Of a DNA stretch of 64,000 bases, positions 1 to 64,000 are shown piece by piece. The stretch covers positions 103,430 through 167,429 of the forward strand of contig CAIOAT010000013.1 of the NCBI GenBank assembly GCA_903856085.1, given 5' to 3'. Origin of the DNA: Candidatus Omnitrophota bacterium (lineage in GTDB: Bacteria; Omnitrophota; Omnitrophia; Omnitrophales; Aquincolibacteriaceae). The notes beneath the pieces were generated by a model. The model was not told the DNA's origin. It searched no databases and saw only the letters and a program-made list of their open reading frames with translations. How positions within the stretch are numbered: position 1 is the stretch's first letter; each line of letters begins with the position of its first letter. The position numbers and the translations under genes were made by a program.

Positions 1-968
1 ATCGCGGAGGTAATATGGTCATAACCCGGCGCAATATCCGTCACAAGCGGTCCGAGCACATAAAAAGGTGCGCCATGGCAAACCTTGATCTGGCGTTCGA
101 TATTCATGGGGATCTGGTCCATCGGCACGTGCCCCGGACCTTCCACCATCACCTGCACATCTTGTTCCCAAGCTCGCAAGGTCAACGCCCCGAGCGCATC
201 AAGTTCCGCGAACTGCGCCGCATCGCTCGCATCCGCGAGACACCCCGGCCGCATCCCATCGCCGAGGCTGATCGTCACGTCATATTTTTTGCAGATCTCA
301 AGCAGCCGGTCATAATGCGTAAAAAGAAAATTCTGTTTTTGATGGGCCTTGCACCAACGCGCAAGGATCGCACCGCCACGACTCACCACGCCGGTTACGC
401 GGCTTTCGATCAGAGGCAAATGTTCCAACAACACTCCCGCGTGAATCGTCATGAAATCCACGCCCTGCCGGGCCTGATGCTCGATCACCTCGAACATAAT
501 CTCCGGCGTCAGCACTTCCGGCTTTCCATTCACGCGTTCGAGAGCCTCATAAATCGGCACCGTTCCGACCGGAACCGTAGTCGCACGAATAATCGCTTCG
601 CGCGTCTCATCCAGCTGTTTTCCGGTCGAAAGATCCATCACAGTATCCGCTCCAAACTTGACCGCGAGCTTCACCTTCTCCACTTCGGCTTGAATATCCG
701 ACCCTAGCGCGGAATTGCCGAGATTCGCGTTGATCTTGCACCGAACGCTGATCCCGATCCCCATCGGCCGCAGATCCCGATGATTCACATTCGCACAGAT
801 CACAAGCCGCCCGGCCGCCACCTCTTCTCTGATGAACTCCGGAGCAAGACGTTCGTCCGCCGCCACATAGTTCATTTCTTCCGTCACGATCCCCTGGCGG
901 GCATAGTGCATCTGGGAACGGTTCTCGTCTTTTTCTCGTTTCGCTATCCAGCCGTCTCGAAATGACAT
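1..968 (-). CDS. thiC: Phosphomethylpyrimidine synthase ThiC family (radical SAM). The N-terminal ~320 aa are present; the C-terminus runs off the window start.
   Basis: Reverse translation of 1-968 gives [41 protein letters not shown]...[47 protein letters not shown], the hallmark ThiC motifs. The ATG is the complement of 966-968. It is absent from the ORF track because it is open at the window edge. A ThiC paralog such as BzaF cannot be excluded by eye. Confidence 0.8.
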
Positions 969-988
969 GTTTTCCTTTTTAAATCCGC

Positions 989-2137
989 TCAATGAAATGC
1001 TGTTTCAACAACATGGCAACTCGTGCGCCACCACACATCTAATTCTTTCGGAAAATATTTTATCCGCTCTTTTTTGAGTTCCCGGGTCGTTACGAGCACC
1101 TGGTGCGGCCACTTTCCGATACGGTCTTGAATACGCCGGGTCAAGAGATCGAGCGCCGCAGCCGTTTCAGCTCGGACTACCGTGTAAAGTGAATACGGAA
1201 ATTCCGGGTAAGCCGGCCGCCGACCCGCATAAAGAACTTCGCCGAAGTCCGCGATCTCGGGTCCTAGCCGCTCGAGCTTCTCTTCCGGAATTTGCCAAAC
1301 CAGGAGCGTTCGGGTCTCCGTAACAGTCGCGACAGATTTCAGAAAACTTCCGATCTTTTTGAGACAACCTTTCCCGATAAGCGACATCATCCGCTCCAGC
1401 GCCTGAACTTCCGTGATCCCAAGATCCGAAGCGATCTTCCGGTAAGGTTCGTCTGTCAGCGGGAACGGCTCCTGCAACTTCCGGATCATTCCAATCTCTT
1501 CTGCTGAAAGCCCATCTTCGAGCACGGCTTCGCCGGGAGCTTGCAAGCGGCTGGAAATCTCAGAATTTCCACAGCTTGTACTCGTCGCACGAGACGACAA
1601 GCAACGCTTCTCAAAACGCTCGCTCATGGCCGGAAATGTTTCCGCGTCCAAAGAGCTTAAGAGGTCGGTCCCCTTAAATACCTTACGAACGGGTAAAAAC
1701 AATACCCTCTGGGCCCCCGCAAGTTTCCCAAGACACTGGACATGCAATTCAAGATCATACCCCGATGGGACCGCGATAAAAAACCAAAGATTGAACTCGT
1801 GTTCACGCTCACAGCCGTAGACCACCCCCGGATGCTGCCAAAGGACTTCGGTCCGGGACTCAAGCTCTGCCGCATCGGACAGCAAGTGACGCTCCTGTCC
1901 GATCCGCACCGCGACCCAAGCACTTTGATAATGGAACGCGCGCGGATCCAGAATGGCCTTGATCCCTCCGAAGGTCCCTTCCCTTTTGAGACGTTGGATA
2001 CGAACCAGAAGCTCCGCACTGTCTGAGCCGATCTTCGCGGACCAAACATCAAAAGGCCGCGGAGTCAGCGGAAGCCCGTTTTGGAGATAACTCAAAAGAA
2101 GACGATCTTTTTCATCCATAGTCCCAACACCTATCAA
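989..2137 (-). CDS. Fused two-domain Lrp/AsnC-like siroheme decarboxylase-type protein (AhbA/AhbB or NirD/NirL-like).
   Basis: 382-aa ORF with two tandem halves, each with an N-terminal HTH-like segment ([24 protein letters not shown]..., [23 protein letters not shown]...). The conserved NLWF motif ([10 protein letters not shown]) is typical of AhbA/B and NirDLGH. It ends 21 nt upstream of the thiC start. Confidence 0.55.
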
Positions 2138-2175
2138 TTAAAACGAAGTTGAAATTGGGGCAGTCCCCATTCCAA
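2129..2175. repeat. Palindromic repeat family, copy A (degenerate short variant, related to the copy at 44894-44943).
   Basis: CCTATCAATTAAAACGAAGTTGAAATTGGGGCAGTCC. It aligns with copy F, CCTATCGATTTCAACGGAGTTGAAATCGGGGCAATCC, and with the right arm of copy E, GAAATTGGGGCAGTCCTCGTCAACCC. Confidence 0.6.
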
Positions 2176-2359
2176 GCAATCGAAGCAAAGCTGAGATTGG
2201 AGCTGTTTTAAAGGACCCCCGGGAGGCTTGAGAACAATACCTGAAAGCATAATAGCCGAGGGAGCAGGGTTTGTCTATAAAAGGGCGGGAAATGCGTAAC
2301 GCTCCCCGGGGAACGTATTCGTTTGTCGTTCCCCGTTCATCGTCCCCCGTTTATTGGAA

Positions 2360-2719
2360 TCAATTTAAATTCGCGCGGATCTTTTCGATCAGGGCATCGA
2401 TTTCAAAAGGTTTTTTCAAACTCCCGGCAATACCGCCGAGATCGATTACGCGCTGAGGCATTTTATCATTGACGCTGGCAATAATGACGGGGATAGAGCG
2501 CCATTTCTCCTGCGCGCGCAACCACACATAGAATTCTTCCCCGTCCATCACCGGCATAATAAGGTCAAGAATGATGAGAGACGGTGTCTCTTTTTCAAGT
2601 ATCGCCATGGCTTCCTTCCCGTTCAACGCGGTCAGTACCTGAAAGGATTCCCCCTGAAGATAAAGCTGATAGATATCCTGAAAATCACTGTCATCCTCAA
2701 CGATCAATATCTTTTTCAT
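2360..2719 (-). CDS. Single-domain response regulator (CheY-like receiver).
   Basis: MKKILIVEDDSDFQDIY...IILDLIMPVMDGEEF...KKPF has the receiver-domain D-D-K pattern. There is no output domain. The start was chosen at the MKKIL ATG, preceded by GAGAGGAA. Confidence 0.8.
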   Translation of the reverse strand: MKKILIVEDDSDFQDIYQLYLQGESFQVLTALNGKEAMAILEKETPSLIILDLIMPVMDGEEFYVWLRAQEKWRSIPVIIASVNDKMPQRVIDLGGIAGSLKKPFEIDALIEKIRANLN

Positions 2720-2761
2720 AGTTCCTCTCATCTCACCCCAGCACGTGGCACTAGGGTTGAT

Positions 2762-4609
2762 TTATACGTTCTTATTTGCGAGCTGATACGACGGAAAAAC
2801 AACTTTAAAAACACTGCCTTGCCCGGCGCCTTCACTCTCGGCCCAAAGCTCTCCCTCGTGCAAAGCCACGATCTCCTTGGAAATGGTCAGACCCACCCCG
2901 ATCCCCAAGGTCGACGGCGTTTTCTGGAAAAACGCTTCGAAAATTCTCTGAAGATTCTCGGGCTCGATCCCGATCCCGGTATCCACGACTTCCGCGAAAA
3001 CATCGTTCCCTCGGATCGAGGAAGCAACCGTGATACTGCCGTCGGGAGTAAATTTTATAGCATTGGTGATGAGATTAACGAACACCCGGTAAAGCATGTC
3101 CGGATCTCCAAGCATCTTGAGTGGTGACGGAGAAAGCCGGGTCTGGAGCTTCAAATGATGTTGCTCGACCAAGGGACGCGTATCGTCCGCCACGAGCATG
3201 AGCACGTCGTTAAGATCCAGTTCCTGTTTTTTAATGTCTGACATCCCGGATTCCACCTTAGAAAGATCCATGATGCTCGAAATGGTCCGCATCAAACGGT
3301 CCGCATTGTCACTGAGCATCTTGATAATGGGAAGAAATTTCTCTTTTTCAGGATTGTTCGTCATCTGCTTGGCTAAAAGTTGCGTTGTCATGATAAATTT
3401 AGCCGTAGGCGTCTTGAGCTCGTGCGCCACGTCGCGAACAAGTGTTTCCTTCATCATTTCCACATGTCGCAGGTCCGTAATATCACGCATAACACCCTGA
3501 ATCAGGCGAAGATTCCCTTCATAGTCCACGACCGGCGTGAGATTGGTCTGGTAATAGATCTCTGCGTGATGAAGCCTGTGGAATTGTTTGGTGCTCAAAT
3601 GTTCTACGGATTTCTTGGTTCGAACGATCGTTTCAAGCGCTTCCTGGAATTTCTGTGCCTCTCCCGGTGCGTGCATCAGAAAGAAGAGCGGAAGCCCTTC
3701 CGCGAGGATCTCCTCGCGTGTGTAACCCGAAAAACCGCGATTAAGGATCATAAGCTCGCCTTCAGGGGTAATGGAAAAAATGATATCGCTCACGTCATTG
3801 ACGATCGATCGGTATTTCTCCTCGGACTCCTCAAGAGCCTGACTCCGGGCCCGCAAATGCTCAAAACTTTGCACCAGACGACTCACCACTTTATTGAACG
3901 CCTCGCCGACTTCCTGAATCTCGTCGTGAGAATGGATATTAGCCCGCGCCTCAAGATCCCCGGCCAGGATGTTGCGTGCGGTCTTTTGCAACGAGGTCAG
4001 AGGCCGCATGACCAGCCAGGTGATCCACGCGATCACAAGCGTTGCGATGATCACCAAAAGAAAGGCCACAAAGAATTTTTCGACAAAGATCTTCCGAAGT
4101 TCCTTTTCGAATTCGATCTTGGAAAAAATGATGATGAGACGTCCGAGCGTTTCCTCTCCGCTCATGATAGGCGCCACAGCCGCGTAGGTATCGGCGTCGA
4201 TTTTTTCAACCCCGAAAAAATCTTGATTATAAAAAAGTCCCGGAAGGGCTTCGTTTTCAGGCCGGCTGCTGCCAAGGGTTTTTCCGTCCGAACCCTCCAC
4301 ACGGACCTCTTCCACATCGGCCTGCTCGGCAAGAAGTTGGATATAGGCTCTGAGAGAACGCTGGTCCTTCGCCTCGAGCGGGATCTTGAGCGTCTCCGAA
4401 AAGATCTCAGCAATAGTTTGAAGTCGCGCCTCTTTGTATTTGACCATCAGGTCGCGAAAGACATTGAAGGTCGTAAGAAGCACAAAAAAAACGATCCCGA
4501 GAACAAGAACCAACACCGGCAATGACAGCTTATAGCGAATAGGCACACGCCAAGCTTGTCGCTGGGACGATTCCTTTTGATTCTCGGAACTCTTACGATT
4601 CTTCAACAT
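2762..4609 (-). CDS. Sensor histidine kinase (TM, HAMP, PAS, HisKA, HATPase_c).
   Basis: 615 aa. It has N-terminal transmembrane segments and an H-box (HELKTPTAKF). The C-terminal ATPase motifs are TNAIKFTPDGS, VVDTGIGI and GIGVGLTISKEIV. It is adjacent to the receiver gene. Confidence 0.85.
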   Translation of the reverse strand: MLKNRKSSENQKESSQRQAWRVPIRYKLSLPVLVLVLGIVFFVLLTTFNVFRDLMVKYKEARLQTIAEIFSETLKIPLEAKDQRSLRAYIQLLAEQADVEEVRVEGSDGKTLGSSRPENEALPGLFYNQDFFGVEKIDADTYAAVAPIMSGEETLGRLIIIFSKIEFEKELRKIFVEKFFVAFLLVIIATLVIAWITWLVMRPLTSLQKTARNILAGDLEARANIHSHDEIQEVGEAFNKVVSRLVQSFEHLRARSQALEESEEKYRSIVNDVSDIIFSITPEGELMILNRGFSGYTREEILAEGLPLFFLMHAPGEAQKFQEALETIVRTKKSVEHLSTKQFHRLHHAEIYYQTNLTPVVDYEGNLRLIQGVMRDITDLRHVEMMKETLVRDVAHELKTPTAKFIMTTQLLAKQMTNNPEKEKFLPIIKMLSDNADRLMRTISSIMDLSKVESGMSDIKKQELDLNDVLMLVADDTRPLVEQHHLKLQTRLSPSPLKMLGDPDMLYRVFVNLITNAIKFTPDGSITVASSIRGNDVFAEVVDTGIGIEPENLQRIFEAFFQKTPSTLGIGVGLTISKEIVALHEGELWAESEGAGQGSVFKVVFPSYQLANKNV

Positions 4610-4817
4610 GGATCTTCAACATTTCTCCAGAGATCCAACCCTTCGCTTCAAAGCCTGGATCCTATTTTCACAAAAATGCAGCCTATTTAAAACTTCCAAA
4701 GCCTCTTGTTCTCGTCTACCCTTCAAGAGACAAAATCAAAGACAAGCCCTCCGAATCCTTTAAATCAATAGCAACACAGCCTTTGGAACGGAGCGCCTTC
4801 TATTATCGGCATGTTCC

Positions 4818-5225
4818 TCAGGTTTTGAAATACTCCTCCCAATGAAGGACCAGATCCTCCAACACCTCAAGATCTCCCGGAAGCAACGTATATTGACGGA
4901 TATCCTCCCGCGAAACCCACCTGAAATCCTTACAGTCGATCGCACGGGGCTCCCCGCTTTCCCACCGGCAAAAAAAGAAGAAAAGCGAGATTTTGCGCTC
5001 CGGAGATCCCTGCACCCTATTGCAAAGAAGCTTCTCAGGATGGACCCGAATGCCCAGTTCTTCAAAAGCCTCGCGCACAAGACACGCTTCGATCGTTTCA
5101 TCCTGCTCGCGCTTGCCGCCCGGAAATTCCCAATAGCCGCCGAAGCTGTCCTTCAGATTGCGCTGAGCAATCAAAAGTTGCCCATTCCTATGAATGATCG
5201 CACAACCGACCTCAAGAGTTTCCAT
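4818..5225 (-). CDS. NUDIX hydrolase (MutT-like).
   Basis: Nudix box GGKREQDETIEACLVREAFEELGIRV in a 135-aa protein. Confidence 0.8.
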   Translation of the reverse strand: METLEVGCAIIHRNGQLLIAQRNLKDSFGGYWEFPGGKREQDETIEACLVREAFEELGIRVHPEKLLCNRVQGSPERKISLFFFFCRWESGEPRAIDCKDFRWVSREDIRQYTLLPGDLEVLEDLVLHWEEYFKT

Positions 5226-5518
5226 TATTTTTCTTTCGGACAGAAAACTCGAACCACAAACAGCATGGGACTATAAGAAAAAATAGTTGCGTTAGTCATT
5301 GAACAGTTCTTTAGGGAAATCCCGAGGTTAAACGATTGAAGGTATTGTACCCAACAGCCTTACCCTATGGAATCTTTTTATCAGCACTAATTCTCTATGA
5401 AAAAATGAACGGATAATCCGTACAGTCCAAGTCGCCCTTCATGAAAAAAATCAAGACTTAGACAGGAAAAGAAGCGGCTTAAGGCCCTCTTAACCCCTAC
5501 TCTAACCCCTTATCTTCA

Positions 5519-5546
5519 TTGACTTTGAACCCTTTGTTCATATAAT
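5519..5546 (+). promoter_or_regulatory. Candidate sigma70-type promoter for the nuo operon (TTGACT, 16-nt spacer, TATAAT).
   Basis: TTGACT at 5519-5524 and TATAAT at 5541-5546. The nuoA ATG at 5555 lies only ~9 nt after the -10, implying a leaderless or near-leaderless transcript. Confidence 0.35.
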
Positions 5547-5554
5547 GACGGCCT

Positions 5555-5926
5555 ATGTCCAGCGGCTCCTATTTCTACCAATATCTCTTTGTCGGCATCT
5601 TCTTTGTCTTCGCGCTTGTTTTTGCCGCGATTCCCTTGGTCCTGGCCTGGCTCCTAGCCCCCAAGAAGCCGTCACTTGAGAAGCAAGCGACCTACGAATG
5701 CGGCTTGGCCTCTAAAGGCGACCCCTGGATGCAATATCACGTGCAATATTACCTTTTCGCCTTGATCTTCGTCATTTTTGACATTGAAACGGTCTTTATC
5801 TACCCGTGGGCTGTCGCCTTTAAAAAGCTGGGCCTCTTCGCCTTTGTGGAAATGGCCATCTTCATCGCCATCCTCGCTTTCGGCCTCATGTACGCCTGGA
5901 AGAAGAAAATGCTCGAGTGGGAGTGA
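5555..5926 (+). CDS. nuoA: NADH-quinone oxidoreductase subunit A.
   Basis: 123 aa with the YECGL and IFDIETVFIYPWAV motifs and three TM helices. Confidence 0.9.
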   Translation: MSSGSYFYQYLFVGIFFVFALVFAAIPLVLAWLLAPKKPSLEKQATYECGLASKGDPWMQYHVQYYLFALIFVIFDIETVFIYPWAVAFKKLGLFAFVEMAIFIAILAFGLMYAWKKKMLEWE

Positions 5927-5961
5927 TCTTCCTCCGTTTGCATAGAAACTGAAAAAACCTT

Positions 5962-6693
5962 ATGGCATTCACAAAAAATAAAACTAAAATTGATGAAACG
6001 CTTCGGGCAGAACTCGCAAAAAAAGGCGTGATCTGGACGAGTTTAGATTTCCTCTACAACTGGGGCCGGCGCTCGTCGATATGGCCCATGCAGTTCGGCC
6101 TCGCCTGTTGCGCGTTCGAGATGATCGCCGCAGCCTGCGCCCGTTACGACATTGCACGCTTTGGAGCCGAGCTTTTCCGTGCCTCGCCGCGCCAGGCCGA
6201 CCTCATGATCATTTCCGGGACTGTCACCAAGAAAATGGCCCCCCAAGTCGTCCGTCTCTATAATCAGATGCCGGAGCCAAAATATGTGCTCACGATGGGC
6301 GCGTGTGCGATTTCGGGCGGTCCTTTTATCGACGGCTACAATGTTTTACGCGGAATCGACCGTTATATCCCGGTCGATGTCCATCTTCCCGGCTGTCCTC
6401 CCCGGCCCGAGGCCCTGCTTCATGGCCTCATGGAGCTTCAAAAAAAGATCGCTTCACAAGAGATCCGGAAGGCGGAATGGTATCAAAAAGGTCTGAAACG
6501 GGAATTCCCGATCCCAGAGCTTGGGCCCAATGGTCTCATCCCAAAATTCAATCCTGAGGTCTGGCAGCCTTCTAAAAGAAATTCTCGCAGGGAACATTAC
6601 GGGCAGACGATCCTGGTTGGAAAAAAGTTGAAAGCTCCGGACCTGGAACTTGCGATAGCCACCAAGCCAGTCGCCCCGGGAGCTGCCGCCTGA
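5962..6693 (+). CDS. nuoB: NADH-quinone oxidoreductase subunit B (20 kDa, N2 cluster), with a ~70-aa C-terminal extension.
   Basis: GLACCAFEM...[17 protein letters not shown]...GCPPRPE are the Cys ligands of cluster N2. At 243 aa it is longer than a typical NuoB. Confidence 0.9.
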
Positions 6694-6694
6694 T

Positions 6695-7282
6695 ATGAAT
6701 ATCCCGATTGAAGAGGTCAAAAAAGAGCTAGAGGCCCGGCTACCGGATGTCAAACTCCGCCTGATCAGGGATTCCATTCTGATCGAAAATCCGGAAGATC
6801 TGCCGCGGGTTGCCTTGTTCTTAAAAGAAAGCCCGAAATTCCTTTTGGATTATCTGTCATCAGTGACGGGCGCGGATTATCTGACGTTCCTGGAATCGGT
6901 CTATCATTTTTATTCGATGGCCACAAAGCAGGGGCCTGTGGCGCTTCGCGTGCGCGTCACAAAAAATAACCCGCGAGTCCCCTCGCTGGTACCGATCTAC
7001 CGGAGCGCAGAACTCCAAGAGCGTGAGGCTTACGACACCTTCGGCATTATTTTTGAAGGGCACCCTGACCCCCGGCGTCTTTTCATGTGGGAAGAGTTTC
7101 AAGGCTATCCCCTGCGCAAGGATTACGAGCAAGAAGACACCGAGGTACTGGAAGCTACAGATATCGCGTGGCTTGAGGCTCGCGGGATCGAGATCCCTGG
7201 CGAAATGAAGGAAAAAGCGAAAGCACTCCAGGCCACCAACCAGCGCGCGATTGCTCAAAAGCCGGAAAAACCCAGGAATTAG
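6695..7282 (+). CDS. nuoC: NADH-quinone oxidoreductase subunit C (30 kDa).
   Basis: ERE(A/V)YD(T/M)FGI motif (EREAYDTFGIIFEGHPDPRRLFM). It is separate from nuoD, not fused. Confidence 0.85.
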   Translation: MNIPIEEVKKELEARLPDVKLRLIRDSILIENPEDLPRVALFLKESPKFLLDYLSSVTGADYLTFLESVYHFYSMATKQGPVALRVRVTKNNPRVPSLVPIYRSAELQEREAYDTFGIIFEGHPDPRRLFMWEEFQGYPLRKDYEQEDTEVLEATDIAWLEARGIEIPGEMKEKAKALQATNQRAIAQKPEKPRN

Positions 7283-7285
7283 TTT

Positions 7286-8434
7286 ATGGAAACAACTGAA
7301 GTCCTTAAAAATACAGACGCGACACAGATACTCGAGATCAATTTCGGGCCACAACATCCGTCCACGCACGGCGTTTTCCGCATGACGGTTCAACTGGACG
7401 GCGAGAAAATTTGCGGTCTAAAACCTGTCTTCGGATATCTGCACCGCAACCACGAGCAGATCGCGGAGAACCTCCCCTACGCGGCGATCATGCCCTACAC
7501 GGACCGGTTGGATTATGTGAATGCACTTGCGAATAACTTCGGCTATGCGCTCACGATCGAAAAACTCGCGGGGTTTGAAGTCCCCGAAAGGGCGGAATAC
7601 ATCCGAGTCATCATGGCAGAACTCGCGCGTATCGTAAACCATATCACGGTCATCGGGTTTATGCTCAACGACCTCGGTGCTTTTTTCACACCACTTCTCT
7701 ACGCCTTCCGCGAGCGGGAAAGAATCTTGGACCTTTTCGAAGAGATCACAGGTTCACGCCTGATGAATAATTATTTTCGTTTCGGCGGCGTAAAACGCGA
7801 CCTCACGAATGAGAACCTTGCTGCTATTCAGAAGATCGTTTCGAAATTCCCGGCGTTCCTGAAAGAATTCGAAGCCCTGCTCACAAAAAACGAGATTCTC
7901 TGCATGCGCTGCCAGAATATTGGCATTCTTTCCGGGGAAACGGCGACGAACGCCGGCATCACGGGCCCCGTGCTTCGCGCCTCCGGCGTCAATTACGACA
8001 TCCGGAAAGTGGACGGCTACAGCATTTATAATCGTTTTGATTTCAAGATCCCACTCGGAGAAAAGGGCGATGTGTATGACCGTTTTTACGTCCGTGTCCT
8101 TGAGATACGTGAGAGTTTGAAGATCCTGGAACAAGCCCTGACCAAGATTCCGCAGGGTGAGATTATCAATAAAAAGTCCCTTCCCCTCCTTAAGATGCCA
8201 CGCAACTTCAAACCGCCGGTGGGTGAAGCCTATGGACGCGTCGAATCTCCCAAAGGCGAGCTTGGATTTTATGTCGTAAGTGACGGAACGCCGCAACCCT
8301 GGCGCTATCACGTGCGCGCCCCTTCGCTCATTAACCTGACCGTATTGGAAGAGATGTGCCTCGGCCAAAAGATCGCGGATGCGATCATTATCCTTGGAAG
8401 TATCGACATTGTACTCGGAGAGACCGACCGATGA
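7286..8434 (+). CDS. nuoD: NADH-quinone oxidoreductase subunit D (49 kDa).
   Basis: [13 protein letters not shown]...RAPS...GE(T)DR motifs in a 382-aa protein. Confidence 0.9.
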
Positions 8435-8994
8435 ACATCTTTGGATCGGGTGTTTTCCAAGGCATGATGGTAACACTCAAAAACTTCCTGACCTCTTATT
8501 TCCGCAAACCCGATGAAGGCGGCATCTTCACGGTCCAGTACCCGGAAGAGCGCGAAAAAGCGATCGAGAACTTCCGGAACTTCCCTTTTCTTGTTTATGA
8601 CGGATCGCCGGAGCAGATCCGCTGCGTCGCCTGCGGAATCTGTGAGCGGGAATGTCCGCCCAAATGCATTCATATTGAGATGGCCCTTGATGTAGTTGGA
8701 AAACCGGCAAGAAAACCTACGGTATTCGATATCGATTACGGCCTTTGCATGAATTGCGGCATCTGCGAAGAGGTCTGCCCCTTCGATTCGATTTTCATGG
8801 ATCATGCTTTTGAAGTCACAGCACCTGAGCGTCAAATAAGTCTGGTCCGGCCCAAAAAAGCACTCCTGAAATCGAATGAATATTTTCAGAAGATCCGGCC
8901 GACTCTGGCAGCGGTCATTGATCAAAAGAGAAAAACGGCTGAAGAAAAGAAGAAGGCGGCAATTCAGCCGCCCGCAACCTCGGAATCGAAATGA
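8431..8994 (+). CDS. nuoI: NADH-quinone oxidoreductase subunit I (2x[4Fe-4S] ferredoxin), with a Lys-rich C-terminal tail.
   Basis: [12 protein letters not shown] and [12 protein letters not shown] motifs. The start was taken at the MNIFGSG ATG (8431), overlapping the nuoD stop as ATGA. It sits between nuoD and nuoH. Confidence 0.85.
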
Positions 8995-10160
8995 CAAAAA
9001 TACTGGAATTCATCGATAGCATCTTCGTGGCAGCCAAGGCGTGGATTCTGTGCCTTTTAGGTCATTTCCTGCCCGCCTGGATCGTGGTGCTTGTATCGAT
9101 CACCATCAGCGGCGTCGTGATCTTATGTCTCGGTCCAGTGATCATGATGTACCTGACACTCCTTGAAAGAAAGCTGATCGGAAGGATCCAGAACCGCTAC
9201 GGCCCGAACCGCGTGGGGATCTGGGGCCTCCTGCAACCCATCGCCGACGGCATCAAGATGTTCACCAAGGAAGACATCGTCCCCGCGAACGCCGACAAGG
9301 TCATCCATCTCCTCGCTCCCATCGCGATCGTGGTGCCCGCGCTGATGATCTTTTTGGTCGTACCCTTCGGCAAAGGCATGACCACTGTCAATTTGAATAT
9401 CGGCCTTCTTTACTTCATCGCCGTATCGTCCATCACGATCCTTCCGATCTTCATGGGAAGCTGGGCTTCGCGGAACAAATACTCTCTTTTGGGCGGCATG
9501 CGTACGGCAGCCCAGATGATCTCGTATGAGATTCCAATGACCTTGGCCGTTGTCCCGGCCATCATGATGAGCCAGAGCCTTGCGACCAACGCGATCGTCC
9601 TGGCACAGGCGGGTGGCCATGGCCTCAACTGGTTCATCTTCACGCCGTGGGGCATCGTGGGATTCATCATCTTTTTTCTTTGTGCGACCGCGGAGTGCAA
9701 CCGCCCGCCGTTCGATCTTCCGGAAGCAGAATCCGAACTCGTTGCAGGTTTCCACACGGAATATAGCGGCATGAAATTCGCCCTCTTTTATATGGCGGAG
9801 TACATGAACGCGTTCACGCTTTGCGGCATCGCAGCCACTCTTTTCCTGGGCGGCTGGCAAGGCCCTTTCCTTCCGTCCTGGCTCTGGTTCTTCGGGAAAA
9901 CATTTATCCTTATCTGTGTCATGATCTGGTTCCGCGGTACCTTTCCGCGCTTTCGCGTCGACCACCTGATGGCCTTCGCCTGGAAATTCCTTTTACCGCT
10001 CACACTCATCAATATTCTTCTCACCGCGCTTTGGCAGTTCACGTCGAACCTTGCGGCGTGGTGCGGATCGATCCTGGTCTTGGGGATTTCGCTCTGGACC
10101 CTGGTCAAGCTCAACCGTACTTTTGTCCCTGAAAAACGTCACTACCCTTTGGAAAGCTAA
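8991..10160 (+). CDS. nuoH: NADH-quinone oxidoreductase subunit H.
   Basis: LERK(L/V)IGRIQNRYGPNRVG signature in a polytopic membrane protein of 389 aa. Confidence 0.9.
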   Translation: MTKILEFIDSIFVAAKAWILCLLGHFLPAWIVVLVSITISGVVILCLGPVIMMYLTLLERKLIGRIQNRYGPNRVGIWGLLQPIADGIKMFTKEDIVPANADKVIHLLAPIAIVVPALMIFLVVPFGKGMTTVNLNIGLLYFIAVSSITILPIFMGSWASRNKYSLLGGMRTAAQMISYEIPMTLAVVPAIMMSQSLATNAIVLAQAGGHGLNWFIFTPWGIVGFIIFFLCATAECNRPPFDLPEAESELVAGFHTEYSGMKFALFYMAEYMNAFTLCGIAATLFLGGWQGPFLPSWLWFFGKTFILICVMIWFRGTFPRFRVDHLMAFAWKFLLPLTLINILLTALWQFTSNLAAWCGSILVLGISLWTLVKLNRTFVPEKRHYPLES

Positions 10161-10163
10161 TTC

Positions 10164-10688
10164 ATGCCAATCCTAGAAATGGCCGCAAAATTCGGGACCT
10201 ATGCTGTGATGGCCGTGATCCTTATCTTCGCTCTGGGCGTGGTCACGCTCCGGAATATTTTCCATTGCGCACTTTGCCTCGCGGCGGCACTGATCGGAAC
10301 GGCGGTCCTTTATGTTGCATTCCGGGCGGAATACCTCGCCGCAATCCAAATCCTTCTTTATGTCGGCGCGGTAGTCACGCTGATCATTTTTGCCATTATG
10401 CTTACAGAACATCTCGCGGGAAAAACCGTCCGCCAGAACAACTCCCAAAGCCCGCTGGCGATCGCGGGTCTTCTGGGTTTCGTCGCACTCCTCACGGTCG
10501 TGATCCTGAAAACACCCTGGCCGGTCACGCAGACTGCACTTAAAGCCAAAGTCTCCGTCATGGCACTCGGCGAAGCTTTGATGGGGACTTATGTGTTCCC
10601 GTTCGAGGTCATCTCGATCATCTTGATCGCAGCCTTGATCGGTACGGTGGTCATCGCCAAAAAGGATGCTCCGGAGGAACGGCTATGA
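10164..10688 (+). CDS. nuoJ: NADH-quinone oxidoreductase subunit J.
   Basis: 174-aa hydrophobic protein in the NuoJ operon position. The N-terminal TM helix pattern is typical of NuoJ. Confidence 0.75.
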
Positions 10689-10999
10689 TCGGAATTCCCT
10701 TGTCGCACATTCTGATCTTTTCACTGCTCCTTTTCGCGATCGGCGTTTACGGCGCGCTTGTACGGCGTAATATCATCGGTATCCTGATCTCGATCGAATT
10801 GATGCTGAACGCCGCCAATATCAATCTGATCGCATTTTCGAAATATACGTCCCTTTCTCCGGCAACCGGGCAGATCTTCGCTATTTTCGTAATCGCGATC
10901 GCTGCGACCGCAGCCGCCGTGGGACTTGCCATCGTTCTGGCCCTTTACCGCGTTCGTAAAACTGTTTATACCGATGAGGTTAATTTACTGAAATGGTAA
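10685..10999 (+). CDS. nuoK: NADH-quinone oxidoreductase subunit K.
   Basis: 104 aa with three TM helices. [29 protein letters not shown] matches the NuoK/ND4L family. Confidence 0.85.
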
Positions 11000-12939
11000 C
11001 GTCCGACCAGATTCTTCTTGTTCCTTCTTTACCCTTTTTGGCCTTCGTGGTCAACATCCTGGCCGGACGCTGGCTTAAAAACCGCGCGGCCTGGCTTTCC
11101 ATCGCCACGAGCTCGGTAGCTTGCGTGATCGCGCTGCCCGTCTGCTGGGCCGTATTCAGGGGAGCTCATTTTGCCCATCAAGGAACCTGGCTCATGCTCG
11201 GCACCACGCCTCTCAAATTTGGCTATTTGATGGACCCTCTTTCCGCGACTCTGCTTTTCATGGTCACGATCGTCGGCACCCTGATCCAGGTCTATGCCGC
11301 GGGCTACATGCATGGCGACCCGCGCTACAGCCGCTTCTTCGCCTATGTTTCGCTTTTCATGGCCGCCATGCTTACGCTCGTGATCTCGGACAACTATCTG
11401 CTCTTTTTCATGTCCTGGGAGATCATGGGACTTTGCTCGTATCTTTTGATCGGCTTTTATTTTGAGAAAGCTTCTGCCGCAAACGCTTCTCTGAAAGCAT
11501 TCCTCACCACACGCATCGGCGACGTCGGTTTCCTCCTGGGATTCCTGACTCTTTTCGCAGCGATCGGCACGCTCAACTTTGCCGAGATGAACACGATCAT
11601 GACCGGAGCACACGGAAATCACGCCATTTTGAATATGGCGCTACTGACCATGGCGGCGCTTCTTATTTTCTGCGGGACGATCGGCAAGTCCGCGCAGTTC
11701 CCGCTGCATGTTTGGCTGCCCGATGCCATGGAAGGCCCGACACCCGTGAGCGCACTCATCCATGCCGCAACCATGGTGGCCGCCGGCGTTTTTCTCGTCG
11801 CGCGATCTTTCACCCTTTTCATGGCCGTCCCGAATATCCTGCCGATCGTCACCGCCATCGGAACGATCACAGCCTTCATGGCCGCTTTTATCGCGCTCAC
11901 GCAAAACGACATCAAACGCGTTCTTGCTTATTCGACGATTTCGCAACTCGGTTATATGGTCACCGCCATGGGTCTCTCGGGCCTCGGAGCGGGAACATTT
12001 CACCTCATCACACACGCTTTTTTCAAGGCCCTGCTTTTCCTCGGAGCCGGCAGCGTGATCCACGGGACCCATGTTCAGGATATCCGCGAGATGGGCGGCC
12101 TTTTCAAGAAAATGCCGCAGACAGCCACCACCTTCATCATCGCAAGTCTTGCCCTCGCCGGAATCCCGCCGCTTTCCGGCTTCTGGTCCAAAGACGAGAT
12201 CCTGCTCGCAGCTTTCGGATCGGGAAACTTTCTGGTTTTCGGCATCCTGCTCCTCACGGCATTTATGACGGCTTTCTATATGTTCCGTCTTATTTTCCTG
12301 ACGTTTTTCGGCACGGCACGAAATGCCAAAGTACACGCCCATGAATCTCCGGCACTCATGACGGTGCCCCTCTGGTGCCTTGCGTTGGGCTCGATCGTGA
12401 TCGGTATCCCCGGCTCTCCTTTCATGCATCATTGGTTCCAGAAATTCATAGCGCATATGGTCCATTATCCGGAATATGAACCCTCCGCCTTGGTCATGGC
12501 CTGCTCGATCGCCGTCGCGGTCGTTGGGATCGCGCTCGCGGGCGTCATTTATCTCAAGCAAAAACACTGGGCCGCAGCCGTCGCGAAAAGCTTTCCTTCC
12601 TTTTACCGTCTTTCTTTCAATAAATTCTATTTCGACGAGTTTTATTCCGCTTACATCGTAAAACCTTTTCAAGGGCTGGGTCGCGTCCTGTTCGGCTTTG
12701 ACGAGACTGTGATCGACGGTACGGTGAACAACGCGGGACGCGCGACGATGTTCCTAAGCAGCGTGAAGCAGTGGATCGACACTTACATCGTTGACGGTAC
12801 CGTGAATTTCATGGGAACTTCGGTTTATTTTCTTAATTCGATCACTAAACGCATCCAGACGGGCTTTGTTCAAAACTATTTGCTCATTGTTTTTTTAGGC
12901 GTTCTCGCTTTTCTTGCTTTTGAACTGAAATTGACGTAG
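10993..12939 (+). CDS. nuoL: NADH-quinone oxidoreductase subunit L.
   Basis: 648-aa antiporter-like subunit with the [22 protein letters not shown] motif and a long C-terminal amphipathic extension. Confidence 0.9.
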
Positions 12940-12957
12940 TACTCAAAAGGAGTTTTT

Positions 12958-14433
12958 ATGACAGCGCATATTTTATCCTGGATCATTTTCACACCGCTCA
13001 TGGGCGCAGGGATTGTGCTTTTCGTACCGAAAAGCGCAACTGACTGGATCAAATGGATCGCACTGACGACCACCGGTATCGTAACCGCGCTCACCTGTTA
13101 CGCGCTTACGATCTTCCAACCCGCTCAAGCCGGCTTCCAGATGGTGGAACGCGCCTCGTGGATCCCGCAATTCGGCGTCCAGTACCTTCTCGGAACGGAC
13201 GGGATCAGCTTTCCCATGGTATTTCTCACCGCGATCATTTCCATGATCGCGTGTCTCGCATCTTTTCCTCATGTGCGCGTCAAAGAGGGTCGCGAAAAAG
13301 AGTATTATTTTCTGTATCTCTTACTTGAGACCGGCATGCTGGGAACGTTCCTCGCGCTCGACCTTTTCCTTTTTTATGTGCTCTGGGAAGTCGTGCTTGT
13401 TCCGATGTATTTTCTGATCGGGATCTGGGGTGGACCACGCCGCGAATACGCCGCAATCAAGTTCTTCCTTTATACTCTCGCGGGCAGTCTTTTCATGCTC
13501 TTGGGAATCCTCGGCGTTTACTTCGCTGCGGCACCCCACACCTTCGACATGACACAGCTTGTCGGAATGCCTCGCGGACTCCTTTTTCAACAGGTCGTTT
13601 TTATGGCATTCTTCCTCGGCTTTGCGATCAAGGTGCCGATCTTTCCGTTCCACACCTGGCTTCCCGACGCGCACGTGGAGGCCCCGACCCCGATCAGCGT
13701 GATCCTCGCGGGCGTCCTCCTGAAGATGGGTACGTACGGATTCTTCCGCTTCAGCTATCCCCTTTTTCCTCAAGCCGCGCATTGGTTCCAACCCGCCATG
13801 GCAGTTCTGGCCGTTGTGGGTATCGTGTACGGAGGATTTGTAGCACTCGCCCAAACGGACTTCAAAAAAATGGTCGCTTACTCAAGCGTCAGTCACATGG
13901 GGTTCGTTCTGCTCGGACTTGCGGCCTTGAACGCGAACGGTTTCCGCGGAGCCATGCTCCAGATGTTCACGCACGGCACCATCACCGGAGGACTTTTCTT
14001 GTTGGTCGGTGTCCTCTATGACCGGGCCCACTCCCGCGACCTGAATGATTTCGGCGGACTCGGCGTTAAAATGCCCGCCTATGCGGGATTCCTGACTTTT
14101 TTTGCGCTTGCCTCACTCGGCCTTCCGGGTCTCTCCGGCTTCGTCAGTGAGTTCCTGGCACTCCTGGGTTCCTATCAATATTCCAAGGTAGTGACAGGGC
14201 TCTCAACGATCGGCATCATCCTCGCTGCAGCGTATCTCCTTTACATGATCCAGCGTGTCCTGCTCGGGAAACTCAATCTGAAATGGGCCGGACTTACCGA
14301 TATCAAAATCCAGGAGGTTCTCACGCTGCTGCCGCTCATGGTCCTCATTCTCGGGATCGGTATTTATCCGCGCGTTATCCTGGATTACATGATCCCGACA
14401 CTCGATGGTTTACTTAAAGCCATAAAGGTTTAG
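12958..14433 (+). CDS. nuoM: NADH-quinone oxidoreductase subunit M.
   Basis: 491-aa antiporter-like subunit with WLPDAHVEAPTPISVILAGVLLKMG. Confidence 0.9.
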   Translation: MTAHILSWIIFTPLMGAGIVLFVPKSATDWIKWIALTTTGIVTALTCYALTIFQPAQAGFQMVERASWIPQFGVQYLLGTDGISFPMVFLTAIISMIACLASFPHVRVKEGREKEYYFLYLLLETGMLGTFLALDLFLFYVLWEVVLVPMYFLIGIWGGPRREYAAIKFFLYTLAGSLFMLLGILGVYFAAAPHTFDMTQLVGMPRGLLFQQVVFMAFFLGFAIKVPIFPFHTWLPDAHVEAPTPISVILAGVLLKMGTYGFFRFSYPLFPQAAHWFQPAMAVLAVVGIVYGGFVALAQTDFKKMVAYSSVSHMGFVLLGLAALNANGFRGAMLQMFTHGTITGGLFLLVGVLYDRAHSRDLNDFGGLGVKMPAYAGFLTFFALASLGLPGLSGFVSEFLALLGSYQYSKVVTGLSTIGIILAAAYLLYMIQRVLLGKLNLKWAGLTDIKIQEVLTLLPLMVLILGIGIYPRVILDYMIPTLDGLLKAIKV

Positions 14434-14461
14434 AACTTATGAAATTCGAATTTTTATCAAG

Positions 14462-15877
14462 GTGCCTAGCATGAACGCCATCGAAAGCCTGAAATATTTC
14501 GTTCCCGAATTGATCTTGCTGGGCGGCGCGTTCGTTGCGTTAACGCTGGATTTTTTCCTGCGCCAGAAGAAACTCGTGGGAGAATTCGCGCTGCTTGTGA
14601 TCGTGCTCGCCTTATGCCTCGCGAAAGCGCCTACGCAACCCCTGCCGCTTTTCTTTGGCATGTTCGAATTGGACGCCTTCGCGCATTTTTTCCGTTACCT
14701 CGCGCTGGGCGCCGTCGGCATCACGATCCTGATCTCACTGGGCTACTCCCCGCTTCAGAAACGCTATACCGGCGAGTTCTACAGCCTCTTCCTTTTCATG
14801 GCCTTCGCCCTCATCACGGTCGCAGCAGCGAATAACCTGCTGATGATCTTCCTCAGCATCGAGTTTGTTTCCTTGCTCTCGTACCTTCTCGTGGGATTCC
14901 TGAAAGAAGATCCGAAATCGAAAGAAGCGGCCATCAAGTATCTCCTTTTCGGGAGCGTCTGTTCAGGGATCATGCTCTACGGCATGTCGCTTCTCTACGG
15001 TGCCACTGGATCCCTCGAGCTTCCCGTCATCGGAAATGCCCTTCTGGGAGCTCCTTTTAAACCCTTGGCGACCGCGGCCATACTGTTTTTCTTCACGGGT
15101 CTTGGATTTAAGATCTCCATGGCGCCTTTTCACATGTGGGCACCGGACGTTTATGAAGGTGCGCCGACTCCGGTCACGGCCTTCCTGACCGTAGCACCCA
15201 AGGCGTTGGGCTTTGCGGTTCTGACGCGCGTACTGGACATGATCTTCTGGAATTTCCAGAGCGTCTGGACCCCGGTGCTTGTGATCCTCTCGATCCTCAC
15301 CATGACGATCGGCAACATCACCGCCGTCTCTCAATCCAACATCAAACGGTTTCTGGCCTACTCCAGCATCGCGCAAGCGGGTTATATCCTGATGGGTCTC
15401 GCGGCATTCTCACATCTCGGCCGGGATGCAGTCCTGATCTATTTATTCGCTTATCTGATGACGAATCTTGGCGCGTTTACGGTCGTTCTGTTTGTCGCAG
15501 GTGAAACTCAAAGCGATTCCCTCGATGCCTACGCCGGCCTCTCAAAGCGCTCCCCTATGGCCGCGGCAATGCTTACCATTTTTCTTCTCTCTTTAGCCGG
15601 TCTTCCTCCACTCGCGGGATTCATCGGAAAATATTATGTTTTCGCAGCTGCCATTCAGGGAAAGTTCATCATGCTCACGATCTTCGCCGCCATTAATAGC
15701 GTGATTGCAGCCTATTATTATTTCCGGATCATCCGCCTCATGTATCTGACGCCGGCGACAGGCCCGGCATTTGCCGCTCCGTCCAAAGCCTTGACGGTCG
15801 CCCTTTGGACCCTGTTTCTGAGTGTGCTAGCCTTGGGTATTTTCCCGAGCTTTTTCATCACCCGCATCCTGGGATAG
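14462..15877 (+). CDS. nuoN: NADH-quinone oxidoreductase subunit N.
   Basis: 471-aa antiporter-like subunit with FHMWAPDVYEGAPTPVTAFL. It is the last gene of the operon. Confidence 0.85.
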   Translation: MPSMNAIESLKYFVPELILLGGAFVALTLDFFLRQKKLVGEFALLVIVLALCLAKAPTQPLPLFFGMFELDAFAHFFRYLALGAVGITILISLGYSPLQKRYTGEFYSLFLFMAFALITVAAANNLLMIFLSIEFVSLLSYLLVGFLKEDPKSKEAAIKYLLFGSVCSGIMLYGMSLLYGATGSLELPVIGNALLGAPFKPLATAAILFFFTGLGFKISMAPFHMWAPDVYEGAPTPVTAFLTVAPKALGFAVLTRVLDMIFWNFQSVWTPVLVILSILTMTIGNITAVSQSNIKRFLAYSSIAQAGYILMGLAAFSHLGRDAVLIYLFAYLMTNLGAFTVVLFVAGETQSDSLDAYAGLSKRSPMAAAMLTIFLLSLAGLPPLAGFIGKYYVFAAAIQGKFIMLTIFAAINSVIAAYYYFRIIRLMYLTPATGPAFAAPSKALTVALWTLFLSVLALGIFPSFFITRILG

Positions 15878-15880
15878 AAA

Positions 15881-16762
15881 GTGCGGAAATTCTCGGTTCT
15901 GGAAAAATCGCTTCTTCAGGATTTCCTCTTCACAGCCCTCAAGGACCTCAAGAAAACAAAGATCAAACAGATCCTGAAATTCGGTTCCGTCCACGTCAAC
16001 GGCCGCGAGGTCACCTGGTACCAGCACCCTTTGAAACCTGGTGATAAGGTCGAAATCTTAGGAAAGGAACGCGCTTCCGCGGAAAGGTCCAAGACGGAGC
16101 TGGGCCTGAAGATCATCTATGAAGACAGCGAACTCCTGGTGGTGGAAAAACCTGCGGGGCTCTTGACCATGGGCACGGAACGCGAAAAAGAAGCAACTCT
16201 TTATTTCATGCTCAATGAATACGAGCGCTCCAAAACCAAGGATGAAAGCGGGCGCGTTTTTATCGTCCACCGCCTGGACCGGGACGCCTCAGGATTGATC
16301 GTTTTCGCGAAAAGTGATGCCCTGAAGCGCGCGCTCCAGGGCCATTGGGAACTCGCAACCAAGAAGTACTTTGCGATCACGGAAGGCACTCCGAAAGAAA
16401 AGACGGGAACGATTGAGAATTATCTCAGGGAAGACGCTTTCAAACGGGTTTATACCGTGTCACCCAACCATCCCGAGGCACAACATGCAGTCACCCATTA
16501 CCGCGTACTTCGCGAAAACGGGGGCTACGCGCTTCTGGAGGTCACACTTGAGACCGGCCGCAAGAATCAAATCCGTGTTCATTGTTCCGGCATCGGCTGT
16601 CCCATCATGGGCGACGAAAAGTATGGCGCCAAGTCCGATCCCTTCCGCCGGCTGGCGCTCCACGCCTGCTTTCTTTCATTCCCCCATCCGGGTACCGGCG
16701 CACTCAAGACCTTTCAGTCCCCTCTCCCCACTCCCTTCAAAAAGATCTTTCCGGATATTTAG
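15881..16762 (+). CDS. RluA-family pseudouridine synthase (RluD/RluC-like) with an N-terminal S4-like domain.
   Basis: The catalytic motif HRLDRDASGLIVFAKSD is present. It has a GTG start 3 nt after the nuoN stop. Confidence 0.8.
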   Translation: MRKFSVLEKSLLQDFLFTALKDLKKTKIKQILKFGSVHVNGREVTWYQHPLKPGDKVEILGKERASAERSKTELGLKIIYEDSELLVVEKPAGLLTMGTEREKEATLYFMLNEYERSKTKDESGRVFIVHRLDRDASGLIVFAKSDALKRALQGHWELATKKYFAITEGTPKEKTGTIENYLREDAFKRVYTVSPNHPEAQHAVTHYRVLRENGGYALLEVTLETGRKNQIRVHCSGIGCPIMGDEKYGAKSDPFRRLALHACFLSFPHPGTGALKTFQSPLPTPFKKIFPDI

Positions 16763-17358
16763 GAAGGAACGGCCAGGCTGTCACCAATGACGGCTCGACG
16801 CCTCAATTCGAAAAAACATTTTGAACAGCAGAGCACATCGGACGCGGCGTTGTGCTGATCCTCAAAATCCACATCGAAGAGCTTAATGTGAAGCTCGGAG
16901 AGTTTTGGCCACTTGTCACCATAAGGCCCCGGGATCTTGCAATAGCCTGTGGAGCTTTTCATGGTACACATTTTCTTCATCGGTGACAGCACATCCGACA
17001 GTCCTTGGCGCAACAACTCCACTCGAACCATTTTTTCGTCAAAATCCATATTGTGTGCGACAAGGCATGCAGCCCCCAGAATCGCCTTGGAAAATTCCTT
17101 CAAAACCTCCGCGACCGGCCGCCCTTCTTTCAAGGCACTTTCGGTGCTGATGCCGTGGATCGCCGTCGCGACTTGGGGAATCACAAAATCTTCCGGCCTG
17201 ATAATGTAATCGTGAAATGCGAGTTGAGTCCCGTTGCCGTCAAAAAGCGCCCAGGCGATCTGGACAATATGCGGCCAGTTCCCGAGATCAGTCACAGGAG
17301 CCTTCCAGCTTTTCGGCAGGCCTGTTGTTTCCGTATCAAAAAAAAGATACGTCTTCAT
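16759..17358 (-). CDS. DEDDh 3'-5' exonuclease (DnaQ/epsilon-like).
   Basis: Exo I FFDTETTGLP, Exo II HNMDFDEKMV and Exo III HNAASDVL. 199 aa. It is the last gene of the thiS operon. Confidence 0.75.
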   Translation of the reverse strand: MKTYLFFDTETTGLPKSWKAPVTDLGNWPHIVQIAWALFDGNGTQLAFHDYIIRPEDFVIPQVATAIHGISTESALKEGRPVAEVLKEFSKAILGAACLVAHNMDFDEKMVRVELLRQGLSDVLSPMKKMCTMKSSTGYCKIPGPYGDKWPKLSELHIKLFDVDFEDQHNAASDVLCCSKCFFELRRRAVIGDSLAVPS

Positions 17359-18122
17359 GGTTTCACCAAAATACCTTTTCCACCATGATAATAATAGATC
17401 TCCGGTGCTTTCCCCTCATACGCCTGTATTTCCTTTTCAAACCAGACACGCACTCGTTGCTGCTGGACTTCATCAGCAGGATCCCAGATAGGATCGACGC
17501 TTAAGTCATGCACGATATAGAACGCGTTAGGTTCCCGGCCACCTTTATTCATCATTTTTTTAAAAAGAATATCCATCTGGTCCCAGGACTGTTTCTTCGC
17601 ACCGCCTCCGGTCAAGGCAGCCCTCACACTCTCTTCAGAAAAACTGTTCAACGGGGATGCTATAGGCTCCCGATTGAAGAACTCTACATGGCTCATCACT
17701 TCAATCTTGCCCCAGTCGGCGGGCGCGCGGTAATGTAAGAGAGCAAAAAGCTGTCCGTAACGGATCAGCGTCTTTTGATCCGGGCCAAGATCCCTAGAAT
17801 GGTTGATAATGAGCCGCCCGAGATCGTTGGGATTGAAATTCCGAATCCCGTCTTGGATATCCACGGACAGAACATCAAAACCAAAAAAACCGTGTAGTCC
17901 ATTTTGCGCAAGGCTCATCGTGTGCTCCAGAACATCCTGAAAAGATTGCCACGCCATTTTTTCATTTTTGGAGATGATCGAGGCAAGGTAAAGGGGTCGC
18001 GGGCTTTCTTCTTCCAGAATCACTTCGAATCTTAGGATCTTGGCTGTAAGTTCTTTGGGGTAAGAAATAGCCTTCCAAGAAGGAGAATCGGTAAAGAGAT
18101 TGGCCCGCAGAAGATCTTTCAT
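17355..18122 (-). CDS. Hypothetical protein with no recognisable family, translationally coupled between thiF and the exonuclease.
   Basis: ORF of 255 aa counted from the MKDLLRAN ATG (18122), 4 nt after the thiF stop. The long ORF-track version (to 18233) would overlap thiF by 107 nt. The protein contains no cysteine and no motif I can assign. Confidence 0.4.
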   Translation of the reverse strand: MKDLLRANLFTDSPSWKAISYPKELTAKILRFEVILEEESPRPLYLASIISKNEKMAWQSFQDVLEHTMSLAQNGLHGFFGFDVLSVDIQDGIRNFNPNDLGRLIINHSRDLGPDQKTLIRYGQLFALLHYRAPADWGKIEVMSHVEFFNREPIASPLNSFSEESVRAALTGGGAKKQSWDQMDILFKKMMNKGGREPNAFYIVHDLSVDPIWDPADEVQQQRVRVWFEKEIQAYEGKAPEIYYYHGGKGILVKP

Positions 18123-18126
18123 GGAG

Positions 18127-18735
18127 TTACTTTCCGGCGATGAATTCAAGTACAACATCCGCCTGTTTGGCTGCGGCAATACTGACCCGGGGCGATAAGG
18201 CGGGCGTCTTTTCAATATCAGACGTAAGGTCACCGATCAGAATAAGGTTTGACCTGAGTTTGCGAATCCGGAGATCATCACTCGAACCAAAGCCCCCGAG
18301 CCCGGAGGCAGAGACGATCAATTTTCCGGTAGGAAGCATTCCAGACACGAGCATACTCTTCGCCTCGGCCCGGTCTAGACACTCGACAACAACATCACAA
18401 TCGCAGAATATTTCTGGAATATTAGCGGGATCCAACCTCACAGGCAACATTTGAAGCTCCAGGTGAGGATTGATCCTTTGGAGATTGGTTTGCAGAGCTT
18501 CGACTTTCTTCATCCCGACCTGGTCTTGGAAATAAAATTGCCGGTCCAGGTTCGTGGCATCCACCACATCAAAGTCCGCGATCGTAAAATGTTTGAATCC
18601 CACTCGCACAAGACAGGCTGCGCAGTTGGAACCAAGGCCGCCCGCGCCCGCAATCCCGATCACTGCTTTCTCGATCTTTGCGAGCTTTGTTTCGCCGAGC
18701 TTTTTAATAAGGTTTTGTCTGAAAGCGTCCATCAT
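18127..18735 (-). CDS. thiF: ThiF/MoeB-family E1-like adenylyltransferase (short form), presumably the ThiS adenylyltransferase.
   Basis: Rossmann nucleotide-binding motif IGIAGAGGLGSNCAACLVRVG and the DFDVVDATNLDRQ motif. It sits in a thiS-thiG-thiH context. At 202 aa there is no C-terminal zinc or rhodanese domain. Confidence 0.7.
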   Translation of the reverse strand: MMDAFRQNLIKKLGETKLAKIEKAVIGIAGAGGLGSNCAACLVRVGFKHFTIADFDVVDATNLDRQFYFQDQVGMKKVEALQTNLQRINPHLELQMLPVRLDPANIPEIFCDCDVVVECLDRAEAKSMLVSGMLPTGKLIVSASGLGGFGSSDDLRIRKLRSNLILIGDLTSDIEKTPALSPRVSIAAAKQADVVLEFIAGK

Positions 18736-19847
18736 CAGATTTGCATCCAGTCTTTCAGCACCGGCTGATAACCCTTGGCGACAAGCATCGCTTTCATCGC
18801 ATCGACATCCCGGGGGTCTGCGATCTCAAATTGAGGGGCATTCTCCTCTTCGGGCGATGCAATCGTATGACCGCCGACACGCGTTGTGGACCCCGCGGAC
18901 ATGCGCGTGATTCCAAGGGGCAAGAGATCCTCCCGCAAGCCTGCGCTTTCACGCGTCGAAAGCGCAATCCCAAGCCGCGGGAGGAAAAGCCTCAGAGCCA
19001 CAATGATCTGTGCGATATTCGCATTGCTCACTTCCGTCATTTCTTTGAAATCCCCCGCATGCGGTCTCAAGCGCGGAAGCGAAGCCCCGGTCTCAACATC
19101 CCCAAAATGATCCTGGAGGTACTGAGCGTGGAGCCCCATTAAAAAAACCTCTTTCCTCCAATCGCTCAGCCCCAAAAGCACCCCGACATTCACGTTTCTC
19201 ATCCCGCTTCTTGCTGCACGTTCTGGGGCATCGAGCCGGAAAATGAAATCTTTTTTTGGACCCGATCTGTGCACTCGTTCATAGACCGCTTCATCATAGG
19301 TTTCCTGGTACAAGGTCAATCCATCAATCCCTGAGCGCACAAGATCCGCGTATTCCTCTTCAGAAAGAGCGTAGATCTCTGCAGAGATTGAGCTGAAATA
19401 TTTTTTCAGCACGCTAAGGCATTCCTTGATATAGGCCGGAGAGCTTTTGGTTCTTGAGTCTCCTGTCAAAATAAGCAGATGCTCGATCCCCGTCGAGGCA
19501 ATAAACGCGGCCTCTTTTTCCACTTCTTCCAAGGTTAATGTTCTCCGGGGCATTTTATTCCGGGCGTTGAAACCACAATAAGCGCACTCATTCTCGCAGA
19601 AATTCGAAAGATACATCGGAGTATAGAGCTGAATCGTCCGGCCGAAATGCTGAAGGGTCAGAGCATGTGCTTTTTGCGCCATCGATTCCAGGAATCCTTC
19701 CGCAGTCGGAGAAAGCAACGCCAAAAGTCGCTCGGGCTCCTGGGTACCGGAGGCGATCGAACGCTCAACCTCTTGGGGCGAAAGCTCATGAAAGATCTTC
19801 TCGAAAGGAAGATCCTTATATTTCAGAAGGATGTCGGAGTAACTCAT
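18735..19847 (-). CDS. thiH: 2-iminoacetate synthase ThiH (radical SAM).
   Basis: CENECAYCGF radical-SAM cluster motif in a 370-aa protein downstream of thiG. Confidence 0.8.
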   Translation of the reverse strand: MSYSDILLKYKDLPFEKIFHELSPQEVERSIASGTQEPERLLALLSPTAEGFLESMAQKAHALTLQHFGRTIQLYTPMYLSNFCENECAYCGFNARNKMPRRTLTLEEVEKEAAFIASTGIEHLLILTGDSRTKSSPAYIKECLSVLKKYFSSISAEIYALSEEEYADLVRSGIDGLTLYQETYDEAVYERVHRSGPKKDFIFRLDAPERAARSGMRNVNVGVLLGLSDWRKEVFLMGLHAQYLQDHFGDVETGASLPRLRPHAGDFKEMTEVSNANIAQIIVALRLFLPRLGIALSTRESAGLREDLLPLGITRMSAGSTTRVGGHTIASPEEENAPQFEIADPRDVDAMKAMLVAKGYQPVLKDWMQI

Positions 19848-19849
19848 TC

Positions 19850-20635
19850 TCAGCGCGTTTCATTCCGAAGAAAACCGGTCAGTGGCGAAGAGGCGCTTGC
19901 TTCGCTCCCTGAGGAGGCAAGCCCGGCGAGATACGCCGTACGGCCCGCGCTTACAGCCTCCCTGAATGCTCTGGCCATAGCCACGGGATCCCGGACAATC
20001 GCAATCGCCGTATTCACAAGTACCGCCGCGCAGCCCATCTCCATGCATTCGCAGGCATCCGAGGGACTGCCCAGGCCCGCGTCCACGATCACGGGCACCT
20101 TGATCTCACGCACCAGAATCTCCACAAGCTCCCGGGTCTTCATGCCGCGGTTACTGCCAATGGGAGACCCAAGGGGCATGACTGCTGCCGCACCCGCATC
20201 CGCCATGCGCTTGGCCATGGAAAGATCCGGACTCATGTAAGGAAGCACAATGAATCCCTCTTGAGCAAGAATCTCAACCGCTTTGAGCGTCTCAAGATTA
20301 TCCGGCAGGAGATATTTGTTATCCTGCACCACTTCGATCTTGATCCAGTTGCCGGCCCCACTCGCCTTGGCGAGTCTCGCAATGCGCACCGCCTCGTCCG
20401 CATTCCTTGCCCCGGAGGTATTGGCCATCAGAATGCAAGATTTCGGGATATATTCCAGAATATTATCGGTCTTAGCACCGGCATCCACGCGCCTGAGCGC
20501 CACTGTCACAATATCTGATTGGGCAGCTTCAAGGGCTTTTCTCATCAGCGGATAGCTGGAGAATTTCCCAGTGCCGATCAAAAGCCGACTTTTGATCGAG
20601 CGACCTCCGATATGCAACAGATCTTCCATGGTCAT
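19850..20635 (-). CDS. thiG: Thiazole synthase ThiG.
   Basis: 261-aa TIM-barrel protein with typical ThiG conservation (LLIGTGKF..., VLPYMSPD..., MPLGSPIGS). It overlaps thiS by 4 nt. Confidence 0.85.
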
Positions 20636-20832
20636 CCCCCTCCGACGAAACTGACGATCTCGATCATATCCTGATCCTTGAGTGTGATCTTGTGCCAGTC
20701 TTCTTTAGAGATAATGCTGAAGTTGTGTTCAACCACGATCTTGTCAGGACACAAGCCTTTCGCTGCAACGAGCGCATCGAGGCTCAAAGGTTTGTCGATC
20801 GATTCTTGTTTTCCGTTGAGGGTGAGGATCAT
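20632..20832 (-). CDS. thiS: Sulfur carrier protein ThiS.
   Basis: 66-aa protein ending in GG. It is the first gene of the thiSGHF block. Confidence 0.7.
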
Positions 20833-20956
20833 GAACTCTTTTCCTTATTTAAGGGAACTATGCGCTCTATCTTAAACGAAAAAGAATCTTGTTTCTATCG
20901 AAAGGTAGCCGGCGCTAAGGCAACGGCCCGTAACACCTTTTCTTCAGCTCCAAAAA

Positions 20957-22591
20957 TCACGGAACGTAGCTTTCATAAACCGGTTCATACATTTGGCTTT
21001 CAAGATAGGCTCGAAGATTCTCAGGCTTGGGTTGGGCCGCAAGTCCTTCACGGTAAGCAACCAAAGCGACGGCTTCCGCAATTGCGAGTGAAACCTTACG
21101 AACATCTTTGAGAGGCGGATAAATACGGCCTTTCCCAAGATCCTCTTCCGTTACTTTTTCGGCCAACGTTTTTGCGGCGACAAAGAACATCTCATCAGTC
21201 ACGTGCTGAACGCGACATGCTGTAACTCCCAAACCCACTCCCGGGAAAATATAAGCATTATTGCTCTGCCCCGGAGAAAACAGCTTCCCCTGGTAATCGA
21301 CCGGAGGGAACGGACTGCCACTTGCAAAAATAGCGCGCCCCTGGGTAAAGAAATAGGCTTGCTCTGCCGTGCATTCCGAGTGGCTTGTGGGATTCGACAT
21401 CGCGAAAACAATCGGCCTTTCGTTGATCCTGGCCATCGCCTCCAAAACCTCTTTCGTAAAAGTCCCTGGTCTTCCGGACGCGCCAAGGATCACGGTCGGC
21501 TTCACAAGCTCCACAGCGCTCAAACAATCGGATGCACCCGGCCCGTCCACCGCAAAAATCCGCTTTCGCTCATCCAGATCCGTGCGGCTCGACACCACAA
21601 GCCCTTTGGAATCCACGAACAAACACCGGCTGCGGGCTTCTTTTTCGGTAAGACCCTCTTTCATCATCGCGCCCACAACCAGACTCCCGGTCCCAAGCCC
21701 CGCTTCTCCCGCTCCCAAAAAGAGAATTTTCTGATCCTTCAAACTCCCTCCCCGGACCCTCACCGCAGAATAAAGCCCGGCCAACGCCACGCTCGCAGTT
21801 CCTTGGATATCATCATTGAACGTGCAAACACGACTGCGATATTTCTGAAGAAGATGGAAAGCATTCTCGTTGGCGAAATCCTCGAACTGGATTAGAACAT
21901 GCGGGAACACTTCGCGCGCTGCGGTCACAAACTCTTCAATAAGATCCTCATAGTCTTTCCCTCGCAAACGGGGACGCTGCATCCCGATATAAAGAGGATC
22001 TTTCAAACGCGCTTCATTATTGGTCCCAACATCCAGCGTCACCGGCAAACAATACTTCGGATGAACCCCGGCACAAGCCGTATAAAGCATGAGCTTCCCT
22101 ACGGGGATCCCCATGCCGTCCGCTCCAAGGTCCCCAAGCCCCAGGATCCTTTCCCCGTCAGTCACCACAATAATACGAACATCCTTCCGGGGCCAATCCT
22201 CAAGAACTTTCTTCATCCGCCCTTTGCATTGCGCTCCCAGGAACAAACCTTCATGACTGCTCCGGAGAATGCGCCCGTACTCCTGACACGCTTTCCCCAC
22301 GGTCGGCGTATACACGATCGGCATAATTTCCGCGAGATGATCGATGAGAAGACGGTAGAAAAGCGTTTTGTTGCGTTCCTGCAGCCCTGTCAAATAAATA
22401 TACTTTTCGAGATCCGAACTTTTGGCGCGAACATTGCTCATAGCACGTTCGACCTGATCTTCCAAGGAATCTACGCGAGCCGGAAGTAATCCCGCAAGCC
22501 CGAGGGCTTCCCTCTCCGCCTGGGTGAAAGCCGTCCCTTTATTCAGCAGGGGATCCCGCAACAGCTCTACACCTTTCGGAAGCTCGCTCAT
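20957..22591 (-). CDS. NAD(P)-dependent malic enzyme (large, eukaryotic-type).
   Basis: Strong malic enzyme motifs: VYTPTVG, FNDDIQGTASVALAG, FLGAGEAG, SNPT. The start was taken at the MSELPKG ATG. The first in-frame ATG in the ORF track is at 22648. Confidence 0.85.
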   Translation of the reverse strand: MSELPKGVELLRDPLLNKGTAFTQAEREALGLAGLLPARVDSLEDQVERAMSNVRAKSSDLEKYIYLTGLQERNKTLFYRLLIDHLAEIMPIVYTPTVGKACQEYGRILRSSHEGLFLGAQCKGRMKKVLEDWPRKDVRIIVVTDGERILGLGDLGADGMGIPVGKLMLYTACAGVHPKYCLPVTLDVGTNNEARLKDPLYIGMQRPRLRGKDYEDLIEEFVTAAREVFPHVLIQFEDFANENAFHLLQKYRSRVCTFNDDIQGTASVALAGLYSAVRVRGGSLKDQKILFLGAGEAGLGTGSLVVGAMMKEGLTEKEARSRCLFVDSKGLVVSSRTDLDERKRIFAVDGPGASDCLSAVELVKPTVILGASGRPGTFTKEVLEAMARINERPIVFAMSNPTSHSECTAEQAYFFTQGRAIFASGSPFPPVDYQGKLFSPGQSNNAYIFPGVGLGVTACRVQHVTDEMFFVAAKTLAEKVTEEDLGKGRIYPPLKDVRKVSLAIAEAVALVAYREGLAAQPKPENLRAYLESQMYEPVYESYVP

Positions 22592-22682
22592 AATATTTTT
22601 CTTCTTCATGAGAGTTAAGATCTCCTCTTCTGTTTTGCTGTCCCCCAACCGATCCTGTCAGGGAATTTTTCAGAACTTACAT

Positions 22683-22934
22683 TTAATAATTAAAAAGATC
22701 CCGATGCGCAAACTTTAGTTCGGGAAGTGCGTTATGGATCGCACTCAGAATCTTGGTTTTGGCCCTGGCGGTCAGACGCCTTCCCTTGCGCGCCTTTTGC
22801 ACCACCTTATGGGACAACTGATCGGTCGAAGCCATAACAAGCACATGGTTGGTAAGCCCGTGCTTTGTCATCAGAGTATCAAGCGGCTGCAGTCCGAAAT
22901 CGTTTTCATCTTTCATGTCTGGAGGAACGGTCAT
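22683..22934 (-). CDS. Small basic hypothetical protein (83 aa). The start codon lies inside the terminus of repeat copy B.
   Basis: ORF MTVPPDMKDENDF...KARKGRRLTARAKTKILSAIHNAL. It has no recognisable family. Its ATGACCGT start is supplied by the repeat, so it may be an ORF created by the repeat. Confidence 0.3.
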   Translation of the reverse strand: MTVPPDMKDENDFGLQPLDTLMTKHGLTNHVLVMASTDQLSHKVVQKARKGRRLTARAKTKILSAIHNALPELKFAHRDLFNY

Positions 22935-23020
22935 TGTTTAAAGTCCTGTTGTCATTAAGGTTGACCAGGAACGCCCCAATTTCAACTGCGTGAAATTGAT
23001 GGGTATTGGGACGATCATGT
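22926..23020. repeat. Palindromic repeat family, copy B (long variant).
   Basis: ACGGTCATTGTTTAAAGTCC...AAGGTTGACCAGGAACGCCCCAATTTCAACTGCGTGAAATTGATGGGTATTGGGACGATCATGTCTGAAGC. The CCCAATTTCA/TGAAATTG stem can form a hairpin. Its terminal ACGnTCAT(T)GT motifs are repeated directly. Confidence 0.7.
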
Positions 23021-24028
23021 CTGAAGCTTGCTAACAGCGGCGAGCAAGTCCTTTGTCGCGGGATATTTCTTGAGCTGTTCAATCAGCGCGCTGATCGCTT
23101 CAATAGGTTTAAGGCCGGCCAAGGCACGGCGTATCCGGCGCGCGGGTTCCAGCTCCTCAAGCGTAAAAAGAAGTTCTTCTTTGCGTGTTCCGCTTTTTGA
23201 TATATCCACAGCCGGATAAATGCGCTGGTTCGAAATTTCGCGGGATAGAAATATCTCCATATTGCCGGTCCCTTTAAACTCTTCGAAGATGAGCTGGTCC
23301 ATACGGCTTCCGGTGTCAACCAGAATCGTCGCGAGGATCGTAAGCGATCCTCCGTGCTCGATCTTGCGAGCAGATCCAAAAATTCGCCGCGGAACTTCCA
23401 TCGAACGCGCATCCACGCCTCCGGAAAGTGTCCGGCCGCTGGAACGTTGTTCTGCGTTATGCACACGAGCCAAGCGGGTCAGGGAATCAACCAGCACCAT
23501 GACGTTGGCACCTGCCGCTACCTCGCGATACACTTGCTGCATGAGCTCTCGGGCAGTCTGGATATGATGATCGTAAGGTTGATCGGAGGATGACCACCGG
23601 ACCTCGGCCGTCACACTGCGCCGGAAATCTGTGACTTCTTCAGGCCTTTCATCGATCAAAAGACAATAAAGCTTCATCTCCGGACGGCTTTTGGCGACGG
23701 CCTGGCAAAGATGCTTGAGGAAAGTTGTTTTTCCGGAACCCGGAGGAGCCACGATCAATCCGCGCTGCCCCATACCGATCGGCGCAATGAGATCCATGAC
23801 ACGCATCGTCAGCTCTTCCGAACCATTTTCAAGGCGGATACGCGGCGATGGATCGACGGCGGTGCTGGCAAAAAATTTCTGCTCGTCTTCAGCCACAACA
23901 CGTCGGGGTTCTTCATGCGGGGGTCTGTAAGTAGGACGGTGAGGATTGGGACCGCGGTTTGAGTAACGTTCTCCGCGGGATCTTTGAGGCCCACTCCCTG
24001 AACGTTCCCGGTGTTCAAAATTTCTCAT
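23015..24028 (-). CDS. rho: Transcription termination factor Rho: RecA-like ATPase core only, with the canonical N-terminal RNA-binding domain absent.
   Basis: The C-terminal ~280 aa align throughout to E. coli Rho: [82 protein letters not shown]. The start was taken at the MRNFEH ATG (24028), overlapping the ABC-F stop as ATGA. Upstream of the core there are only ~50 aa of R/G/P-rich sequence. Confidence 0.8.
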   Translation of the reverse strand: [337 protein letters not shown]

Positions 24029-25833
24029 GGTTGAAGTTTTCCCATTTTTCTTTCTAAAGAGCTCCACTCGGCCTCGGCAGCTTCAATCTGGATCTGCAGC
24101 TCCTTTAAGCGCACGTTGCGATCTTTGGAAAAATGGAGCGGGTTCTTCGCTATCTCTTCGAGAACTTTATTCCGTTCTTCGGTAAAATGCCGCGCACGCC
24201 CCTCGGCCTTTTCCATCCCCTTGCGAAGTTTTGAAAGCTCAGCTTTATGCTCATCCTTTTTAGGCTGCTGGACTTCAACATTGAGTCTGGAAGCAGCACT
24301 TTGGGAAGATGCAGACCCGCTATCCTCATCAGTATCTTCTTCCTCCCCTCGAGCCACCTGCTCCAGGTGATAAACATAATCCTCATAACTTCCGGGATAA
24401 TGGAGGATACGGCCTTTCTTCACTTCGAGAATGCTTGAGGCCAGAAGATTGACAAAGGTCCGATCATGGCTGATGAAAACCACAGTGCCGGAGAATGTCT
24501 TGAGCGCGCGCCCCAAAGCTTCCACAGTCTCGAAATCCAGATGGTTCGTCGGCTCGTCCAGAAGCAGGACATGGCTCTTTGAAAGAAGGATTCCCGCCAA
24601 AACGAGTCGCGCCCGCTCGCCGCCACTGAGAACCTTCACCTTCTTTTCGACATCATCCCCTTTAAAAAGAAAGCATCCGGCCATATTAAGCACATCCTGA
24701 CGGGTCACGCCATCCGAGCTCTCGCGCAAAAGATAAGTGTACACATCATCGTCCGGGTCAAGCACCGCAAAGACATGCTGGGCATAATAAGCGACTTTAA
24801 GCCCTGTTCCCCAGCGAAAGCTACCGCCTTTGGACACGAGATCTCCCGCCAGAGTCCTGAGGAATGTCGTCTTTCCTTCACCGTTATTGCCGAGCACCGC
24901 GACATGCTTTCCACGATCGATCTCAACCTGGATGCCGCGCGCAATATCTTTTTCCGGATAACCGATCACAAGATCTTCGCAGGTCACCGCGACCCCCGCT
25001 TTCGGCTCCACAGGTGGGATATGGATCTTGACCGTGCTCATCGGATGCGCGATTTCGATCGTCTTGAGTTTTGAGAGCTGTTTCATCTTTGACTGGGCGC
25101 GCGTCGCCGTGGAGGCCTTGGCCTTAAACCGGTCAATAAAAGTCTGCAGTTGTTCGCGCTTTTTGTCGAGCCCGCGATTGTAGGCCTGCTTTTGCGCGAG
25201 TTGTTCTTCCTTAAACTCGAAATATTCTTCGATATCCCCGGGGAAAAGAGCAAGTCCTCCGTGCTCAACCTCGAGAGTATGGTCGCAAGTCCGCTTCAGA
25301 AACTCCCGGTCGTGGGAAACCACCAGATATCCGCCTCTGAAATTAAGCAGAAAATTCTCCAGCAGGATCAACGTGCTTAGATCCAAATAATTGCTAGGTT
25401 CGTCAAGAATCAGGAAATTGGGATCACCCAGGAGCATCGCCGCAAGCTTCACGCGGGTCTGGAAACCTCCCGGAAGATTCCGCACAGATTCTTCGAGGAT
25501 CTCGTTTTTAAGCTGGAACCGCGCAGCGATCTGCCCGCATTCCCAATGCTCGCTCCGTGTGGTGCGCATCAAGAAATCCACCACCCGCTCGCCGGGCTTG
25601 AAGGTGTCATGCTGTTCGAGATAGGAAAGACGCAGCGCAGCATTACGCGTGATAGTACCGCTGTCGGCCGATTCGTGTCCGGTGATGATGCGGCAAAGCG
25701 TGGATTTCCCGGCACCGTTTCGACCGATCACGCCGATCTTTTGGTCATCACCAAAAGACGCCGTCGCGGCATCCAGGATCGTCACAGCGCCGTAGGCTTT
25801 ATGAAGCTCGTTAACTTGTAAAAGGACGGTCAT
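24025..25833 (-). CDS. ABC-F family ATPase (two ABC domains plus a C-terminal coiled coil; Uup/EttA-like).
   Basis: Two Walker A motifs (GRNGAGKST, GNNGEGKTT), two LSGG signatures and a charged coiled-coil C-terminus. The MTV start codon lies in the terminus of repeat copy C. Confidence 0.85.
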   Translation of the reverse strand: MTVLLQVNELHKAYGAVTILDAATASFGDDQKIGVIGRNGAGKSTLCRIITGHESADSGTITRNAALRLSYLEQHDTFKPGERVVDFLMRTTRSEHWECGQIAARFQLKNEILEESVRNLPGGFQTRVKLAAMLLGDPNFLILDEPSNYLDLSTLILLENFLLNFRGGYLVVSHDREFLKRTCDHTLEVEHGGLALFPGDIEEYFEFKEEQLAQKQAYNRGLDKKREQLQTFIDRFKAKASTATRAQSKMKQLSKLKTIEIAHPMSTVKIHIPPVEPKAGVAVTCEDLVIGYPEKDIARGIQVEIDRGKHVAVLGNNGEGKTTFLRTLAGDLVSKGGSFRWGTGLKVAYYAQHVFAVLDPDDDVYTYLLRESSDGVTRQDVLNMAGCFLFKGDDVEKKVKVLSGGERARLVLAGILLSKSHVLLLDEPTNHLDFETVEALGRALKTFSGTVVFISHDRTFVNLLASSILEVKKGRILHYPGSYEDYVYHLEQVARGEEEDTDEDSGSASSQSAASRLNVEVQQPKKDEHKAELSKLRKGMEKAEGRARHFTEERNKVLEEIAKNPLHFSKDRNVRLKELQIQIEAAEAEWSSLERKMGKLQP

Positions 25834-25940
25834 TGTCTAAAATTCTTTTCTATTACGGTTGGTAATAACCGCCCCAATCTCAGCATTGCTTCGATTGATG
25901 GGTAATGGGACGTTCATTGTTTAAGATTCTATTTTATGGG
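25824..25940. repeat. Palindromic repeat family, copy C (long variant).
   Basis: GGACGGTCATTGTCTAAAATTC...GGTTGGTAATAACCGCCCCAATCTCAGCATTGCTTCGATTGATGGGTAATGGGACGTTCATTGTTTAAGATTC. A direct repeat of ~22 nt sits at both ends. It is nearly identical to copy G inside waaA. Confidence 0.7.
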
Positions 25941-25973
25941 ATCCATGTTAAATAAAGATGGAAAGACTACTGA

Positions 25974-27116
25974 TCACGCGCGCGAGACGATGATCTTTGC
26001 CACAGCATCCGGCGTGATGTCGCCGTGTTCTCCGAAAACCGAGTCCCTCTCCGCAAAACGTTCACGCACTTTGCGCGCGGCTTCCTTGGCGGAGATCTTA
26101 TAGTCGCCAAAGCGCGTCGGCATCGCAACGGAATGAAAAAACGCTTCGGTTTTCATAATGGCCTCTTTCGCGGTCTTGACGTTCCAGACACGTCGGCCGT
26201 ATTGTTCCAACTTTTTCTTTTTAGCGGTCAATTTGTACTGCCAAACCCCCGGCAGAACGACCGCCAAGGTCTCGGCGTGATCGAGTCCGTAAAAAGCGGT
26301 CAGCTCGTGGGCGATCATGTGAGTCGACCAATCTTGCGGCACGCCGCAACCGATCAAGGTGTTCAGCGCAAGCGTCGCGCTCCACATAAACGTCGCGCGG
26401 GCTTCATAATCCTTCGGTTTTTTCAAAGCTGTGGGCGCTACTTCGAGCAAAGTTTGAAGAAGCGATTCCGCCATCCGGTCCTGAAGCGGCGCATTCGCAG
26501 GATACGTCATGTACTGCTCCATAACATGCACAAAAGCGTCCACGATCCCATTGCGTATTTGCTTCGAAGGCAATGAAAAGGTTGTTTCGGGATCCAATAC
26601 GGAAAACTGCGGAAACACATAAGGCGAGAAGAAGTGAAGCTTTTCCTGGGTCGCCTTCCGGGAGATCACGGAGTTTCCGTTCGATTCGGAACCTGTCGCG
26701 GGAAGCGTCAGCACGGTCCCGAGCGGAAGCGCTGCTTTGACGTTGGTACCATGTTCCCGAAGAATCGACCATGGATCCTGGCCCGTGAAACACGCTGCGG
26801 CCGCGATGAATTTGGCAGCATCCAGGACCGAGCCTCCACCCACCGCGAGAATAAAACCAAGCTTCTCTTTTTTAACAATTTCAACGGCCTTGAGGCAGGT
26901 CTCATAGAGTGGATTCGATTCAATGCCGCCAAATTCGGTCATGCGATGACCCTTGAGGACAGCTCTTACCTGTTCATAAACGCCGTTCTTTTTGATCGAC
27001 CCACCGCCATAGAGAAAAAGCACGGAGAGATCCTTGGGAATTCGCCCCGCGATCTCGCGGATCATGCCCTTGCCGAAGAGAATCTCGGTGGGATTTTTAT
27101 AAACAAAATTCTGCAT
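25974..27116 (-). CDS. Iron-containing alcohol dehydrogenase family protein.
   Basis: 380 aa with LAVGGGSVLDAAKFIA and the conserved His-rich metal site (H...H) typical of Fe-ADH. Confidence 0.85.
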   Translation of the reverse strand: MQNFVYKNPTEILFGKGMIREIAGRIPKDLSVLFLYGGGSIKKNGVYEQVRAVLKGHRMTEFGGIESNPLYETCLKAVEIVKKEKLGFILAVGGGSVLDAAKFIAAAACFTGQDPWSILREHGTNVKAALPLGTVLTLPATGSESNGNSVISRKATQEKLHFFSPYVFPQFSVLDPETTFSLPSKQIRNGIVDAFVHVMEQYMTYPANAPLQDRMAESLLQTLLEVAPTALKKPKDYEARATFMWSATLALNTLIGCGVPQDWSTHMIAHELTAFYGLDHAETLAVVLPGVWQYKLTAKKKKLEQYGRRVWNVKTAKEAIMKTEAFFHSVAMPTRFGDYKISAKEAARKVRERFAERDSVFGEHGDITPDAVAKIIVSRA

Positions 27117-27226
27117 TCATAACTCCTATGAAATCGATACAAACATCACGCGTTACCGGAGGGCTCGCTCAAGATCAGGCGCCGCAACAACCCGCTTGTT
27201 TAGCACCGTTTTCCATTTGATTTTGC

Positions 27227-27302
27227 GGGTTAACGGTACAATCCAATTCTTAGCAATCTCCGCAAACCGGAAATTGGGGCAGTCCTCGTCAACCCTTCAG
27301 GG
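27227..27302. repeat. Palindromic repeat family, copy E (both arms present).
   Basis: GGGTTAACGGTACAATCCAATTCTTAGC...GGAAATTGGGGCAGTCCTCGTCAACCC. The arms are imperfect reverse complements. Confidence 0.65.
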
Positions 27303-27360
27303 AACAAACTCCAAGACGAGGGCAGCACTGCAAATGCGCAAAATCAATAATAACGCAGCG

Positions 27361-28800
27361 CTAGTACTTGTAGTGCTCGGATTTGTAGGGACCGTCGAAA
27401 GGAACGTCAAGATACTCGGACTGCTTTTTCGTAAGCTTCGTAAGCCGGGCACCCAGTTTGTCCAAATGGAGCCGAGCCACTTCCTCATCGAGCTTCTTCT
27501 CAAGGCGATACACACCGGGCTTCTTGGGATTCATCACCAGATCGATCTGCGCGAGCGTCTGATTCGTAAAAGAATTCGACATCACGAAGCTCGGATGGCC
27601 TGTAGCACAACCCAGGTTCACAAGCCGGCCTTCGGCGAGCAGGATGATCGAGTGTCCATCCGGAAAAACATATTTATCGACTTGCGGCTTGATATTGATC
27701 CGCTTCACGCCCGGCCATTTCTGAAGTTGGACGACCTGGATCTCATTGTCAAAATGTCCGATGTTGCAGACGATGGACTCGTCCTTCATTTTAGACATGT
27801 GTTCGGCGGTAATGACATCGATATTGCCAGTCGTGGTCACGTAAATATCCCCAATATCAAGAACATCCTCGATGCGTGCAACCTGGAAACCGGCCATAGT
27901 CGCTTGAAGCGCGCAAATCGGATCGATTTCCGTCACAATGACGCGAGCCCCAAAACCATGCATGGCCTGAGCACTGCCTTTGCCAACATCCCCGTAACCC
28001 AATACCACGGCGACCTTGCCCGCGATCATCACATCCGTCGCGCGCTTGATGCCATCCGCCAAAGACTCGCGGCAGCCGTAAAGATTGTCGAATTTGGATT
28101 TGGTCACAGAATCGTTCACGTTTATGGCCGGAACCAAAAGTTTCCCCTGTTCCTGCATTTTGTAAAGCCGATGAACGCCGGTCGTCGTTTCCTCGGAAAC
28201 GCCTTCCCATTCTTTGACCACGCCGTGCCATTTCTTAGGCTCATCCTTCATGATCTTTTTGAGAAGTTTGAACAATTCAATCTCATCCTGCGTGTCAACC
28301 TTCTTATCGAGGATCTTGGGGTTCTTCTCCGCATCATAACCCAGATGGATCATGAGCGTTGCATCGCCGCCGTCATCCACGATAAGATTCGGCCCCTTGC
28401 CACCCGGAAAATTGAGCGCTTGAAGCGTGCACCACCAATATTCCTCCAGAGTCTCTCCTTTCCACGCGAAGACCGGAATGCCTTTGACAGCCAAAGCCGC
28501 CGCGGCATGATCTTGGGTGGAGAAAATATTACAGGAACACCAACGGACGTCCGCCCCGAGCTCAATCAAAGTCTCGATCAGAACCGCCGTCTGGATCGTC
28601 ATGTGAAGACTGCCCATGATCCGCTTGCCCTTGAGAGGTTTCTGGGGCCCGTACTTCTTGCGGGTCGCCATTAACCCTGGCATTTCTTTCTCGGCCATAT
28701 CGAGCTCTTTGCGACCCCAATCAGCAAGCGAAAGGTCCGCGACCTTGAAATCGCGTTTCAATTTAAGAGCAGGGACTGTCTTCTGAGCTTTTTTCTTCAT
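27361..28800 (-). CDS. ahcY: Adenosylhomocysteinase.
   Basis: 479 aa. N-terminus [20 protein letters not shown]-binding [10 protein letters not shown] and HFDNEI motifs. Confidence 0.9.
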
Positions 28801-28814
28801 GTTCTAAAATTTCT

Positions 28815-28912
28815 TTCTGTAAGGTTGACCATGCCCGCCCAATTCTCCGCCTTCTTTTGATTCACGGTGAATTGGACGGTCATGCTTACCCGTTGATTTG
28901 GAATTGAATAGT
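28815..28912. repeat. Palindromic repeat family, copy D.
   Basis: AAGGTTGACCATGCCCGCCCAATTCTCCGCCTTCTTTTGATTCACGGTGAATTGGACGGTCATGCTTACC. It lies in the ahcY leader. It also contains an ATGACCGTC-initiated 28-codon frame that ends on the ahcY ATG. Confidence 0.65.
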
Positions 28913-28946
28913 ATGGTGACCGCCGCGGCCTTTTTCTTTTCTTAAA

Positions 28947-30134
28947 TTAAGCTGCGCAAGTCACTTTGCTGCAACCGCAGTTGTCTTTGAGTTTCAACGC
29001 CTTCCGGAGTTGATCGACCGCGTCTGTTTTTTCCCACGTAAAGCCGGCTTCCGTACGGCCAAAGTGCCCGTACGCGGCGGTTTTATTGTATATGGGACGA
29101 CGAAGATCGAGCGTTGCGATGATCCCCTTTGGCGTGAAATCAAACACTTTGCGGACCGCTTCGACGATCGCTTCGTCATCGATCTTGCTGGTCCCGAACG
29201 TATCCACTCGTATCGACACAGGTTCCGCCACGCCGATCGCGTAGGAGACCTGGATCTCGCAACGTTTGGCAATGCCGGCTGCAACGATATTCTTTGCGAC
29301 GTAACGGGCAAAATACGCGGCCGAGCGATCCACCTTGGAAGGATCCTTCCCGCTAAACGCACCACCCCCGTGACGGCCCATGCCACCATAAGTGTCCACG
29401 ATGATCTTGCGACCCGTAAGACCTGTGTCTCCGTGCGGTCCACCTACCTCGAAACGTCCGGTCGGATTGATGAAGATCTTGGTGTTCTTATCCATCAAGT
29501 TAGCCGGAATGACCTTCTTGATGACTTTCTCGATCAGATCCTTGGTGATCGTCGGAAGCGTCACATCCCCGTCATGTTGGGAGCTCAGCACCACGGCGTC
29601 TACACGCACCGGCACATCACCATCATATTCCACCGTAACCTGGCTCTTTGAATCCGGCCGGAGATACGTGATCTTGCCGCTTTTACGAACCGCGGTCAAA
29701 TAGCGAACGAGTTTTTGAGCGAGCATGATCGGAAGCGGCATAAGTTCTTTCGTCTCATTCGACGCAAAACCGAACATCATGCCCTGGTCTCCGGCGCCGC
29801 CTGTATCAACACCCATCGCGATATCGGGAGACTGGGTATGGAGTGCAATATCAACCCGGCAAGTCTTGTAATCGAAACCGATCGAGGGGTCCACATAGCC
29901 GATCTTACGGATGACCTCGCGAGCAACCTTTTCGGCATTAACTTTGGTCTTGCTCGTAATCTCTCCGGCGATGGTCAAGCGGTCCGTCGTGGCCAGGCAT
30001 TCGCAGGCCACGCGCGACGCGGGATCGCCCGCGAGATAAGCATCAAGAATGGCATCAGAAACCTGGTCGCAGACCTTGTCCGGATGCCCTTCAGAAACGG
30101 ATTCAGAAGTGAAGAAATAATGCCCTTTTTTCAT
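28947..30134 (-). CDS. metK: S-adenosylmethionine synthetase.
   Basis: [27 protein letters not shown]..., GGGAFSGKD and DRSAAY motifs. The start was set at the MKKGH ATG (30134). The 136 extra N-terminal codons in the ORF track are read-through into the neighbouring gene. Confidence 0.9.
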
Positions 30135-30141
30135 AGTGGTG

Positions 30142-30906
30142 TTACTCCTTTGGATTTTTTGGGGTGTTAACGATGGCGTTGGCTTTCTGATAAGAGGCAA
30201 GGTCGCCGATATCCAACCATTTTCCCTTAAGAGAAAAAGCAAAGAGGCCCGCTGTTTCAGCCAGCCAACGCATATAATGGCCGGGTTGGTCGGTATTATG
30301 GCCGCTTGTGATATACCTGTCAAGCAGGCTCCAGGTCTCCTTGGGGAGCCAATAGATGCCACTGGAGGCAAGCGTAGTAGTCGGTTGGGGCGGTTTTTCC
30401 TGAAATTCCAGGATCTTCCCTCCGGCATCGGTCCTGACCAACCCATAACGCTTGGCGAGTTCCTTATCCCCGACATCGTAGACCGCAATAATGCCGTGCG
30501 GCCTTTTCTTTTTCCCGAAATCAACAAACGATGCCAGATCAAAATCGAAGAAATTGTCTCCCGCGATCACTAAAAGATCACAAGGATCGACCTTCTCCGT
30601 CTTGATCACGTACGCCAGATCTCCGATAGCTCCAAGACGGTTCTCGTTACTCGTGGTGTGATCATTCACGACCTTGACCGGCCAGGGGTATTTTACTTTT
30701 GCAGCCCATGATTCGAAATGCCCCGCGAATTTCTGATTGCTCACCAAATAAACGACCTCTACCCCTTGGACTTTTTCGACGCGTTCCAGAATCCACTCCA
30801 AAATAGGCTTATTCCCCACCGGAAGCAGGGGTTTCGGAAGATTTTCGGTGAGAGGATAAAGACGCGTCGCGTATCCCGCGCAGAGAATGATGACTTTTAA
30901 GCCCAT
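30142..30906 (-). CDS. Sugar-phosphate nucleotidyltransferase (mannose-1-phosphate guanylyltransferase-like or HddC-like).
   Basis: N-terminal [26 protein letters not shown] nucleotidyltransferase motif. 254 aa. Confidence 0.7.
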
Positions 30907-31907
30907 TATTTCACCGCCTTTTTGATCCGGTCGATCACACAGATCGACATCGGATCGACGTTGTAAAGTTTTGCAAGCTCACAACTCGTCCAGTCCCCGA
31001 GCATCACCATGGAAAAAATACGGGCCAGGGCGCCCTCGCCCCGCGCCTTGAATTCCGCAAATTCAGCGCCATGCTCCTGGATCGCGTTCATCGCGACCTT
31101 CTTTTTCTTGCGAAGCCACTGGGGCTCATTCCGATCCGTCAGAAAAACAGCAACCGAACGCTTGACCTTGAATTTCGGGAAAACCCAACCCTCGACCTCA
31201 TGATGGAACATCTCAGGCAACGCCTCGCACGACGCAAGTGTCTTTGCGTTCTCCGCGAACTGTGTACGCCACCGAAGCGCCACGGATTGCATCAAACCAC
31301 CCCCGTAAATCGCGATATTCTTGCCGAAAAGCCTCTTGGCGAGTTTGCGCGCTTCTCCTTCTGGAAAATGACGGACTCTTTTGAGCACTTCCAGAATCTC
31401 TTTTTCGGAGACCGAAAACCACCGGTAGCGCATAAAAAGAAAAAGAAGCGAAAAGGTCGTATACCCGATCGCAAAACGCGGCGGATACCCCTGCGGCAAA
31501 CGGAAAAGCGGGATCTTCCTCTTAAGGGCTTCCTCCGCAAGCCATCCCCCGGACGCCACAACAAGGAAATGTGCTTTTCTCGCGACCGCCTGCTCGAAGA
31601 TCGATTCGACTTCGTGGGTATTCCCGGAATAGCTGGAAAGGATCACGATCGTTTTGGAATCAACCCATTCGGGAAGACGCGAGGTCCGGTTTACCGTCCA
31701 ATGGATACGCGAACGACTCTGTGCGATGGTCCCGAGAATGTCCCCGCTGATAGCGGAACCCCCCATCCCGCAATAAAGGACCTTCTCCGGTCTTTTAATG
31801 AATGAGGCTGGAAGACTAATACCCTTGGCAATTGCACGCGCCTTCACAATCTGATGGGCCAAATCCTTGAGATAGGCTTCCATTATTCGTCGGCAAGCTC
31901 CTCGCAA
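30906..31907 (-). CDS. SIS-domain bifunctional phosphoglucose/phosphomannose isomerase family protein.
   Basis: VLYCGMGGSAISGDIL SIS motif and a second SIS-like half. 333 aa. Confidence 0.65.
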   Translation of the reverse strand: MRGACRRIMEAYLKDLAHQIVKARAIAKGISLPASFIKRPEKVLYCGMGGSAISGDILGTIAQSRSRIHWTVNRTSRLPEWVDSKTIVILSSYSGNTHEVESIFEQAVARKAHFLVVASGGWLAEEALKRKIPLFRLPQGYPPRFAIGYTTFSLLFLFMRYRWFSVSEKEILEVLKRVRHFPEGEARKLAKRLFGKNIAIYGGGLMQSVALRWRTQFAENAKTLASCEALPEMFHHEVEGWVFPKFKVKRSVAVFLTDRNEPQWLRKKKKVAMNAIQEHGAEFAEFKARGEGALARIFSMVMLGDWTSCELAKLYNVDPMSICVIDRIKKAVK

Positions 31908-33631
31908 ACGTCTTTGAGTCGCTCTTTCAGAAAAGCATAGGTCTCTTTGCCGGTGTGGAACGCGAGAGATTTTTGGGCAATCTCCTTGGCATCGGAATAA
32001 CGGATCGAACGGATCGCTTTCTTAATCTTAGGCAACATCACAGGACTGGCGCTGATCTCATCGATCCCGAGCCCCACCAAGAGAATCGCGATCGCCGGAT
32101 CCGAGGACATTTCTCCGCAACTTCCCACCCAAATATTGTGGCCGTGCCCGTTCCGGATCGTTAGATCGATCAGACGAATAATCGCGGGATGGGTCGGCTC
32201 ATAAAGATGCGCTATCTTCTCGTTCATGCGATCGATCGCGAGCACATACTGGATCAGATCATTCGTCCCGAGGGAAAAGAAATCCACTTCCTTCGCCAAA
32301 ACATCACTAGCCAGTGCGGCCGAAGGGATCTCGATCATGGCTCCGACATCAATGTTCTTATTAAAAGGGAGACCTTCTTTTTCAAGTTCAGCCTTTGCTT
32401 CATTTAAGATCTCACGTGCGGCACGAACCTCGTAAACGCCCGTAATCATCGGATACATGATCTTCAGGTTCCCATGCGCACTCGCCCGAAGAATCGCTCG
32501 AAGCTGAGTCTTAAAGATATCCGTGCGCGTCAGACAGAAACGGATGGCACGCCAGCCGAGATAGGGATTCATCTCGTGAGGGATTTCGAGCGTGGAAACG
32601 AACTTATCCCCACCGAGATCGAGGGTGCGGATCACCACCGCATGCGGATGCATCGTCTCCGCAACCTTGCGATAAGCTTCGTATTGTTCTTGTTCGGTCG
32701 GCAGCGTCGACCGGTTCATGTAAAAATATTCCGTGCGGAAAAGCCCGACACCGTCGCCGCCGTGAGAAATGACCGAGGATACCTCGTGGTGGAATTCGAT
32801 ATTAGCCGCAAGGGTGATGCGTTTTCCATCCAGCGTTTCAGCCGGAAGGTCGCGCAATTTATCGAGCTCTCCGGTAAGTTGGATGAACCGGTTCCCCTGA
32901 GAGTTAAATTTATCAATGGTCGCCTGATCGGGATTAATGACCACGACCCCATGCGTCCCGTCTACGATGATCGTATCCTCGTCCTGAAGCTCATTAATAA
33001 TCTTGTCGAGCCCCACGATGGCCGGGATCTCCAGTGAACGGCCCAGGATCGCCGTGTGCGACGTCGGCCCGCCAATTTCGGTCACAAACGCCATCACTTT
33101 TTTCCGGTCGAGCGAAGCCGTATCCGACGGCGAAAGATCGTGGGAGGCGATAATCACTTTCCCCTGAAATTCTTCCAGCCTCTTTTTCTCCTCGCCGCAG
33201 AGATTCGCGAGAAGACGCTTGCCCACATCGCGAATGTCCGAAATGCGTTCTTTAAGATACTCGTCGTTGATCTGGGAAAAGGCCTGAAAATAGCGTTGGA
33301 TCACAGCCGCAAAGGCGTATTCTGCCCCGACCTTTTCGTTTTTGATCACTTCGATCACATCTTCGATCAGAGTCCGGTCTTCGAGGATCAGAAGGTGCGC
33401 TGTGAAGATATCCGAGCTCTCCCGGCCGATCTGATCCGAAAGTTTCCGGCGGATACTGAGGATCTCGGTACGAGTGCGCGTAAGAGCCTCTTCAAAGCGA
33501 GCGATCTCATTGGAGATCTGCTCGGGACCTACGGACCGTTTGGGAAGATTGAAGGATCCGCCACTATGCAGGATAAACACCTTCCCGATCGCGATGCCGG
33601 GCGACGCCCCGATCCCTTTGTATTCTTTCAT
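31883..33631 (-). CDS. ptsI: Phosphoenolpyruvate-protein phosphotransferase (PTS Enzyme I).
   Basis: 582 aa. It has the active-site-His region GGPTSHTAILGRSLEIPAIVG and the PEP-utilising TIM-barrel motifs. Confidence 0.9.
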   Translation of the reverse strand: MKEYKGIGASPGIAIGKVFILHSGGSFNLPKRSVGPEQISNEIARFEEALTRTRTEILSIRRKLSDQIGRESSDIFTAHLLILEDRTLIEDVIEVIKNEKVGAEYAFAAVIQRYFQAFSQINDEYLKERISDIRDVGKRLLANLCGEEKKRLEEFQGKVIIASHDLSPSDTASLDRKKVMAFVTEIGGPTSHTAILGRSLEIPAIVGLDKIINELQDEDTIIVDGTHGVVVINPDQATIDKFNSQGNRFIQLTGELDKLRDLPAETLDGKRITLAANIEFHHEVSSVISHGGDGVGLFRTEYFYMNRSTLPTEQEQYEAYRKVAETMHPHAVVIRTLDLGGDKFVSTLEIPHEMNPYLGWRAIRFCLTRTDIFKTQLRAILRASAHGNLKIMYPMITGVYEVRAAREILNEAKAELEKEGLPFNKNIDVGAMIEIPSAALASDVLAKEVDFFSLGTNDLIQYVLAIDRMNEKIAHLYEPTHPAIIRLIDLTIRNGHGHNIWVGSCGEMSSDPAIAILLVGLGIDEISASPVMLPKIKKAIRSIRYSDAKEIAQKSLAFHTGKETYAFLKERLKDVCEELADE

Positions 33632-33635
33632 ATCA

Positions 33636-33932
33636 TTATTCTCCGAAATTAGATTCTATAAGCTTGGCCAACGATTCCATGGCCGCCGCGGCATCTTTAC
33701 CCGCCGTGCGCACCGTGATGGAAGAACCCACTTCCGCCGCGAGCGTCATAATCCCCATGATCGATTTTCCGTCGATCTTGAGATCTTCTTTTTGAACCTC
33801 GACTGATGCCTCAAAGCGGTTCGCGGTCTGAACAAAAACCGCGGCAGGCCGGGCGTGAAGCCCCAGTTTATTGCCGATCACGAAGGTCCGTTCGACCGGC
33901 GCTGGCTCATTTTTTTTCTGTCGTTTCGTCAT
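33636..33932 (-). CDS. ptsH: Phosphocarrier protein HPr.
   Basis: GLHARPAA active-site His motif. The true start may lie slightly downstream of the annotated ATG. Confidence 0.8.
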   Translation of the reverse strand: MTKRQKKNEPAPVERTFVIGNKLGLHARPAAVFVQTANRFEASVEVQKEDLKIDGKSIMGIMTLAAEVGSSITVRTAGKDAAAAMESLAKLIESNFGE

Positions 33933-34033
33933 GATTCTCCTTAAGCAAAAATAAAACGGTCACTAGGAATGCCGAAATTTTTTATTTCTTTTACGAAGGG
34001 GTCGCTTGACAGCCCCATGACAACTTCACCGAA

Positions 34034-35293
34034 TCATTCTTCCGTCCGTTCGGCATTTTCCTTGTAGTGCTCCAAAACAAGTTTCATCAAACGCTCCGAA
34101 TCATGGCGAACCTGCTCCCCCGCCTGAAGCACATCCCCCTGGATGATTTGGTAACCTTTTTCTTGGATCTTCTCAATATCTAACTTAACCGGCGTAGCGC
34201 CCTGCTTGGCATACCGTTGTAGCATCGCCTCTGGGATGGTCGCCGTGTTCACGAAACAAGCATCCACGATCCTCGGGTCCGTATGCTCCAGGATCACGTT
34301 CAAATGGTCCCACGCGCTCATCCCCGTGGTCTCACCGGGTTGCGTCATCACGTTCATGATGTAAACCTTATACGCATCGGACCGGAGCACTGCATCGCGA
34401 ATGTCTTTGATCAAAAGATTTGGCAGAATGCTGGTATAAAGACTTCCCGGACCCATGAGCACGAGGTCCGCGATCTCGATCGCGTCCAGGGCTTCCTGGC
34501 AAGCTTTACAATCATCCGGCCGGAGACGAATGCTGCGAAGCGGTTTTTTTAGATCTGTGATGTTCGTCTCGCCTTCGACCGATGTCCCATCCATAAATTC
34601 GCCTACCAACGTCACTTTTTCAAGCGTCGACGGGAGCACCCGTCCTCGGATGGCCAAAACTTTGCTGGATTCCGCAATCGCTTTTTCGAAATCGCCGGTC
34701 ACCTTCGAAAGGGCAGTAATAAAAAGATTCCCGAAGCTGTGTCCCTTCAGCCCTTCTCCGAGATCGAACCGGTATTGAAAAAGATCGCGTATGAGCGGCC
34801 CGGCATCGGCAAGGGCGACCAGACAGTTCCGGATATCGCCCGGCGGCAGCACATCCATTTCATCGCGCAAACGACCGGAACTTCCGCCCGTGTCCGTCAC
34901 CGTCACGATCGCGGTAATATTGCTCGTAAACGTTTTGATCCCTGAAAGCATGGTACTTAAACCGGTTCCACCGCCGATCGCCACAACACGCGGTCCATGC
35001 AACAAGGACTCCACCCGCCGCTTCTGGTAAACAATATCCACAAGCGAATCGTTCCCGTTCAAAGGCATCAGCGCCCGCACGAAGATCCGGACCATGTTTT
35101 TGATCGAGGTATAGATAAGAAAAATCCCGAGGATCAAAAGCGCCGTCGCAAACGAGGCCAGCATGACGCTCGTCTTGGACATGGTCTGCACAGTCAAAAG
35201 GGCCACCAACACAATAAATCCAAGACCCAACGCGCAGAGAAAGATCCACCGTTTGATCCCGATGCCAGGATACAACCACTTAAAGAATTTCAT
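34034..35293 (-). CDS. YvcK/CofD-like gluconeogenesis factor family protein with an N-terminal membrane anchor.
   Basis: VVAIGGGTGLSTMLSGIK motif (UPF0052). Two to three N-terminal TM helices. Confidence 0.7.
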   Translation of the reverse strand: MKFFKWLYPGIGIKRWIFLCALGLGFIVLVALLTVQTMSKTSVMLASFATALLILGIFLIYTSIKNMVRIFVRALMPLNGNDSLVDIVYQKRRVESLLHGPRVVAIGGGTGLSTMLSGIKTFTSNITAIVTVTDTGGSSGRLRDEMDVLPPGDIRNCLVALADAGPLIRDLFQYRFDLGEGLKGHSFGNLFITALSKVTGDFEKAIAESSKVLAIRGRVLPSTLEKVTLVGEFMDGTSVEGETNITDLKKPLRSIRLRPDDCKACQEALDAIEIADLVLMGPGSLYTSILPNLLIKDIRDAVLRSDAYKVYIMNVMTQPGETTGMSAWDHLNVILEHTDPRIVDACFVNTATIPEAMLQRYAKQGATPVKLDIEKIQEKGYQIIQGDVLQAGEQVRHDSERLMKLVLEHYKENAERTEE

Positions 35294-35320
35294 AGAAGGT
35301 TACCGCGGAGCCGGTCCGAA

Positions 35321-35785
35321 TCAGACCTTCCGATTTTCTTCTTTTGCGATCAGGTCAAAAATGTCTTTTGGCGTCTTGCACTTCCTGATAAGTTCGCAAA
35401 AATAAGTGTCCCTGAGAAGTCTTGAAATCTGTGCCAACGCCTTGAGATGCGGTCCGGCGGTGTCTTTGGGCGCGACAAGCAGGAACAGAATGTAGACCGG
35501 TTCCCCGTCCAACGCTTCAAAGTTCACGCCTTTGCGACTTACGCCGAGCACGGCCACGAGTCCGTCCACTTTATCGGTCTTTCCGTGCGGGATCGCGATC
35601 CCCTGCCCGATACCTGTCGAGCCAAGGTTCTCACGCTCGATCAGAGCGCGCAGGATGTTTTTTTTATCCCCCACGTCTTTGACCTCGGCCAAAAGATCGA
35701 CCATTTCCTTGAGAATGCCTTCTTTGTCGGTCGCGTCTAAATCGACCTTGATGCCTTTGACGTTGAGAAAATCGGTGATCTTCAT
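35321..35785 (-). CDS. ptsN: PTS EIIA type-2 (nitrogen-regulatory PtsN-like).
   Basis: GIGQGIAIPHGKTD active-site His motif. GGAGG lies 8 nt upstream of the ATG. Confidence 0.8.
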   Translation of the reverse strand: MKITDFLNVKGIKVDLDATDKEGILKEMVDLLAEVKDVGDKKNILRALIERENLGSTGIGQGIAIPHGKTDKVDGLVAVLGVSRKGVNFEALDGEPVYILFLLVAPKDTAGPHLKALAQISRLLRDTYFCELIRKCKTPKDIFDLIAKEENRKV

Positions 35786-35820
35786 GGATGTATTCCTCCG
35801 GATTTAAAAAGGTTTCGGAA

Positions 35821-36378
35821 CTAGAACCCGGGCTCGATGAGCCCGTGATTCCCGTCCTTGCGCTTATGGATCACATTCACACCCTGGGTATTCTGATTCA
35901 TGAAAACAAGAAAGGTCTCCGGAGAGATTTCCAGCTGAAGACTGGCCTCTTCCACCGACATCGGCTTGGACGCGAACGCCGAGGAACGAACGATCTTTGG
36001 ATGGTCCTCGGGCAGAATACTTTCCACGTCGAGCATTCCGAGAGCCCGAGCGATCTTCGCCGACGTCTTGGCACTTTTATTATGATGGCCCTTGGACTTC
36101 GAGCGGAATTTCTTCAGCTGTTTCTCGACGCGCTCATAGGCTTCATCCATCGCCGCAAAGATATTATCTTTGGCTTCGCCCATCCCGAAGGCATGGAAGT
36201 CCTTGGCCGCAAGCGTGATCTCCGCTTTAAAGATATAATTGTCTTTTTTAAGGAACACATGCGCCTCTACGATCCGAGGTGCGTATTTCTCGAATTTAGG
36301 GAGACGTTCCTCCAAATGCTCCTTCATCCCTTCCGTGATCTTAAGATTCTGTCCTGAAAAACGTATATCCACTGTCAT
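35821..36378 (-). CDS. hpf: Ribosome hibernation promoting factor (long HPF/RaiA form).
   Basis: N-terminal S30AE domain (MTVDIRFSGQNLKITEGMKEHLEERL...) plus a C-terminal dimerisation domain. 185 aa. Confidence 0.85.
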   Translation of the reverse strand: MTVDIRFSGQNLKITEGMKEHLEERLPKFEKYAPRIVEAHVFLKKDNYIFKAEITLAAKDFHAFGMGEAKDNIFAAMDEAYERVEKQLKKFRSKSKGHHNKSAKTSAKIARALGMLDVESILPEDHPKIVRSSAFASKPMSVEEASLQLEISPETFLVFMNQNTQGVNVIHKRKDGNHGLIEPGF

Positions 36379-36427
36379 TTCCTCCTTAAGGGTCTTTGAT
36401 GGATCGCTTCAAAACGCGGGTATCGGA

Positions 36428-37153
36428 TTACGCTAAAGTAAACCTCTCTCCAAGATAAATCTCTCTGGCCTTGGCATCGGAGGCAAGAAATTCCGAGGTC
36501 CCGGAGACCTCGACCTTGCCCTCGAAAAGAAGATAAGAACGGTCGGTGATGGAAAGCGTTTCGCGGACACTGTGGTCCGTCAATAAAATGCTGAGGCCCT
36601 GGGCCTTAAGCCGCTGAAGGATCTTCTGCACTTCAAAAACCGCGATGGGATCTACCCCGCTGAAGGGTTCATCCAAAAGAATGAGGGAGGGGTTTGTCAC
36701 GAGCGCACGCGTGATCTCAAGACGTCGTCGTTCGCCGCCGGAAAGCGTGTAGGCCTTGTTCTTCGCGAGATAGGCAATATCAAGATCGCTTAGAAGCCGC
36801 TTGAGACGACGATCGCGTTCTTCCTGAGGGATCTCCAACGTTTCCAAGATCGCCATGATATTCTCTTCTACGGTGAGCTTGCGGAAAATGGACGGTTCCT
36901 GAGAAAGATAACCGATCCCGAGCCGGGCTCTTTCAAACATCGGGAGGTTCGTGATGTCTTCACCGCGGAAAAGGATCTGCCCGGATTCCGGACGGATGAC
37001 CCCGACCACCATATAAAAAGACGTCGTCTTACCCGCGCCGTTCGGACCCAGAAGGCCCACGATCTCGCCACGCGAGATCTGGATACTCACACCCTTGACG
37101 ACCGTACGACCTTTGTAGCTTTTCGTCAGATGTTTCGTCTCAAGCAAATTCAT
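36428..37153 (-). CDS. lptB: LPS export ABC transporter ATP-binding protein LptB.
   Basis: Walker A GPNGAGKTT, LSGGERRR signature, 241 aa. It sits next to OstA-like and kds genes. Confidence 0.85.
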   Translation of the reverse strand: MNLLETKHLTKSYKGRTVVKGVSIQISRGEIVGLLGPNGAGKTTSFYMVVGVIRPESGQILFRGEDITNLPMFERARLGIGYLSQEPSIFRKLTVEENIMAILETLEIPQEERDRRLKRLLSDLDIAYLAKNKAYTLSGGERRRLEITRALVTNPSLILLDEPFSGVDPIAVFEVQKILQRLKAQGLSILLTDHSVRETLSITDRSYLLFEGKVEVSGTSEFLASDAKAREIYLGERFTLA

Positions 37154-37155
37154 GG

Positions 37156-38040
37156 TCAGAGCACTCCCTTCCCGAGAGTTTTATTAGCATCCCCACTAAA
37201 ATAAAGAGCCTCCGTATCTCCGCCCAGAATGATCCGCCCTTCATCCGCCAGATAGATCACGCTATCCGAGTAGGTCTTGTTTCCGTCAGGATTCTCGATT
37301 ACCACATCCCCCACAGACACGATTTTTGAAACACGACGGCTCACACGATTGTAGTAAACGTCCATTGTGTCGGCCGTAAGCTTCCCGCGAGAGTCCTGGG
37401 CCACGACGTTATCTCTAAAATGCGCAATGTTTTTTTCGTAGTCGACCACAAGGGTCCCGTCACAGGTGATGGTCGTGGGTCCGGTCTCTTTATCTTCCAT
37501 ATTCTGCACCACGACTGTTACGTTTTTTTGAAATTTCACTTTTTTCAGGTTCGTCTCTGCCCGGGCGCCGGTGCCTTCCACGTTAATATTGTCCTTCTTG
37601 ACCTGCGTCGGCAAATCGGTCTCCACAATGTGTTCCGAGGGGCTCATATCCAGAGCCTCGGTCACAAGCCTCGTCCCGTCATCGGTCGTAGCCACAACAT
37701 TTTTCTCAAGATGAATCTTGTTCTTTTTCTTGTCATATTTTCCGCGGTCCGCCGTTACGGTCACGGGAACTTCCTCGGCATACGCCTTAGCCATCACATT
37801 CATGAGCTGCACCGTATTGGAAAGAATATCCGCAGAATCCCCTTCGATCTCGATTTCGCGCTGCCCCTCGGGCGTATACTTGGTAAATGAAAAAGAGAAG
37901 ATCTTTTGCGGTTTCTGCGCAGAAGGCTGCTGAACCCCCTGCTCGGCCCTCTGCTTGCGGGTAATGACCACCTGCACCTGAACGAAGAACACATAGAACA
38001 CCACAAGCGCGACAAAGATAAAAACAAGACGTTTGATCAT
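37156..38040 (-). CDS. LptC/LptA (OstA-like) periplasmic LPS transport protein with an N-terminal anchor.
   Basis: N-terminal TM helix followed by a beta-jellyroll-like repeat region. It lies immediately upstream of lptB. Confidence 0.55.
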   Translation of the reverse strand: MIKRLVFIFVALVVFYVFFVQVQVVITRKQRAEQGVQQPSAQKPQKIFSFSFTKYTPEGQREIEIEGDSADILSNTVQLMNVMAKAYAEEVPVTVTADRGKYDKKKNKIHLEKNVVATTDDGTRLVTEALDMSPSEHIVETDLPTQVKKDNINVEGTGARAETNLKKVKFQKNVTVVVQNMEDKETGPTTITCDGTLVVDYEKNIAHFRDNVVAQDSRGKLTADTMDVYYNRVSRRVSKIVSVGDVVIENPDGNKTYSDSVIYLADEGRIILGGDTEALYFSGDANKTLGKGVL

Positions 38041-38070
38041 GAGCGTTTCACTGTTCCCTTAAGTTCCGAC

Positions 38071-38982
38071 TCAAACTCTCTCGTCGGGCTTCGTTTTCCA
38101 GCGATCATGCATCCATCCCCATTGGTCAGGGTAACGGCGAATCACTTCTTCAAAATCTTTCATCCAGGCTTCGGTGTATTTCCGGATCGAGGCGGTCCGG
38201 TCTCCCGCTTCGATCTGCGGCCTGATCAACTTCCCCAAAAGGAGCTTGTAGCGATTCCCAGGCATCCGGATCATAAAAGCCGGAAGGATCGGCGCCCCCG
38301 AAGCCATCGCGAATTTCACCGGCGCCACAGACGTATAAGCCGGTCGTCCAAAAAAATCCACAAAAATACTCCGCACTCTATCTCTGTCCTGGTCCGGCAA
38401 AATTCCGACAATGTCTCCGGCTCTCAACTGCTTATAGACCTGACGGACGGCTTCATCCTGATAGATGGTCCGAACATTGACGGCGCTTCGCAAACCCACG
38501 ATCCACCGATTATAGGGCTCATAATAGATTCTGCGGCCAATGACGGCACCTTTGAAACCCTGCAAACAAAAAGTTCCGGCCAAAAGTTCCCAGTTGCCCA
38601 GGTGCGCCGTCATTATAATGAGCCCTCTCCCTTCTTGCAAAATATCTTTGCAGAAAGAATAGGCATCGCCGACCTCCACGATCGAGGCCACCTGATCACT
38701 AGAAAGAGTAGCAAAACGCAGGAAATCCACCGCCGTCTGGAGCATGTGCCCCATCACCCGCCGACCGATTGTTTCCAACTCCGCGAGACTTTTCGTGTCG
38801 CCGTACGCCAGCTTCAGATTCTCAAGGATCTTCGTTCTTTGGCGCAAAACGAACCGGTATCCCCAATGCCCGACCTTGTTCGCGAACGCCAGGGCCCAAC
38901 TGCGCGGCAGGACTAACAGAAGCCCCGCCCCCAGTCTCGCTAAAAGATAAAGGGGATAACGATAGAACTTGCGCTTGGCCAT
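38071..38982 (-). CDS. Lipid A biosynthesis lauroyl/myristoyl acyltransferase (LpxL/HtrB family).
   Basis: LpxL-family conservation including GLIIMTAHLGNWELL and GILPDQD. Confidence 0.7.
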   Translation of the reverse strand: MAKRKFYRYPLYLLARLGAGLLLVLPRSWALAFANKVGHWGYRFVLRQRTKILENLKLAYGDTKSLAELETIGRRVMGHMLQTAVDFLRFATLSSDQVASIVEVGDAYSFCKDILQEGRGLIIMTAHLGNWELLAGTFCLQGFKGAVIGRRIYYEPYNRWIVGLRSAVNVRTIYQDEAVRQVYKQLRAGDIVGILPDQDRDRVRSIFVDFFGRPAYTSVAPVKFAMASGAPILPAFMIRMPGNRYKLLLGKLIRPQIEAGDRTASIRKYTEAWMKDFEEVIRRYPDQWGWMHDRWKTKPDERV

Positions 38983-38989
38983 AGGCGGA

Positions 38990-39961
38990 TCAAACCCGTC
39001 CCGCCCTCATAAGATCCTGAACGTCCAGGAGGCCTACGACGCGTCGGGATTTGTCCACCACCGGCAATTCATCGATGCGAAGAGACTCCATGATATGGAA
39101 TGCTTCTTCCGCAAGCTTTTCCTTCTGGATATAACGGGGTTTCAGCGTGGCTAATTGGGCCACAGGCCGACTCAAGATCTTTTCGCCCTTGGATTTAAGA
39201 TGACGACGGAGATCTCCGTCGGTAAAAACGCCCACAAGTTTTCCGCGAGCATCCACGATCGTACAGCTACCGGCCCGCGAGGCCGTGATCTTAAGAAGCG
39301 CCTGACGCACCGTGGTCTTCACTCCCACCAGCGGATTCGCTTTCCCCGTACGCATGATCTCCCCGACTTTAAGCAACCTCCTGCCAAGACTTCCCGCAGG
39401 ATGCAATTCCGCGAAATCTTCAGAGCGAAAACCTTTTTTCTTGAGAAGCGAAAGCGCGAGCGCGTCCCCCATCGCAAGCGAAGCGGTCGTTGAAGCAGAA
39501 GGCGCTAAGTTCAACGGACAGGCCTCGCGCCGCACGCCGAGATCAAGAACCTTATCGGCATTTTTTCCAAGAGAGGATCCCGGAACGCTCGTCAAAGCGA
39601 CAAGTTTCACGCCTTTTTTCTTCAAAAGAGGCAAAAGCCTCACGATCTCTTCGCTTTCCCCGCTTTGCGAGATCGCGATCACGAGGTCCTTGGAAGTCAC
39701 CATGCCAAAATCACCATGGACCGCTTCGGCCGGATGAAGAAAAAAAGTGGGCGTCCCCGTTGACGCCATGGTCGCAGCGATCTTGCGGGCGATAAAACCA
39801 GGTTTTCCCATCCCGGTAAGAATCACGCGTCCTTTACATTCCGCCATCCATTCAACCACCGTCTCGAAATCCTCACCGATCCTGGAACGGAGTCGGGAGA
39901 TTGCCAGAGCTTCGATCCTAAGAACTTCTTTGGCGAGCCGTATCACATTGGACGTTTTCAT
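38990..39961 (-). CDS. kdsD: Arabinose-5-phosphate isomerase (SIS plus tandem CBS).
   Basis: SIS motif VILTGMGKPGFIARKIAATMASTGTP followed by two CBS domains. Confidence 0.85.
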   Translation of the reverse strand: MKTSNVIRLAKEVLRIEALAISRLRSRIGEDFETVVEWMAECKGRVILTGMGKPGFIARKIAATMASTGTPTFFLHPAEAVHGDFGMVTSKDLVIAISQSGESEEIVRLLPLLKKKGVKLVALTSVPGSSLGKNADKVLDLGVRREACPLNLAPSASTTASLAMGDALALSLLKKKGFRSEDFAELHPAGSLGRRLLKVGEIMRTGKANPLVGVKTTVRQALLKITASRAGSCTIVDARGKLVGVFTDGDLRRHLKSKGEKILSRPVAQLATLKPRYIQKEKLAEEAFHIMESLRIDELPVVDKSRRVVGLLDVQDLMRAGRV

Positions 39962-39965
39962 CGTC

Positions 39966-40790
39966 TTAGTCTTCCGTCACGACGCATTTTTTTAATGCGA
40001 TCAATTTTTTGAGCAAGGGTTCCAATTGAGAAAGAGCGAGAGCATTCGGTCCGTCTGAAAGCGCCTTTTTAGGATCTTCATGGATCTCCATAAAAACGGC
40101 ATCCGCTCCGGCTACAACCGCACACCGCGAGAGCGTTGGAATGAATTCCGACATGCCGCCTGACGAAGTGCCCTTCCCTCCAGGAATCTGCACTGAATGT
40201 GTGGCGTCGTAGATCACAGGATACCCGAATCCGCGCATGATGGGAATCGCGCGAAAATCATTCACGAGGTTATTGTACCCAAAACTTGTACCACGTTCCG
40301 TGAGAAGAATCTTCTTGCATCCGACCTCTTCAAGTTTTTGAATCATGTTCTTGGCTTCCCACGGAGAAAGGAATTGTCCTTTTTTCACGTTCACGATCCT
40401 CCCCGTCGCCGCAGCCGCGAACAAAAGGTCGGTCTGGCGACAAAGGAACGCCGGGATCTGGAGAATATCCGCAACTTCGGCCACCGGCTCCGCTTGTTCG
40501 GGCGTGTGAAAATCCGTGAGAATGGGAAGTTTGAACTCTTTTTTGACGCGCGCAAGGATCGCGAGCCCCTTTTTAAGACCCGGACCGCGAAAGGAACGGA
40601 TCGAGGAGCGATTCGCCTTATCAAAGCTCGCTTTAAAAACATACGGGATCTTGAGCGCGCGGGTAATTTCCGAGATCTTTTTCGCAAGCCGCAGCGTGCC
40701 TTTTTCATCTTCAATCACACAGGGCCCGCCGATCAGGACGAGCTTTCGAGGATCTCCGAAGACGATGGATCTCAGAGCGACCTTATGCAT
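39966..40790 (-). CDS. kdsA: 2-dehydro-3-deoxyphosphooctonate aldolase (Kdo8P synthase).
   Basis: KdsA conservation ([32 protein letters not shown]). Confidence 0.85.
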
Positions 40791-42474
40791 GGACCTCACC
40801 CTCCTCCTGAGCAGGAACTTCCACCTTGGCGATCTCTGGCTTCACCGGAACGGGAATCTTCAAACCATGCGCTTCCTGAAAAGCGAGCGCGGCACGAATA
40901 AATTCGCGAAAAAGCGGGTGCGCCCTGTCCGGTTTGGATTTGAACTCCGGATGAAATTGGACCGCAAGGAACCAGGGGTGATCGTCTAATTCGATCATCT
41001 CAACCAGTTTTCCATTTGGGGAAACGCCGGAAAGTTTCATTCCGGCTTTCTGGAATTTTTCTCGATATTCGTTATTGAACTCATAACGGTGGCGATGACG
41101 CTCTGAAATCTCATCCAGTTTGTAAGCTTTGTGCGCAAGCGTTTCTTTTTTGACCTGGCAAGGATACGCACCAAGACGCATCGTGCCGCCCATCTCCTTC
41201 ACATTCTGCTGTTCCTCGAGAAGACTGATCACCGGGAAGGGCGTCTTCTTGTTGAACTCGGTGGAATGCGCATTTTTCATATCCATCACATTGCGTGCAA
41301 ATTCAATCGCCGCGCACTGCATCCCGAGACATATCCCAAAGAAAGGGATTTTTTTCTCGCGGGCAAATTGGATCGCCTTGAGTTTTCCTTCGATCCCACG
41401 GCTCCCGAACCCTCCCGGAACCAAGATCCCGGAGACCCCCTTCAGCTGCTCTAGTGAACGCGCCGTTTCAAGCTTTTCGGAATTGATTCGTTTGATCACG
41501 ACGCCCGTGTCGTTGGCAATTCCGCCGTGCTTCAAAGATTCATAAATGGACTTGTAAGCATCCTGCAGCTCGACATATTTACCGACCACGGCGATCTTGA
41601 CCAGATGCCTGGGATGAAGTGCCTTGTCGACCACGTTCTTTTTCCATTCGTGAAGACTGCCCGCTTTGTATTCGATCTTGAGCTTTTGGCAAATAACTTT
41701 GTCGATCCCCTCCGCTTTGAACATGAGAGGGCATTCATAGATCGAGGCCACATCGCGCGCTTCGATCACGGCTTCCGGTTCCACGTTACAAAAAAGCGCG
41801 ATCTTGTCCTTCATCGCTTGGTCGATCTTTTTTTCGGTACGACAGATCAAGATGTCCGGCTGGATACCAATCTCACGCAAGGTTCCGACGCTATGTTGCG
41901 TGGGCTTGGTCTTGAGCTCGCCCGCGGCTTTAAGATAAGGAACGAGTGTGAGATGGATGAAAAGAGAATTCTCGCGACCAACTTCATGACGATACTGCCG
42001 GGCGGCCTCCAGGAACGGTAAGGATTCGATATCGCCGGCCGTGCCTCCGACCTCCGAAATCACAACGTCATAACGTTTGTTGCGTGAAACATTCCGGATG
42101 CGTTCTTTGATCTCATTGGTAATATGCGGTACCACTTGCACCGTACCGCCCAGATAATCCCCTCGTCGTTCTTTGGCGATCACGGTGTAATAGACCTGAC
42201 CACTGGTCACATTGTTCTCGCGGCCCAGCGTACTATGCGTGAACCGTTCGTAATGCCCGAGGTCCAGATCTGTCTCTGCCCCATCATCGGTCACATAGAC
42301 CTCACCATGTTGAAAAGGATTCATCGTGCCGGGATCCACGTTCAGATAGGGGTCGAGCTTCTGGATCGCGACCTTGAGACCCTTTGCTTCAAGGATCTTT
42401 GCGATCGATGCAGATGCAATGCCTTTTCCAAGGGAAGAAACGACGCCGCCTGTTACAAAAATATGCTTTGGCAT
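40783..42474 (-). CDS. pyrG: CTP synthase.
   Basis: [19 protein letters not shown]-terminus and the glutamine amidotransferase GICLGMQ motif. 563 aa. Confidence 0.9.
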
Positions 42475-42520
42475 TTTAAATTCCTCACGAGGTTTGCCTG
42501 TCCTGACATCTATTTTATTT

Positions 42521-43318
42521 TCATCGAAGATTGCCAGGGCTAGTCCAATTAACCTTCAACTCTTTTGACGGAGAATTGGCCTGTAAACGCTTTTCGACTT
42601 CCTGCAGATCCTCTTCCGTGTCCACGCTGATGAAATCATACGCCGTTTCGATCACGCGAATGGAACGGCCCCTTTCGAGGATCCTGAGCTGCTCTAATTT
42701 CTCGGTATTTTCCAGGATTCCAGGCTCCCAAGCAACAAATTTCAAAAGAAATTCGCGCCGATATCCGTAAACTCCCAGATGTTTCAAAAAACTGAACGCA
42801 CAATTTTGTTTTCCTTGAAAGAACGGGATGGCCGCGCGTGAAAAATAAAGCGCGTTCCCCTCCGCGTCACAAACGATTTTAACAACATTGGGATTCTCAT
42901 AACTTTCCTTGTCCGTCATCCGCACGGCCAGGGTCAGGACTTCCACATCCTTCGCTCGTTCAAAAATGCTCACCATCTCGTCAAGCGCCTTCGGGTCCAC
43001 GAGAGGCTGATCGCCCTGAATATTGATCACCAGTTCCTGTTTGAAACGACCCATGACTTCCGCAATCCTCGAGGTCCCGTTCGGATGGTCTTTGCGCGTC
43101 ATGAAAGCCTTACCACCAAACCCTTCAACGCATTGCTGGATACGCGTGTCGTCGGTGGCTACGATCACATCCTCAAGCTTTTTCGCCTGTCTCGCGCGTT
43201 CCCAAACATGCTGGATCATGGGCTTGCCGCCGATGGAACGCAGGATCTTTTCGGAAAGGCGCGTGGAACCTAAACGTGCGGGGATAACACCGAGGGCTTT
43301 CATATTCTCTAGGCTCAT
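42521..43318 (-). CDS. kdsB: 3-deoxy-manno-octulosonate cytidylyltransferase (CMP-Kdo synthetase). Its C-terminal tail is encoded by a repeat copy.
   Basis: [18 protein letters not shown]-terminus. The C-terminal [17 protein letters not shown] is encoded by repeat copy H2. Confidence 0.85.
42527..42582. repeat. Palindromic repeat family, copy H2 (short variant), overlapping the kdsB 3' end.
   Basis: GATTGCCAGGGCTAGTCCAATTAACCTTCAACTCTTTTGACGGAGAATTGG. It is related to copies at 48655 and 46160, and to copy D. Confidence 0.6.
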
Positions 43319-44334
43319 GCCTTCCGGATCGCTTCTTCGAGCTCTCCGGGAGCAACCGTCGCGGTACCGAGTTTACCGACCACAATACCAGCAGCGAGAT
43401 TCGATATCTTCGCGGCCTCTTGCATTTTAGCACCTGCCGCCAACGCAAGCCCGAGTGTCGCGATCACCGTATCCCCGGCGCCTGAAACATCGTAAACTTC
43501 GCGCGCGGCGGTCGGCACCTTGGTCAGCTTTTTATTTTTTTCGAAAAGCGCCATACCATCTTCACCGAGCGTAATCAACACAGAATCGAGTTTTAATTTT
43601 TTCATCAACCCCCAGCCGACCGTTTCCAATTCCGGTGTTTTGTAACACGATCCATGCGTCCGTTCATAACCGATAAAGGCCTCGCTCCGGTTCGGAGTGA
43701 TGCAGGTTACGCCCTGGTAATAAACAAAATGTTTTTCCTTCGGATCCACGAGCACGGGCTTCCTGAACTTTTTGGCAAGACGAACGATCTCCCTTAAAAG
43801 AAAAGGCTGCATGACGCCTTTACCGTAATCTTCAAGGATCACAACATCCATGCGTTTGATATTCTCACGAACGAATTTCAGGATTTTTAGAAGGTCGGCC
43901 TTGGAGACATCTTCGGTCTTTTCACGGTCAAAACGAACGACTTGCTGGGAATGCGCGATCACACGGGTCTTGAGGGACGTCGGACGTGTCGGATCATAAA
44001 CGATCCCGCCCGTTTCGATCCCCTGTTTGCGCATCACCTTAAGCAACATGCGCCCGTAAAGATCGCGTCCTACCACACCGCAAGGGCAAACCTGTCCCTG
44101 AAGAGAGCGAATATTGTTGGCCACGTTGAGCGACCCGCCTGGCATATAGGATTCCCGCTCGACTTTGACGACCGGAACCGGCGCCTCAGGGGAAATGCGC
44201 TTGACGCTGCCCCAAACAAACTGGTCCAGAATAAAGTCTCCGATCACGAGGATACGCGCTTCTTTGAACCTCTCGATGATCTCGAGAAAACGTCTTTTCT
44301 CTAAGCTGTTAAGCGGTAAAGATGTGGTTTTCAT
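43315..44334 (-). CDS. D-glycero-beta-D-manno-heptose 7-phosphate kinase (RfaE/HldE domain I, PfkB family). No adenylyltransferase domain is attached.
   Basis: Ribokinase-like fold: ILVIGDFILDQF, GGSLNVANN, DVSGAGDTVIATL. The start was taken at the MKTTSLP ATG. Confidence 0.7.
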   Translation of the reverse strand: MKTTSLPLNSLEKRRFLEIIERFKEARILVIGDFILDQFVWGSVKRISPEAPVPVVKVERESYMPGGSLNVANNIRSLQGQVCPCGVVGRDLYGRMLLKVMRKQGIETGGIVYDPTRPTSLKTRVIAHSQQVVRFDREKTEDVSKADLLKILKFVRENIKRMDVVILEDYGKGVMQPFLLREIVRLAKKFRKPVLVDPKEKHFVYYQGVTCITPNRSEAFIGYERTHGSCYKTPELETVGWGLMKKLKLDSVLITLGEDGMALFEKNKKLTKVPTAAREVYDVSGAGDTVIATLGLALAAGAKMQEAAKISNLAAGIVVGKLGTATVAPGELEEAIRKA

Positions 44335-44563
44335 TGTCCCTTTTTTAAAAAAAGGACGAGCACATGATGCACATTCTGATTTAAAAAAGAAATCAGTGCC
44401 AGTCCCGGTTGGGGCGATCAAGGAAGGCCGTATGATAACACCCCTTGCCGAGGGTGTCAATGAAAGGAAAGCTCTTTAACTTGTTGCAATTAAAAGGGTT
44501 AGAGAATGAAGACGCCGTGTGTTGCCTTTTGGCATTTCCTCATGCCAGCTCGGGGTCAGAAAG

Positions 44564-44851
44564 TCACTTTTTTGCTGTGGGACAAGCAGAGCAATCGCCG
44601 GAACAGGATGGGGCTGCGGGAGCTTCCTTTTTGGGGACGTCGTTTTTGGCTGACTCCTTGTAACCCTTGGAACGATAATCGGTCTGATAGAAGCCGCTCC
44701 CTTTAAAAAGCACCCCCGCTCCGCCGGAGATCAGACGTTCGGCCTTGGCCTTCCCGCATTTTGGACATTTCTTGATGGCTTTTTCGGTCATGGACTGGTA
44801 TTTTTCGAACCGATGGCCACATGCCCCGCATTCATACTCATAAGTCGGCAT
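44564..44851 (-). CDS. FmdB-family zinc-ribbon protein.
   Basis: MPTYEYECGACGHRFE...CPKCG. Two CxxC pairs. 95 aa. Confidence 0.6.
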   Translation of the reverse strand: MPTYEYECGACGHRFEKYQSMTEKAIKKCPKCGKAKAERLISGGAGVLFKGSGFYQTDYRSKGYKESAKNDVPKKEAPAAPSCSGDCSACPTAKK

Positions 44852-44893
44852 TAAAGGGTCTCTCCTTTGAAGACACGCATTATAGTCCTGATA

Positions 44894-44943
44894 CCTATCG
44901 ATTTCAACGGAGTTGAAATCGGGGCAATCCTTGTCAACCGTTC
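44894..44943. repeat. Palindromic repeat family, copy F (short variant with a perfect GATTTCAACGGAGTTGAAATC palindrome).
   Basis: CCTATCGATTTCAACGGAGTTGAAATCGGGGCAATCCTTGTCAACCG. Confidence 0.65.
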
Positions 44944-44990
44944 AAGAAAAGAATCCGAGACAAGGACAGGGAGAAAAGAAATAATTTCAA

Positions 44991-45794
44991 TCAATTCGCC
45001 GGAGCCTGTCCGGGATCGTAGCCGGCAAGCGTCGCGACGACTTCACCCAGGACGGGAACCTTGACCTTCATCACAAGCGGAATGCGGCGCTCGTCCATAC
45101 TCATCCAACCACGGACTTTTCCGCGCCTGACAAAAAACCCTTCGAACAAAATGATCGGTTCGATCTCAACCGCCTGAAAAACGCCCACAGGGTCGATCTT
45201 CATTTCTTTGACGCCATGCGCAACCACTTCAAGATCCCAGTTTTTTTCGTCCGCGTTCACTGGGATCAGCGTCTTGGAATTCGGCTTCAGATCCTGGAGC
45301 CGGAGCCAGTAGCAGCAGGAGATCTGGTCCTGAACATGCTGAGGAATGAACATTTCTTTTCGACTGTTGTCCTTCCGGGAATAAAAGAGGCCGATATGTT
45401 TGCTCTGATCGTATTCCATCGACTCGTCCGTCCAGTAGCTACCCTCTTTAATCTTTTTTTCATAGCGAAGAGAGTCAAAATGTTCGGCATCGATATAGGT
45501 GTGGTGCGTATCCCGAACCTTGTAGATCCAGTCGAGGATCGGTCGCGACCGGATATTGATCTCGATGTGATAAGCATCGCGGCCGTTCACTTTGACAAGC
45601 TCTTTCACCTCGGAAACTGCTTCCCCCACGGTGATTCCAAGATAACTGACCTCGAATTTTATTTTCTCCCCGAGAAATATTTTTGCGGCAGATTTTTCCG
45701 AAGGCGCAAAAACCCGCCCCTTTTCTTGGGCAGAACTGATGGGAGCAAGAAGTACCAGCGTTAAAAAAAAGAGCGCTGCTTTTTTCATGGGCAT
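44991..45794 (-). CDS. Secreted hypothetical protein with a signal peptide, possibly DUF3108-like.
   Basis: N-terminal signal peptide MPMKKAALFFLTLVLLAPISSA. 267 aa. The family assignment is tentative. Confidence 0.45.
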   Translation of the reverse strand: MPMKKAALFFLTLVLLAPISSAQEKGRVFAPSEKSAAKIFLGEKIKFEVSYLGITVGEAVSEVKELVKVNGRDAYHIEINIRSRPILDWIYKVRDTHHTYIDAEHFDSLRYEKKIKEGSYWTDESMEYDQSKHIGLFYSRKDNSRKEMFIPQHVQDQISCCYWLRLQDLKPNSKTLIPVNADEKNWDLEVVAHGVKEMKIDPVGVFQAVEIEPIILFEGFFVRRGKVRGWMSMDERRIPLVMKVKVPVLGEVVATLAGYDPGQAPAN

Positions 45795-46564
45795 CAGTTC
45801 CGGATAGTCCCGTCAAGGCCGATCACGACCCTCTTAATGGCAAGGCGTGTCCCGGAGAGTTCAACCGCTTCCTGAACCATGCGAAAGAGCCCCGAACAGC
45901 ACGGCACTTCCATGATCACCACGGTAAGTGAATAAATAATGTTATTCTTGAGGAGTTCGGCGATCTTTTCGACATACTCGCCAGTTTCATCCAGCTTGGG
46001 ACAGGCAATGACGAGTCGCCTCCCTTTCAGCATATCCTGATGAAAACTTCCAAGCGTAAAGGCCGTACAGTCCGCTGCGATCAAAAGATCGCACTCCTTG
46101 AAATACGGCGCAACCGGCGAGATCAGATGAAGCTGGATCGGCCATTGGCTGAGCTCGGAGGGCGCGGGACCCGTCCCTTGAACCTTTGATTCTGTGGATG
46201 GAGAATGCGGCTTGATTTCGCGGGCCATGGAACCCGGACAACCGCCAAAATGCGGTGCGTGACCGGTGCCATGGAGTGACGCCACCCCATGAACTTTTTG
46301 CGCAGCCTCAGAACCTTGGGTCTTCAACACGTGATCGAAAGCGGCCTTGGGATCATAGTCGTTGCTGTCTCTTTCGATGATCTTGAGCGCGTCGACAGGA
46401 CAAACATCCAGGCAGGCTCCCATCCCATCACAAAAGATCTCTTTAACGAGCACGGCCTTCTTATGTTCATCCAGCACCAACGCGCCTTCCGCACAGGCCT
46501 TGGTGCAAAGCCCGCACCCATTACATTTTTCACGATCGATCTCAATGATCTTACGTTTTGCCAT
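45794..46564 (-). CDS. 2x[4Fe-4S] ferredoxin-domain protein with an uncharacterised Cys-containing C-terminal domain. It carries an in-frame repeat insertion.
   Basis: CNGCGLCTKACAEGA and CDGMGACLDVCPVDA motifs. The internal HSPSTESKVQGTGPAPSEL segment is encoded by repeat copy H3. Confidence 0.5.
   Translation of the reverse strand: MAKRKIIEIDREKCNGCGLCTKACAEGALVLDEHKKAVLVKEIFCDGMGACLDVCPVDALKIIERDSNDYDPKAAFDHVLKTQGSEAAQKVHGVASLHGTGHAPHFGGCPGSMAREIKPHSPSTESKVQGTGPAPSELSQWPIQLHLISPVAPYFKECDLLIAADCTAFTLGSFHQDMLKGRRLVIACPKLDETGEYVEKIAELLKNNIIYSLTVVIMEVPCCSGLFRMVQEAVELSGTRLAIKRVVIGLDGTIRN
46160..46212. repeat. Palindromic repeat family, copy H3, in frame inside a coding sequence.
   Basis: GGGACCCGTCCCTTGAACCTTTGATTCTGTGGATGGAGAATGCGG aligns to GGCCAGTCCCATTAACCTTTGATTCTTTTGAAAGAGAATGGGA at 48667-48709. 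Confidence 0.55.
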
Positions 46565-46633
46565 AAAAGCTCCTTTAACCTAGCCGCTAGCGTTTAACCA
46601 AAACTCCAGGCTTTCCCTATCCCCGGATCCCGC

Positions 46634-47677
46634 TCACACCCCGAGTGTCAGAAGGTCGCGCACCGCGGCATGCACATCTTCTACCGCAATTTCATCAATA
46701 TAGGTGAACTTCCGTTCGGCGGCGGGAATATGGGAAACATCCTTCGCGACCACACGGGAATTCTTTCCGAGAGGCTGCCAGCGTTTGGGCCCAAGACCCG
46801 GTTCATACCTCCCGAAAATAGAAACAACCGGCGTGCCGACCGCCGTCGCGATATGCACCGGCCCAGAATCATTGGAAATCAGTAAAGCTGATCGCTTCAA
46901 AAGCACTCCCAGCATTCCGAGTGAAAGTCTGCCGCTCAAATCGAAGACCGGGACCGAGGTATTTTTTATCAACCTTTCAATAGTGGCCCGATCTTGAGAG
47001 GTCCCTATCGCGAGAAAAATGCTGGGACGTTCCTTTTGAAGGCACGTCACAAGTTCGGCAAAACGCTCCGCCGGCCACATTTTGGTGACATCGCTTGCCG
47101 AAGGGTTCAAAGCAATCCACGGAAGATCATTTGGAACTTTATGGAACAAGCGCATGCTCTCAAACGACTGCACGGAGCGATCCGTGATGGGGAAAAAAGT
47201 TTCAATCTCTCGAGGCGGAGTCACACCCAGGGGCTCCAGAAGTTCGAAGAGATATTCGGCCTCCTGTTTGAGACCTTCTTTTTTGTTATACGGATGGACT
47301 TTCGTCAAAGCCCAAGAAGCGCGACGGTCGTATCCGATCCGAACCGGAATCCCCGCAAACCACGCGGCCAGATGCATCCGGTTCGTACCATGGCAATGAA
47401 TCACAACATCAAACCTCTTGCTGCGAAGTTTTTGGCTAAAGAGGAATTGCCCCCAAAGACCTCGTTCGCTTCCTTTTTTATCGTAGAGGATCACTTCATC
47501 CAGATAAGGATTCCCCTGAACGATCTCATGATGTTCGCGGAATACAACCGTTGCGATCCAGGCCTTCGGGAATTGTTCGCGTAACGCCTTAAAAAGCGGC
47601 GTTGTAAGGACCAGGTCCCCGATGCGATCTGTGCGCGTAATGAGAATGCGCGGGGCGTCAGGCAGCTTGATTGGCAT
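46634..47677 (-). CDS. Glycosyltransferase family 9 (LPS heptosyltransferase-like).
   Basis: GT9 pattern: ILITRTDRIGDLVLTTPLFKALREQFP N-terminus and a C-terminal GTSQD-type region. 347 aa. Confidence 0.75.
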   Translation of the reverse strand: MPIKLPDAPRILITRTDRIGDLVLTTPLFKALREQFPKAWIATVVFREHHEIVQGNPYLDEVILYDKKGSERGLWGQFLFSQKLRSKRFDVVIHCHGTNRMHLAAWFAGIPVRIGYDRRASWALTKVHPYNKKEGLKQEAEYLFELLEPLGVTPPREIETFFPITDRSVQSFESMRLFHKVPNDLPWIALNPSASDVTKMWPAERFAELVTCLQKERPSIFLAIGTSQDRATIERLIKNTSVPVFDLSGRLSLGMLGVLLKRSALLISNDSGPVHIATAVGTPVVSIFGRYEPGLGPKRWQPLGKNSRVVAKDVSHIPAAERKFTYIDEIAVEDVHAAVRDLLTLGV

Positions 47678-48620
47678 TCAGAAGCTCCAGAGAAAGTTCG
47701 ACCACTTTTTCAGGTTTCAATCCGTGAAAACAACTCCGTTCAGCACGGGGCAACCTCTCGGATCCACAAGCGCAGTCTTGAGCCTCTCCTCGCGCGACGC
47801 GGAATTTCGGACCCCCATGCCCATATTTCTCATGGTCCGTCGGACCGAAGATCCCGACAGTCGGCGTACCCAATTCGAACCCAAGATGCATGATCGCGCT
47901 GTCGTTGGCGACCACAAGCGAAGCCTTCGCGATAAGCGCCGCAGTCTCGGGCAAAACCAGGTCCCCGCAAAGAACCCCGACGCTCTCGGGAAGTTCCGCC
48001 AGAATGCTGTCGGCCACTGGCCTCTCATTAAGAGTCCCCACCAAAAGAATCTTTTTTCCGGTCTTCGCATGAAGCTTCCGGATCACTTCCTTAAAATATT
48101 GAACCGGCCACCGTTTTCTCTCGCTGGCCGCCCCTGCCGCCACAAGGATCCATCCCCTCTTTTCCTGGATCCCTATAACGTCCAAAGCGCGCATCGCAAA
48201 AACCTCATCCGCTTTGTTAAAGAAAAGAAAAGAAGACGGAACGGGAATATCGGATTCCACCCCCGCAAGCATTTCGAGATGACGATCTCGCATGTTGACC
48301 CTGGTGAATTTTCTGAAAAGCGGGGTCCTTTTCTTGCAGGAAACCAAAAACGGGATCACGGTATTTCGCAGGTCCACAACGCAGTCGTATTTTACCTTGC
48401 GCAGTTCCGCAATGAATTTCAATTTTTGTCCCAAGGAAGCTTTCTTATCGTAGATGACGGTCTTATAGATGTCGGGGCTTCTCTGCAGAACGCTCCGCGC
48501 ACGCGGTCCGACCACTACCGTGAGCCGCGCCTCGGGATATTTCCGAACAAGGGCCATGATCACCGGCGTCGTCAGGATCACATCCCCGAAATTGCTTAAT
48601 GTCACGACGAGAATATTCAT
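47658..48620 (-). CDS. Glycosyltransferase family 9 (heptosyltransferase-like).
   Basis: MNILVVTLSNFGDVILTTPVIMALVRKYPEA N-terminus. The start was taken at the MNILVV ATG, overlapping the upstream stop as ATGA. Confidence 0.75.
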   Translation of the reverse strand: MNILVVTLSNFGDVILTTPVIMALVRKYPEARLTVVVGPRARSVLQRSPDIYKTVIYDKKASLGQKLKFIAELRKVKYDCVVDLRNTVIPFLVSCKKRTPLFRKFTRVNMRDRHLEMLAGVESDIPVPSSFLFFNKADEVFAMRALDVIGIQEKRGWILVAAGAASERKRWPVQYFKEVIRKLHAKTGKKILLVGTLNERPVADSILAELPESVGVLCGDLVLPETAALIAKASLVVANDSAIMHLGFELGTPTVGIFGPTDHEKYGHGGPKFRVARGEAQDCACGSERLPRAERSCFHGLKPEKVVELSLELLNANQAA

Positions 48621-49723
48621 GTTTTCCTCAGGTCCTGGCATCCATTTTCTTTCCGTAAAAGGTTGCCAGGGCCAGTCCCATTAACCTTTGATTCTTTTGA
48701 AAGAGAATGGGAGAGGATCTTTTCGATCGCCGTCAAAACCTCCTCCGGAGTAATATGCGAAAGCCAGCCTTCGGCCGGAAGGTTCTTACCGAAAAAAGGG
48801 ACCACATAACCTGGGGGAACATATTGTAGTACAAGGCTCTCGCCTCTTCCACGGGGTCCGGTGAGTTTTGGATCGGTAGGACCAAAAAGAGCGATGACTG
48901 GAGCACCGACACCGGAAGCAATATGCATAGGTCCGGAATCGCCACTCACAAGACACGCGGCCTGCTCATAAATAGCCGCCGAAACCCCGAGACTGGTCTT
49001 TCCCACGAACGAGAGAAAACGCGCCTTTTTTACTTTTCCAGAAAAGGCCTCGAAGAGCGCCTCATCTTGCCGCGAGCCTGTCACCACGACAGGCAGGCCT
49101 CGCGTTTCGTGGATTTTGTCGGCGAGCTCCGCAAAATATGCTGGAGGCCAACGCTTCGGCTCCCAATTCGCCCCAAGATGAAAACAAATAAAAGAACCTT
49201 TTTTCTCAAGGCCTTTGTCCTTTAAGAGCCGTAACGCCAGGTCCCGGTCTTCTTTTTTGTAATAAAATGTATACGCCGGAGCTTGAGGGATCTCAAACCC
49301 TGCACGACGCATTAAATCAAGAAAATAGTCCAATTGATGCATTCGCTGGGACGGTTCCGAAATCGCCTGGGTTAAAAAAAACGTTCGCCCCTTGCCGAAT
49401 CCGATCCGTTCCTTGACCCCTGCCAGCATTAAAAGCAAAGCCCGGGTTCTGGAACGGTGGAAAAGATACCCCTGATCCCACGGTCCCTTTTTCCCGAGCT
49501 CGAAAGCGAACTGGATCCTTGGGAAAAGCGGTCGGTGCGTTGTCTTTTCATCGAAAGGCATGAATCCGGAGACCGCAGGATGAGCCTCGAGAATCTCGCG
49601 ACAACGCTCAGGAGCGACGCAAGTGATCGACGCCTCCGGGTATTTTTTTTTGATGAGATCCAGCGCAGGCATCTGGAAAAGCAGGTCCCCGAGCCAATTT
49701 TTCATGACGACAACAATCTTCAT
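48617..49723 (-). CDS. Glycosyltransferase family 9 (heptosyltransferase-like) with a repeat-encoded C-terminal tail.
   Basis: MKIVVVMKNWLGDLLFQMPALDLIKKKYPEA N-terminus. The C-terminal ...SKESKVNGTGPGNLLRKENGCQDLRKT is encoded by repeat copy H1. Confidence 0.75.
   Translation of the reverse strand: MKIVVVMKNWLGDLLFQMPALDLIKKKYPEASITCVAPERCREILEAHPAVSGFMPFDEKTTHRPLFPRIQFAFELGKKGPWDQGYLFHRSRTRALLLMLAGVKERIGFGKGRTFFLTQAISEPSQRMHQLDYFLDLMRRAGFEIPQAPAYTFYYKKEDRDLALRLLKDKGLEKKGSFICFHLGANWEPKRWPPAYFAELADKIHETRGLPVVVTGSRQDEALFEAFSGKVKKARFLSFVGKTSLGVSAAIYEQAACLVSGDSGPMHIASGVGAPVIALFGPTDPKLTGPRGRGESLVLQYVPPGYVVPFFGKNLPAEGWLSHITPEEVLTAIEKILSHSLSKESKVNGTGPGNLLRKENGCQDLRKT
48655..48715. repeat. Palindromic repeat family, copy H1, forming the 3' end of a GT9 gene.
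   Basis: AAGGTTGCCAGGGCCAGTCCCATTAACCTTTGATTCTTTTGAAAGAGAATGGGAGAGG. Confidence 0.6.
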
Positions 49724-51816
49724 AGTGAGAGCGCCCTTTGACAATGTTCAAACACTTCTTCCACAGAAATATGGGTAAGGCAGGCCTTCGTTTCCTTAGC
49801 TTTGCAAACGCCATCGTAACAAGGCTGGCAAGGCAAATGATGCGAGAGCACATCGATCTTTTTCCCGGGCGGGACATGCCGCTTGGCGTCCGTGGGGCCA
49901 AACAAGGCCACGATCGGGACATTCATGGCCGCGGCCATATGAAGCGGCGCCGTGTCCCCTGTCACGACCAGATGAAGCTGTTTGAAAAAAGCCGGCAATT
50001 CCTCCAACGCGGTTTTGCCGATGAGATCGAGGATCTTGCCGGACCCGAAGGAATAGAACGGTCGCCCGAGATCCGCTTCGTCAGAAGACCCGATCAGGAC
50101 GATCCGCGCATCATATTTCTCAAGGAGCCGTTTCGCAAGAGAGACAAAATGTTCCTGAGGCCAACGTTTGCTCGGCCAATTTGGGCTGGATCCCATCACA
50201 AACCCAATGATCCGGGTCGATTCCTTGGGCTCGAGCGTGCCGATCATCTGATTTGCTTTTTCAAGGCTTTCGGATTTTGGCCAGAGTTCCAGCGTGTCAT
50301 CGAATTTAATAACCCCGGCCTTGGACAGCACGCGAAACTGATGGCGAAGAGGCGAATCCCCGACCTCGAAGGTCCTGTCAGGCCGGTTCAGCAAGAATCC
50401 CCATCTTCCGCGTGCAAACCCGAAACGCTGGACCGCCCCACCGAGATAGGCCAGAAGATGTGTCCACTTATTGTTGTGAAGATCGATAGATATATCAAAA
50501 CCTTCGCGGCGAACGCGACGAGCGGTCTTCAAAAGATAAAAAAGATTCGAAAGCTTCTTCCGGTCCACCAGGATCATGTCATCCAGGTAAGGACATGCCG
50601 ACACGATCGGCGCGAGTTTGCGATCCACAAGGAGAGTGATCGAGGCGTCGGGAAAACGTTCCTTGAGCATTCGCAGACTCGGTACGACCAGGATGAGATC
50701 CCCCATCGCCCCGAGCTTGATCACAAGGATTTTCCGGCGTTTACGAACCTCCTGATAGACCTCAAGCGTCTTCCGGACCATTTGCTCCAGGTTGAATTTC
50801 TCCTCCACTTTTTTTCGCAGTTTCACCGCAAACGCCTTGGCCTTATCCCGGTCCGTCAGAAGCTCGTACATCGCCTCAGCCATCGCAGGAATATTCCTCG
50901 GTGGAAAAAGCAAGCCGTTCTCATTATTGTCGATGATGTCTGGCACGCCGCCCAGCCAGGTCGCAGTCACAGGAGTCCCCACAGCACCCGCTTCAATGAT
51001 CACACGACCGAAAGGTTCGGGAATAAGCGAAGACAGCACCAAAAGATCAGACTCGGCCAAAAGTCCCGCCACATCCCGCGTCGGCGGAAGGATCTTGACG
51101 CAACTCTCGAGCCCGAATTGGTGCACGGTTTTTTTCATCAGATCCGTGTAACGGTGTTTGCCGCGCCCCTCGGAACCGACGATCCATACTTCAAAATGGG
51201 AAAGCCGGCTGCGCAACAAATGAATGGCTTTGAGAAATTCCACCTGCCCCTTGGCCGGAGAAAAACGTCCGATATGGATGATCCTCATCGGCCCTGAATG
51301 CTTTTCGAATTTCGCGAACGAGAAAGTAAATTGCGAAAGATCAACGCCGCGCGGAATCAATCGGATGCGATCCGGTGGAACATTGAATTCGTCGATCATT
51401 CTCCGGCCGATCGCGTGAGACGCTACGATCACGCGCTTGCCCCACCCCATCACAAAACTCATCAGATGAACAGAGTAATGTCCGTGACAGGTCGTAATAA
51501 AGGGTATGCCGGTTTTACGGGCCGCAAGCCACCCGAGCCAGGCCGGAACGCGGCTGCGCGCATGAACGATGTCCACGCGCTCCCGCTGGATGATCTTCAC
51601 AAGTTCTTCGACCAGAAATAAACCCGCCAGAGATTTCTGATGCACGGGCAGTCCGTAATGCGGGATTCCGATCTTCTGAAGTTCGGCCACAAGCGACCCG
51701 CCGGATGAGACGACCACCGTCGCGTGCCCTTCCTTTTTCATGGCTCGCGCCAGATCCACCACCCCACGCTCGGTCCCGCCAAGCTCAAGAGCCGGCAAAA
51801 GCTGCATCACCTTCAT
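49720..51816 (-). CDS. Fusion protein: N-terminal GT4 (family-1-fold) glycosyltransferase plus C-terminal GT9 heptosyltransferase-like domain.
   Basis: N-terminal half has the GT4 E-x7-E region (EPFGRVIIEAGAVGTPV). C-terminal half has the GT9 pattern (ILVIKLGAMGDLILVVPSLRMLKERFPDA). 698 aa. Confidence 0.7.
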   Translation of the reverse strand: MKVMQLLPALELGGTERGVVDLARAMKKEGHATVVVSSGGSLVAELQKIGIPHYGLPVHQKSLAGLFLVEELVKIIQRERVDIVHARSRVPAWLGWLAARKTGIPFITTCHGHYSVHLMSFVMGWGKRVIVASHAIGRRMIDEFNVPPDRIRLIPRGVDLSQFTFSFAKFEKHSGPMRIIHIGRFSPAKGQVEFLKAIHLLRSRLSHFEVWIVGSEGRGKHRYTDLMKKTVHQFGLESCVKILPPTRDVAGLLAESDLLVLSSLIPEPFGRVIIEAGAVGTPVTATWLGGVPDIIDNNENGLLFPPRNIPAMAEAMYELLTDRDKAKAFAVKLRKKVEEKFNLEQMVRKTLEVYQEVRKRRKILVIKLGAMGDLILVVPSLRMLKERFPDASITLLVDRKLAPIVSACPYLDDMILVDRKKLSNLFYLLKTARRVRREGFDISIDLHNNKWTHLLAYLGGAVQRFGFARGRWGFLLNRPDRTFEVGDSPLRHQFRVLSKAGVIKFDDTLELWPKSESLEKANQMIGTLEPKESTRIIGFVMGSSPNWPSKRWPQEHFVSLAKRLLEKYDARIVLIGSSDEADLGRPFYSFGSGKILDLIGKTALEELPAFFKQLHLVVTGDTAPLHMAAAMNVPIVALFGPTDAKRHVPPGKKIDVLSHHLPCQPCYDGVCKAKETKACLTHISVEEVFEHCQRALSL

Positions 51817-53762
51817 ATCATGGCTCCCAACCGCTCAGTCAGAGCGTCTTTTTCACGTTGAAGGACTGGCGTTGCCGGTTTCTTAAGAAGTTCAGTCATA
51901 TTTTTTTCCAGATCCGCCAGACCGCTCAAAGTCACAAGTCCGCGTTGAGCAAGGATCTGATGAAAACGGTAATGTTTTTCAGGAAGTTCGCCTTCCCCAA
52001 GGCTCAGAACGATCACACGCTTGCCCGTTCCCACGGCTTCGGAGATCATGGCGAGACTATCCTCCGTCACGATCAGGAGGTCTGCAAGTCCCATCATCCC
52101 CCCGGCTGCGTAAGGCGGATTCTCTTCATTCGCGATCACAAGCAACCGACAGCCAGCCTGCCCGGCAAGATTACTCTTCAAGAAACACTCCACAGGTGCA
52201 GAGGTTCGCCGCGATGTAGTGATCATGAAATCTCCGGCCCGCGAAGCAGCGCGTTTCAAAGTCGAGCAGAGTTTTTCCATGTCTGAGACCATCAGATCAT
52301 AATCACGCGTCGCGCCACCGAGAAACACGGCGATCTTCGGCTTCGTCCCTTCGCCTAGCTTCTCCTGAAGTTGCTGGACGTCCGGACCGCGCTCGTGGGC
52401 CTTGTAACCACTCGGCATGATCACCGAACGCAACGTCCGCTTGGGCACTTGACCGCCGTCATGAGCCGGGACGATCGCAAGATCATAATCTGTCATGCAA
52501 TAAGGAAAAGGCGGATTCATAATGACGATCTTTTTGGCGCCGGTCTCTTGCGCAAGCAGCATCTGCAACGGCGCGAGCCCGGAACCGGCCGCGATAATGA
52601 AATCCGCGTTCGCCTGCTCAATGGCTTTTTGTGTTTCCGGGGTAAAAAAAGGCGCGAGCCAATGAAGCCTCCCCTGGATCCAGGGTTTCATTAGAAATGC
52701 CAGGCAAAACAAGACCGTCCGGTGGAAAGGCGAACGGTATTCAACATAAATCCTTTCCGTTTCAAATTTAAGACCGGCCTGACCGTGGAATTCCTTGAAA
52801 TCCGCGAGTATCTCCGCCACGACCTCCGACTGCTTGAAATGCCCAGCTTTGCCGTCCGAGAGGATCACGATTTTCCTATCCCAACAATATTTCCACCGTT
52901 TATTCTCCCAAAGCCACTGGTTCGGAAATCTCCGGATAAAATCTTCAAGCACCTTCAGATATTGCCGGACCTGAAACTCGATGCGCGCTTGCGGCTCAAG
53001 AGAGGGATCATCCTTCAGAACCTCTCCAGCGTAGACCTCGTGCTCAGGGCCTCCGGTCCTCACGATAAAGAACGGCATAATGAACGCATCCGTACGATGC
53101 GCCAACTGGAAAGCCCCGGTCGGGACCGTGGTCCTCCGACCAAAGAATGGCAGGAGAATCCCTTCGGTCTTACCGGCCGATTGATCACCGAGGACTCCGA
53201 CCATTTGTTTTTCGCGAAGTGCACGGATCAAGGAACGAATGCCCACCCCGCGGCTGATGGAAACCGAGCCGTGACTCTCGCGAAGTTCGTTGATCAATCC
53301 GTTGAGCCTCGGATACCTTTGCTCACGTGTCAACACATGGATCGGTGTACCGCGAAGTCCGGACCAAACCTGCAAAAGCTCCCAATTCCCAAAATGCGCG
53401 GTGATCAGAACCCCGCCATGTCCCGAGCGGAGAAGCTCCTCGTACCGCTCCAGGTTGTGGACCTTGATGTGGAGGTCGTGATGCTTTCGTTCCATCCGCT
53501 TAAAAGACATCACTTCCACAACGGTCTGCCCCAAAAAACCGAAATGATCGCGCACGGCTTTCCATCGCTCCCCCGGAGTCAGCTGACTCCCAAGTGCGGC
53601 CTTGAGATTGATATAGGCAACGCGTCGCTTTTTTGAAACATAGAATACCCCACGCCCCAAACAATCACCGATCTGGAGACTGAGGGCGAACGGAATACGC
53701 GCGAAAAGAAAAATAAGCGCGCGGGCTGCGAGGCAAGCCATCCGGTCGAGCAGATCTTCCAT
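51813..53762 (-). CDS. Fusion protein: LpxL/HtrB-like lipid A acyltransferase domain plus C-terminal ELM1/DUF1022-like domain.
   Basis: The N-terminal ~290 aa are LpxL-family (ITAHFGNWELL, GVLGDQS). The C-terminal ~350 aa contain KIAVFLGGATRDYDL, typical of ELM1-like proteins that recur in LPS clusters. The domain call on the second half is tentative. Confidence 0.55.
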   Translation of the reverse strand: MEDLLDRMACLAARALIFLFARIPFALSLQIGDCLGRGVFYVSKKRRVAYINLKAALGSQLTPGERWKAVRDHFGFLGQTVVEVMSFKRMERKHHDLHIKVHNLERYEELLRSGHGGVLITAHFGNWELLQVWSGLRGTPIHVLTREQRYPRLNGLINELRESHGSVSISRGVGIRSLIRALREKQMVGVLGDQSAGKTEGILLPFFGRRTTVPTGAFQLAHRTDAFIMPFFIVRTGGPEHEVYAGEVLKDDPSLEPQARIEFQVRQYLKVLEDFIRRFPNQWLWENKRWKYCWDRKIVILSDGKAGHFKQSEVVAEILADFKEFHGQAGLKFETERIYVEYRSPFHRTVLFCLAFLMKPWIQGRLHWLAPFFTPETQKAIEQANADFIIAAGSGLAPLQMLLAQETGAKKIVIMNPPFPYCMTDYDLAIVPAHDGGQVPKRTLRSVIMPSGYKAHERGPDVQQLQEKLGEGTKPKIAVFLGGATRDYDLMVSDMEKLCSTLKRAASRAGDFMITTSRRTSAPVECFLKSNLAGQAGCRLLVIANEENPPYAAGGMMGLADLLIVTEDSLAMISEAVGTGKRVIVLSLGEGELPEKHYRFHQILAQRGLVTLSGLADLEKNMTELLKKPATPVLQREKDALTERLGAMI

Positions 53763-54811
53763 TAATTTCTCACTCCCAGTAAACGAAAAAGTCGGTCCGT
53801 GAGGATCTCTTCTCCCGACACGACTCGAAGTCGCGCGGCAAGGACCAGCGGGTTCAGCGTCTCAGTGATCAACTCGCGGGAACGGTAAAAATCCTTTTCC
53901 GTCGTGATGATCTCCTCAGCACCCGCTGATTGCGCGACCTCTTTGATCTTCAGAAGCTCTTCTTTGGTGTATTCATGATGGTCCAGGAATTCGAAGTTCC
54001 GGACGGTCTTGAGTTGAAAACGTTGCAGGACGAGCTGAAAGGATCTTGGGGTCCCCACCGCCGCGAAGGTTGCGACGCGCCGACCGGTCATTTTCTCGAT
54101 CGATGTCCGGACTTTGGTCTTGGCACGATAAAGGAACAACACTTCCATCATGGTCTCGACCATTTGCGCCTGCGGCGCCAGAACCGCGATCTTCTCCTTA
54201 AGCTTCTTGAGTTCCTCGGGGCTTACAAGATTCACATGGGTAAGCACGATAATGGCCGCACGCTTCATGACGGTGAGCGGTTCACGCAAAATACCCCGCG
54301 GAATAAGCTTTCCATTGCCGAAGGGGTTTAGCGAATTGACAACCACGATATCGACATCCCGGTGGAGGGCCTGATGCTGAAGCCCGTCGTCGAGGATGGC
54401 GATATCCACATGCCGTTTCTCGGCCTTGACGCGCTGGGCGACCTTCGCGCGATCCTTGCCGACACCGATGACCGCGGTCGGAAGATGATTCTGAAGTTCC
54501 ACCGCCTCATCATGACTGTAACCACGCGTGAGAACCAATGGCACGCGCCGGTGCATACCGATCTTGCGGGCGAGATATTCTACGAAAGGTGTTTTGCCCG
54601 TGCCTCCCCAGGTGAGATTGCCAACGCTGATGACCGGATAAGGAAGACGTTTGCGTGCCAGCACCTTGTTCTCATAAAGCCAGCGGAATGTCCGGACCCC
54701 GTAGCCGTATCCCCATGCCGCGAAAGAAAGAAGCGCCAAGAGAACTCCGCTCGTCGGGTCATTTTGTTTGTCCTCCGCCAAGAGACGAAAGTAATTCTTC
54801 ATGCTGTCCAT
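53762..54811 (-). CDS. lpxK: Tetraacyldisaccharide 4'-kinase.
   Basis: VISVGNLTWGGTGKTP P-loop. 349 aa. It overlaps the waaA 3' end by ~40-50 nt. Confidence 0.8.
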   Translation of the reverse strand: MDSMKNYFRLLAEDKQNDPTSGVLLALLSFAAWGYGYGVRTFRWLYENKVLARKRLPYPVISVGNLTWGGTGKTPFVEYLARKIGMHRRVPLVLTRGYSHDEAVELQNHLPTAVIGVGKDRAKVAQRVKAEKRHVDIAILDDGLQHQALHRDVDIVVVNSLNPFGNGKLIPRGILREPLTVMKRAAIIVLTHVNLVSPEELKKLKEKIAVLAPQAQMVETMMEVLFLYRAKTKVRTSIEKMTGRRVATFAAVGTPRSFQLVLQRFQLKTVRNFEFLDHHEYTKEELLKIKEVAQSAGAEEIITTEKDFYRSRELITETLNPLVLAARLRVVSGEEILTDRLFRLLGVRN

Positions 54812-56297
54812 TTCTGTTGATCCTTTCTTGAGAATACCGGCCTCGAAGAAACGTCAGAATCCACCCGGCCTGACGCTTGCTGGCACCCCGTAAACGGTTG
54901 ACGATCTGAAAAGCCCTTTGCCCCATTTCATGACGCCTGCTCTCATTAGCGAGGAGCTCCGCCGCCGCGGACGACAGTTCGTCCGGAGCCGAGATCCTGA
55001 GAGCGCCACCGTCATGATCGAGCTGGTGGTAGATCTTGTGAAAGTTAAAAACATGCGACCCATGGAGTATTGCTTTACTAAAACGCGCGGGCTCGATCGG
55101 GTTCTGACCTCCGTGAGGGATCAGACTCCCGCCCATGAACACAAGATCCGCGATCTGGTACAGATTCTTGAGAACACCTAATTGGTCCAGGATCTGCACC
55201 GCAGGCCCTGAACCTTCTTTTTTCCTTGCCCCAACTTTCATCATGTTTTCATGACTGGTCGTTGGGGCTAGCCCAATGAACCTTTCATTATTTTGATGGA
55301 AATTTGGGCTTGTTGATAGAACCACACTAAAACCATATTTCTCCAATTGCTTTAAAAGCCCTTGCGAACGCTCAATGTGACGCGGCGCAAAGATCAGCTT
55401 GAGCGTCGGAAACCGCTCTCGCAACGCTTGAAAAGCAACCATGAGCGTTTCCTCTTCCCCCGGATGCGTGCTTCCCGCGATCCACACAAGATCGTCCGGT
55501 GCATATCCCCAGACCTGCCGCAGGCCGGCCGCATCCGCCCAAACTTTTCCCTTCTTTTCTAAAATAGTATTTTGGACGGCCCCAATCCCCGCTTCGCTTC
55601 GATTGATCGGTATTGGGACCGCCGCGCTGGCATCGGCCCATTCCGCCTGGTCAAACTTCATATTCCCCATGTCCCGAACAGATTCTTCCGCAACACCCAA
55701 TCCCCGGAAACGGCCCGCATCCTCCTCAGACTGAGCGAGCACAAAATCCAGCTTTCCCCAGAGCGGTTTAAAAAGCCACGGAAAAATCTTGTATCTTTTG
55801 AACGAACGCTCCGAAAGACGGGCATTGATCACGCCCACCGGGATATTCCGTTGTTTGGCTTCGGTCAAGAGGTTCGGCCAGATCTCGGTCTCTACGAGCA
55901 GCAAGCAGACCGGCTTAAAAAGATCGAGAAAGCGCTTCACAATCCATGTTAAATCAAACGGAAAATAGCAGACGTGGACCCGTTCCCCCGCGAATTTCTT
56001 CGCGATCCTCTGTCCGGTCGGCGTCACAGTCGTCAGCAGCAATTCATATTCCGGGGCGGAGGCAAGCCATTCCTGCATGAACTTTTCAACGGCCATCACC
56101 TCCCCCACGCTCACAGCATGTAGCCAGATAATTTTCTTGTCGGAAAATTTTCCGGCCCATTCCTTCGGAAAAATCCCTCGGCGTTCCCGCCAAAGCGCGT
56201 CCGGATCTTCAGCTTGGCGGAGTTTGATTAAAAAAATCGGAAGATAAAGAATCCCGAACACCGCGAATGCCAGATTGTATAAGAATGTTCTTATCAT
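54759..56297 (-). CDS. waaA: 3-deoxy-D-manno-octulosonic acid transferase (Kdo transferase) carrying an in-frame ~27-aa repeat-encoded insertion.
   Basis: KdtA conservation: HAVSVGE, LLLTTVTPTG, VWIAGSTHPGEE, FAPRHIER. It is 512 aa against a typical ~425. The segment AAVPIPINRSEAGIGAVQNTILEKKGK between KFD and VWIAGSTH is encoded by repeat copy G. Confidence 0.8.
   Translation of the reverse strand: MIRTFLYNLAFAVFGILYLPIFLIKLRQAEDPDALWRERRGIFPKEWAGKFSDKKIIWLHAVSVGEVMAVEKFMQEWLASAPEYELLLTTVTPTGQRIAKKFAGERVHVCYFPFDLTWIVKRFLDLFKPVCLLLVETEIWPNLLTEAKQRNIPVGVINARLSERSFKRYKIFPWLFKPLWGKLDFVLAQSEEDAGRFRGLGVAEESVRDMGNMKFDQAEWADASAAVPIPINRSEAGIGAVQNTILEKKGKVWADAAGLRQVWGYAPDDLVWIAGSTHPGEEETLMVAFQALRERFPTLKLIFAPRHIERSQGLLKQLEKYGFSVVLSTSPNFHQNNERFIGLAPTTSHENMMKVGARKKEGSGPAVQILDQLGVLKNLYQIADLVFMGGSLIPHGGQNPIEPARFSKAILHGSHVFNFHKIYHQLDHDGGALRISAPDELSSAAAELLANESRRHEMGQRAFQIVNRLRGASKRQAGWILTFLRGRYSQERINRNGQHEELLSSLGGGQTK
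55560..55625. repeat. Palindromic repeat family, copy G (long-variant core), in frame inside waaA.
   Basis: GGACGGCCCCAATCCCCGCTTCGCTTCGATTGATCGGTATTGGGACCGCCGC. Compare intergenic copy C, CCGCCCCAATCTCAGCATTGCTTCGATTGATGGGTAATGGGACG. Confidence 0.65.
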
Positions 56298-56365
56298 GGA
56301 TTACCGTCGTGTTCTTCGCGCTATGAAAAGCGTGATGCGTAAATCATGGATAGGGTCCGCATTCG

Positions 56366-57244
56366 CTAAGCTCTCGGATGTGCCGCCATGTAAGCGTCTT
56401 TAAGGCGCTGGGTCGTCACATGCGTATAGATCTGCGTCGTCGAAAGATTCGCGTGCCCCAATAGTTCCTGAACGCTCCGCAGATCCGCTCCGCGATCGAG
56501 CATATGCGTCGCGAAGGAATGGCGGAATGTGTGGGGCGAGATCTCTTTCCCAAGTCCCGTCCGTTTCACATATTTTAGGATCATGCGCCGGACACTCCGG
56601 TCCGTAAGACGGCTCCCGATCCGGCTGATAAAAAGAGGCTTTTTGATCACATTGGGGGTTTCTCGCGGCGCTTTCATATCCCAATAAGCACGCAGACTGT
56701 TCAATGCCGCCTGTCCCACAGGCACGATACGTTCTTTTTTCCCTTTGCCACGCACCCGGACCAATCCACCGAAAAAATCCAGATCGTCATGATTGAGCCC
56801 CGCAAGTTCGCTCACGCGAAGTCCGGAGCTGTAAAGCATCTCCAGGATCGCCTTGTCGCGTTTTTCCTCCCAGGAATTCTTGGCCGGTGCGTCGAGGAGT
56901 TTGGTGATCTCATCGGGATTCATGAAAGACGGAAGCCGTTTTTCTTTTTTTGGGGTTGCGATCCCGGCAGCGGGATTTTGTGTCAGGATATTCTCGCGCA
57001 CCAGATATTTGAAGAACGAACGAAGGCAGGCGAGTTTGCGAGAAATTGAGCTCTTACTGTATTCCCGAGTCTTCAGGAACGCCAGAAAGGAACGGATATC
57101 AAGATAGGTCAGGTCTCGGAATTCTTTTTCTGTGATGAATTTCACGAACTCCCGGAGATCGATCCCGTAATTTTTGGTCGTATGCACGGAGGCGCCCTTT
57201 TCGGTCGCGAGAAAATTCAGAAAATCTTCAACCCGCTGATTCAT
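56366..57244 (-). CDS. Tyrosine site-specific recombinase (XerC/XerD-type).
   Basis: C-terminal catalytic residues in HTFRHSFATHMLDRGADLRSVQELLGHANLSTTQIYTHV. The start was taken at the MNQRVEDF ATG (57244). Confidence 0.8.
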   Translation of the reverse strand: MNQRVEDFLNFLATEKGASVHTTKNYGIDLREFVKFITEKEFRDLTYLDIRSFLAFLKTREYSKSSISRKLACLRSFFKYLVRENILTQNPAAGIATPKKEKRLPSFMNPDEITKLLDAPAKNSWEEKRDKAILEMLYSSGLRVSELAGLNHDDLDFFGGLVRVRGKGKKERIVPVGQAALNSLRAYWDMKAPRETPNVIKKPLFISRIGSRLTDRSVRRMILKYVKRTGLGKEISPHTFRHSFATHMLDRGADLRSVQELLGHANLSTTQIYTHVTTQRLKDAYMAAHPRA

Positions 57245-57254
57245 GTTCTGGGGC

Positions 57255-59456
57255 TCACGGCGCTTCAGACGAAGCTTCGGTAGCGTCTTCTTTTTTCGGC
57301 AGTTCATTGACCACATGCGTGCACTTGGGATAATTCGAACAACCATAGAATGCGCGGCGGCCTTTGGCCCGGCGCTTCACCAGTTCTCCGCCGCAATCCG
57401 GCTCCGGGCAAAAGAACCCTGTCGGGAGGGAACGCGTGTACTTGCATTCCGGGAACCCGGAGCAAGCCATAAATTTTCCGAACCGCCCGAACTTAATGAA
57501 GACCTGTTTGCCGCACAGGCCGCATTTGTAATCCGTGGGGATGGGCGCCTGTTTGACGCTTTTCATTTCGGTCTGTGCACGCAACAAGAATTCGCTGAAC
57601 GGCCCGTAAAAATCCTTCAGGACTTTCACCCATTCCATTTTCCCTTCTTCGATTTCATCAAGCTCTTCTTCCATAAGCGCTGTAAATTCCGCATCCAGGA
57701 TCTTCGGGAAATGTTCGACCAGAATGTCCACAACCGTTTCGCCAAGCTCGGTGGGCATGAGCGCGCCCCCCTTGCGCTCGGCATAAATACGTCCCAGGAT
57801 AGTCGAGATCGTCGGCGCATAGGTGCTCGGGCGACCGATGCCCTTTTCTTCAAGTAGCTTGATCAAACTCGCATCATTGAATCGCCCCGGAGGCTTGGTG
57901 AAATGCTGCTCGCCCAAAAGCTCATGAAGGCTGAGCTTCTGCCCGATCTTCAAATCAGGGAGCTCCAGCAATTCAGGCGCTTCTTCTTCGGCCTCTTTTG
58001 AGTTTTCATTTTCAACCTTGATCTCACCAAACGCAGCCGTGAACCCTAAAAAGAGATTCCGTTTTCCGGTCGTGCGAAACCCGTATTTTTCTCCTGCGAG
58101 AATCGAAATGGCGGTATGTTCATCCACGGCAGGCACCATCTGGGAAGAAAGGAATTTTCTCCAGATCAACTCATAAAGTTTCAGTTCATCGCTTTCGAGA
58201 AAATCTCTGATCGAATCCGGAATGCGGAAAGCCGAGGTCGGACGGACCGCCTCGTGCGCCTCTTGAGCCCCTTTGCGGGACTTATAGACCGGCGGTTTTT
58301 CGGGAAGATATTCTTTTCCGAATTTCTCGGTGATGTAGCGCACGGCCTCCTCTTGCGCGGAAACAGCAACGTTCACGGAATCCGTTCGCATGTAGGTAAT
58401 AAGACCGACGCTCCCTTCCTCTCCAAGCTCCACGCCCTCATAAAGTCTCTGTGCGATCCGCATCGTGTTCGCGGCCGAGAACCCCAGCCGGCTGTAAGCT
58501 TCCTGCTGAAGCTTGCTCGTAGAATAAGGCGCCTGCGGTTTGCGCCGTTTTTCGGTCTTCTCGATATTCGAGACCTGGAAGGGGAGTTGCTGGAGCTCTT
58601 GCTTGATCCGATCGATCTCGGCCTGGGCCTTGAGATCAGGCTTTGCTTTATCGATCTGCGTTAGACGTGAAAGAAAAATCCTCTCCTGTTCTGGACCTTC
58701 GCTAGCAGAAAGCTTTGCGTCCAGCGTCCAATATTCCTGCGGCACAAATTTCCGGATTTCGCGCTCGCGGTCCACAATAAACCTCAGCGCCACGGACTGC
58801 ACGCGGCCCGCGCTAAGTCCCCGTCCGACATTCTTCCAAAGAAGCGGGCTCAGCTGATACCCGACCACGCGATCCAAAATACGGCGCGCTTGCTGGGCAT
58901 TCACAAGATCCATGTCGATCGCACGGGGATGCTCAAAAGCCTTCAGCACGGCATCTTTTGTGATCTCATTGAATTCCACCCGGAGGATCTTCGGACCGTG
59001 GCCTTCTTCTGAAAAAATATGGGCAAGATGCCAGCTGATGGCCTCGCCTTCCCGGTCCGGATCGGGGGCAACGTAGATGATTTCTTTGTTTTCGGCATCC
59101 TTTTTGAGCTGTTTGACCGTCTTGAGAGCCCGGCGAATAATGATGTATTCCGGGGCAAAATCATGCTCAATATCCACGGCCATCCGGCTCTTCGGCAAAT
59201 CCCGGACATGGCCCATGGAAGCCACAACGTGGAAATCCTTCCCTAGAAATTTATTGATGGTTTTAGCCTTGGCCGGGGACTCCACGATCACCAGGTATTT
59301 GGGTCCCTTCGCGATCTTTGAAGTTTTCGCACTCTTTGAAGCTTTCACGCTCTTCTTTGCTTTTGCCACAAGGCCTCCCTGAGGATTCAAAATAGGATTC
59401 AGATTGGATAAAGTGAAGGGGATTCTAAACAAAATGCGAGAGATTGTAAACGGCAA
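57255..59456 (-). CDS. topA: DNA topoisomerase I with C-terminal zinc ribbons.
   Basis: TOPRIM N-terminus (KYLVIVESPAKAKTI), active-site Tyr region and three C4 zinc-ribbon motifs at the C-terminus. 733 aa. Confidence 0.9.
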   Translation of the reverse strand: MPFTISRILFRIPFTLSNLNPILNPQGGLVAKAKKSVKASKSAKTSKIAKGPKYLVIVESPAKAKTINKFLGKDFHVVASMGHVRDLPKSRMAVDIEHDFAPEYIIIRRALKTVKQLKKDAENKEIIYVAPDPDREGEAISWHLAHIFSEEGHGPKILRVEFNEITKDAVLKAFEHPRAIDMDLVNAQQARRILDRVVGYQLSPLLWKNVGRGLSAGRVQSVALRFIVDREREIRKFVPQEYWTLDAKLSASEGPEQERIFLSRLTQIDKAKPDLKAQAEIDRIKQELQQLPFQVSNIEKTEKRRKPQAPYSTSKLQQEAYSRLGFSAANTMRIAQRLYEGVELGEEGSVGLITYMRTDSVNVAVSAQEEAVRYITEKFGKEYLPEKPPVYKSRKGAQEAHEAVRPTSAFRIPDSIRDFLESDELKLYELIWRKFLSSQMVPAVDEHTAISILAGEKYGFRTTGKRNLFLGFTAAFGEIKVENENSKEAEEEAPELLELPDLKIGQKLSLHELLGEQHFTKPPGRFNDASLIKLLEEKGIGRPSTYAPTISTILGRIYAERKGGALMPTELGETVVDILVEHFPKILDAEFTALMEEELDEIEEGKMEWVKVLKDFYGPFSEFLLRAQTEMKSVKQAPIPTDYKCGLCGKQVFIKFGRFGKFMACSGFPECKYTRSLPTGFFCPEPDCGGELVKRRAKGRRAFYGCSNYPKCTHVVNELPKKEDATEASSEAP

Positions 59457-59618
59457 GTTTATCGGACGCTTGCAACCCGTTTGTTAAAAACGAGTTAGGA
59501 GAATCGCAGAAGCGATTGGTTTTTACCCACCCTCTCTTAGTGCACTGGCGGAAACCCTTACGTCATTCGCTAGAAGCAGTGGACTTCTAAGGGTGACCCT
59601 TGAAAAAATCTCCGCGGC

Positions 59619-60014
59619 TCAAGAGATCTGCTCCCAAGGATCGTCTTTGGGCTTAGCGTTAGCCGAAGGGGTCTTCTTTGAGTTTCCATTGGAAAGCTTA
59701 TAAAGGGACTCGAGCTCCATGATCTGGGAGTCGCGCATCGCTTCTTTTTCAACGCGGCGAACCAAACGCTTGAGCGCCCCGATACGAATGCCAAGTTTCT
59801 CAATACAAAGCGTGGTCAGAAGCCGCGCCAGGATATTCACATGCACCTCAAGGCCCGTCAGACGATCGTCCGCCCGTTCCCCACCCTCTGCGACCTTGCC
59901 CATTTCATTTTTGAGGTCCGCGATCTTCGCATAAAAGGAAAGAACCTCTTTGAGGCTCCCCCCTGTTCTTTTTCCGGAAGGCTTTTGTTTTTTCGAACGT
60001 TTTCGCTTCGCCAT
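59619..60014 (-). CDS. Hypothetical protein with a Lys/Arg-rich N-terminus.
   Basis: 131-aa ORF MAKRKRSKKQKPSGKRTGG... with no recognisable family. Confidence 0.3.
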   Translation of the reverse strand: MAKRKRSKKQKPSGKRTGGSLKEVLSFYAKIADLKNEMGKVAEGGERADDRLTGLEVHVNILARLLTTLCIEKLGIRIGALKRLVRRVEKEAMRDSQIMELESLYKLSNGNSKKTPSANAKPKDDPWEQIS

Positions 60015-60069
60015 AAATCCTACCTCACTTAATAAAGGCTAACACATAAAATCGATCGCGCGGAGAAAT

Positions 60070-60112
60070 AAAAAAGGGACAGGCAATCATTGACTGCCTG
60101 TCCCTTTTGATT
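60070..60112 (-). terminator. Rho-independent terminator (bidirectional hairpin, stronger on the minus strand).
   Basis: A 10-bp perfect stem GGGACAGGCA/TGCCTGTCCC with an 8-9 nt loop. It is followed on the minus strand by TTTTTTATTT, and on the plus strand by TTTTGATTG. It lies just downstream of the RDD gene. Confidence 0.6.
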
Positions 60113-60131
60113 GACCTAATGACGCCGTCAA

Positions 60132-60521
60132 TTAGACTTCAACGACCTGCGTCTTGGCCCAACTGTCCGCGAGGCGATGTCCCTTAACAATCAGCATCAC
60201 GATCTCAACGATATACCCGACCACAAGCACGAACGGAATGATCAGCAGAATGTTCCGAATCAAAGCCTGCAACCACGTGACTTTCTCCCCTGTGAGGCTG
60301 ACGATCTTGATCTTGACCATCGCTCGTCCCGGAGAAAAGACCGCATCACGAAATACCAACCAAATGATATTGACGATCACAAGCACGATGCTGCGCACCA
60401 TGTCCGGAGCCGCCAAAAGAACCAGACCGATCACGATCCCGAGAACAATGGGAATAACGACCAGATCGATCAAGCCTGCCGCGAACCTCTTTCCCTTACT
60501 TGCTGGAACCAATCCTTCCAT
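60132..60521 (-). CDS. RDD-family membrane protein.
   Basis: Polytopic ~129-aa protein with RFAAGLIDLVVIPIV and an RDD-like RDAVF motif. The start was taken at the MEGLVP ATG. Confidence 0.55.
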   Translation of the reverse strand: MEGLVPASKGKRFAAGLIDLVVIPIVLGIVIGLVLLAAPDMVRSIVLVIVNIIWLVFRDAVFSPGRAMVKIKIVSLTGEKVTWLQALIRNILLIIPFVLVVGYIVEIVMLIVKGHRLADSWAKTQVVEV

Positions 60522-60659
60522 CTTTGACTCCTTTCGTTTTAAGAACTTTTCTCTTAACAAGACATGGTTTTCATATGAAACTCTATAGAGGAAACACCCG
60601 CCTGTCAAAACTTTTTATCATGAATCACCCTCATTATAACGGCCTACCTGCGCCGGAGC

Positions 60660-61883
60660 TTAACAGAGCAAGGCATATCTCCCGTCTTGCATCCGCCGAA
60701 CTTTCTTTGCGAGCTCCAATTGAAGCAAGAACACGGGTAATTTCGAGGGTTCAAGACCAGTAAATTCGAGAATCTCATCTTGCGAAAGCGGCCCTTCTTC
60801 TTTCAAAAGCTCTCCTATAATGCTGTTTTCCTCGATAGGAAGATCAACTCCGGAGACTTTTTTGACACAAAAAGATTCCAACCCCCTTTCCCCAGTGGAT
60901 GCCTCTGGAGATACCCGAAGCACATCGTCCTGCAATTCCAAAGGGCTCGATTGTTCGCCGGCAGTCGACTCAAATTTATTCTCCCATTTCAGCCGATCCG
61001 CAAGAACAAGCAGGATATCTTCGGGAGTTTCTACAAGACACGCACCTTCTTTGATGAGTTGATTCGTACCGCGCGAGGTCAGTTGATCCACCGGCCCGGG
61101 AAGCGCAAAAACCTCTCGCCCCTGCTCAACTGCCTGATGTGCTGTGATGAGAGATCCGCTTCGAGAGTGGGCCTCGACCACGAACGTGGCATAGGAGAGT
61201 CCCGAAAGGATCCGGTTACGGCGCGGGAAATTCTCCGGCAACGGCGGCGTTCCCAAGGGATATTCGCTCAAGACCACACACCGCTCCGCAACCCTCTTGA
61301 AAAGCCCCTCATGTTCCTTGGGATAGATCACATCAAGCCCGCACCCCATCACCGCGATCGTGCGACCGTAAGGAACATAAAGCGCACCATCATGCGCAAC
61401 ATGGTCGATCCCGCGCGCCAATCCAGAAACGATCGTGAGCCCTCTTGCGGCCAACTCCTGGGCAAAGCGTTTCGCTTGCGTCCGCCCATAAAAACTTGGA
61501 TGCCGCGTTCCTACGATGGCAATAGCATTCCGGTCATTCTCGAGCAAGGTTCCTTTTTTATAAAGAAGAAGCGGCGGGTCTGCGACTTCTTTAAGAATCG
61601 CCGGATAATCCCTGTCGGAGTAGAGCAAAAAATCGATTCCTTTGTGAGCACAGAGCTCCATCTCTTTTTCTGCATTAAAGGGCGGCATGTTTTCTGGAAC
61701 CGGAAGCCCCCTCAGCAGATCCTCGGATTCCATGCTCTCCAAGACTTCCCAAGCACTCTTTCCTTCCGAGAGAAGTGCCACGGCTTTCCGTCTGCCTTCG
61801 ATACGAAGCCGATTCAAGGTTAGGAATGCCCGGATCTCTTCTTGCTCAGCGGACATCATGACTGGAAACCTTTCACCTGCCAA
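60660..61883 (-). CDS. dprA: DNA processing protein DprA (Smf) with a C-terminal winged-helix-like extension.
   Basis: Rossmann-like core GTRHPSFYGRTQAKRFAQELAARGLTIVSGLARGIDHVAHDGAL. 407 aa. Confidence 0.8.
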   Translation of the reverse strand: MAGERFPVMMSAEQEEIRAFLTLNRLRIEGRRKAVALLSEGKSAWEVLESMESEDLLRGLPVPENMPPFNAEKEMELCAHKGIDFLLYSDRDYPAILKEVADPPLLLYKKGTLLENDRNAIAIVGTRHPSFYGRTQAKRFAQELAARGLTIVSGLARGIDHVAHDGALYVPYGRTIAVMGCGLDVIYPKEHEGLFKRVAERCVVLSEYPLGTPPLPENFPRRNRILSGLSYATFVVEAHSRSGSLITAHQAVEQGREVFALPGPVDQLTSRGTNQLIKEGACLVETPEDILLVLADRLKWENKFESTAGEQSSPLELQDDVLRVSPEASTGERGLESFCVKKVSGVDLPIEENSIIGELLKEEGPLSQDEILEFTGLEPSKLPVFLLQLELAKKVRRMQDGRYALLC

Positions 61884-62017
61884 AAAATGAAACGATCTTG
61901 TTTGTTCATAAGGTAAGCTTAAACGAATATTTACTTATAATCAATATTTATTTAATTAAAATAAACTTCCGGGAAAAGGCACATTTTAGAGCTATTGCCT
62001 CGGGAGGAGGAGCGACG

Positions 62018-63115
62018 CTATTTCGCGCCGGCGAGACGAAGAATCTTGCGGACGCTTTCGAGAGGAATATCTTTTTCGAGAGTAACCTTACCAATCTTCC
62101 TCGGTAGAACAAAATGCAGTATCCCTTTGTTTTTCTTCTTATCCGTCATCATGGCTTTCAGGATCGCGACCGTTTTCAGATTGAATTTCTTGATCGAAAC
62201 GGGCAATTTCATAGAAACCAGCAACTTCATCTGACGCCATGGAAGTTCTTGCGAACAAAACCCGAGGTCCGCAGCAAGCTGAGCCGCCATCATCATCCCG
62301 ATCGCGACCGCTTCCCCGTGCACCAGACCCTTATAACTCAGAGCCCCTTCAATCCCGTGCGCGAAAGTATGACCGAAATTAAGGATTGCACGCTCTCCTT
62401 TCGTCTCGAATTCATCACGGCTGACAACCCCGGCCTTGATCTTGGCGCAAGCGAGAACGACTTTCTCGATCGCCCCGAGGTCTTTACGAAGAATTCTTTT
62501 GAAATTCTTCTCCAGAAAATTAAAAAGGGCAGGGTCACCGATCACGCCGTATTTCACAACCTCCCCCATAGAAGCGCAAAGTTCTCTCTGAGGGAGAGAG
62601 CAAAGCACGTTCACATCCGAGAGTACAAGAGCCGGAGGCCAAAAGGCCCCCATCAGATTCTTCCCTTCCTTAAGATCGATCGCGGTCTTCCCCCCGATCG
62701 CACTGTCCACCTGCGCAAGCAAGGTTGTCGCAATATTCACATAGCGGATCCCGCGCAGATAGACCGATGCCGCAAACCCCGAAAGATCGCTCACCACGCC
62801 TCCGCCCACAGCCACGATCCCGTCCCTGCGCTCAAATCCTTTCGCAAGAAGATCGTAGGAAAGCCGGAACAGTTCTGCCCCGGATTTCGCGATCTCACCA
62901 TCCGGAAGTGTATGGGAATAAACTTGAAATCCTTTTTTGGAAAGCGACGCAGCGATCGTTTTCAGGTAGGGTGCGAGTTTCTTCTGAGAAACGATCATGA
63001 GCTTCACACCGGGCTTGAAAATACCAGCGACCAACGCTCCGGTCTTGGACAGCAGCCCCTGTCCCACGCAGATCTTGTAATTCCCCTTCAAGCTTTTTAC
63101 TTGTATTGTTTTCAT
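62018..63115 (-). CDS. aroB: 3-dehydroquinate synthase.
   Basis: VAVGGGVVSDLSGFAA NAD-binding region and the conserved HGEAVAIGM metal site. 365 aa. Confidence 0.85.
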   Translation of the reverse strand: MKTIQVKSLKGNYKICVGQGLLSKTGALVAGIFKPGVKLMIVSQKKLAPYLKTIAASLSKKGFQVYSHTLPDGEIAKSGAELFRLSYDLLAKGFERRDGIVAVGGGVVSDLSGFAASVYLRGIRYVNIATTLLAQVDSAIGGKTAIDLKEGKNLMGAFWPPALVLSDVNVLCSLPQRELCASMGEVVKYGVIGDPALFNFLEKNFKRILRKDLGAIEKVVLACAKIKAGVVSRDEFETKGERAILNFGHTFAHGIEGALSYKGLVHGEAVAIGMMMAAQLAADLGFCSQELPWRQMKLLVSMKLPVSIKKFNLKTVAILKAMMTDKKKNKGILHFVLPRKIGKVTLEKDIPLESVRKILRLAGAK

Positions 63116-63627
63116 GCTCTCGATCTCAACATTTCACGGATTTCACTCGCAACATCATCAGCAATCTTACCGTCTGTCAGCACTGAAAAATGACACGCGT
63201 CCTCATAAAAGACTTGGCGATCCCCTAATATCTGCTGAAGCGCTCCAAAGGGATCGGGTTTATTGAGAAGCGGACGATCCTTCGAGTACCGAACTCTCTG
63301 CCATAAAGATTCCGCGGACGCTTTTAGCAGTACAACCTTTCCGGTCTTTTTCATGCGTCGCACATTCTCGTCCCGAAGCACAATACCTCCGCCCGTCGCA
63401 ATCACTTGCCCGCTTTGCTTTGAAAGATCCTCCAGGACCGACGACTCCACGTCGCGGAAACAGTGTTCACCGGATCCCGAAAAAATCTCGGGGATCGAAC
63501 GCCCCTCTTTCGCCTGGATCTCGGCATCCAGATCCACGAACGCGTAGTCAAGAAGATCCGCCAGGGCTTTTCCGGTCACAGTCTTGCCGGAACCCATCAT
63601 GCCTATCAGATAAACGTTGTTAGACAC
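63112..63627 (-). CDS. aroK: Shikimate kinase.
   Basis: P-loop MMGSGKTVTGKALA. 171 aa. Confidence 0.85.
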   Translation of the reverse strand: MSNNVYLIGMMGSGKTVTGKALADLLDYAFVDLDAEIQAKEGRSIPEIFSGSGEHCFRDVESSVLEDLSKQSGQVIATGGGIVLRDENVRRMKKTGKVVLLKASAESLWQRVRYSKDRPLLNKPDPFGALQQILGDRQVFYEDACHFSVLTDGKIADDVASEIREMLRSRA

Positions 63628-64000
63628 GGGTGTGTTTTAAATAACCTTCGTAATTACGCCGGATCTCCGCCAGGGAATCGCCGCCGAATTTTTCGAGAAA
63701 AGAATCCGCGAGCGTATACGCCACAAGCGCTTCCCCGATGACACTTCCCGCAGGCACCGCGCAGGCATCACTACGCTCGAAATCAGCCTTTTCTACTTTT
63801 TTCGTTTTCATGTTCACCGACGCGAGAGGTCTCGCAAGCGTTGCGATCGGCTTCATCGTAAGACGGGCCACGAGATCCGCCCCGTTCGTCATTCCGCCCT
63901 CAAAACCCCCGGCATGGTTCGTTTTATGGAAATAGCCGCGCGCCTTACCGTAAAAGATCTCGTCATGCGCTTCGGAACCTGGACAACCGGCCAGTTTCAC
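63620..64000 (-). CDS. aroC: Chorismate synthase. The C-terminal ~126 aa are present; the N-terminus lies beyond the window end.
   Basis: C-terminal AroC conservation (GGMTNG, RSDACAVPAGSVIGEA). The ORF is open at 64000. Confidence 0.85.
   Translation of the reverse strand: MKLAGCPGSEAHDEIFYGKARGYFHKTNHAGGFEGGMTNGADLVARLTMKPIATLARPLASVNMKTKKVEKADFERSDACAVPAGSVIGEALVAYTLADSFLEKFGGDSLAEIRRNYEGYLKHTRV

Follow-up and report, generated by a model that had tools for sequence, protein, structure and literature searches.

Copies of the repeat in the window

The window, which is the whole 64,000-nucleotide stretch of Candidatus Omnitrophota DNA that was analysed, contains about a dozen copies of a previously undescribed, 84-base, two-hairpin and probably selfish DNA repeat, and these lie between or within genes that include nuoA, metK, ahcY and those encoding Fe-ADH, KdsB and KdtA. 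Eight units of one subfamily (A-type) are found at seven loci, together with three clear units and one decayed unit of a second subfamily (H-type) and one relic. A complete unit consists of two adjacent hairpins, HP1 and then HP2; in the following list, bit scores are those of a covariance model (CM) and z values refer to folding.

2121..2161, + strand: A-type HP1 c1a, which opens a dimer of two HP1 in head-to-tail order (leave-one-out nhmmer E 3.6e-9); intergenic, antisense to the neighbouring nirDL-like and response-regulator genes, with an in-frame TAA
2163..2203, + strand: A-type HP1 c1b, of the 'CGAAGC' loop type, second of the dimer (leave-one-out E 2.8e-6), without a clear HP2 downstream
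2119-2209: CM match over the c1a/c1b dimer (60.8 bits), outside the training set
5425..5463, + strand: HP2-only relic (GTCCAAGTC, A-rich loop, GACTTAGAC) upstream of nuoA; CM match 5405-5469 (23.7 bits, E 7e-4), weak fold (z -1.8)
22928..23012, - strand: A-type unit c3 (HP1 and HP2; 64.7 bits, also nhmmer), at the 5' end of an 83-aa ORF whose start ATG (22934-22932) lies within the c3 HP2 3' arm
25827..25911, - strand: A-type unit c4, flanked by the genes for Fe-ADH and ABC-F (69 bits, also nhmmer); the ABC-F gene ATG (25833-25831) falls within its HP2 3' arm
25912..25930, - strand: partial upstream unit (loop and 3' arm) adjoining c4, source of a 'terminal direct repeat'
27241..27324, + strand: A-type unit c7 (57 bits, also nhmmer), in the intergenic DNA that separates Fe-ADH from ahcY and antisense to the two genes
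28795..28877, - strand: diverged A-type unit c5, in the metK-ahcY interval (leave-one-out E 0.026; 44.3 bits); the ahcY ATG (28800-28798) lies within its HP2 3' arm
42500..42581, - strand: H-type unit c9 (repeat search; 30 bits, E 1.8e-5, with an A-type-only model; z -2.6); KdsB (42521-43318; 265 aa, Pfam domain to aa 220) takes its final ~20 aa and its stop codon from the HP1 part, and the remainder of the unit is intergenic
44885..44968, + strand: A-type unit c8, the best-preserved copy (81.7 bits; z -3.97, both hairpins), intergenic, antisense to the neighbouring Zn-ribbon and DUF3108 genes
46166..46208, - strand: weak and decayed fragment of H-type, within the gene of a 4Fe-4S protein (H-type HMM)
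48632..48713, - strand: H-type unit c10, 80% to c9 (36.5 bits; z -3.2), coding the C-terminal ~30 aa of a heptosyltransferase (48617-49744)
about 55230..55314, - strand: H-type unit c11, inside the KdtA C-terminal domain (36.5 bits; z -4.25), with end positions uncertain by 1-2 nt
55536..55619, - strand: A-type unit c6, inside KdtA (80.1 bits), outside the training set

Short ORFs that overlap the stop or start codons of flanking genes are found only at c4 and c5.

The original prediction proposed a family of at least ten copies and listed ten segments, nine of which are genuine members of one. The segments were recovered independently by an unguided repeat search of the window, leave-one-out nhmmer recovered every copy (E from 3e-12 to 0.03), and 20 dinucleotide shuffles used as a control gave a top score of 12.5 bits; the full-length similarity among copies is highly significant. 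The exact core CCCCAATT alone, an 8-mer, has 3 matches in the window against 3.5 expected, with no excess over shuffles. The tenth segment (46160-46212) is weak, as it was matched by the H-type HMM only (E 4e-6), and the fragment at 46166-46208 had no covariance-model match and no fold (z +1.07); its membership in the family is doubtful. Two units had been missed: c1b, the later HP1 of the tandem pair (2163-2203), and c11, an H-type unit (about 55230-55314). In nhmmer searches, the sequence HMM of each subfamily does not detect the other, but a structure-aware covariance model built from A-type copies alone detects the three good H-type copies (30-36.5 bits), so the A-type and H-type units are related.

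Architecture and fold of the unit

All good copies have a single two-hairpin architecture of ~84 nt (28 codons; 84 nt is the modal length, in 89 of 152 units), which replaces the three length variants proposed earlier, whose intervals mostly covered the first hairpin only. HP1 (41 nt) is conserved in sequence; its outer stem, GTCCCAAT/ATTGGGGC, contains a nearly invariant T.G pair (137 of 139 units), and its interior comprises a 9-nt 5'-side bulge (ACYTATCAA), a covarying 7-bp inner stem and a triloop. In HP2 a stem of 9-10 bp encloses a 22-25-nt A-rich loop, and the sequences of the stem arms vary among copies while their complementarity is kept. The head GTCC is present in 161 of 175 units, HP1 position 8 (in the stem, and fourfold-degenerate if coding) is invariant and the variable positions are the unpaired ones, with the qualification that the pattern used to fetch loci fixes some HP1 positions and so biases conservation estimates there.

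Across 140 units, the proposed pairs are formed in 91.3% of cells, compared to 32-52% when the partners are slid. Changes on both sides occur in 19 of 24 pairs (8 of 8 in HP2 and 6 of 7 in the HP1 inner stem), and none of 500 shuffles matches the observed pairing and covariation values; this covariation could partly mirror a few amplified subfamilies, without selection on each copy. The pairs are also strand-asymmetric (G.U 111 vs A.C 57). Hairpin folding had been proposed for every copy, and two-hairpin folds are indeed obtained for the window units (z from -1.6 to -4.3), the fragment at 46166-46208 being the exception.

The terminal direct repeats described in two long copies (B and C of the original prediction) are real, and they correspond to an HP2 3' arm plus a partial upstream unit of a tandem array; at c4 they are 25823-25849 and 25907-25933, with 78% identity. 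This feature is present in only about 20 of 175 copies. The HP1-HP1 dimer arrangement seen in c1a and c1b is also found in loci L030, L069, L015 and L006 of other pattern-bearing DNA.

Distribution in Candidatus Omnitrophota

A stringent pattern of ~23 specified bases, for which ~0.1 chance matches are expected (an estimate from the specified-base count), has >113 exact matches in at least 18 species-level genomes or assemblies, and every named genome with pattern matches is Candidatus Omnitrophota. In 770 kb of pattern-bearing loci, inspected as 8-kb pieces of each genome, there are 180 HMM matches. The anticipated further copies were thus found by both HMM and pattern, the family being multi-copy in at least 18 Omnitrophota genomes, and the similarity among copies did not collapse at full length. 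No matches were found in plasmid or phage collections, and Rfam 15 gave 0 matches at the gathering threshold for the whole window and 0 at E <= 1 for positions 55150-55700.

Presence and absence at orthologous sites

Comparison of the window with syntenic relatives (80-86% identity) revealed exact 84-nt presence or absence at orthologous sites. Sites in Fe-ADH, RNase T-like and ThiH-like genes, a 292-aa ORF and an ATPase/ABC-F junction are filled in relatives and empty in the window, as is the site of a 167-nt nested pair. Among window units, c3, c7, c5 and c11 are missing in relatives: c3 from syntenic locus L027 (it is present in L073), and c7 and the HP1 and 5' arm of c5 from L110. By contrast, c4 and c6 are common to both; the c4 site is occupied in L110 and L073 by a longer array (2.3 units in L073) than the 1.3 units of the window. 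Such exact 84-nt polymorphism is a hallmark of mobility. Because the filled and empty sites belong to different species (15-20% divergence), it is an inference whether an insertion or a precise loss took place in each case and where exactly the ends lie (within 1-2 nt); in KdtA alone, a distant homologue of solved structure shows the unfilled state to be ancestral.

Insertion into genes

The expectation that copies occupy both intergenic and coding positions was borne out by in-frame copies in unrelated genes. Long ORFs contain 25 copies, so that at least 13% of the family is genic, including exact in-frame insertions in Fe-ADH, KdtA, a histidine kinase and others, and these otherwise unrelated proteins have in common only the ~30-aa element peptide. 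The reading frame of the genic copies is 0 in 11 cases, 1 in nine and 2 in two, with three copies read antisense, and the resulting peptides are unrelated to each other; because all three frames are used, conservation is at the level of DNA.

Aligned to PDB 2XCI, the window KdtA falls into three blocks, and the gaps between them coincide exactly with c6 and c11. Unit c6, read in frame 0 (AVPIPINRSEAGIGAVQNTILEKKGKVW), separates the N-terminal from the C-terminal domain as an in-frame insertion (query 215-273 vs 2XCI 184-200), and it is common to the KdtA orthologue at L020, with a size difference of 0. Unit c11 is an in-frame 84-nt (28-codon) insertion (query 325-367 vs 2XCI 252-262) that is missing both from the L020 orthologue, as an exact 84-nt gap, and from the solved KdtA.

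Copies had been reported in both orientations, and between co-directional genes there are indeed 27 sense and 40 antisense units; since both orientations occur in this setting, the repeat is not an mRNA element.

Unit ends and candidate mobilising enzymes

At six filled/empty junctions there is no target duplication >2 nt, and no fixed tetra- or pentanucleotide target is evident. The unit has no long terminal inverted repeats; its ends belong to two different hairpins and have only GTCC...GGAC (4 bp) in common. The dinucleotides on the two sides of the unit are identical in 66 of 105 solo units, compared to 25.5 expected, and this flanking dinucleotide covaries with an internal position and pairs with the two bases after HP1.

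In agreement with the earlier statement that the window contains no transposase, comparison of its ORFs to Pfam and NCBIfam identified only a housekeeping XerC. The 703 ORFs of the repeat-bearing loci show no enrichment for any transposase-like family, and no HUH/Y1 (RAYT) matches were obtained by tblastn against the 770 kb of loci plus the window, a weak test that used approximate queries. The sequence covered yielded neither TnpA nor TnpB, and within the loci no parent IS was found beside HP1 copies that lack HP2 or among ORF clusters.

Interpretation and alternatives

The explanation that best accommodates these observations, with a probability of about 0.8, is that the units are small non-autonomous ('selfish') mobile DNA elements specific to one clade within Candidatus Omnitrophota. 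The proposal of a REP/MITE/RPE-like miniature non-autonomous family is upheld in this general sense, but the formal definitions of REP and MITE do not apply; on the best reading, the units behave like REP/RPE elements while matching the definition of neither REP nor MITE. The comparisons show that units enter new sites as exact 84-nt blocks, without long terminal inverted repeats or duplication >2 nt, that they can nest in the HP1 loop of another unit or expand into tandem arrays, and that related species have kept some of the insertions. Within genes, probably only frame-open copies survive, and the 28-codon length, with few stops and a hydrophilic product where the A-rich loop is translated from the sense strand, could allow units to persist in essential proteins as added linker or surface peptides. 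A trans-acting enzyme, with its gene at another place in the genome, would mobilise the unit via recognition of HP1, and the conserved hairpins would reflect a requirement for being copied instead of a host function. The version preferred here, although somewhat less likely than not, is that this enzyme works on the single strand in its folded form, as REP/RAYT or IS200/IS605 systems do; such systems also leave no target duplication.

An unlikely alternative is that the repeat is a host-functional structured motif selected at each locus, whether a cis-acting RNA (mRNA stabiliser, translational coupler or attenuator), a family of small RNA genes or a DNA site bound by a nucleoid or replication protein. 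The strong covariation of HP1 and HP2, the excess of G.U over A.C plus the invariant T.G pair (suggesting one functional strand), conservation of HP1 in at least 18 species, retention of sites c4 and c6 between species, and the downstream start codons carried by the c3, c4 and c5 HP2 3' arms, with short ORFs overlapping gene starts, would all be accommodated by such a motif, but the mixed orientation to co-directional neighbours, the units in unrelated coding sequences in all three frames, the exact 84-nt presence or absence with nested and tandem copies, the neighbour genes without a common function and the lack of an Rfam family are not. Because of this spread in orientation, frame, site and neighbour, a single regulatory role does not fit. 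Some copies may have acquired host roles (the conserved sites c4 and c6, and the three units supplying start codons), and exaptation of individual copies is compatible with the mobile-element explanation.

It is quite improbable that the unit is a classical MITE, that is, an IS deletion derivative moved by a DDE transposase through recognition of terminal inverted repeats, with a fixed-length target duplication. The small size, many copies, lack of transposase coding capacity and stable hairpin fold are those of a MITE, and the GTCC start and GGAC end form a 4-bp inverted match with a 2-nt repeat flanking most units; however, the inverted match stops at about 4 bp, the six junctions lack any longer duplication, covariation of the flanking dinucleotide with an internal position is unexpected for a random target duplication, and neither an IS with matching ends nor a DDE transposase was found in the window or loci.

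Less probable still is a conserved peptide module (VPIPINRSxAEIGAV...) used in many proteins, with the intergenic copies as small genes or gene fragments. Window copies do vary at apparent third codon positions (CCA/CCC/CCG/CCT and GCA/GCG/GCC/GCT) and the peptide recurs in several ORFs, but identical DNA yields unrelated peptides in the different frames and antisense, stem position 8 is invariant while unpaired positions vary, c1a has an in-frame stop, and most copies are intergenic in either orientation; frame usage across genes rules this reading out. Chance or low-complexity similarity, which would explain the unremarkable frequency of the CCCCAATT 8-mer and the weak copy at 46160, is rejected with near certainty by the full-length alignments, leave-one-out recovery, shuffle controls and the restriction of the exact pattern matches to one phylum.

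Comparison with known systems

MITEs are characterised by terminal inverted repeats of about 4-30 bp and flanking direct repeats (PMC10969869). Like them, the Omnitrophota unit is <500 bp, multi-copy, without a transposase gene and able to form a stable stem-loop, but its inverted repeat amounts to only the 4 bp GTCC...GGAC. Mycobacterial interspersed repetitive units (MIRUs) are units of 40-130 bp, sometimes tandem and variable in copy number at one locus, which are intergenic within operons, co-oriented with genes and contain small ORFs overlapping flanking stop or start codons. The tandem copy variation at the c4 site and the short ORFs overlapping flanking codons at c4 and c5 resemble MIRU and ERIC-RU elements, whereas mixed orientation and common genic insertion do not fit MIRUs, and hairpin covariation is not one of their defining features. 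For enterobacterial RU elements, one account reports intragenic copies with open frames (PMC2759123).

The hairpins at both ends of the unit, the lack of duplication beyond 2 nt and the pairing of the flanking dinucleotide with bases after HP1, a possible means of site recognition, are reminiscent of PATEs, which derive from IS200/IS605; the Omnitrophota hairpins differ in that they are at the very ends (not subterminal) and unlike each other. In IS200/IS605 systems, the cleavage or target site is recognised by pairing with internal sequence and there is no target duplication.

REP, BIME and REPIN elements (RAYT/TnpA-REP) are hairpin-forming, strand-asymmetric and abundant, lack terminal inverted repeats and target duplication, and form modular hairpin mosaics (work of Nunvar, Ton-Hoang, Messing and Bertels). 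The Omnitrophota unit, which is very abundant, resembles them in these respects, with no duplication beyond 2 nt and only a 4-bp inverted match at its ends, and the single-strand, hairpin-recognising mechanism of REP/RAYT would be the closest mechanistic analogy. Nevertheless, its head is GTCC instead of GTAG/GTGG, at least 13% of its copies are genic and so not extragenic, and its arrays are direct, tandem or nested in place of inverted REP doublets. Genomes with REPs carry a RAYT (Y1 HUH transposase) gene, usually with REPs on its flanks; the weak tblastn screen gave no RAYT match in the window or the 770 kb of loci. With respect to size (about 20-40 nt and a single hairpin for REPs), HP1 alone (41 nt, bulged) fits, but the 84-nt mobile unit has a second hairpin and twice the REP length.

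Rickettsia palindromic elements (RPEs) are short palindromic interspersed repeats of about 100-150 bp that are intergenic and often in frame within unrelated housekeeping genes, where the products remain intact, the insertion adds a peptide at a fold-compatible position, and no associated transposase is known (PMC10969869). The Omnitrophota unit is likewise palindromic, in frame in unrelated genes and associated with preserved host ORFs. It is set apart by description in its host, which belongs to another phylum, in its 84-nt length, in its two-hairpin structure (one sequence-conserved and one covarying) and tandem or nested arrays, and in its use of three sense frames where an RPE family has one conserved peptide frame. 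RPE-like behaviour is therefore the best analogy for the Omnitrophota repeat, in the sense that it appears to work like these elements and not that it is a member of their family.

A lineage-wide family of two-hairpin repeats

The repeats in the window belong to a lineage-wide, multi-copy family built on an 84-nt unit of two hairpins, HP1 and HP2, with structural covariation in their stems. The original prediction had gathered ten segments with a CCCAATT stem into one miniature repeat family; the exact 8-mer core that it put forward, CCCCAATT, is not enriched (3 seen versus 3.5 expected), but the similarity of the segments over their full length is significant. The segments were recovered independently by a mechanical repeat finder as repeat families, direct and inverted, reaching 80 nt in length, their similarity survived full-length MAFFT alignment (eleven oriented segments, ~60 columns), and each was re-found from the others in a leave-one-out HMM test (E 3e-12 to 0.03); none of 20 dinucleotide shuffles of the window scored above 12.5 bits. 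Paralogous protein domains do not explain this similarity, since the flanking genes are unrelated housekeeping genes by Pfam and NCBIfam, encoding a nirDL-like regulator, malic enzyme, an ABC-F ATPase, an iron-containing alcohol dehydrogenase (Fe-ADH), AhcY, MetK, PyrG, KdsB, heptosyltransferases, KdtA, LpxK and the nuo operon.

Two subfamilies can be distinguished. The A-type pattern, GTCCCAAT...ATTGGGGC, marks eight units at seven loci in the window, and the H-type pattern, CCAATTCTCC...GGTTAATTGG, marks three good units and a weak one. The predicted places were re-found, but the inventory had omitted the second unit of a tandem pair and one H-type unit. Window units and remnants named in the text are as follows.

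2163-2203: second unit of the tandem pair, A-type, omitted from the prediction
5405-5469: relic consisting of HP2 only, found by covariance model
22928-23012, minus strand: c3, A-type
25827-25911, minus strand: c4, A-type
27241-27324, plus strand: c7, A-type
28795-28877, minus strand: c5, A-type
46166-46208: weak H-type unit
~55230-55314, minus strand: c11, H-type, omitted from the prediction
55536-55619, minus strand: c6, A-type

Sequence HMMs of the A-type and H-type units did not detect each other. A covariance model trained on A-type units alone, with c6 and the c1 dimer (the tandem pair) excluded from training, retrieved c6 (80.1 bits), the c1 dimer (60.8 bits) and the three good H-type units (30-36.5 bits); therefore, the H-type is a diverged relative of the A-type with the same fold. 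The segment predicted at 46160 does contain the weak H-type unit, but it was missed by the A-type covariance model in the window and failed to fold.

Further copies exist beyond the window, so the original prediction clearly withstands the refuting outcome that it had named, a search without additional copies. When one genome per species was scanned with the pattern GTCCCNNNNCCNATCAATN{11,12}GRRATTGGGGC (~23 specified bases; ~0.1 chance matches estimated in 596 Gb), more than 113 matching stretches in 18 assemblies were found among the matches listed, 13 of these assemblies being named Candidatus Omnitrophota or Omnitrophica and five 'uncultured bacterium'. HMM searches of 113 fetched loci (770 kb) gave 180 A-type and 11 H-type matches. 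Omnitrophota are an uncultured phylum of very small cells that are possibly host-dependent. Rfam and tRNA scans of the window returned no match, no record in plasmid and phage collections carried the element, and no description of it was found in the literature on repeats in Omnitrophota.

Anatomy and fold of the unit

HP1 is a sequence-conserved hairpin of 41 nt. Its outer stem, GTCCCAAT/ATTGGGGC, contains a T.G pair in 137 of 139 units; the bulge ACYTATCAA lies on the 5' side, and a triloop closes the 7-bp inner stem. One or two bases separate HP1 from HP2, whose 5' arm of 9-10 nt leads into a 22-25-nt A-rich loop with ACC close to its beginning; the 3' arm is complementary to the 5' arm. 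The HP2 arms vary among copies yet stay complementary, as in GTCCTTGTC/GACAAGGAC, GCACTGACT/AGTCAGTGC, GGTCATCGTC/GACAATGACC and GCCCTGGCT/AGTTAGGGC. Measured from GTCCC to the end of HP2, the unit is 84 nt long in 89 and 83 nt long in 35 of 152 measurable units. The three length variants originally proposed dissolve into truncated views of this one architecture, and the terminal direct repeats ascribed to the long variant correspond to an HP2 3' arm plus part of a preceding unit; they are real but confined to tandem arrays (~20 of 175 copies), which dismisses them both as a general trait and as a long target duplication.

Pairing statistics were obtained from a plain MAFFT alignment of 140 units. 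Standard pairs occupy 91.3% of cells, compared with 32-52% when the 3' partners are slid, and double-sided changes occur in 19 of 24 pairs, including 8/8 in HP2 and 6/7 in the HP1 inner stem; values as high as those observed were reached by none of 500 shuffles. With the invariant T.G excluded, G.U pairs exceed A.C mismatches (111 versus 57), so the two strands do not fold equally well. An alternative HP1 register, ATCAAT/ATTGGG, is indistinguishable from the outer stem, as neither partner varies. Single units folded into two hairpins with z scores of -1.6 to -4.3.

Presence and absence at orthologous sites

Eight loci from other genomes show synteny with the window, their nucleotide identity to it being 80-86%. 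To assess mobility, the sequences flanking each unit were located in the genome under comparison. Handles beginning with L denote repeat-bearing 8-kb loci fetched from other genomes.

Filled and empty sites in the window and in syntenic loci
Fe-ADH: L110 +84 nt; window empty
RNase T-like gene: L038 +84 nt; window empty
ThiH-like gene: L038 +84 nt; window empty
292-aa ORF: L027 +84 nt (net difference 87); window empty
ATPase/ABC-F junction: L026 +84 nt (net difference 93); window empty
Intergenic, ~35823: L054 +167 nt, a unit nested in the HP1 loop of another; window empty
c3: absent from L027, present in L073; present in window
c7: absent from L110; present in window
c5 (HP1 and 5' arm): absent from L110; present in window
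c11: absent from L020; present in window (exactly 84 nt, 28 aa)
c4: common to L110 and L073 (array longer); present in window
c6: common to L020; present in window

Exact units are thus present or absent at orthologous sites. The repeats occur in both orientations and in tandem and nested forms, and they reside in frame, in all frames, within unrelated genes. In a histidine-kinase family, one unit is found in four genomes, and L096 carries a further 84 nt, nested. Nesting was seen in two independent cases (L054 4308-4448 and L096 1765-1877), each a complete unit within the HP1 of another that entered immediately 5' of GAAATTGGGGC, which suggests that the hairpin has a preferred entry point for nested insertion. 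The Fe-ADH/ABC-F site holds a tandem array of varying length in three species (~1.3 units at window 25827-25930, 2.3 units at L073 3954-4106, and about one unit more than the window at L110 152-214) and resembles a VNTR locus.

Six filled/empty junctions were aligned base by base with free end gaps; any terminal inverted repeat was limited to GTCC/GGAC, and any target duplication to 2 nt. The element lacks classical transposon ends.

Copies inside genes

As originally described, copies lie in both orientations and at both intergenic and coding sites. Their positions relative to crude gene calls are listed below.

Between co-directional genes, sense: 27 copies
Between co-directional genes, antisense: 40 copies
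Between convergent genes: 15 copies
Between divergent genes: 13 copies
Inside ORFs: many copies

Unrelated proteins of different genomes share a likeness only in the ~30-aa stretch that the element encodes. The 512-aa KdtA of the window holds two units within its gene, and its comparison with the solved Aquifex KdtA (PDB 2XCI) gives three aligned blocks with gaps exactly at both units (query 215-273 versus chain 184-200, and query 325-367 versus chain 252-262). Genic copies are read in frame 0 (VPIPIN..EIGAV..; 11 copies), frame 1 (PNTNQSKQSGDWGRPNYH..; 9), frame 2 (SQYRSIEAKLKLGQ..; 2) or antisense (3). Variation at CCN and GCN had raised the possibility of a conserved peptide with codon wobble. 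This idea was rejected, since all three frames are in use among genic copies and the positions that vary are simply those left unpaired; what is conserved is the DNA. The bias of genic copies to the sense strand (22 versus 3) is not accounted for by stop codons, since antisense frames are more often open, and probably reflects differences in how well the peptides are tolerated. Survivors resident in genes would be those that passed a filter for frame-preserving, stop-free, hydrophilic insertions.

L003 and L005 are each filled end to end by one ORF of more than 2665 aa with in-frame units, and a 1105-aa ORF (L101 1767-5084) holds two or more A-type units together with as many as three of the H-type. 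The giant proteins of the phylum may be heavily colonised by the element. In the window, four units lie inside or at the ends of lipopolysaccharide genes in a long minus-strand run (37156-57346), broken by pyrG and a few others, that includes lptC/lptA-like genes, lipid A acyltransferases, kdsD-like SIS/CBS, kdsA-like, kdsB, several heptosyltransferases, lpxK and kdtA.

At c3, c4 and c5, which have the arm subtype GGTCATTGTC/GACAATGACC, the gene that follows starts at an ATG within the HP2 3' arm.

22932-22934: start ATG in c3, 83-aa ORF
25831-25833: start ATG in c4, ABC-F
28798-28800: start ATG in c5, ahcY

L027 lacks c3, and its 83-aa gene begins at an ATG whose counterpart in the window is upstream of the unit and no longer in frame. 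The element seems to have replaced the start of the gene. Individual copies may have been co-opted by the host. Two neighbouring gene calls also merit comment: the metK ORF (28947-30542, minus strand) is listed at 531 aa with Pfam domains from residue 142, and its TTG start is probably over-extended; a 492-aa ORF opposite ahcY (27196-28674, plus strand) matches no family and is almost certainly an artefact.

Mobilisation and choice of site

The window contains no transposase, as first noted; Pfam and NCBIfam give XerC as its sole recombinase (56366-57346, minus strand; TIGR02224, 358 bits). This gene adjoins topA (57255-59456) and dprA (60660-61883), a context that indicates a housekeeping enzyme. 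Sites of the attC or dif type were rejected, as the flanking genes are not cassettes and the insertions are dispersed rather than site-specific.

The search for a mobilising enzyme covered 8-kb pieces of each genome and found none there, so such an enzyme may well be encoded elsewhere in these genomes. Clustering of 703 ORFs from the repeat-bearing loci gave ordinary families alone, none of them transposase-like; recurrent clusters by Pfam were DUF1016, ORF6N, DUF3307, GGDEF/EAL, Fe-ADH, PFK and pilin. Searches by tblastn with approximate IS200, IS608 and RAYT queries, useful as a lead rather than as a test, gave noise alone (E >0.7). HP1 copies that appeared to lack HP2 were mostly scoring near-misses, and none was the end of a longer element. 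The DUF1016 family (YhcG-like nuclease N-terminal domain, 365-408 aa) is the sole recurring nuclease-like family, found in six repeat-bearing loci (L038 3-1142, and L009, L049, L050, L055 and L094) and carrying an in-frame unit in L049; its recurrence is probably coincidental.

The element is probably non-autonomous mobile DNA, which would be mobilised in trans by an enzyme that recognises HP1. In the version that we prefer, to which we assign a probability of roughly 0.35, this putative enzyme would act on folded single-stranded DNA by analogy with REP/RAYT or IS200/IS605 systems; action on a single strand is preferred because the hairpins are terminal, the two strands are asymmetric and duplication is lacking.

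In 102 of 151 units, compared with 33 expected, the dinucleotide that precedes GTCCC is identical to the one that ends the unit, and this identity persists in solo units (66/105, 25.5 expected). The flanking dinucleotide also pairs with the two bases after HP1 (outer pair in 134 and inner pair in 62 of 139 units), and covariation with an internal position is not expected of random target duplication. These observations hint at site choice by pairing or microhomology, on a scale of 1-2 bases that lies beyond the resolution of filled/empty pairs from different species. A more radical proposal, which we regard as unlikely, is a new class of hairpin transposon in which base pairing would set the integration site, a non-DDE enzyme would read an internal guide and cut single-stranded DNA, and the 28-codon, stop-poor, hydrophilic design would be an adaptation to residence within essential genes.

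Implications and relationship to known systems

To our knowledge, there are few clear examples of selfish DNA that settles in frame in essential protein-coding genes, and the textbook one is provided by the Rickettsia elements. The Omnitrophota repeat provides a second, independent system. Its unit is compact and fixed in length, shows strong covariation in its structure, takes nested and tandem forms, and is found at many sites that are filled in one genome and empty in a related one. The identity of the mobiliser and the tolerance of proteins can therefore be tested directly by comparing the genomes of MAGs that are already available. The repeats also matter in practice: they will disrupt metagenome assemblies, inflate or split gene calls (the C-terminal tails of KdsB and a heptosyltransferase, and the 512-aa KdtA) and give rise to spurious small ORFs, and the common ~30-aa peptides can seed false 'homology' among unrelated proteins. 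Tandem arrays of variable length, such as that at the Fe-ADH/ABC-F site, are possible strain markers.

Among known systems, Rickettsia palindromic elements (RPEs), which insert in frame in metabolic genes (PMC10969869), are nearest in behaviour, and REP-type hairpin repeats are nearest in likely mechanism. Unlike REPs, the element has no GTAG head, is not extragenic and does not form inverted doublets; unlike MITEs, it has neither real terminal inverted repeats nor a clear target duplication. It differs from RPEs in length, in host and in its use of three frames, compared with the one conserved peptide frame of RPEs. We therefore file it as an element that works like RPE/REP-type selfish DNA yet is new and belongs to no described family, set apart from RPEs by length, host and frame use rather than by sequence comparison.

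What the first reader, a model, noticed from the sequence alone, without database searches (positions are those of the whole stretch)
23015..24028. Rho factor lacking the canonical N-terminal RNA-binding domain
The Rho ORF is only 337-350 aa. The ABC-F gene occupies everything upstream on the same strand, with a stop/start ATGA overlap at 24025-24028, so there is no room for a longer N-terminus. The sequence aligns to E. coli Rho from about residue 130 onward (…[29 protein letters not shown]… against …[29 protein letters not shown]…), covering the P-loop, Q-loop, R-loop and the whole RecA-like core. The first ~50 residues ([50 protein letters not shown]) are an Arg/Gly/Pro-rich low-complexity tail. 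They do not form the N-terminal helical bundle plus OB-fold primary RNA-binding site that has motifs like GFGFLR. A Rho with an RGG-like disordered N-terminus replacing the OB fold would be an unusual architecture for RNA recognition.
Basis: partly seen in the sequence, partly recalled or inferred. Interest (0 to 1): 0.6.

Follow-up and report, generated by a model that had tools for sequence, protein, structure and literature searches.

The report
Rho motor without its RNA-recognition domain
This Omnitrophota gene encodes a real, well-conserved Rho-type RNA motor that lacks the whole N-terminal RNA-recognition domain and carries a short disordered basic tail instead; the same architecture occurs as an uncharacterised extra Rho copy in many marine bacteria, so it matters mainly if it proves to be the only Rho here.

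Summary
ORF 23015-24028 (-) encodes 337 aa, and its ATG overlaps the stop of the upstream ABC-F gene (ATGA, 24025-24028).

- **Domain content:** the protein matches Rho only from E. coli residue ~130 onward. No Rho_N or OB domain is detectable by Pfam, by custom HMMs in all six frames, or by AlphaFold2.
- **Motor core:** all ATPase and central-channel RNA-contact motifs are intact.
- **Not an artefact:** more than 100 homologues from independent Omnitrophota assemblies share the M-R/K-N-F start, a tail of about 38 aa (median; 45 aa here) rich in Arg, Pro and His, and the same junction.
- **The tail is not RGG-like.**

The architecture is not unprecedented. The protein groups (NJ bootstrap 81-92) with NTD-less Rho proteins of 314-331 aa. 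These are widespread in cultured marine Gammaproteobacteria, which by general knowledge also have a canonical Rho. Moreira et al. 2024 catalogued such "Rho-like ATPase domain" proteins in a supplement and dismissed them as non-functional.

I could not determine whether this lineage (Omnitrophia, Aquincolibacteriaceae) also has a canonical Rho. One distant Omnitrophota MAG does carry PF07497 and PF07498.

Most likely it is a hexameric RNA translocase that works without the primary RNA-binding site and captures RNA through its basic tails or through partner proteins. Interest is moderate, and high only if it is the sole Rho.

The parts
23015..24028 (-). NTD-less Rho-family gene, 337 aa plus stop
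   Evidence: ORF list and sequence. NF006886 scores 374 bits against a cut-off of 315, covering model positions 127-411 only. PF00006 is the only Pfam domain. More than 120 homologue clusters, nearly all of those that carry a source name being from Omnitrophota, have the same architecture.
23894..24028 (-). Residues 1-45: disordered basic tail rich in Arg, Pro and His, starting with the conserved M-R-N-F
   Evidence: pLDDT 46-58 with no secondary structure. Net charge +6, pI 11.6. Across the family the tail is 20% Arg, 14% Pro and 10% His, with a median length of 38 aa and median net charge +6. Sequence and length vary, but the M-[RK]-N-[FY] start is kept.
23804..23893 (-). Residues 46-75: acidic patch, short helix (EDEQKFFA) and the DPSPRIRLE connector, homologous to the E. 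coli Rho NTD-CTD linker (about residues 130-157)
   Evidence: Alignment to E. coli Rho. Helix 47-54 in the AF2 model. F52, P60, R63, L66 and E67 are invariant in 74 homologues.
23018..23803 (-). Residues 76-337: RecA-type Rho motor core and C-terminal helices
   Evidence: 49% identical to E. coli Rho residues 137-413. Foldseek gives rmsd 1.6-1.8 A to Rho structures. phmmer against PDB matches Rho chains only from about residue 136.
23726..23749 (-). Walker A / P-loop, APPGSGKT (residues 94-101)
   Evidence: Aligned to E. coli APPKAGKT. K184 and T185 are conserved; K181 is replaced by Gly. Invariant in the family.
23411..23449 (-). Q-loop, [13 protein letters not shown] (residues 194-206), a central-channel RNA contact
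   Evidence: Aligned to E. coli residues 278-290, with conservative changes K283R and T286S.
23297..23323 (-). R-loop, LVDTGSRMD (residues 236-244), a central-channel RNA contact
   Evidence: Aligned to E. coli residues 320-328, with K326R.
24025..24028 (-). ATGA stop/start overlap between ABC-F and rho (translational coupling)
   Evidence: Sequence. Present at the picked start in all 19 close loci, including a 1.78-Mb contig (L081). Absent in more distant family members.
24025..25833 (-). Upstream ABC-F (EttA/Uup-like) ATPase, 602 aa, likely co-transcribed with rho
   Evidence: Pfam ABC_tran x2 plus ABC_tran_Xtn. NF000355 scores 386 bits against a cut-off of 380. The order SAHH - Fe-ADH - ABC-F - rho is conserved in close relatives, with all four genes present in 14 of the 18 genome loci (some contigs are short) and in L081.
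22683..22934 (-). Downstream 83-aa conserved small protein with an XRE/lambda-repressor-like helix-turn-helix fold; possible operon partner
   Evidence: Sits downstream of rho in 16 of the 18 close loci (the two without it end at or inside rho), in L081 and in the 69%-identical L083. The family has about 147 members and no Pfam match. AF2 pLDDT is 83.5, and the best Foldseek hits are C.AhdI and C.Esp1396I controller proteins with weak E-values.

Best explanation
The gene encodes a genuine member of a distinct, widely distributed clade of Rho-family proteins. These keep the complete hexameric RecA-type motor but have lost the entire N-terminal primary RNA-binding domain.

Shown:
- The NTD is absent.
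- The Walker A and B motifs, the catalytic Glu/Arg pair, the Arg finger, and the Q- and R-loops are conserved.
- The N-terminal tail is disordered, strongly basic and specific to this lineage.
- The protein groups with NTD-less Rho proteins of Gammaproteobacteria and other phyla.
- In this family (Omnitrophia, Aquincolibacteriaceae) the gene is translationally coupled to an ABC-F gene.

Inferred:
- The protein forms a ring that hydrolyses ATP and threads RNA 5'->3' through its central channel, as Rho does.
- It cannot read YC-rich rut sites through OB clefts. Initial RNA capture is instead non-specific and electrostatic, through six flexible Arg/Pro/His tails on the face where the NTDs normally sit, and/or through partners such as NusG or subunits of a canonical Rho in mixed rings.

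I think it slightly more likely than not (about 55-60%) that the organism also has a Rho with a primary RNA-binding site and that this protein is a second, specialised motor. I put about 35% on it being the only Rho.
For: - **NTD absent:** Pfam, the NCBIfam alignment range, AF2, and custom NTD and Type-4 OB HMMs. The HMMs find nothing in six frames of 413 kb of Omnitrophota DNA (best E 2.9 and 0.12) while positive controls score 1e-5 to 1e-49.
- **Motor intact:** residue-by-residue alignment, 100 invariant columns in 74 homologues including all catalytic motifs, and structural superposition on Rho.
- **Real and conserved:** the best 120 homologue clusters, 68-93% identical, all have PF00006 but neither Rho_N nor Rho_RNA_bind (some also carry weak generic P-loop hits), and share the tail architecture.
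- **Clade:** in an NJ tree of the C-terminal domain, Omnitrophota plus Marinobacter L019 has bootstrap 81. Adding P0241 and the Sericytochromatia protein P0244 gives 92. This group is separate from the ~365-aa OB-retaining forms (bootstrap 100) and from canonical and long forms.
- **Extra copy elsewhere:** the same architecture is named Rho in Marinobacter, Allohahella, Nitrincola, Teredinibacter, Gilvimarinus, Neptunomonas, Endozoicomonas and Ketobacter. Moreira 2024 reports functional Rho in all Pseudomonadota studied and lists 28 ATPase-only 'Rho-like' proteins with 'the essential residues'.
- **A PBS-type Rho domain exists in the phylum:** Omnitrophota MAG GCA_023819605.1 carries PF07497 and PF07498.
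- **Basic disordered regions can aid RNA binding in Rho:** reported for Rho proteins with N-terminal insertions.
Against: - There is no biochemical evidence for any member of this clade. Moreira et al. call them 'not functional Rho factors'.
- Hexamer formation without NTDs is assumed, not shown.
- In E. coli, deleting even the first 27 residues abolishes RNA binding (cited). A tail may therefore not substitute for the primary binding site.
- The tail sequence is poorly conserved apart from the first four residues, so it could be a spacer rather than an RNA-binding element.
- Position 2 (R/K) is partly forced by the ATGA overlap.
- The conserved housekeeping operon and translational coupling fit a primary Rho better than an accessory gene. 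In Marinobacter the homologue stands alone among accessory genes.
Confidence: 0.6

Rival explanations
1. This is the sole Rho of the organism. The lineage lost the OB-fold primary RNA-binding site, and the Arg/Pro/His-rich disordered tail (possibly with NusG) now performs RNA loading. Genome-wide termination would then run without rut-type sequence reading.
For: - The gene is highly conserved and found in every Omnitrophota rho locus retrieved.
- It sits in a housekeeping operon with SAHH, Fe-ADH and ABC-F, and is translationally coupled.
- The tail is longer and more basic than in the gammaproteobacterial paralogues: median 38 aa and net +6, against 28 aa and net +3.
- No NTD-like sequence occurs in 413 kb of Omnitrophota DNA.
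- Omnitrophota genomes are small, 1.3-2.7 Mb in the rows seen.
Against: - Only about 64 kb of this genome, plus redundant loci, could be searched.
- Every cultured carrier of this clade named belongs to a group that has a canonical Rho.
- One Omnitrophota MAG has PF07497 and PF07498.
- PVC-group genomes often carry two rho genes.
Confidence: 0.35
2. It is an accessory subunit that works only in mixed rings with a canonical Rho. It would dilute the primary binding sites and so tune terminator selection or Rho activity.
For: - It co-occurs with canonical Rho in Pseudomonadota.
- The C-terminal domain, which carries the hexamer contacts, is about 49% identical to canonical Rho.
- Moreira et al. 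proposed trans-complementation in heterohexamers for Type 4 Rho.
Against: - No canonical partner has been shown in this genome.
- The clade is monophyletic and about 65% identical between phyla. This suggests its own conserved function and self-compatible interfaces.
- It is not linked to another rho gene in any locus examined.
Confidence: 0.2
3. It is a split Rho, with the primary RNA-binding domain supplied in trans by a separately encoded OB, cold-shock or Rho_N protein.
For: - Cold-shock-domain genes lie within 1.3-2 kb of rho in two divergent loci, L087 and L089.
- Stand-alone proteins with Rho_N plus RNA-binding domains exist in some Actinomycetota.
Against: - No cold-shock or NTD-like gene occurs in the window or in the 18 close loci.
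- The conserved neighbour, orf83, is predicted to be a helix-turn-helix protein, not an OB fold.
- Cold-shock genes are common, so adjacency in two of five divergent loci may be chance.
Confidence: 0.05
4. It is an artefact: a truncated gene call, a frameshift or an assembly error that hides a longer Rho.
For: None found. Some database entries are annotated 350-380 aa long.
Against: - The same M-R-N-F start and ATGA junction occur in independent assemblies.
- The frames upstream encode a complete ABC-F protein.
- The NTD HMMs are negative in all six frames.
- The longer annotations are over-called starts inside the ABC-F gene.
Confidence: 0.01

Closest known systems
'Rho-like ATPase domain' proteins (Moreira et al. 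2024, NAR 52:8979, supplement), i.e. the NTD-less Rho copies of Marinobacter, Colwellia psychrerythraea 34H, Marinomonas arctica, Endozoicomonas and Lacunisphaera
   Same: The architecture is the same: only the Rho ATPase/bicyclomycin-pocket domain, all essential residues kept, about 300-330 aa. The Marinobacter sp. BW6 homologue (L019) is 65% identical and groups with the Omnitrophota proteins in the tree.
   Different: - The Omnitrophota tail is a low-complexity Arg/Pro/His-rich sequence starting M-R-N-F. The gammaproteobacterial tail is a conserved Lys-rich peptide, MTRKTLGLTGTRKK....
- In this family the gene is translationally coupled to ABC-F inside a housekeeping cluster. In Marinobacter it stands alone.
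- Omnitrophota were not in the published survey.
- Co-existence with a canonical Rho is known there and unknown here.
Canonical Rho (E. coli type, Type 1; TIGR00767)
   Same: The motor core matches: 49% identity over E. coli residues 137-413, the same P-loop, catalytic Glu/Arg, Walker B, Arg finger, Q-loop and R-loop, and the same fold at rmsd about 1.7 A.
   Different: It lacks residues equivalent to E. coli 1 to about 129, meaning the helical bundle and the OB-fold primary binding site. It fails the TIGR00767 cut-off, 361 against 509 bits.
Type 4 / 'Group B' short Rho (about 365 aa) and NCBIfam NF041509 'paralog_Rho2, short form'
   Same: These are also shortened Rho proteins that often occur as second copies, with 52-54% identity in the C-terminal domain.
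   Different: Type 4 proteins keep an OB-like RNA-binding domain, although a degenerate one. My HMMs detect it. They form a separate clade with bootstrap 100. The window protein scores 322 on NF041509 against a cut-off of 628 and lacks the first 75 model positions.
Rho with disordered basic insertions (Type 2; M. tuberculosis, Micrococcus luteus, Bacteroides)
   Same: These also have an Arg-rich intrinsically disordered segment at the N-terminal side of the motor. It is proposed to raise RNA affinity or to drive condensation.
   Different: In those proteins the disordered region is inserted into an NTD that is otherwise complete. Here it stands alone, is much shorter (about 40 aa), and no OB fold is present.

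Membership tests
Canonical ('functional') Rho: TIGR00767, or the Moreira definition of RNA-binding plus ATPase domains | Rho-type RecA ATPase core with Walker A and B, catalytic Glu211/Arg212 and Arg finger R366 | tested here: met
   All are conserved. NF006886 scores 374 against 315. Foldseek gives rmsd 1.6-1.8 A to Rho.
Canonical ('functional') Rho: TIGR00767, or the Moreira definition of RNA-binding plus ATPase domains | Secondary RNA-binding site: Q-loop and R-loop | tested here: met
   [13 protein letters not shown] and LVDTGSRMD, with only conservative changes K283R, T286S and K326R.
Canonical ('functional') Rho: TIGR00767, or the Moreira definition of RNA-binding plus ATPase domains | OB-fold primary RNA-binding domain (PF07497, with the GFGFLR-type RNP motifs) | tested here: not met
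   No Pfam hit at E<=1. The custom NTD HMM is negative in six frames. AF2 shows a disordered tail.
Canonical ('functional') Rho: TIGR00767, or the Moreira definition of RNA-binding plus ATPase domains | N-terminal helical bundle (PF07498) | tested here: not met
Canonical ('functional') Rho: TIGR00767, or the Moreira definition of RNA-binding plus ATPase domains | Full-length equivalog score (TIGR00767 cut-off 509.45) | tested here: not met
   360.9 bits, with model positions 128-414 only.
Canonical ('functional') Rho: TIGR00767, or the Moreira definition of RNA-binding plus ATPase domains | Hexameric ring, RNA-dependent ATPase and termination activity | not testable with these tools
   Needs biochemistry.
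NTD-less Rho clade ('Rho-like ATPase domain' of Moreira 2024) | Only the Rho-specific ATPase domain, with the essential residues kept and no Rho_N or RNA-binding domain | tested here: met
.
NTD-less Rho clade ('Rho-like ATPase domain' of Moreira 2024) | Groups in a tree with other NTD-less Rho proteins rather than with canonical or Type 4 Rho | tested here: met
   NJ tree of the C-terminal domain, bootstrap 81-92. 65% identity to Marinobacter L019, against 49% to E. coli and 52-54% to Type 4. The tree method is simple (NJ, 36 taxa).
NTD-less Rho clade ('Rho-like ATPase domain' of Moreira 2024) | Occurs alongside a functional Rho in the same genome | not testable with these tools
   Only 64 kb of this genome is available. 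One distant Omnitrophota MAG has PF07497 and PF07498. The Pfam lists for other genomes are truncated in the stored copy.
Type 4 Rho / NF041509 paralog_Rho2 short form | Retains the OB-type RNA-binding domain; NF041509 score of at least 628 | tested here: not met
   321.8 bits, with model positions 76-359 only. The Type-4 OB HMM is negative. It forms a separate clade.
Other RecA-type hexameric ATPases (FliI/SctN, F1 alpha and beta subunits) | Score above the family cut-off | tested here: not met
   The best is TIGR02546, 80 bits against a cut-off of 605.

The most novel reading that the evidence does not exclude
In Aquincolibacteriaceae, and perhaps most of class Omnitrophia, this NTD-less protein is the only Rho. 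A whole bacterial lineage would then run factor-dependent termination with a ring motor that has no primary RNA-binding site. It would load through a 40-aa Arg/Pro/His-rich disordered tail and/or NusG, and its production would be translationally coupled to a ribosome-associated ABC-F factor.
Probability: 0.35. Interest if true: 0.75.

Novelty: new variant of a known kind. Interest (0 to 1): 0.45.

Why it matters
The primary RNA-binding site is regarded as the part of Rho that selects terminators and triggers ring closure. A conserved, catalytically intact Rho clade without it raises a direct question: can the motor work without rut recognition?

The clade is found throughout the Omnitrophota sampled here and is widespread in marine Gammaproteobacteria. 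Possible roles are a constitutive or NusG-dependent terminator, an R-loop or RNA remodeller, or a modulator subunit.

The only survey that noticed such proteins set them aside as non-functional. This work shows three things:
- they form one clade across phyla;
- they have lineage-specific basic tails;
- cultured hosts exist (Marinobacter, Colwellia, Endozoicomonas), so the question can be tested experimentally.

If the protein is the sole Rho in Omnitrophota, it would change the minimal definition of a Rho factor.

Tried and rejected
1. **Frameshift or hidden NTD upstream.** Rejected by the six-frame HMM search with positive controls and by the conserved start.
2. **RGG-type tail.** Rejected by composition.
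3. **Membership of NF041509 'Rho2 short form'.** Rejected. L019, L021, P0241, P0244 and P0268 also fail it.
4. **orf83 as a primary-binding-site substitute.** Its predicted fold is an XRE-like helix-turn-helix, not an OB fold. A Verrucomicrobiales homologue is not next to rho, and the gene is absent beside rho in L087-L089.
5. **Cold-shock gene as a trans-acting binding domain.** One lies near rho in L087 and L089 but none in the window or in the other fetched loci apart from one non-Omnitrophota locus.
6. **ABC-F-rho coupling as a general feature of the clade.** It holds only for the Aquincolibacteriaceae-like subclade and L081, not for L083 or L087-L089 (L089 has an ABC-F about 2.3 kb upstream, but it is not adjacent or coupled).
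7. **Promoter and terminator scan of 20800-27300.** Nothing above background on the minus strand.
8. **Search for a second, full-length Rho in Omnitrophota.**
   - Literature searches were empty.
   - D'Heygere 2013 is not held.
   - The Seymour 2023 per-genome Pfam table is truncated after the first genome and part of the second.
   - The flanks of the two unnamed canonical-Rho loci, L032 and L063, share no informative genes with Omnitrophota.
Full report
**Observation**

The ORF at 23015-24028 on the minus strand is 337 aa from its ATG. A GTG 39 nt upstream would give 350 aa. The sequence reads ...caaccATGAgaaat..., so the TGA of the upstream 602-aa ABC-F gene (24025-25833) overlaps the rho ATG by four bases.

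Pfam detects only the generic PF00006 nucleotide-binding domain (residues 75-279). Rho_N and Rho_RNA_bind are absent even at E<=1. NCBIfam identifies the protein as Rho, but only over the C-terminal two thirds of each model:
- NF006886 positions 127-411 of 413, 374 bits against a cut-off of 315;
- TIGR00767 positions 128-414, 361 bits against a cut-off of 509.

All solved Rho structures match only from about residue 136 onward.

**Not an artefact**

The 120 best database clusters are 265-380 aa long and have PF00006 but neither Rho_N nor Rho_RNA_bind; some also carry weak generic P-loop hits. Where named, nearly all come from Candidatus Omnitrophota MAGs. Their N-termini share one plan:
- an M-[RK]-N-[FY] start;
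- a variable tail (median 38 aa; about 20% Arg, 14% Pro, 10% His; median net charge +6);
- an acidic D/E patch followed by [RK]F[FL];
- the invariant DPSPRIRLE connector, which corresponds to the E. coli NTD-CTD linker.

Longer annotated versions are over-called starts inside the ABC-F gene. The same ATGA junction is found at the start picked in all 19 close loci examined (in L010 the pick looks misplaced).

I built an HMM of the canonical NTD, which detects 134 of 150 diverse Rho representatives. I built a second HMM of the degenerate OB domain of ~365-aa short Rho proteins. Neither finds anything in any frame of 413 kb of Omnitrophota DNA (the window plus 21 loci; best E 2.9 and 0.12). Positive controls score 1e-5 to 1e-49.

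AlphaFold2 with a 74-sequence alignment gives pLDDT 87.7. Residues 1-40 are unstructured (pLDDT 46-58), a short helix spans 47-54, and the RecA core is confident. The model superposes on Rho chains at 1.6-1.8 A over about 285 residues.

The tail is not RGG-like. The window protein has no RGG, and only 4% of homologous tails have one.

**The motor is intact**

The following align with E. coli Rho with only conservative changes and are invariant across 74 homologues:
- Walker A (APPGSGKT);
- the catalytic pair E211/R212 (IDERPEEV is identical);
- Walker B (D265);
- the Arg finger (R366);
- the Q-loop (K283R, T286S);
- the R-loop (K326R).

**What it belongs to**

A scan of one genome per species returned 18 loci with the same short gene, most of them titled Omnitrophota and the rest 'uncultured bacterium'. 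Unexpectedly, it also returned a 331-aa, 65%-identical NTD-less Rho on a 636-kb contig of the cultured gammaproteobacterium Marinobacter sp. BW6.

Searching with that protein showed the architecture (314-331 aa, with PF00006 and no Rho_N or Rho_RNA_bind) in several named groups:
- Marinobacter species, Allohahella, Nitrincola, Teredinibacter, Gilvimarinus, Neptunomonas, Endozoicomonas, Ketobacter and Alteromonadaceae;
- Dongiaceae (Alphaproteobacteria) and Lentisphaeria.

A search of 50%-identity representatives added two more: a Sericytochromatia protein (P0244, 301 aa), and an unnamed family on circular genomes of 4.4-4.9 Mb (P0268, 328 aa, with an Arg-rich tail).

A neighbour-joining tree of the C-terminal domain gave these groupings:
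- Omnitrophota plus Marinobacter, bootstrap 81;
- that group plus P0241 and P0244, bootstrap 92;
- the ~365-aa OB-retaining short forms (Type 4) as a separate clade, bootstrap 100;
- P0268 outside the NTD-less group, possibly an independent loss.

**Prior knowledge**

Moreira et al. 2024 define four types of functional Rho, and all of them keep the OB domain. Their supplement lists 28 'Rho-like ATPase domain' proteins. The hosts include Colwellia psychrerythraea 34H, Marinomonas arctica, Lacunisphaera limnophila, Ktedonosporobacter and Myxococcales (the last with a D/G/R-rich initial domain). The authors describe these proteins as 'well conserved' with 'the essential residues', yet call them 'not functional Rho factors'.

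Omnitrophota were not in that dataset, and I found no paper that discusses Rho in Omnitrophota. The architecture is therefore catalogued but uncharacterised. In Pseudomonadota it is an extra copy, because every Pseudomonadota species in that survey has a functional Rho.

**Context**

By comparison with Seymour et al. 2023, the window belongs to Omnitrophia, Omnitrophales, Aquincolibacteriaceae (GTDB f__UBA2337). L006 is GCA_001804345.1 and L003 is fen_1321.

In this family, and in a 1.78-Mb contig whose Rho is 73% identical (L081), the gene order is SAHH, Fe-ADH, ABC-F, rho, orf83. ABC-F and rho are always joined by ATGA. More distant family members lack the ABC-F adjacency (L083, L087, L088, L089), so the coupling is a trait of this subclade.

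orf83 (22683-22934) follows rho in the close loci and in L083. It has about 147 relatives, those named being almost all from Omnitrophota, no Pfam match, and a predicted XRE-like helix-turn-helix fold. Its Verrucomicrobiales homologue is not next to rho.

No convincing promoter or terminator separates ABC-F, rho and orf83.

**The open question**

Is this the only Rho? I could not scan whole Omnitrophota genomes. The one usable datum is a per-genome Pfam table in Seymour et al., scored at the noise cut-off. In it, genome 58 (GCA_023819605.1; order B26-G9, class incertae sedis; 94% complete, 0.9% contamination) carries PF07497 and PF07498. A PBS-type Rho domain therefore exists somewhere in the phylum. 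The lists for the other genomes are cut off in the stored copy.

Evidence pointing to an extra copy:
- the gammaproteobacterial precedent;
- two rho genes are common in PVC-group genomes.

Evidence pointing to a primary role:
- the housekeeping, translationally coupled context;
- a tail that is longer and more basic than in the gammaproteobacterial copies.

I put about 35% on a sole Rho.

**Mechanism**

Shown: an intact Rho motor without a primary binding site, carrying a basic disordered tail.

- It forms a ring and translocates 5'->3' on RNA.
- Without the OB clefts it cannot read YC dinucleotides. Loading must rely on non-specific electrostatic capture by six tails on the NTD face, on the conserved N-terminal Phe-containing motif, or on partners such as NusG or canonical Rho subunits.

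Basic disordered insertions are reported to aid RNA binding in Rho proteins that do have an NTD, which makes the tail hypothesis plausible. It remains unproven.

**Verdict**

This is a new, lineage-specific variant of a catalogued but unstudied kind. Interest is moderate (0.45), rising to about 0.75 if complete genomes show that it is the only Rho.

Noticed in passing
window 22683-22934 (-); also L081 11043-11273 and L083 10984-11241: A conserved 76-85 aa gene lies directly downstream of the short rho. It has about 147 relatives, those named being almost all from Omnitrophota, and no Pfam match. The motif QPLD..NH.LV.AS..QL.HK.VQK.RKGRRLT and the C-terminal LFNY are nearly invariant. AF2 plus Foldseek suggest an XRE/lambda-repressor-like helix-turn-helix fold, with weak E-values. 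A Verrucomicrobiales homologue is not linked to rho.
   Followed up: partly
window 24025-24028; L001-L018 and L081 at the rho start: A ribosome-associated ABC-F (EttA/Uup-like) ATPase gene and rho are joined by an ATGA stop/start overlap in every close relative. This suggests coupled synthesis of a translation factor and a termination-type motor. The coupling is absent in more distant members of the clade.
   Followed up: partly
L019 9899-10894 (Marinobacter sp. BW6, NZ_VIRN01000061.1): A cultured gammaproteobacterium carries a 331-aa NTD-less Rho that is 65% identical to the window protein. It stands alone among accessory-looking genes (an SMR transporter, a beta-lactamase). Related copies with a conserved MTRKTLGLTGTRKK... 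N-terminus occur in many marine genera, which makes them tractable models for this clade.
   Followed up: partly
L085/L086 8001-8987 (P0268 cluster; circular contigs of 4.4-4.9 Mb): A second NTD-less Rho (328 aa) has an Arg-rich tail, MNKNRRQRGRGDRSQAGGRSHPPRNGQHRRGRQ.... It does not group with the Omnitrophota/Marinobacter clade in the NJ tree, so it may be an independent loss of the NTD.
   Followed up: no
P0244 (NCBI MEZ0371657.1, Candidatus Sericytochromatia bacterium): A 301-aa NTD-less Rho occurs in a non-photosynthetic relative of Cyanobacteria, a phylum usually described as lacking Rho. It sits on a 4.2-kb contig only, so binning is uncertain.
   Followed up: no
L021-L077 (e.g. L021 140-1234): Many Planctomycetota, Desulfobacterota, Aminicenantes and Anaerolineales genomes carry a Rho of about 365 aa with a degenerate OB domain (GVLK..G..L.DP instead of GFGFLR) and no helical bundle. 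These match the Type 4 / Group B description, form their own clade (bootstrap 100), and still fail NCBIfam NF041509.
   Followed up: partly
L087 7225-7425 and L089 2889-3092: Cold-shock-domain (OB-fold) genes lie 1.3-2 kb from the short rho in two divergent Omnitrophota-type loci. None occurs in the window or its close relatives, so this is probably chance.
   Followed up: partly
Seymour et al. 2023, Source Data Figs 3-5 (genome 58 = GCA_023819605.1): One Omnitrophota MAG (order B26-G9) is listed with PF07497 and PF07498, meaning a Rho-type primary RNA-binding domain. Rho architecture may therefore differ between Omnitrophota orders.
   Followed up: partly

Follow-up and report, generated by a model that had tools for sequence, protein, structure and literature searches.

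The question raised by this locus was why three unrelated proteins encoded in a 64,000-nt window (the whole stretch of Candidatus Omnitrophota DNA that was analysed) carried one recurring peptide in the same reading frame. In the preliminary description, this was attributed to a short repeat with a single stop-free frame, so that only insertions read in that frame had been retained. Our analysis indicated that the repeat, designated E1, is in all likelihood a family of small non-autonomous mobile DNA elements that enter protein-coding genes of Omnitrophota, usually after the tetranucleotide CAAG. Its common frame appears to have a different main cause.

E1 copies and their insertion sites

The three related copies were found within minus-strand ORFs in a common orientation and frame, and they encoded exactly the peptides that had been quoted. 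The kdsB and GT9 copies were 80% identical over 80 nt, far beyond chance, and the nhmmer E-values of E1 copies were 1e-24 to 1e-25. The copies were real, but the extents first assigned to them were too small. [quoted passage not shown] A fourth, more diverged copy of the short variant had been overlooked; it was located at 55225..55312 (minus strand) inside KdtA/WaaA, was flanked by CAAG on both sides and was read in another frame, C, as SPNFHQNNERFIGLAPTTSHENMMKVGA. KdtA also contained a related long-variant (E2-type) hairpin unit, GTCCCAAT...ATTGGGGC, at 55569..55629 (minus strand), which was translated as ...VPIPINRSEAGIGAVQN...; this unit and the KdtA E1 copy corresponded to two gaps in the alignment to Aquifex WaaA (2XCI).

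Including one flanking tetranucleotide, the length of E1 was 84 nt (28 codons), and the alignment of 19 full-length copies contained no indels. CAAG was present at the 5' junction in 13 of these 19 copies. On either side of the element, the flanking tetranucleotide was the same, namely CAAG in 13 copies, CCTG for GT9 and GCAG for kdsB; empty sites contained it once. The CAAG beside E1 could be the element's own end, as in the IS91 family, instead of a target duplication.

Orthologous filled and empty sites were compared among relatives that were 80-90% identical. Five such pairs were found, at the kdsB-pyrG junction, the GT9 tail, DUF3108, ferredoxin site 2 and UvrA, and the four internal pairs differed by exactly 84 nt. 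Judged from these sequence comparisons, E1 is an insertion. At all sites that were compared, some close relatives carried E1 and others did not. This presence/absence pattern points to mobility, with active transposition probably occurring in trans; individual sites may represent precise loss, not gain.

At kdsB, it was confirmed that the element provides the C-terminal tail and a new TGA stop codon at 42521-42523, since in empty-site orthologs (loci L002, L003, L007 and L008) the kdsB stop codon was located 2 nt 5' of the pyrG ATG. In the window, the kdsB copy had ACAG on each side. Among KdsB orthologs, the tail was read in frame A, in frame B (QFSIKRVEG*) or in frame C (ANFHQKS*), or there was no tail. 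The KdsB tail was predicted to be disordered (AF2 pLDDT<50).

The corresponding claims for the GT9 gene, that the element set its stop codon and created the ATGA overlap with the next gene, were not borne out. Orthologs without the element (empty sites in loci L002, L004 and L006) ended in ...IEKIL(R/E)KA*, with the stop codon already there and the same GCATGA stop/start arrangement. Therefore, the stop codon and the ATGA overlap between GT9 genes 3 and 2 (48617..48620, minus strand) are ancestral, and the GT9 copy represents an insertion of 84 nt, in frame, four codons 5' of the ancestral stop. The flanks of the window copy were CCTC and CCTG. An orthologous filled site (L028) had CCTG...CCTG versus a single CTTG in the empty site, which resembles a true target duplication. 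The downstream GT9 gene had its conserved start at the ATG at 48618-48620 (MNILVV...), and the ATG at 48639-48641 fell within the E1 copy. Thus, E1 inserts lengthen proteins, alter annotated termini and introduce spurious starts such as the latter.

The ferredoxin-domain copy was internal, as had been described. It retained the left CAAG and the first hairpin only, with a decayed 3' arm, and encoded K|PHSPSTESKVQGTGP. Since the linker was of equal length in the orthologs, the window copy does not represent a clean insertion. Two other explanations of its similarity to E1, chance and conservation of the linker, were also considered. Chance was ruled out by the match to a model built without it (E=2.2e-5) and by a full-length E1 at the same ferredoxin junction in another locus (L018); the copy is a truncated E1 remnant.

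Besides the four copies in the window, more than 20 copies were found in other Omnitrophota loci. The independent sites numbered about 17 and were distributed over at least 11 protein families, a small census in which several sites belonged to the same few genes. Approximately 85% of the copies were intragenic. The hosts were housekeeping proteins unrelated to each other; those identified with Pfam were KdtA, GT9 (two proteins), Fer4, KdsB, GltX, a CMD/AhpD-like protein, a TrpE/PabB-like protein, DUF3108 and an ABC-ATPase taken to be UvrA. An FmdB zinc-ribbon protein and an SF1-type helicase fragment were added by sequence or gene-table annotation. When the 33-aa peptide of the window, a query too short for statistical power, was searched exhaustively with HMMER, two matches were obtained in 1.8 billion sequences; one (P0122) was a true new host, the helicase fragment, and the other (P0121) was rejected as an unrelated tandem-repeat protein. 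The inserts in GltX and TrpE/PabB fell between Pfam domains, and E1 is tolerated in loops, linkers and termini of the few hosts considered (KdtA, GltX, TrpE/PabB and KdsB). In UvrA of some genomes, about 100 residues were gained through such inserts.

Ten of 11 genome matches belonged to Omnitrophota, as did all true metagenome matches of known source; about half of the matches to the relaxed metagenome pattern were due to chance and were removed by means of the flanking CCCATTCTCC context. Thus, nearly all E1 copies found were from Candidatus Omnitrophota, where the inserts can mislead gene calling and orthology assignment in MAGs.

Origin of the common reading frame

E1 was read in the sense orientation and in frame A, as KPHSPSKESKVNG.SPGNL…, at 15-17 of about 17 independent sites, and at none in antisense. 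The frame bias is thus genuine, and the proposal that one DNA element read in frame gives the recurring peptide in unrelated proteins, with a frame shared not by coincidence, was upheld.

The mechanism first proposed, retention of insertions only in a single stop-free frame, would make the common frame a pure survival filter, and this is doubtful. Avoidance of stop codons does act: a stop was present in every copy in frame B and in two antisense frames, and frame A was open in all 16 internal copies, with no stops versus about 7 expected by chance. However, frame A is not the sole open one. When all six frames were checked, the E1 consensus was open in three; frame C was open in 7 of 19 copies and antisense frame f1 in 14 of 19. 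Frame C is free of stops even in the window GT9 copy and is the frame used for the KdtA copy, and KdsB orthologs use all three sense frames. By the refutation criterion given in the preliminary description, openness of other frames, the sole-frame mechanism fails.

Moreover, the phase of the target alone already yields mostly frame A. In frame A, the CAAG is in phase xxC-AAG, so that AAG is a lysine codon, and CAAG in the sense strand of the window genes was in this phase in 70% of cases (22% for frame B and 8% for frame C). Apparently, the main cause of the frame bias is the CAAG target phase, together with the loss of stop-containing insertions, and the common frame is mostly a by-product of these two factors and not of selection for the peptide. 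A neutral model that included both strands and the open-frame filter predicted 66% frame A, 8% frame C and 26% antisense. Target phase does not account for the deficit of antisense copies (0 of 14, P about 0.015), which requires that insertion be strand-specific or that the peptide encoded in antisense be selected against.

Hairpins, encoded peptide and proposed mechanism

E1 consisted of two consecutive stem-loops, CCCCATT...AATGGGG followed by CCTGGC...GCCAGG, with stems of 7-9 bp and loops of approximately 25 nt. On the minus strand, the arms of hairpins 1 and 2 were located at 42574-42580/42544-42550 and 42533-42539/42501-42507 in the kdsB copy and at 48706-48712/48676-48682 and 48665-48671/48633-48639 in the GT9 copy. 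In the hairpins, 93.8% of the alignment cells were paired (23-53% in register-shifted controls), compensatory changes were found at 6 stem pairs versus 2.3 in shuffles (1/500), and the folding z-scores were -2.8 to -5.7. In the KdtA copy, compensatory changes kept both hairpins, the arms of hairpin 2 being CCCCAAC and GTTGGGG. This covariation shows that the structure is constrained, either by the transposition machinery or by an RNA/DNA function, and therefore E1 copies may not be purely neutral.

If the second alternative held, the hairpins would be a functional signal, such as an mRNA stabiliser, a processing site or a translational pause, and coding would be incidental. This explanation is improbable. 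REP sequences of E. coli have been reported to stabilise upstream mRNA, both stems of E1 are maintained even in the old KdtA copy, and both tail copies in the window, like the related long-variant units, are located directly 5' of the next gene's ribosome-binding site. However, most copies lie deep within unrelated essential genes and not at cistron boundaries, their presence is variable between close relatives, and recognition of the hairpins by a transposase would predict conserved stems just as well. In addition, Rfam covariance models gave no match at the gathering threshold in the whole window and none even at E<=1 within 40000-57000.

The consensus peptide, KPHSPSKE[S/L]KVNG[A/T]SPGNL.GKENGGQGK, comprised 28 residues and was hydrophilic. 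It is very improbable that it is a selected protein module (a linker, a tag or a modification site) beneficial to its hosts. The use of one frame at nearly all sites, the hydrophilic character and the N-x-S/T motifs in the consensus agree with such a module, but there was no synonymous excess among the codon changes (17 synonymous versus 75 non-synonymous, with 23% synonymous expected at random) and no third-position bias; NGT was changed to NGA in many copies. The E1 peptide thus shows no selection at the level of its sequence. Furthermore, the tail is predicted to be disordered, and the insert is polymorphic in cytoplasmic enzymes that have nothing in common. That the inserts are not translated at all, the ribosome hopping from AAG to AAG as is known for T4 gene 60 and mitochondrial 'byp' elements or the segment being removed from the RNA, is scarcely credible: identical codons do flank E1 (AAG...AAG, or CTG...CTG in GT9), with a hairpin right after the first, but the putative take-off site is not followed by a stop or rare codon, and the strict 84-nt length without indels in 19 copies and the lack of frame A stops in internal copies are what translation predicts and bypass does not require.

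Accommodation of E1 through target phase probably proceeds as follows. E1 inserts, usually directly after CAAG, in genes of one Candidatus Omnitrophota clade. Its length is divisible by three and stops are absent from one sense frame; insertions in which AAG is an in-phase lysine codon therefore leave the host frame intact and would be translated into a hydrophilic, disordered 28-residue filler in loops, linkers and tails. Insertions in a stop-containing frame survive only at gene ends, where the original tail is exchanged and a new stop codon is provided, as in kdsB. The inserts are thus probably translated and near-neutral for the host. A further reading is tentative: E1 and E2, the latter found to nest inside E1, may be actively spreading, related 84-nt elements that are specialised for colonisation of sense ORFs, evolved independently of the Rickettsia elements discussed below and supply disordered linkers. 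Under this colonisation reading, the specialisation would result from the insertion chemistry, the exact length of 28 codons and the stop-free sense frame in combination, and insertion after CAAG might be carried out by an HUH rolling-circle or another strand-specific enzyme.

Relation to known systems

REP/REPIN sequences, mobilised by RAYT transposases (PMC3733652), are likewise short hairpin-forming repeats, at times tandem or mosaic. However, REPs are extragenic, 20-40 bp long, G+C-rich and tight stem-loops tagged with GTAG/CGTC, whereas E1 has looser loops. Membership in this class was rejected since the E1 consensus carries no such tag and most copies are intragenic.

Repeat-borne open frames fused to host genes are known for enterobacterial RU/ERIC (Delihas 2007, PMC2759123), pneumococcal BOX/RUP (PMC3049150) and Coxiella QMITE1/2 (PMC5896051). 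Of these, the Coxiella 3'-end insertions in pntAA and enhC replace the C-terminal tail and the stop codon, as E1 does at kdsB. However, these repeats are mostly intergenic with occasional gene overlap, whereas E1 is predominantly within genes. They also possess long terminal inverted repeats or modular boxes. In E1, with the termini CCCCATT... and ...GCCAGGG, only CCC and GGG are complementary, and each hairpin lies within one half of the element instead of being formed between the termini. E1 therefore lacks the inverted termini of about 10 nt or more, matching a parent IS, that define a classical MITE.

The junctions resemble those of the IS91 family (IS801), which inserts beside a specific tetranucleotide, CAAG included (PMC3189936). 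In both, the neighbouring tetranucleotide is of the CAAG/GAAC type and there are no real terminal inverted repeats. In the IS91 family, a tetranucleotide of this type also belongs to the distal end of the element itself and mimics a 4-nt direct repeat, which may hold for E1 as well. Short IS91 derivatives are mobilised in trans (PMC3189936), as would be E1. Target duplication is not expected for IS91, and the CCTG repeat at the filled GT9 site argues against this model.

The closest analogue of E1 among these systems is the Rickettsia palindromic elements (RPEs) (Ogata et al. 2000 Science; Ogata et al. 2002 Genome Res), as far as they are described in summaries (PMC10969869, PMC3184786). According to these summaries, RPEs are small dispersed palindromic repeats located in frame in many unrelated, often essential genes, add a conserved peptide compatible with the host fold, are polymorphic between related genomes and have no known transposase. 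E1 shares these features, its peptide being presumably translated; it is a dispersed hairpin repeat in frame in unrelated genes and, in the few hosts considered, structurally tolerated. However, RPEs are about 105-150 bp long and occur in an obligate intracellular alphaproteobacterium, whereas E1 is 84 nt long and occurs in Omnitrophota. Judged from phylum and length, sequence homology is unlikely, and for this reason E1 was not filed as an RPE family member. Unlike RPEs, E1 forms two short stem-loops that are separate from each other, is bounded by a direct repeat of CAAG, nests with a second 84-nt element and shows a frame bias traceable to the codon phase of the target site.

To our knowledge, in-frame coding palindromes have so far been regarded as a Rickettsia peculiarity. 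The filled/empty pairs in public metagenomes provide a tractable system for a mobile element living inside essential genes, and an unrelated, smaller family in an uncultivated phylum indicates that the coding-palindrome phenomenon is more general.

Structure and distribution of the E1 repeat

The preliminary description had reported three related repeats in minus-strand ORFs that gave a recurring SKE(S/L)KVNG-like peptide, and the content of all three loci was as described. KdsB homologs place the source organism within Candidatus Omnitrophota. The repeat, here called E1 (the short variant), lies at the 3' end of kdsB (copy 42497-42584, gene 42521-43318, minus strand), in a 4Fe-4S ferredoxin-domain gene (45794-46564, minus strand; the peptide contains KPHSPSTESKVQGTGPAPSEL) and in the third GT9 gene (48617-49744, minus strand; the protein ends with SHSLSKESKVNGTGPGNLLRKENGCQDLRKT). 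A fourth copy (55225-55312), lying in the gene of the 512-aa KdtA/WaaA and read in a frame different from that of the other three (SPNFHQNNERFIGLAPTTSHENMM), had been overlooked. The DNA identity was 80% over 80 nt between the kdsB and GT9 copies and 80% over 41 nt between the ferredoxin and GT9 copies, and when the ferredoxin copy was left out of the profile, it was still recovered at E=2.2e-5, in the first half of the element only. Therefore, the observation is real and goes beyond chance.

Alignment of the copies showed a sharply bounded unit, with the consensus CCCCATTCTCCATCAAAAGAATCAAAGGTTAATGGGGCTAGTCCTGGCAACCTTTCAGGAAAAGAAAATGGAGGCCAGGG flanked by CAAG on both sides, beginning with CCCCATT and ending with GCCAGGGCAAG. 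The unit and one tetranucleotide make up 84 nt, or 28 codons, and there were zero indels across 19 full-length copies. E1 forms two stem-loops. Standard pairs were present in 93.8% of the alignment cells (23-53% were paired in register-shifted control alignments), two-sided changes were found at six pairs versus 2.3 in shuffles (1/500), and single-strand folding gave z-scores of -2.8 to -5.7. Compensation was seen in stem 1 (CCCATT/AATGGG in GT9, CCAATT/AATTGG in kdsB) and in stem 2 (CCTGGC/GCCAGG, changed to CCCCAAC/GTTGGGG in KdtA). Both stem-loops are thus supported.

No Rfam family matched E1. When the exact pattern of the E1 core was sought across GTDB, with each species represented by a single genome, 11 matches were obtained, 10 of them in Omnitrophota or unnamed MAGs with the full element; the match in Roseivirga, with no flanking element sequence, was probably due to chance. 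A relaxed scan of JGI metagenomes yielded further true copies mixed with chance matches. Approximately 17 independent sites were distinguished, the majority of them deep within a gene. The hosts recognized by Pfam were KdtA, two GT9 proteins (at two different sites), the 4Fe-4S ferredoxin-domain protein (three sites), KdsB, GltX, an AhpD/CMD-like protein, a TrpE/PabB-like protein, DUF3108 and an ABC-ATPase taken as UvrA (at least five sites, some nested). An FmdB zinc-ribbon protein was assigned from its own sequence and the precomputed Zn_ribbon_8 annotation of an ortholog, and an SF1-type helicase fragment from its own sequence.

Filled and empty sites

Syntenic loci were compared with those of relatives whose KdsB is 80-90% identical. 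Judged from clean pairs of filled and empty sites at these loci, E1 is an insertion. Between kdsB and pyrG, the empty sites read CGTTT/GCAG..AACCC, and the kdsB stop lies 2 nt ahead of the pyrG ATG; the window and the related locus L004 (assembly GCA_964482725.1) are filled, with ~85-90 additional nt, and another relative, L006 (10740-10790), contains the first hairpin alone, ~48 nt, read in frame B. At the GT9 tail, the empty sites read ATCGAAAAAAT/CTTGAGGAAAGCATGAAT, and the window is longer by 84 nt. The difference was exactly 84 nt at the DUF3108 site (L015 filled, window empty), at the second ferredoxin site (L010 filled, window empty) and at the UvrA site (L014 and L043 filled; L016, L056 and L012 empty). 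An identical tetranucleotide was found at both edges of E1, namely CAAG in 13 copies, CCTG at GT9 and GCAG at kdsB, and it was single in the empty sites.

The commonest form of the KdsB orthologs is empty and ends with RLQANPVRN, as was found when the C-termini were compared; in the window, the copy forms the C-terminal tail of KdsB, as had been proposed. Other orthologs carry element-derived tails in frame A (SKE[S/L]KVN..., the sense frame of the recurring peptide) or in the other two sense frames, B (QFSIKRVEG, then stop) and C (ANFHQKS, then stop).

It had also been supposed that E1 sets the GT9 stop codon and creates its ATGA overlap with the next gene. Because GCATGA is present in the empty-site orthologs, both the stop and the overlap are ancestral; E1 lies four codons upstream, and the original LRK(T/A) ending is kept. 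The downstream GT9 gene has its conserved start within the overlap (ATG, 48618-48620), where its orthologs begin. Mechanical ORF calling lengthens this second GT9 gene by 7 codons (MPGPEEN), an over-extension (48617-48641) due to the in-frame upstream ATG at 48639-48641, which is supplied by E1.

The ferredoxin copy was confirmed as the repeat but is no recent clean insertion, since the linker of the orthologs is almost equally long without it. Considering this repeat-free linker and the full-length E1 found at the identical junction, ARE(I/F)K, in locus L018, the window copy is most plausibly a decayed and truncated remnant that would have lost its second hairpin along with some of the former linker. 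Like the L006 copy at the kdsB site, it is cut after the first hairpin; thus, either hairpin module can be lost on its own. Each module ends with GGGGCTAG or AGGGCAAG, an ending similar to the preferred target. In the metagenome contig L021 (476-563), the ferredoxin-domain gene is short by ~90 residues, among them the second Fe-S motif, and an E1 copy stands exactly at the deletion joint, between LMLDEYK and RETSGKK. This arrangement suggests that recombination between two E1 copies removed the intervening segment.

Reading frame and translated peptide

The frame census assigned 15-17 of ~17 sites to frame A in sense orientation and one or two to frame C, with no antisense site, and confirmed that the shared frame is genuine. 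The preliminary explanation was that only one frame lacks stops. However, three of the six frames of the consensus are open, and over the 19 copies, frame A was open in all 16 internal ones, frame B never, frame C in 7 and one antisense frame in 14. The preliminary explanation is partly right, since a stop filter does act, but it is incomplete and its details are wrong.

In the window genes, 70% of sense-strand CAAG is in frame A (AAG in phase), 22% in frame B and 8% in frame C, and a frame B insertion at CAAG would bring in a stop. A neutral model, in which E1 may enter every CAAG of both strands and only open products are kept, gave expected shares of 66% for A, 8% for C and 26% for antisense copies; 13:1:0 was observed (P=0.026 for the frame A excess and P=0.015 for the antisense lack; within the sense copies, A against C gave P=0.57). 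For sense internal copies of the ESK subtype, target phase would give ~90% frame A and ~10% frame C, with some antisense f1 copies expected as well. Therefore, the sharing of frame A is explained by target-site phase and stop avoidance. The orientation bias alone needs an extra cause, which may be strand-specific insertion or selection against a hydrophobic antisense peptide. By phase, CAAG was counted 210/65/24 times and its complement CTTG 210/24/82 times in the predicted window genes, both strongly biased; the equal counts of 210, at phases related by reverse complement, are probably coincidental.

The E1 peptide does not appear to be under selection. Differences from the consensus at codon positions 1/2/3 numbered 54/31/33, and 17 codon changes were synonymous and 75 non-synonymous (random expectation, 23% synonymous). 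Of the 118 differences, none created a stop where ~7 were expected, a result that speaks against both ribosomal bypass and excision of the RNA. These data fit a translated, sequence-unconstrained filler that needs only to be open. The structural data agree: in the model of KdsB, the tail is disordered (pLDDT <50 at residues 250-265; mean 89), both KdtA inserts coincide exactly with the two gaps in the alignment to Aquifex WaaA (2XCI), and in GltX and the TrpE/PabB-like protein, the insert separates Pfam domains.

Related repeats and known systems

A long-variant hairpin unit related to E1 (GTCCCAAT, ~25 nt, ATTGGGGC, often then CCTGGTCAACC) was found in the window at 2126-2212 (plus strand; two units in tandem, oriented opposite to the flanking genes), 27242-27291 and 44883-44936 (both plus), and 22962-23019, 25861-25937, 28826-28898 and 55569-55629 (all minus). 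These units are mainly intergenic and sit directly ahead of the starts of minus-strand genes. Two genes and one long-variant unit share a short repeated region at their start, with the ATG as part of it (TTTAAACAATGACCGTCC-like; 22924-22950, 25823-25849 and 25907-25933, minus strand). Opening with ATG, the intergenic units could be read as putative ORFs of 26-28 codons (e.g., MNVPLPINRSNAEIGAVITNRNRKEF, then stop), which end just before, or overlap, the start of the next gene. In other genomes, the unit occurs as a second 84-nt element, E2, encoding SPNTNQFPPCGNWGNPDYPKGKENKSQD, which is nested in E1 after GCTAGTCC at four loci (L013, L016, L020 and L063). Several Omnitrophota genomes have UvrA-like genes in which E1/E2 insertions are both multiple and nested (L012, ~3149-3329 and 3977-4064; L016, 359-530 and 1052-1139; L056, 722-985), adding up to ~95 residues at a single site; the E1 of L056 has yet another repeat nested in it, a third one that is unrelated and is translated as SLRGARKGDAAISLYKSEIASPPARNDM.

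Among known systems, REPs were ruled out, E1 having neither the GTAG/CGTC tag nor their extragenic habit, and a classical MITE was ruled out because terminal inverted repeats are absent. Spread by insertion at CAAG would recall the IS91 family, which inserts beside CAAG/GAAC-type tetranucleotides without duplication, has an identical tetranucleotide at the other end and includes miniature derivatives mobilised in trans (PMC3189936). The CAAG junction of E1 is the likeness, whereas the GT9 copy, with CCTG on both sides and a single CTTG in the empty site, looks like spread with a true 4-bp target duplication. The kdsB case is like the 3'-end fusions of enterobacterial, pneumococcal and Coxiella repeats (PMC2759123, PMC3049150, PMC5896051).

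Rickettsia palindromic elements, as summarized from Ogata (2000, 2002) in PMC10969869 and PMC3184786, are dispersed palindromes that lie in frame in many unrelated genes and are translated. E1, whose translation is deduced from sequence, matches this behaviour but falls outside those families themselves because its size and architecture are unrelated to theirs. No paper connecting Omnitrophota with gene-invading coding palindromes was found in the literature. E1 represents a second, independent case of such palindromes; the comparative evidence for it is unusually clean, and the common frame can be accounted for simply.
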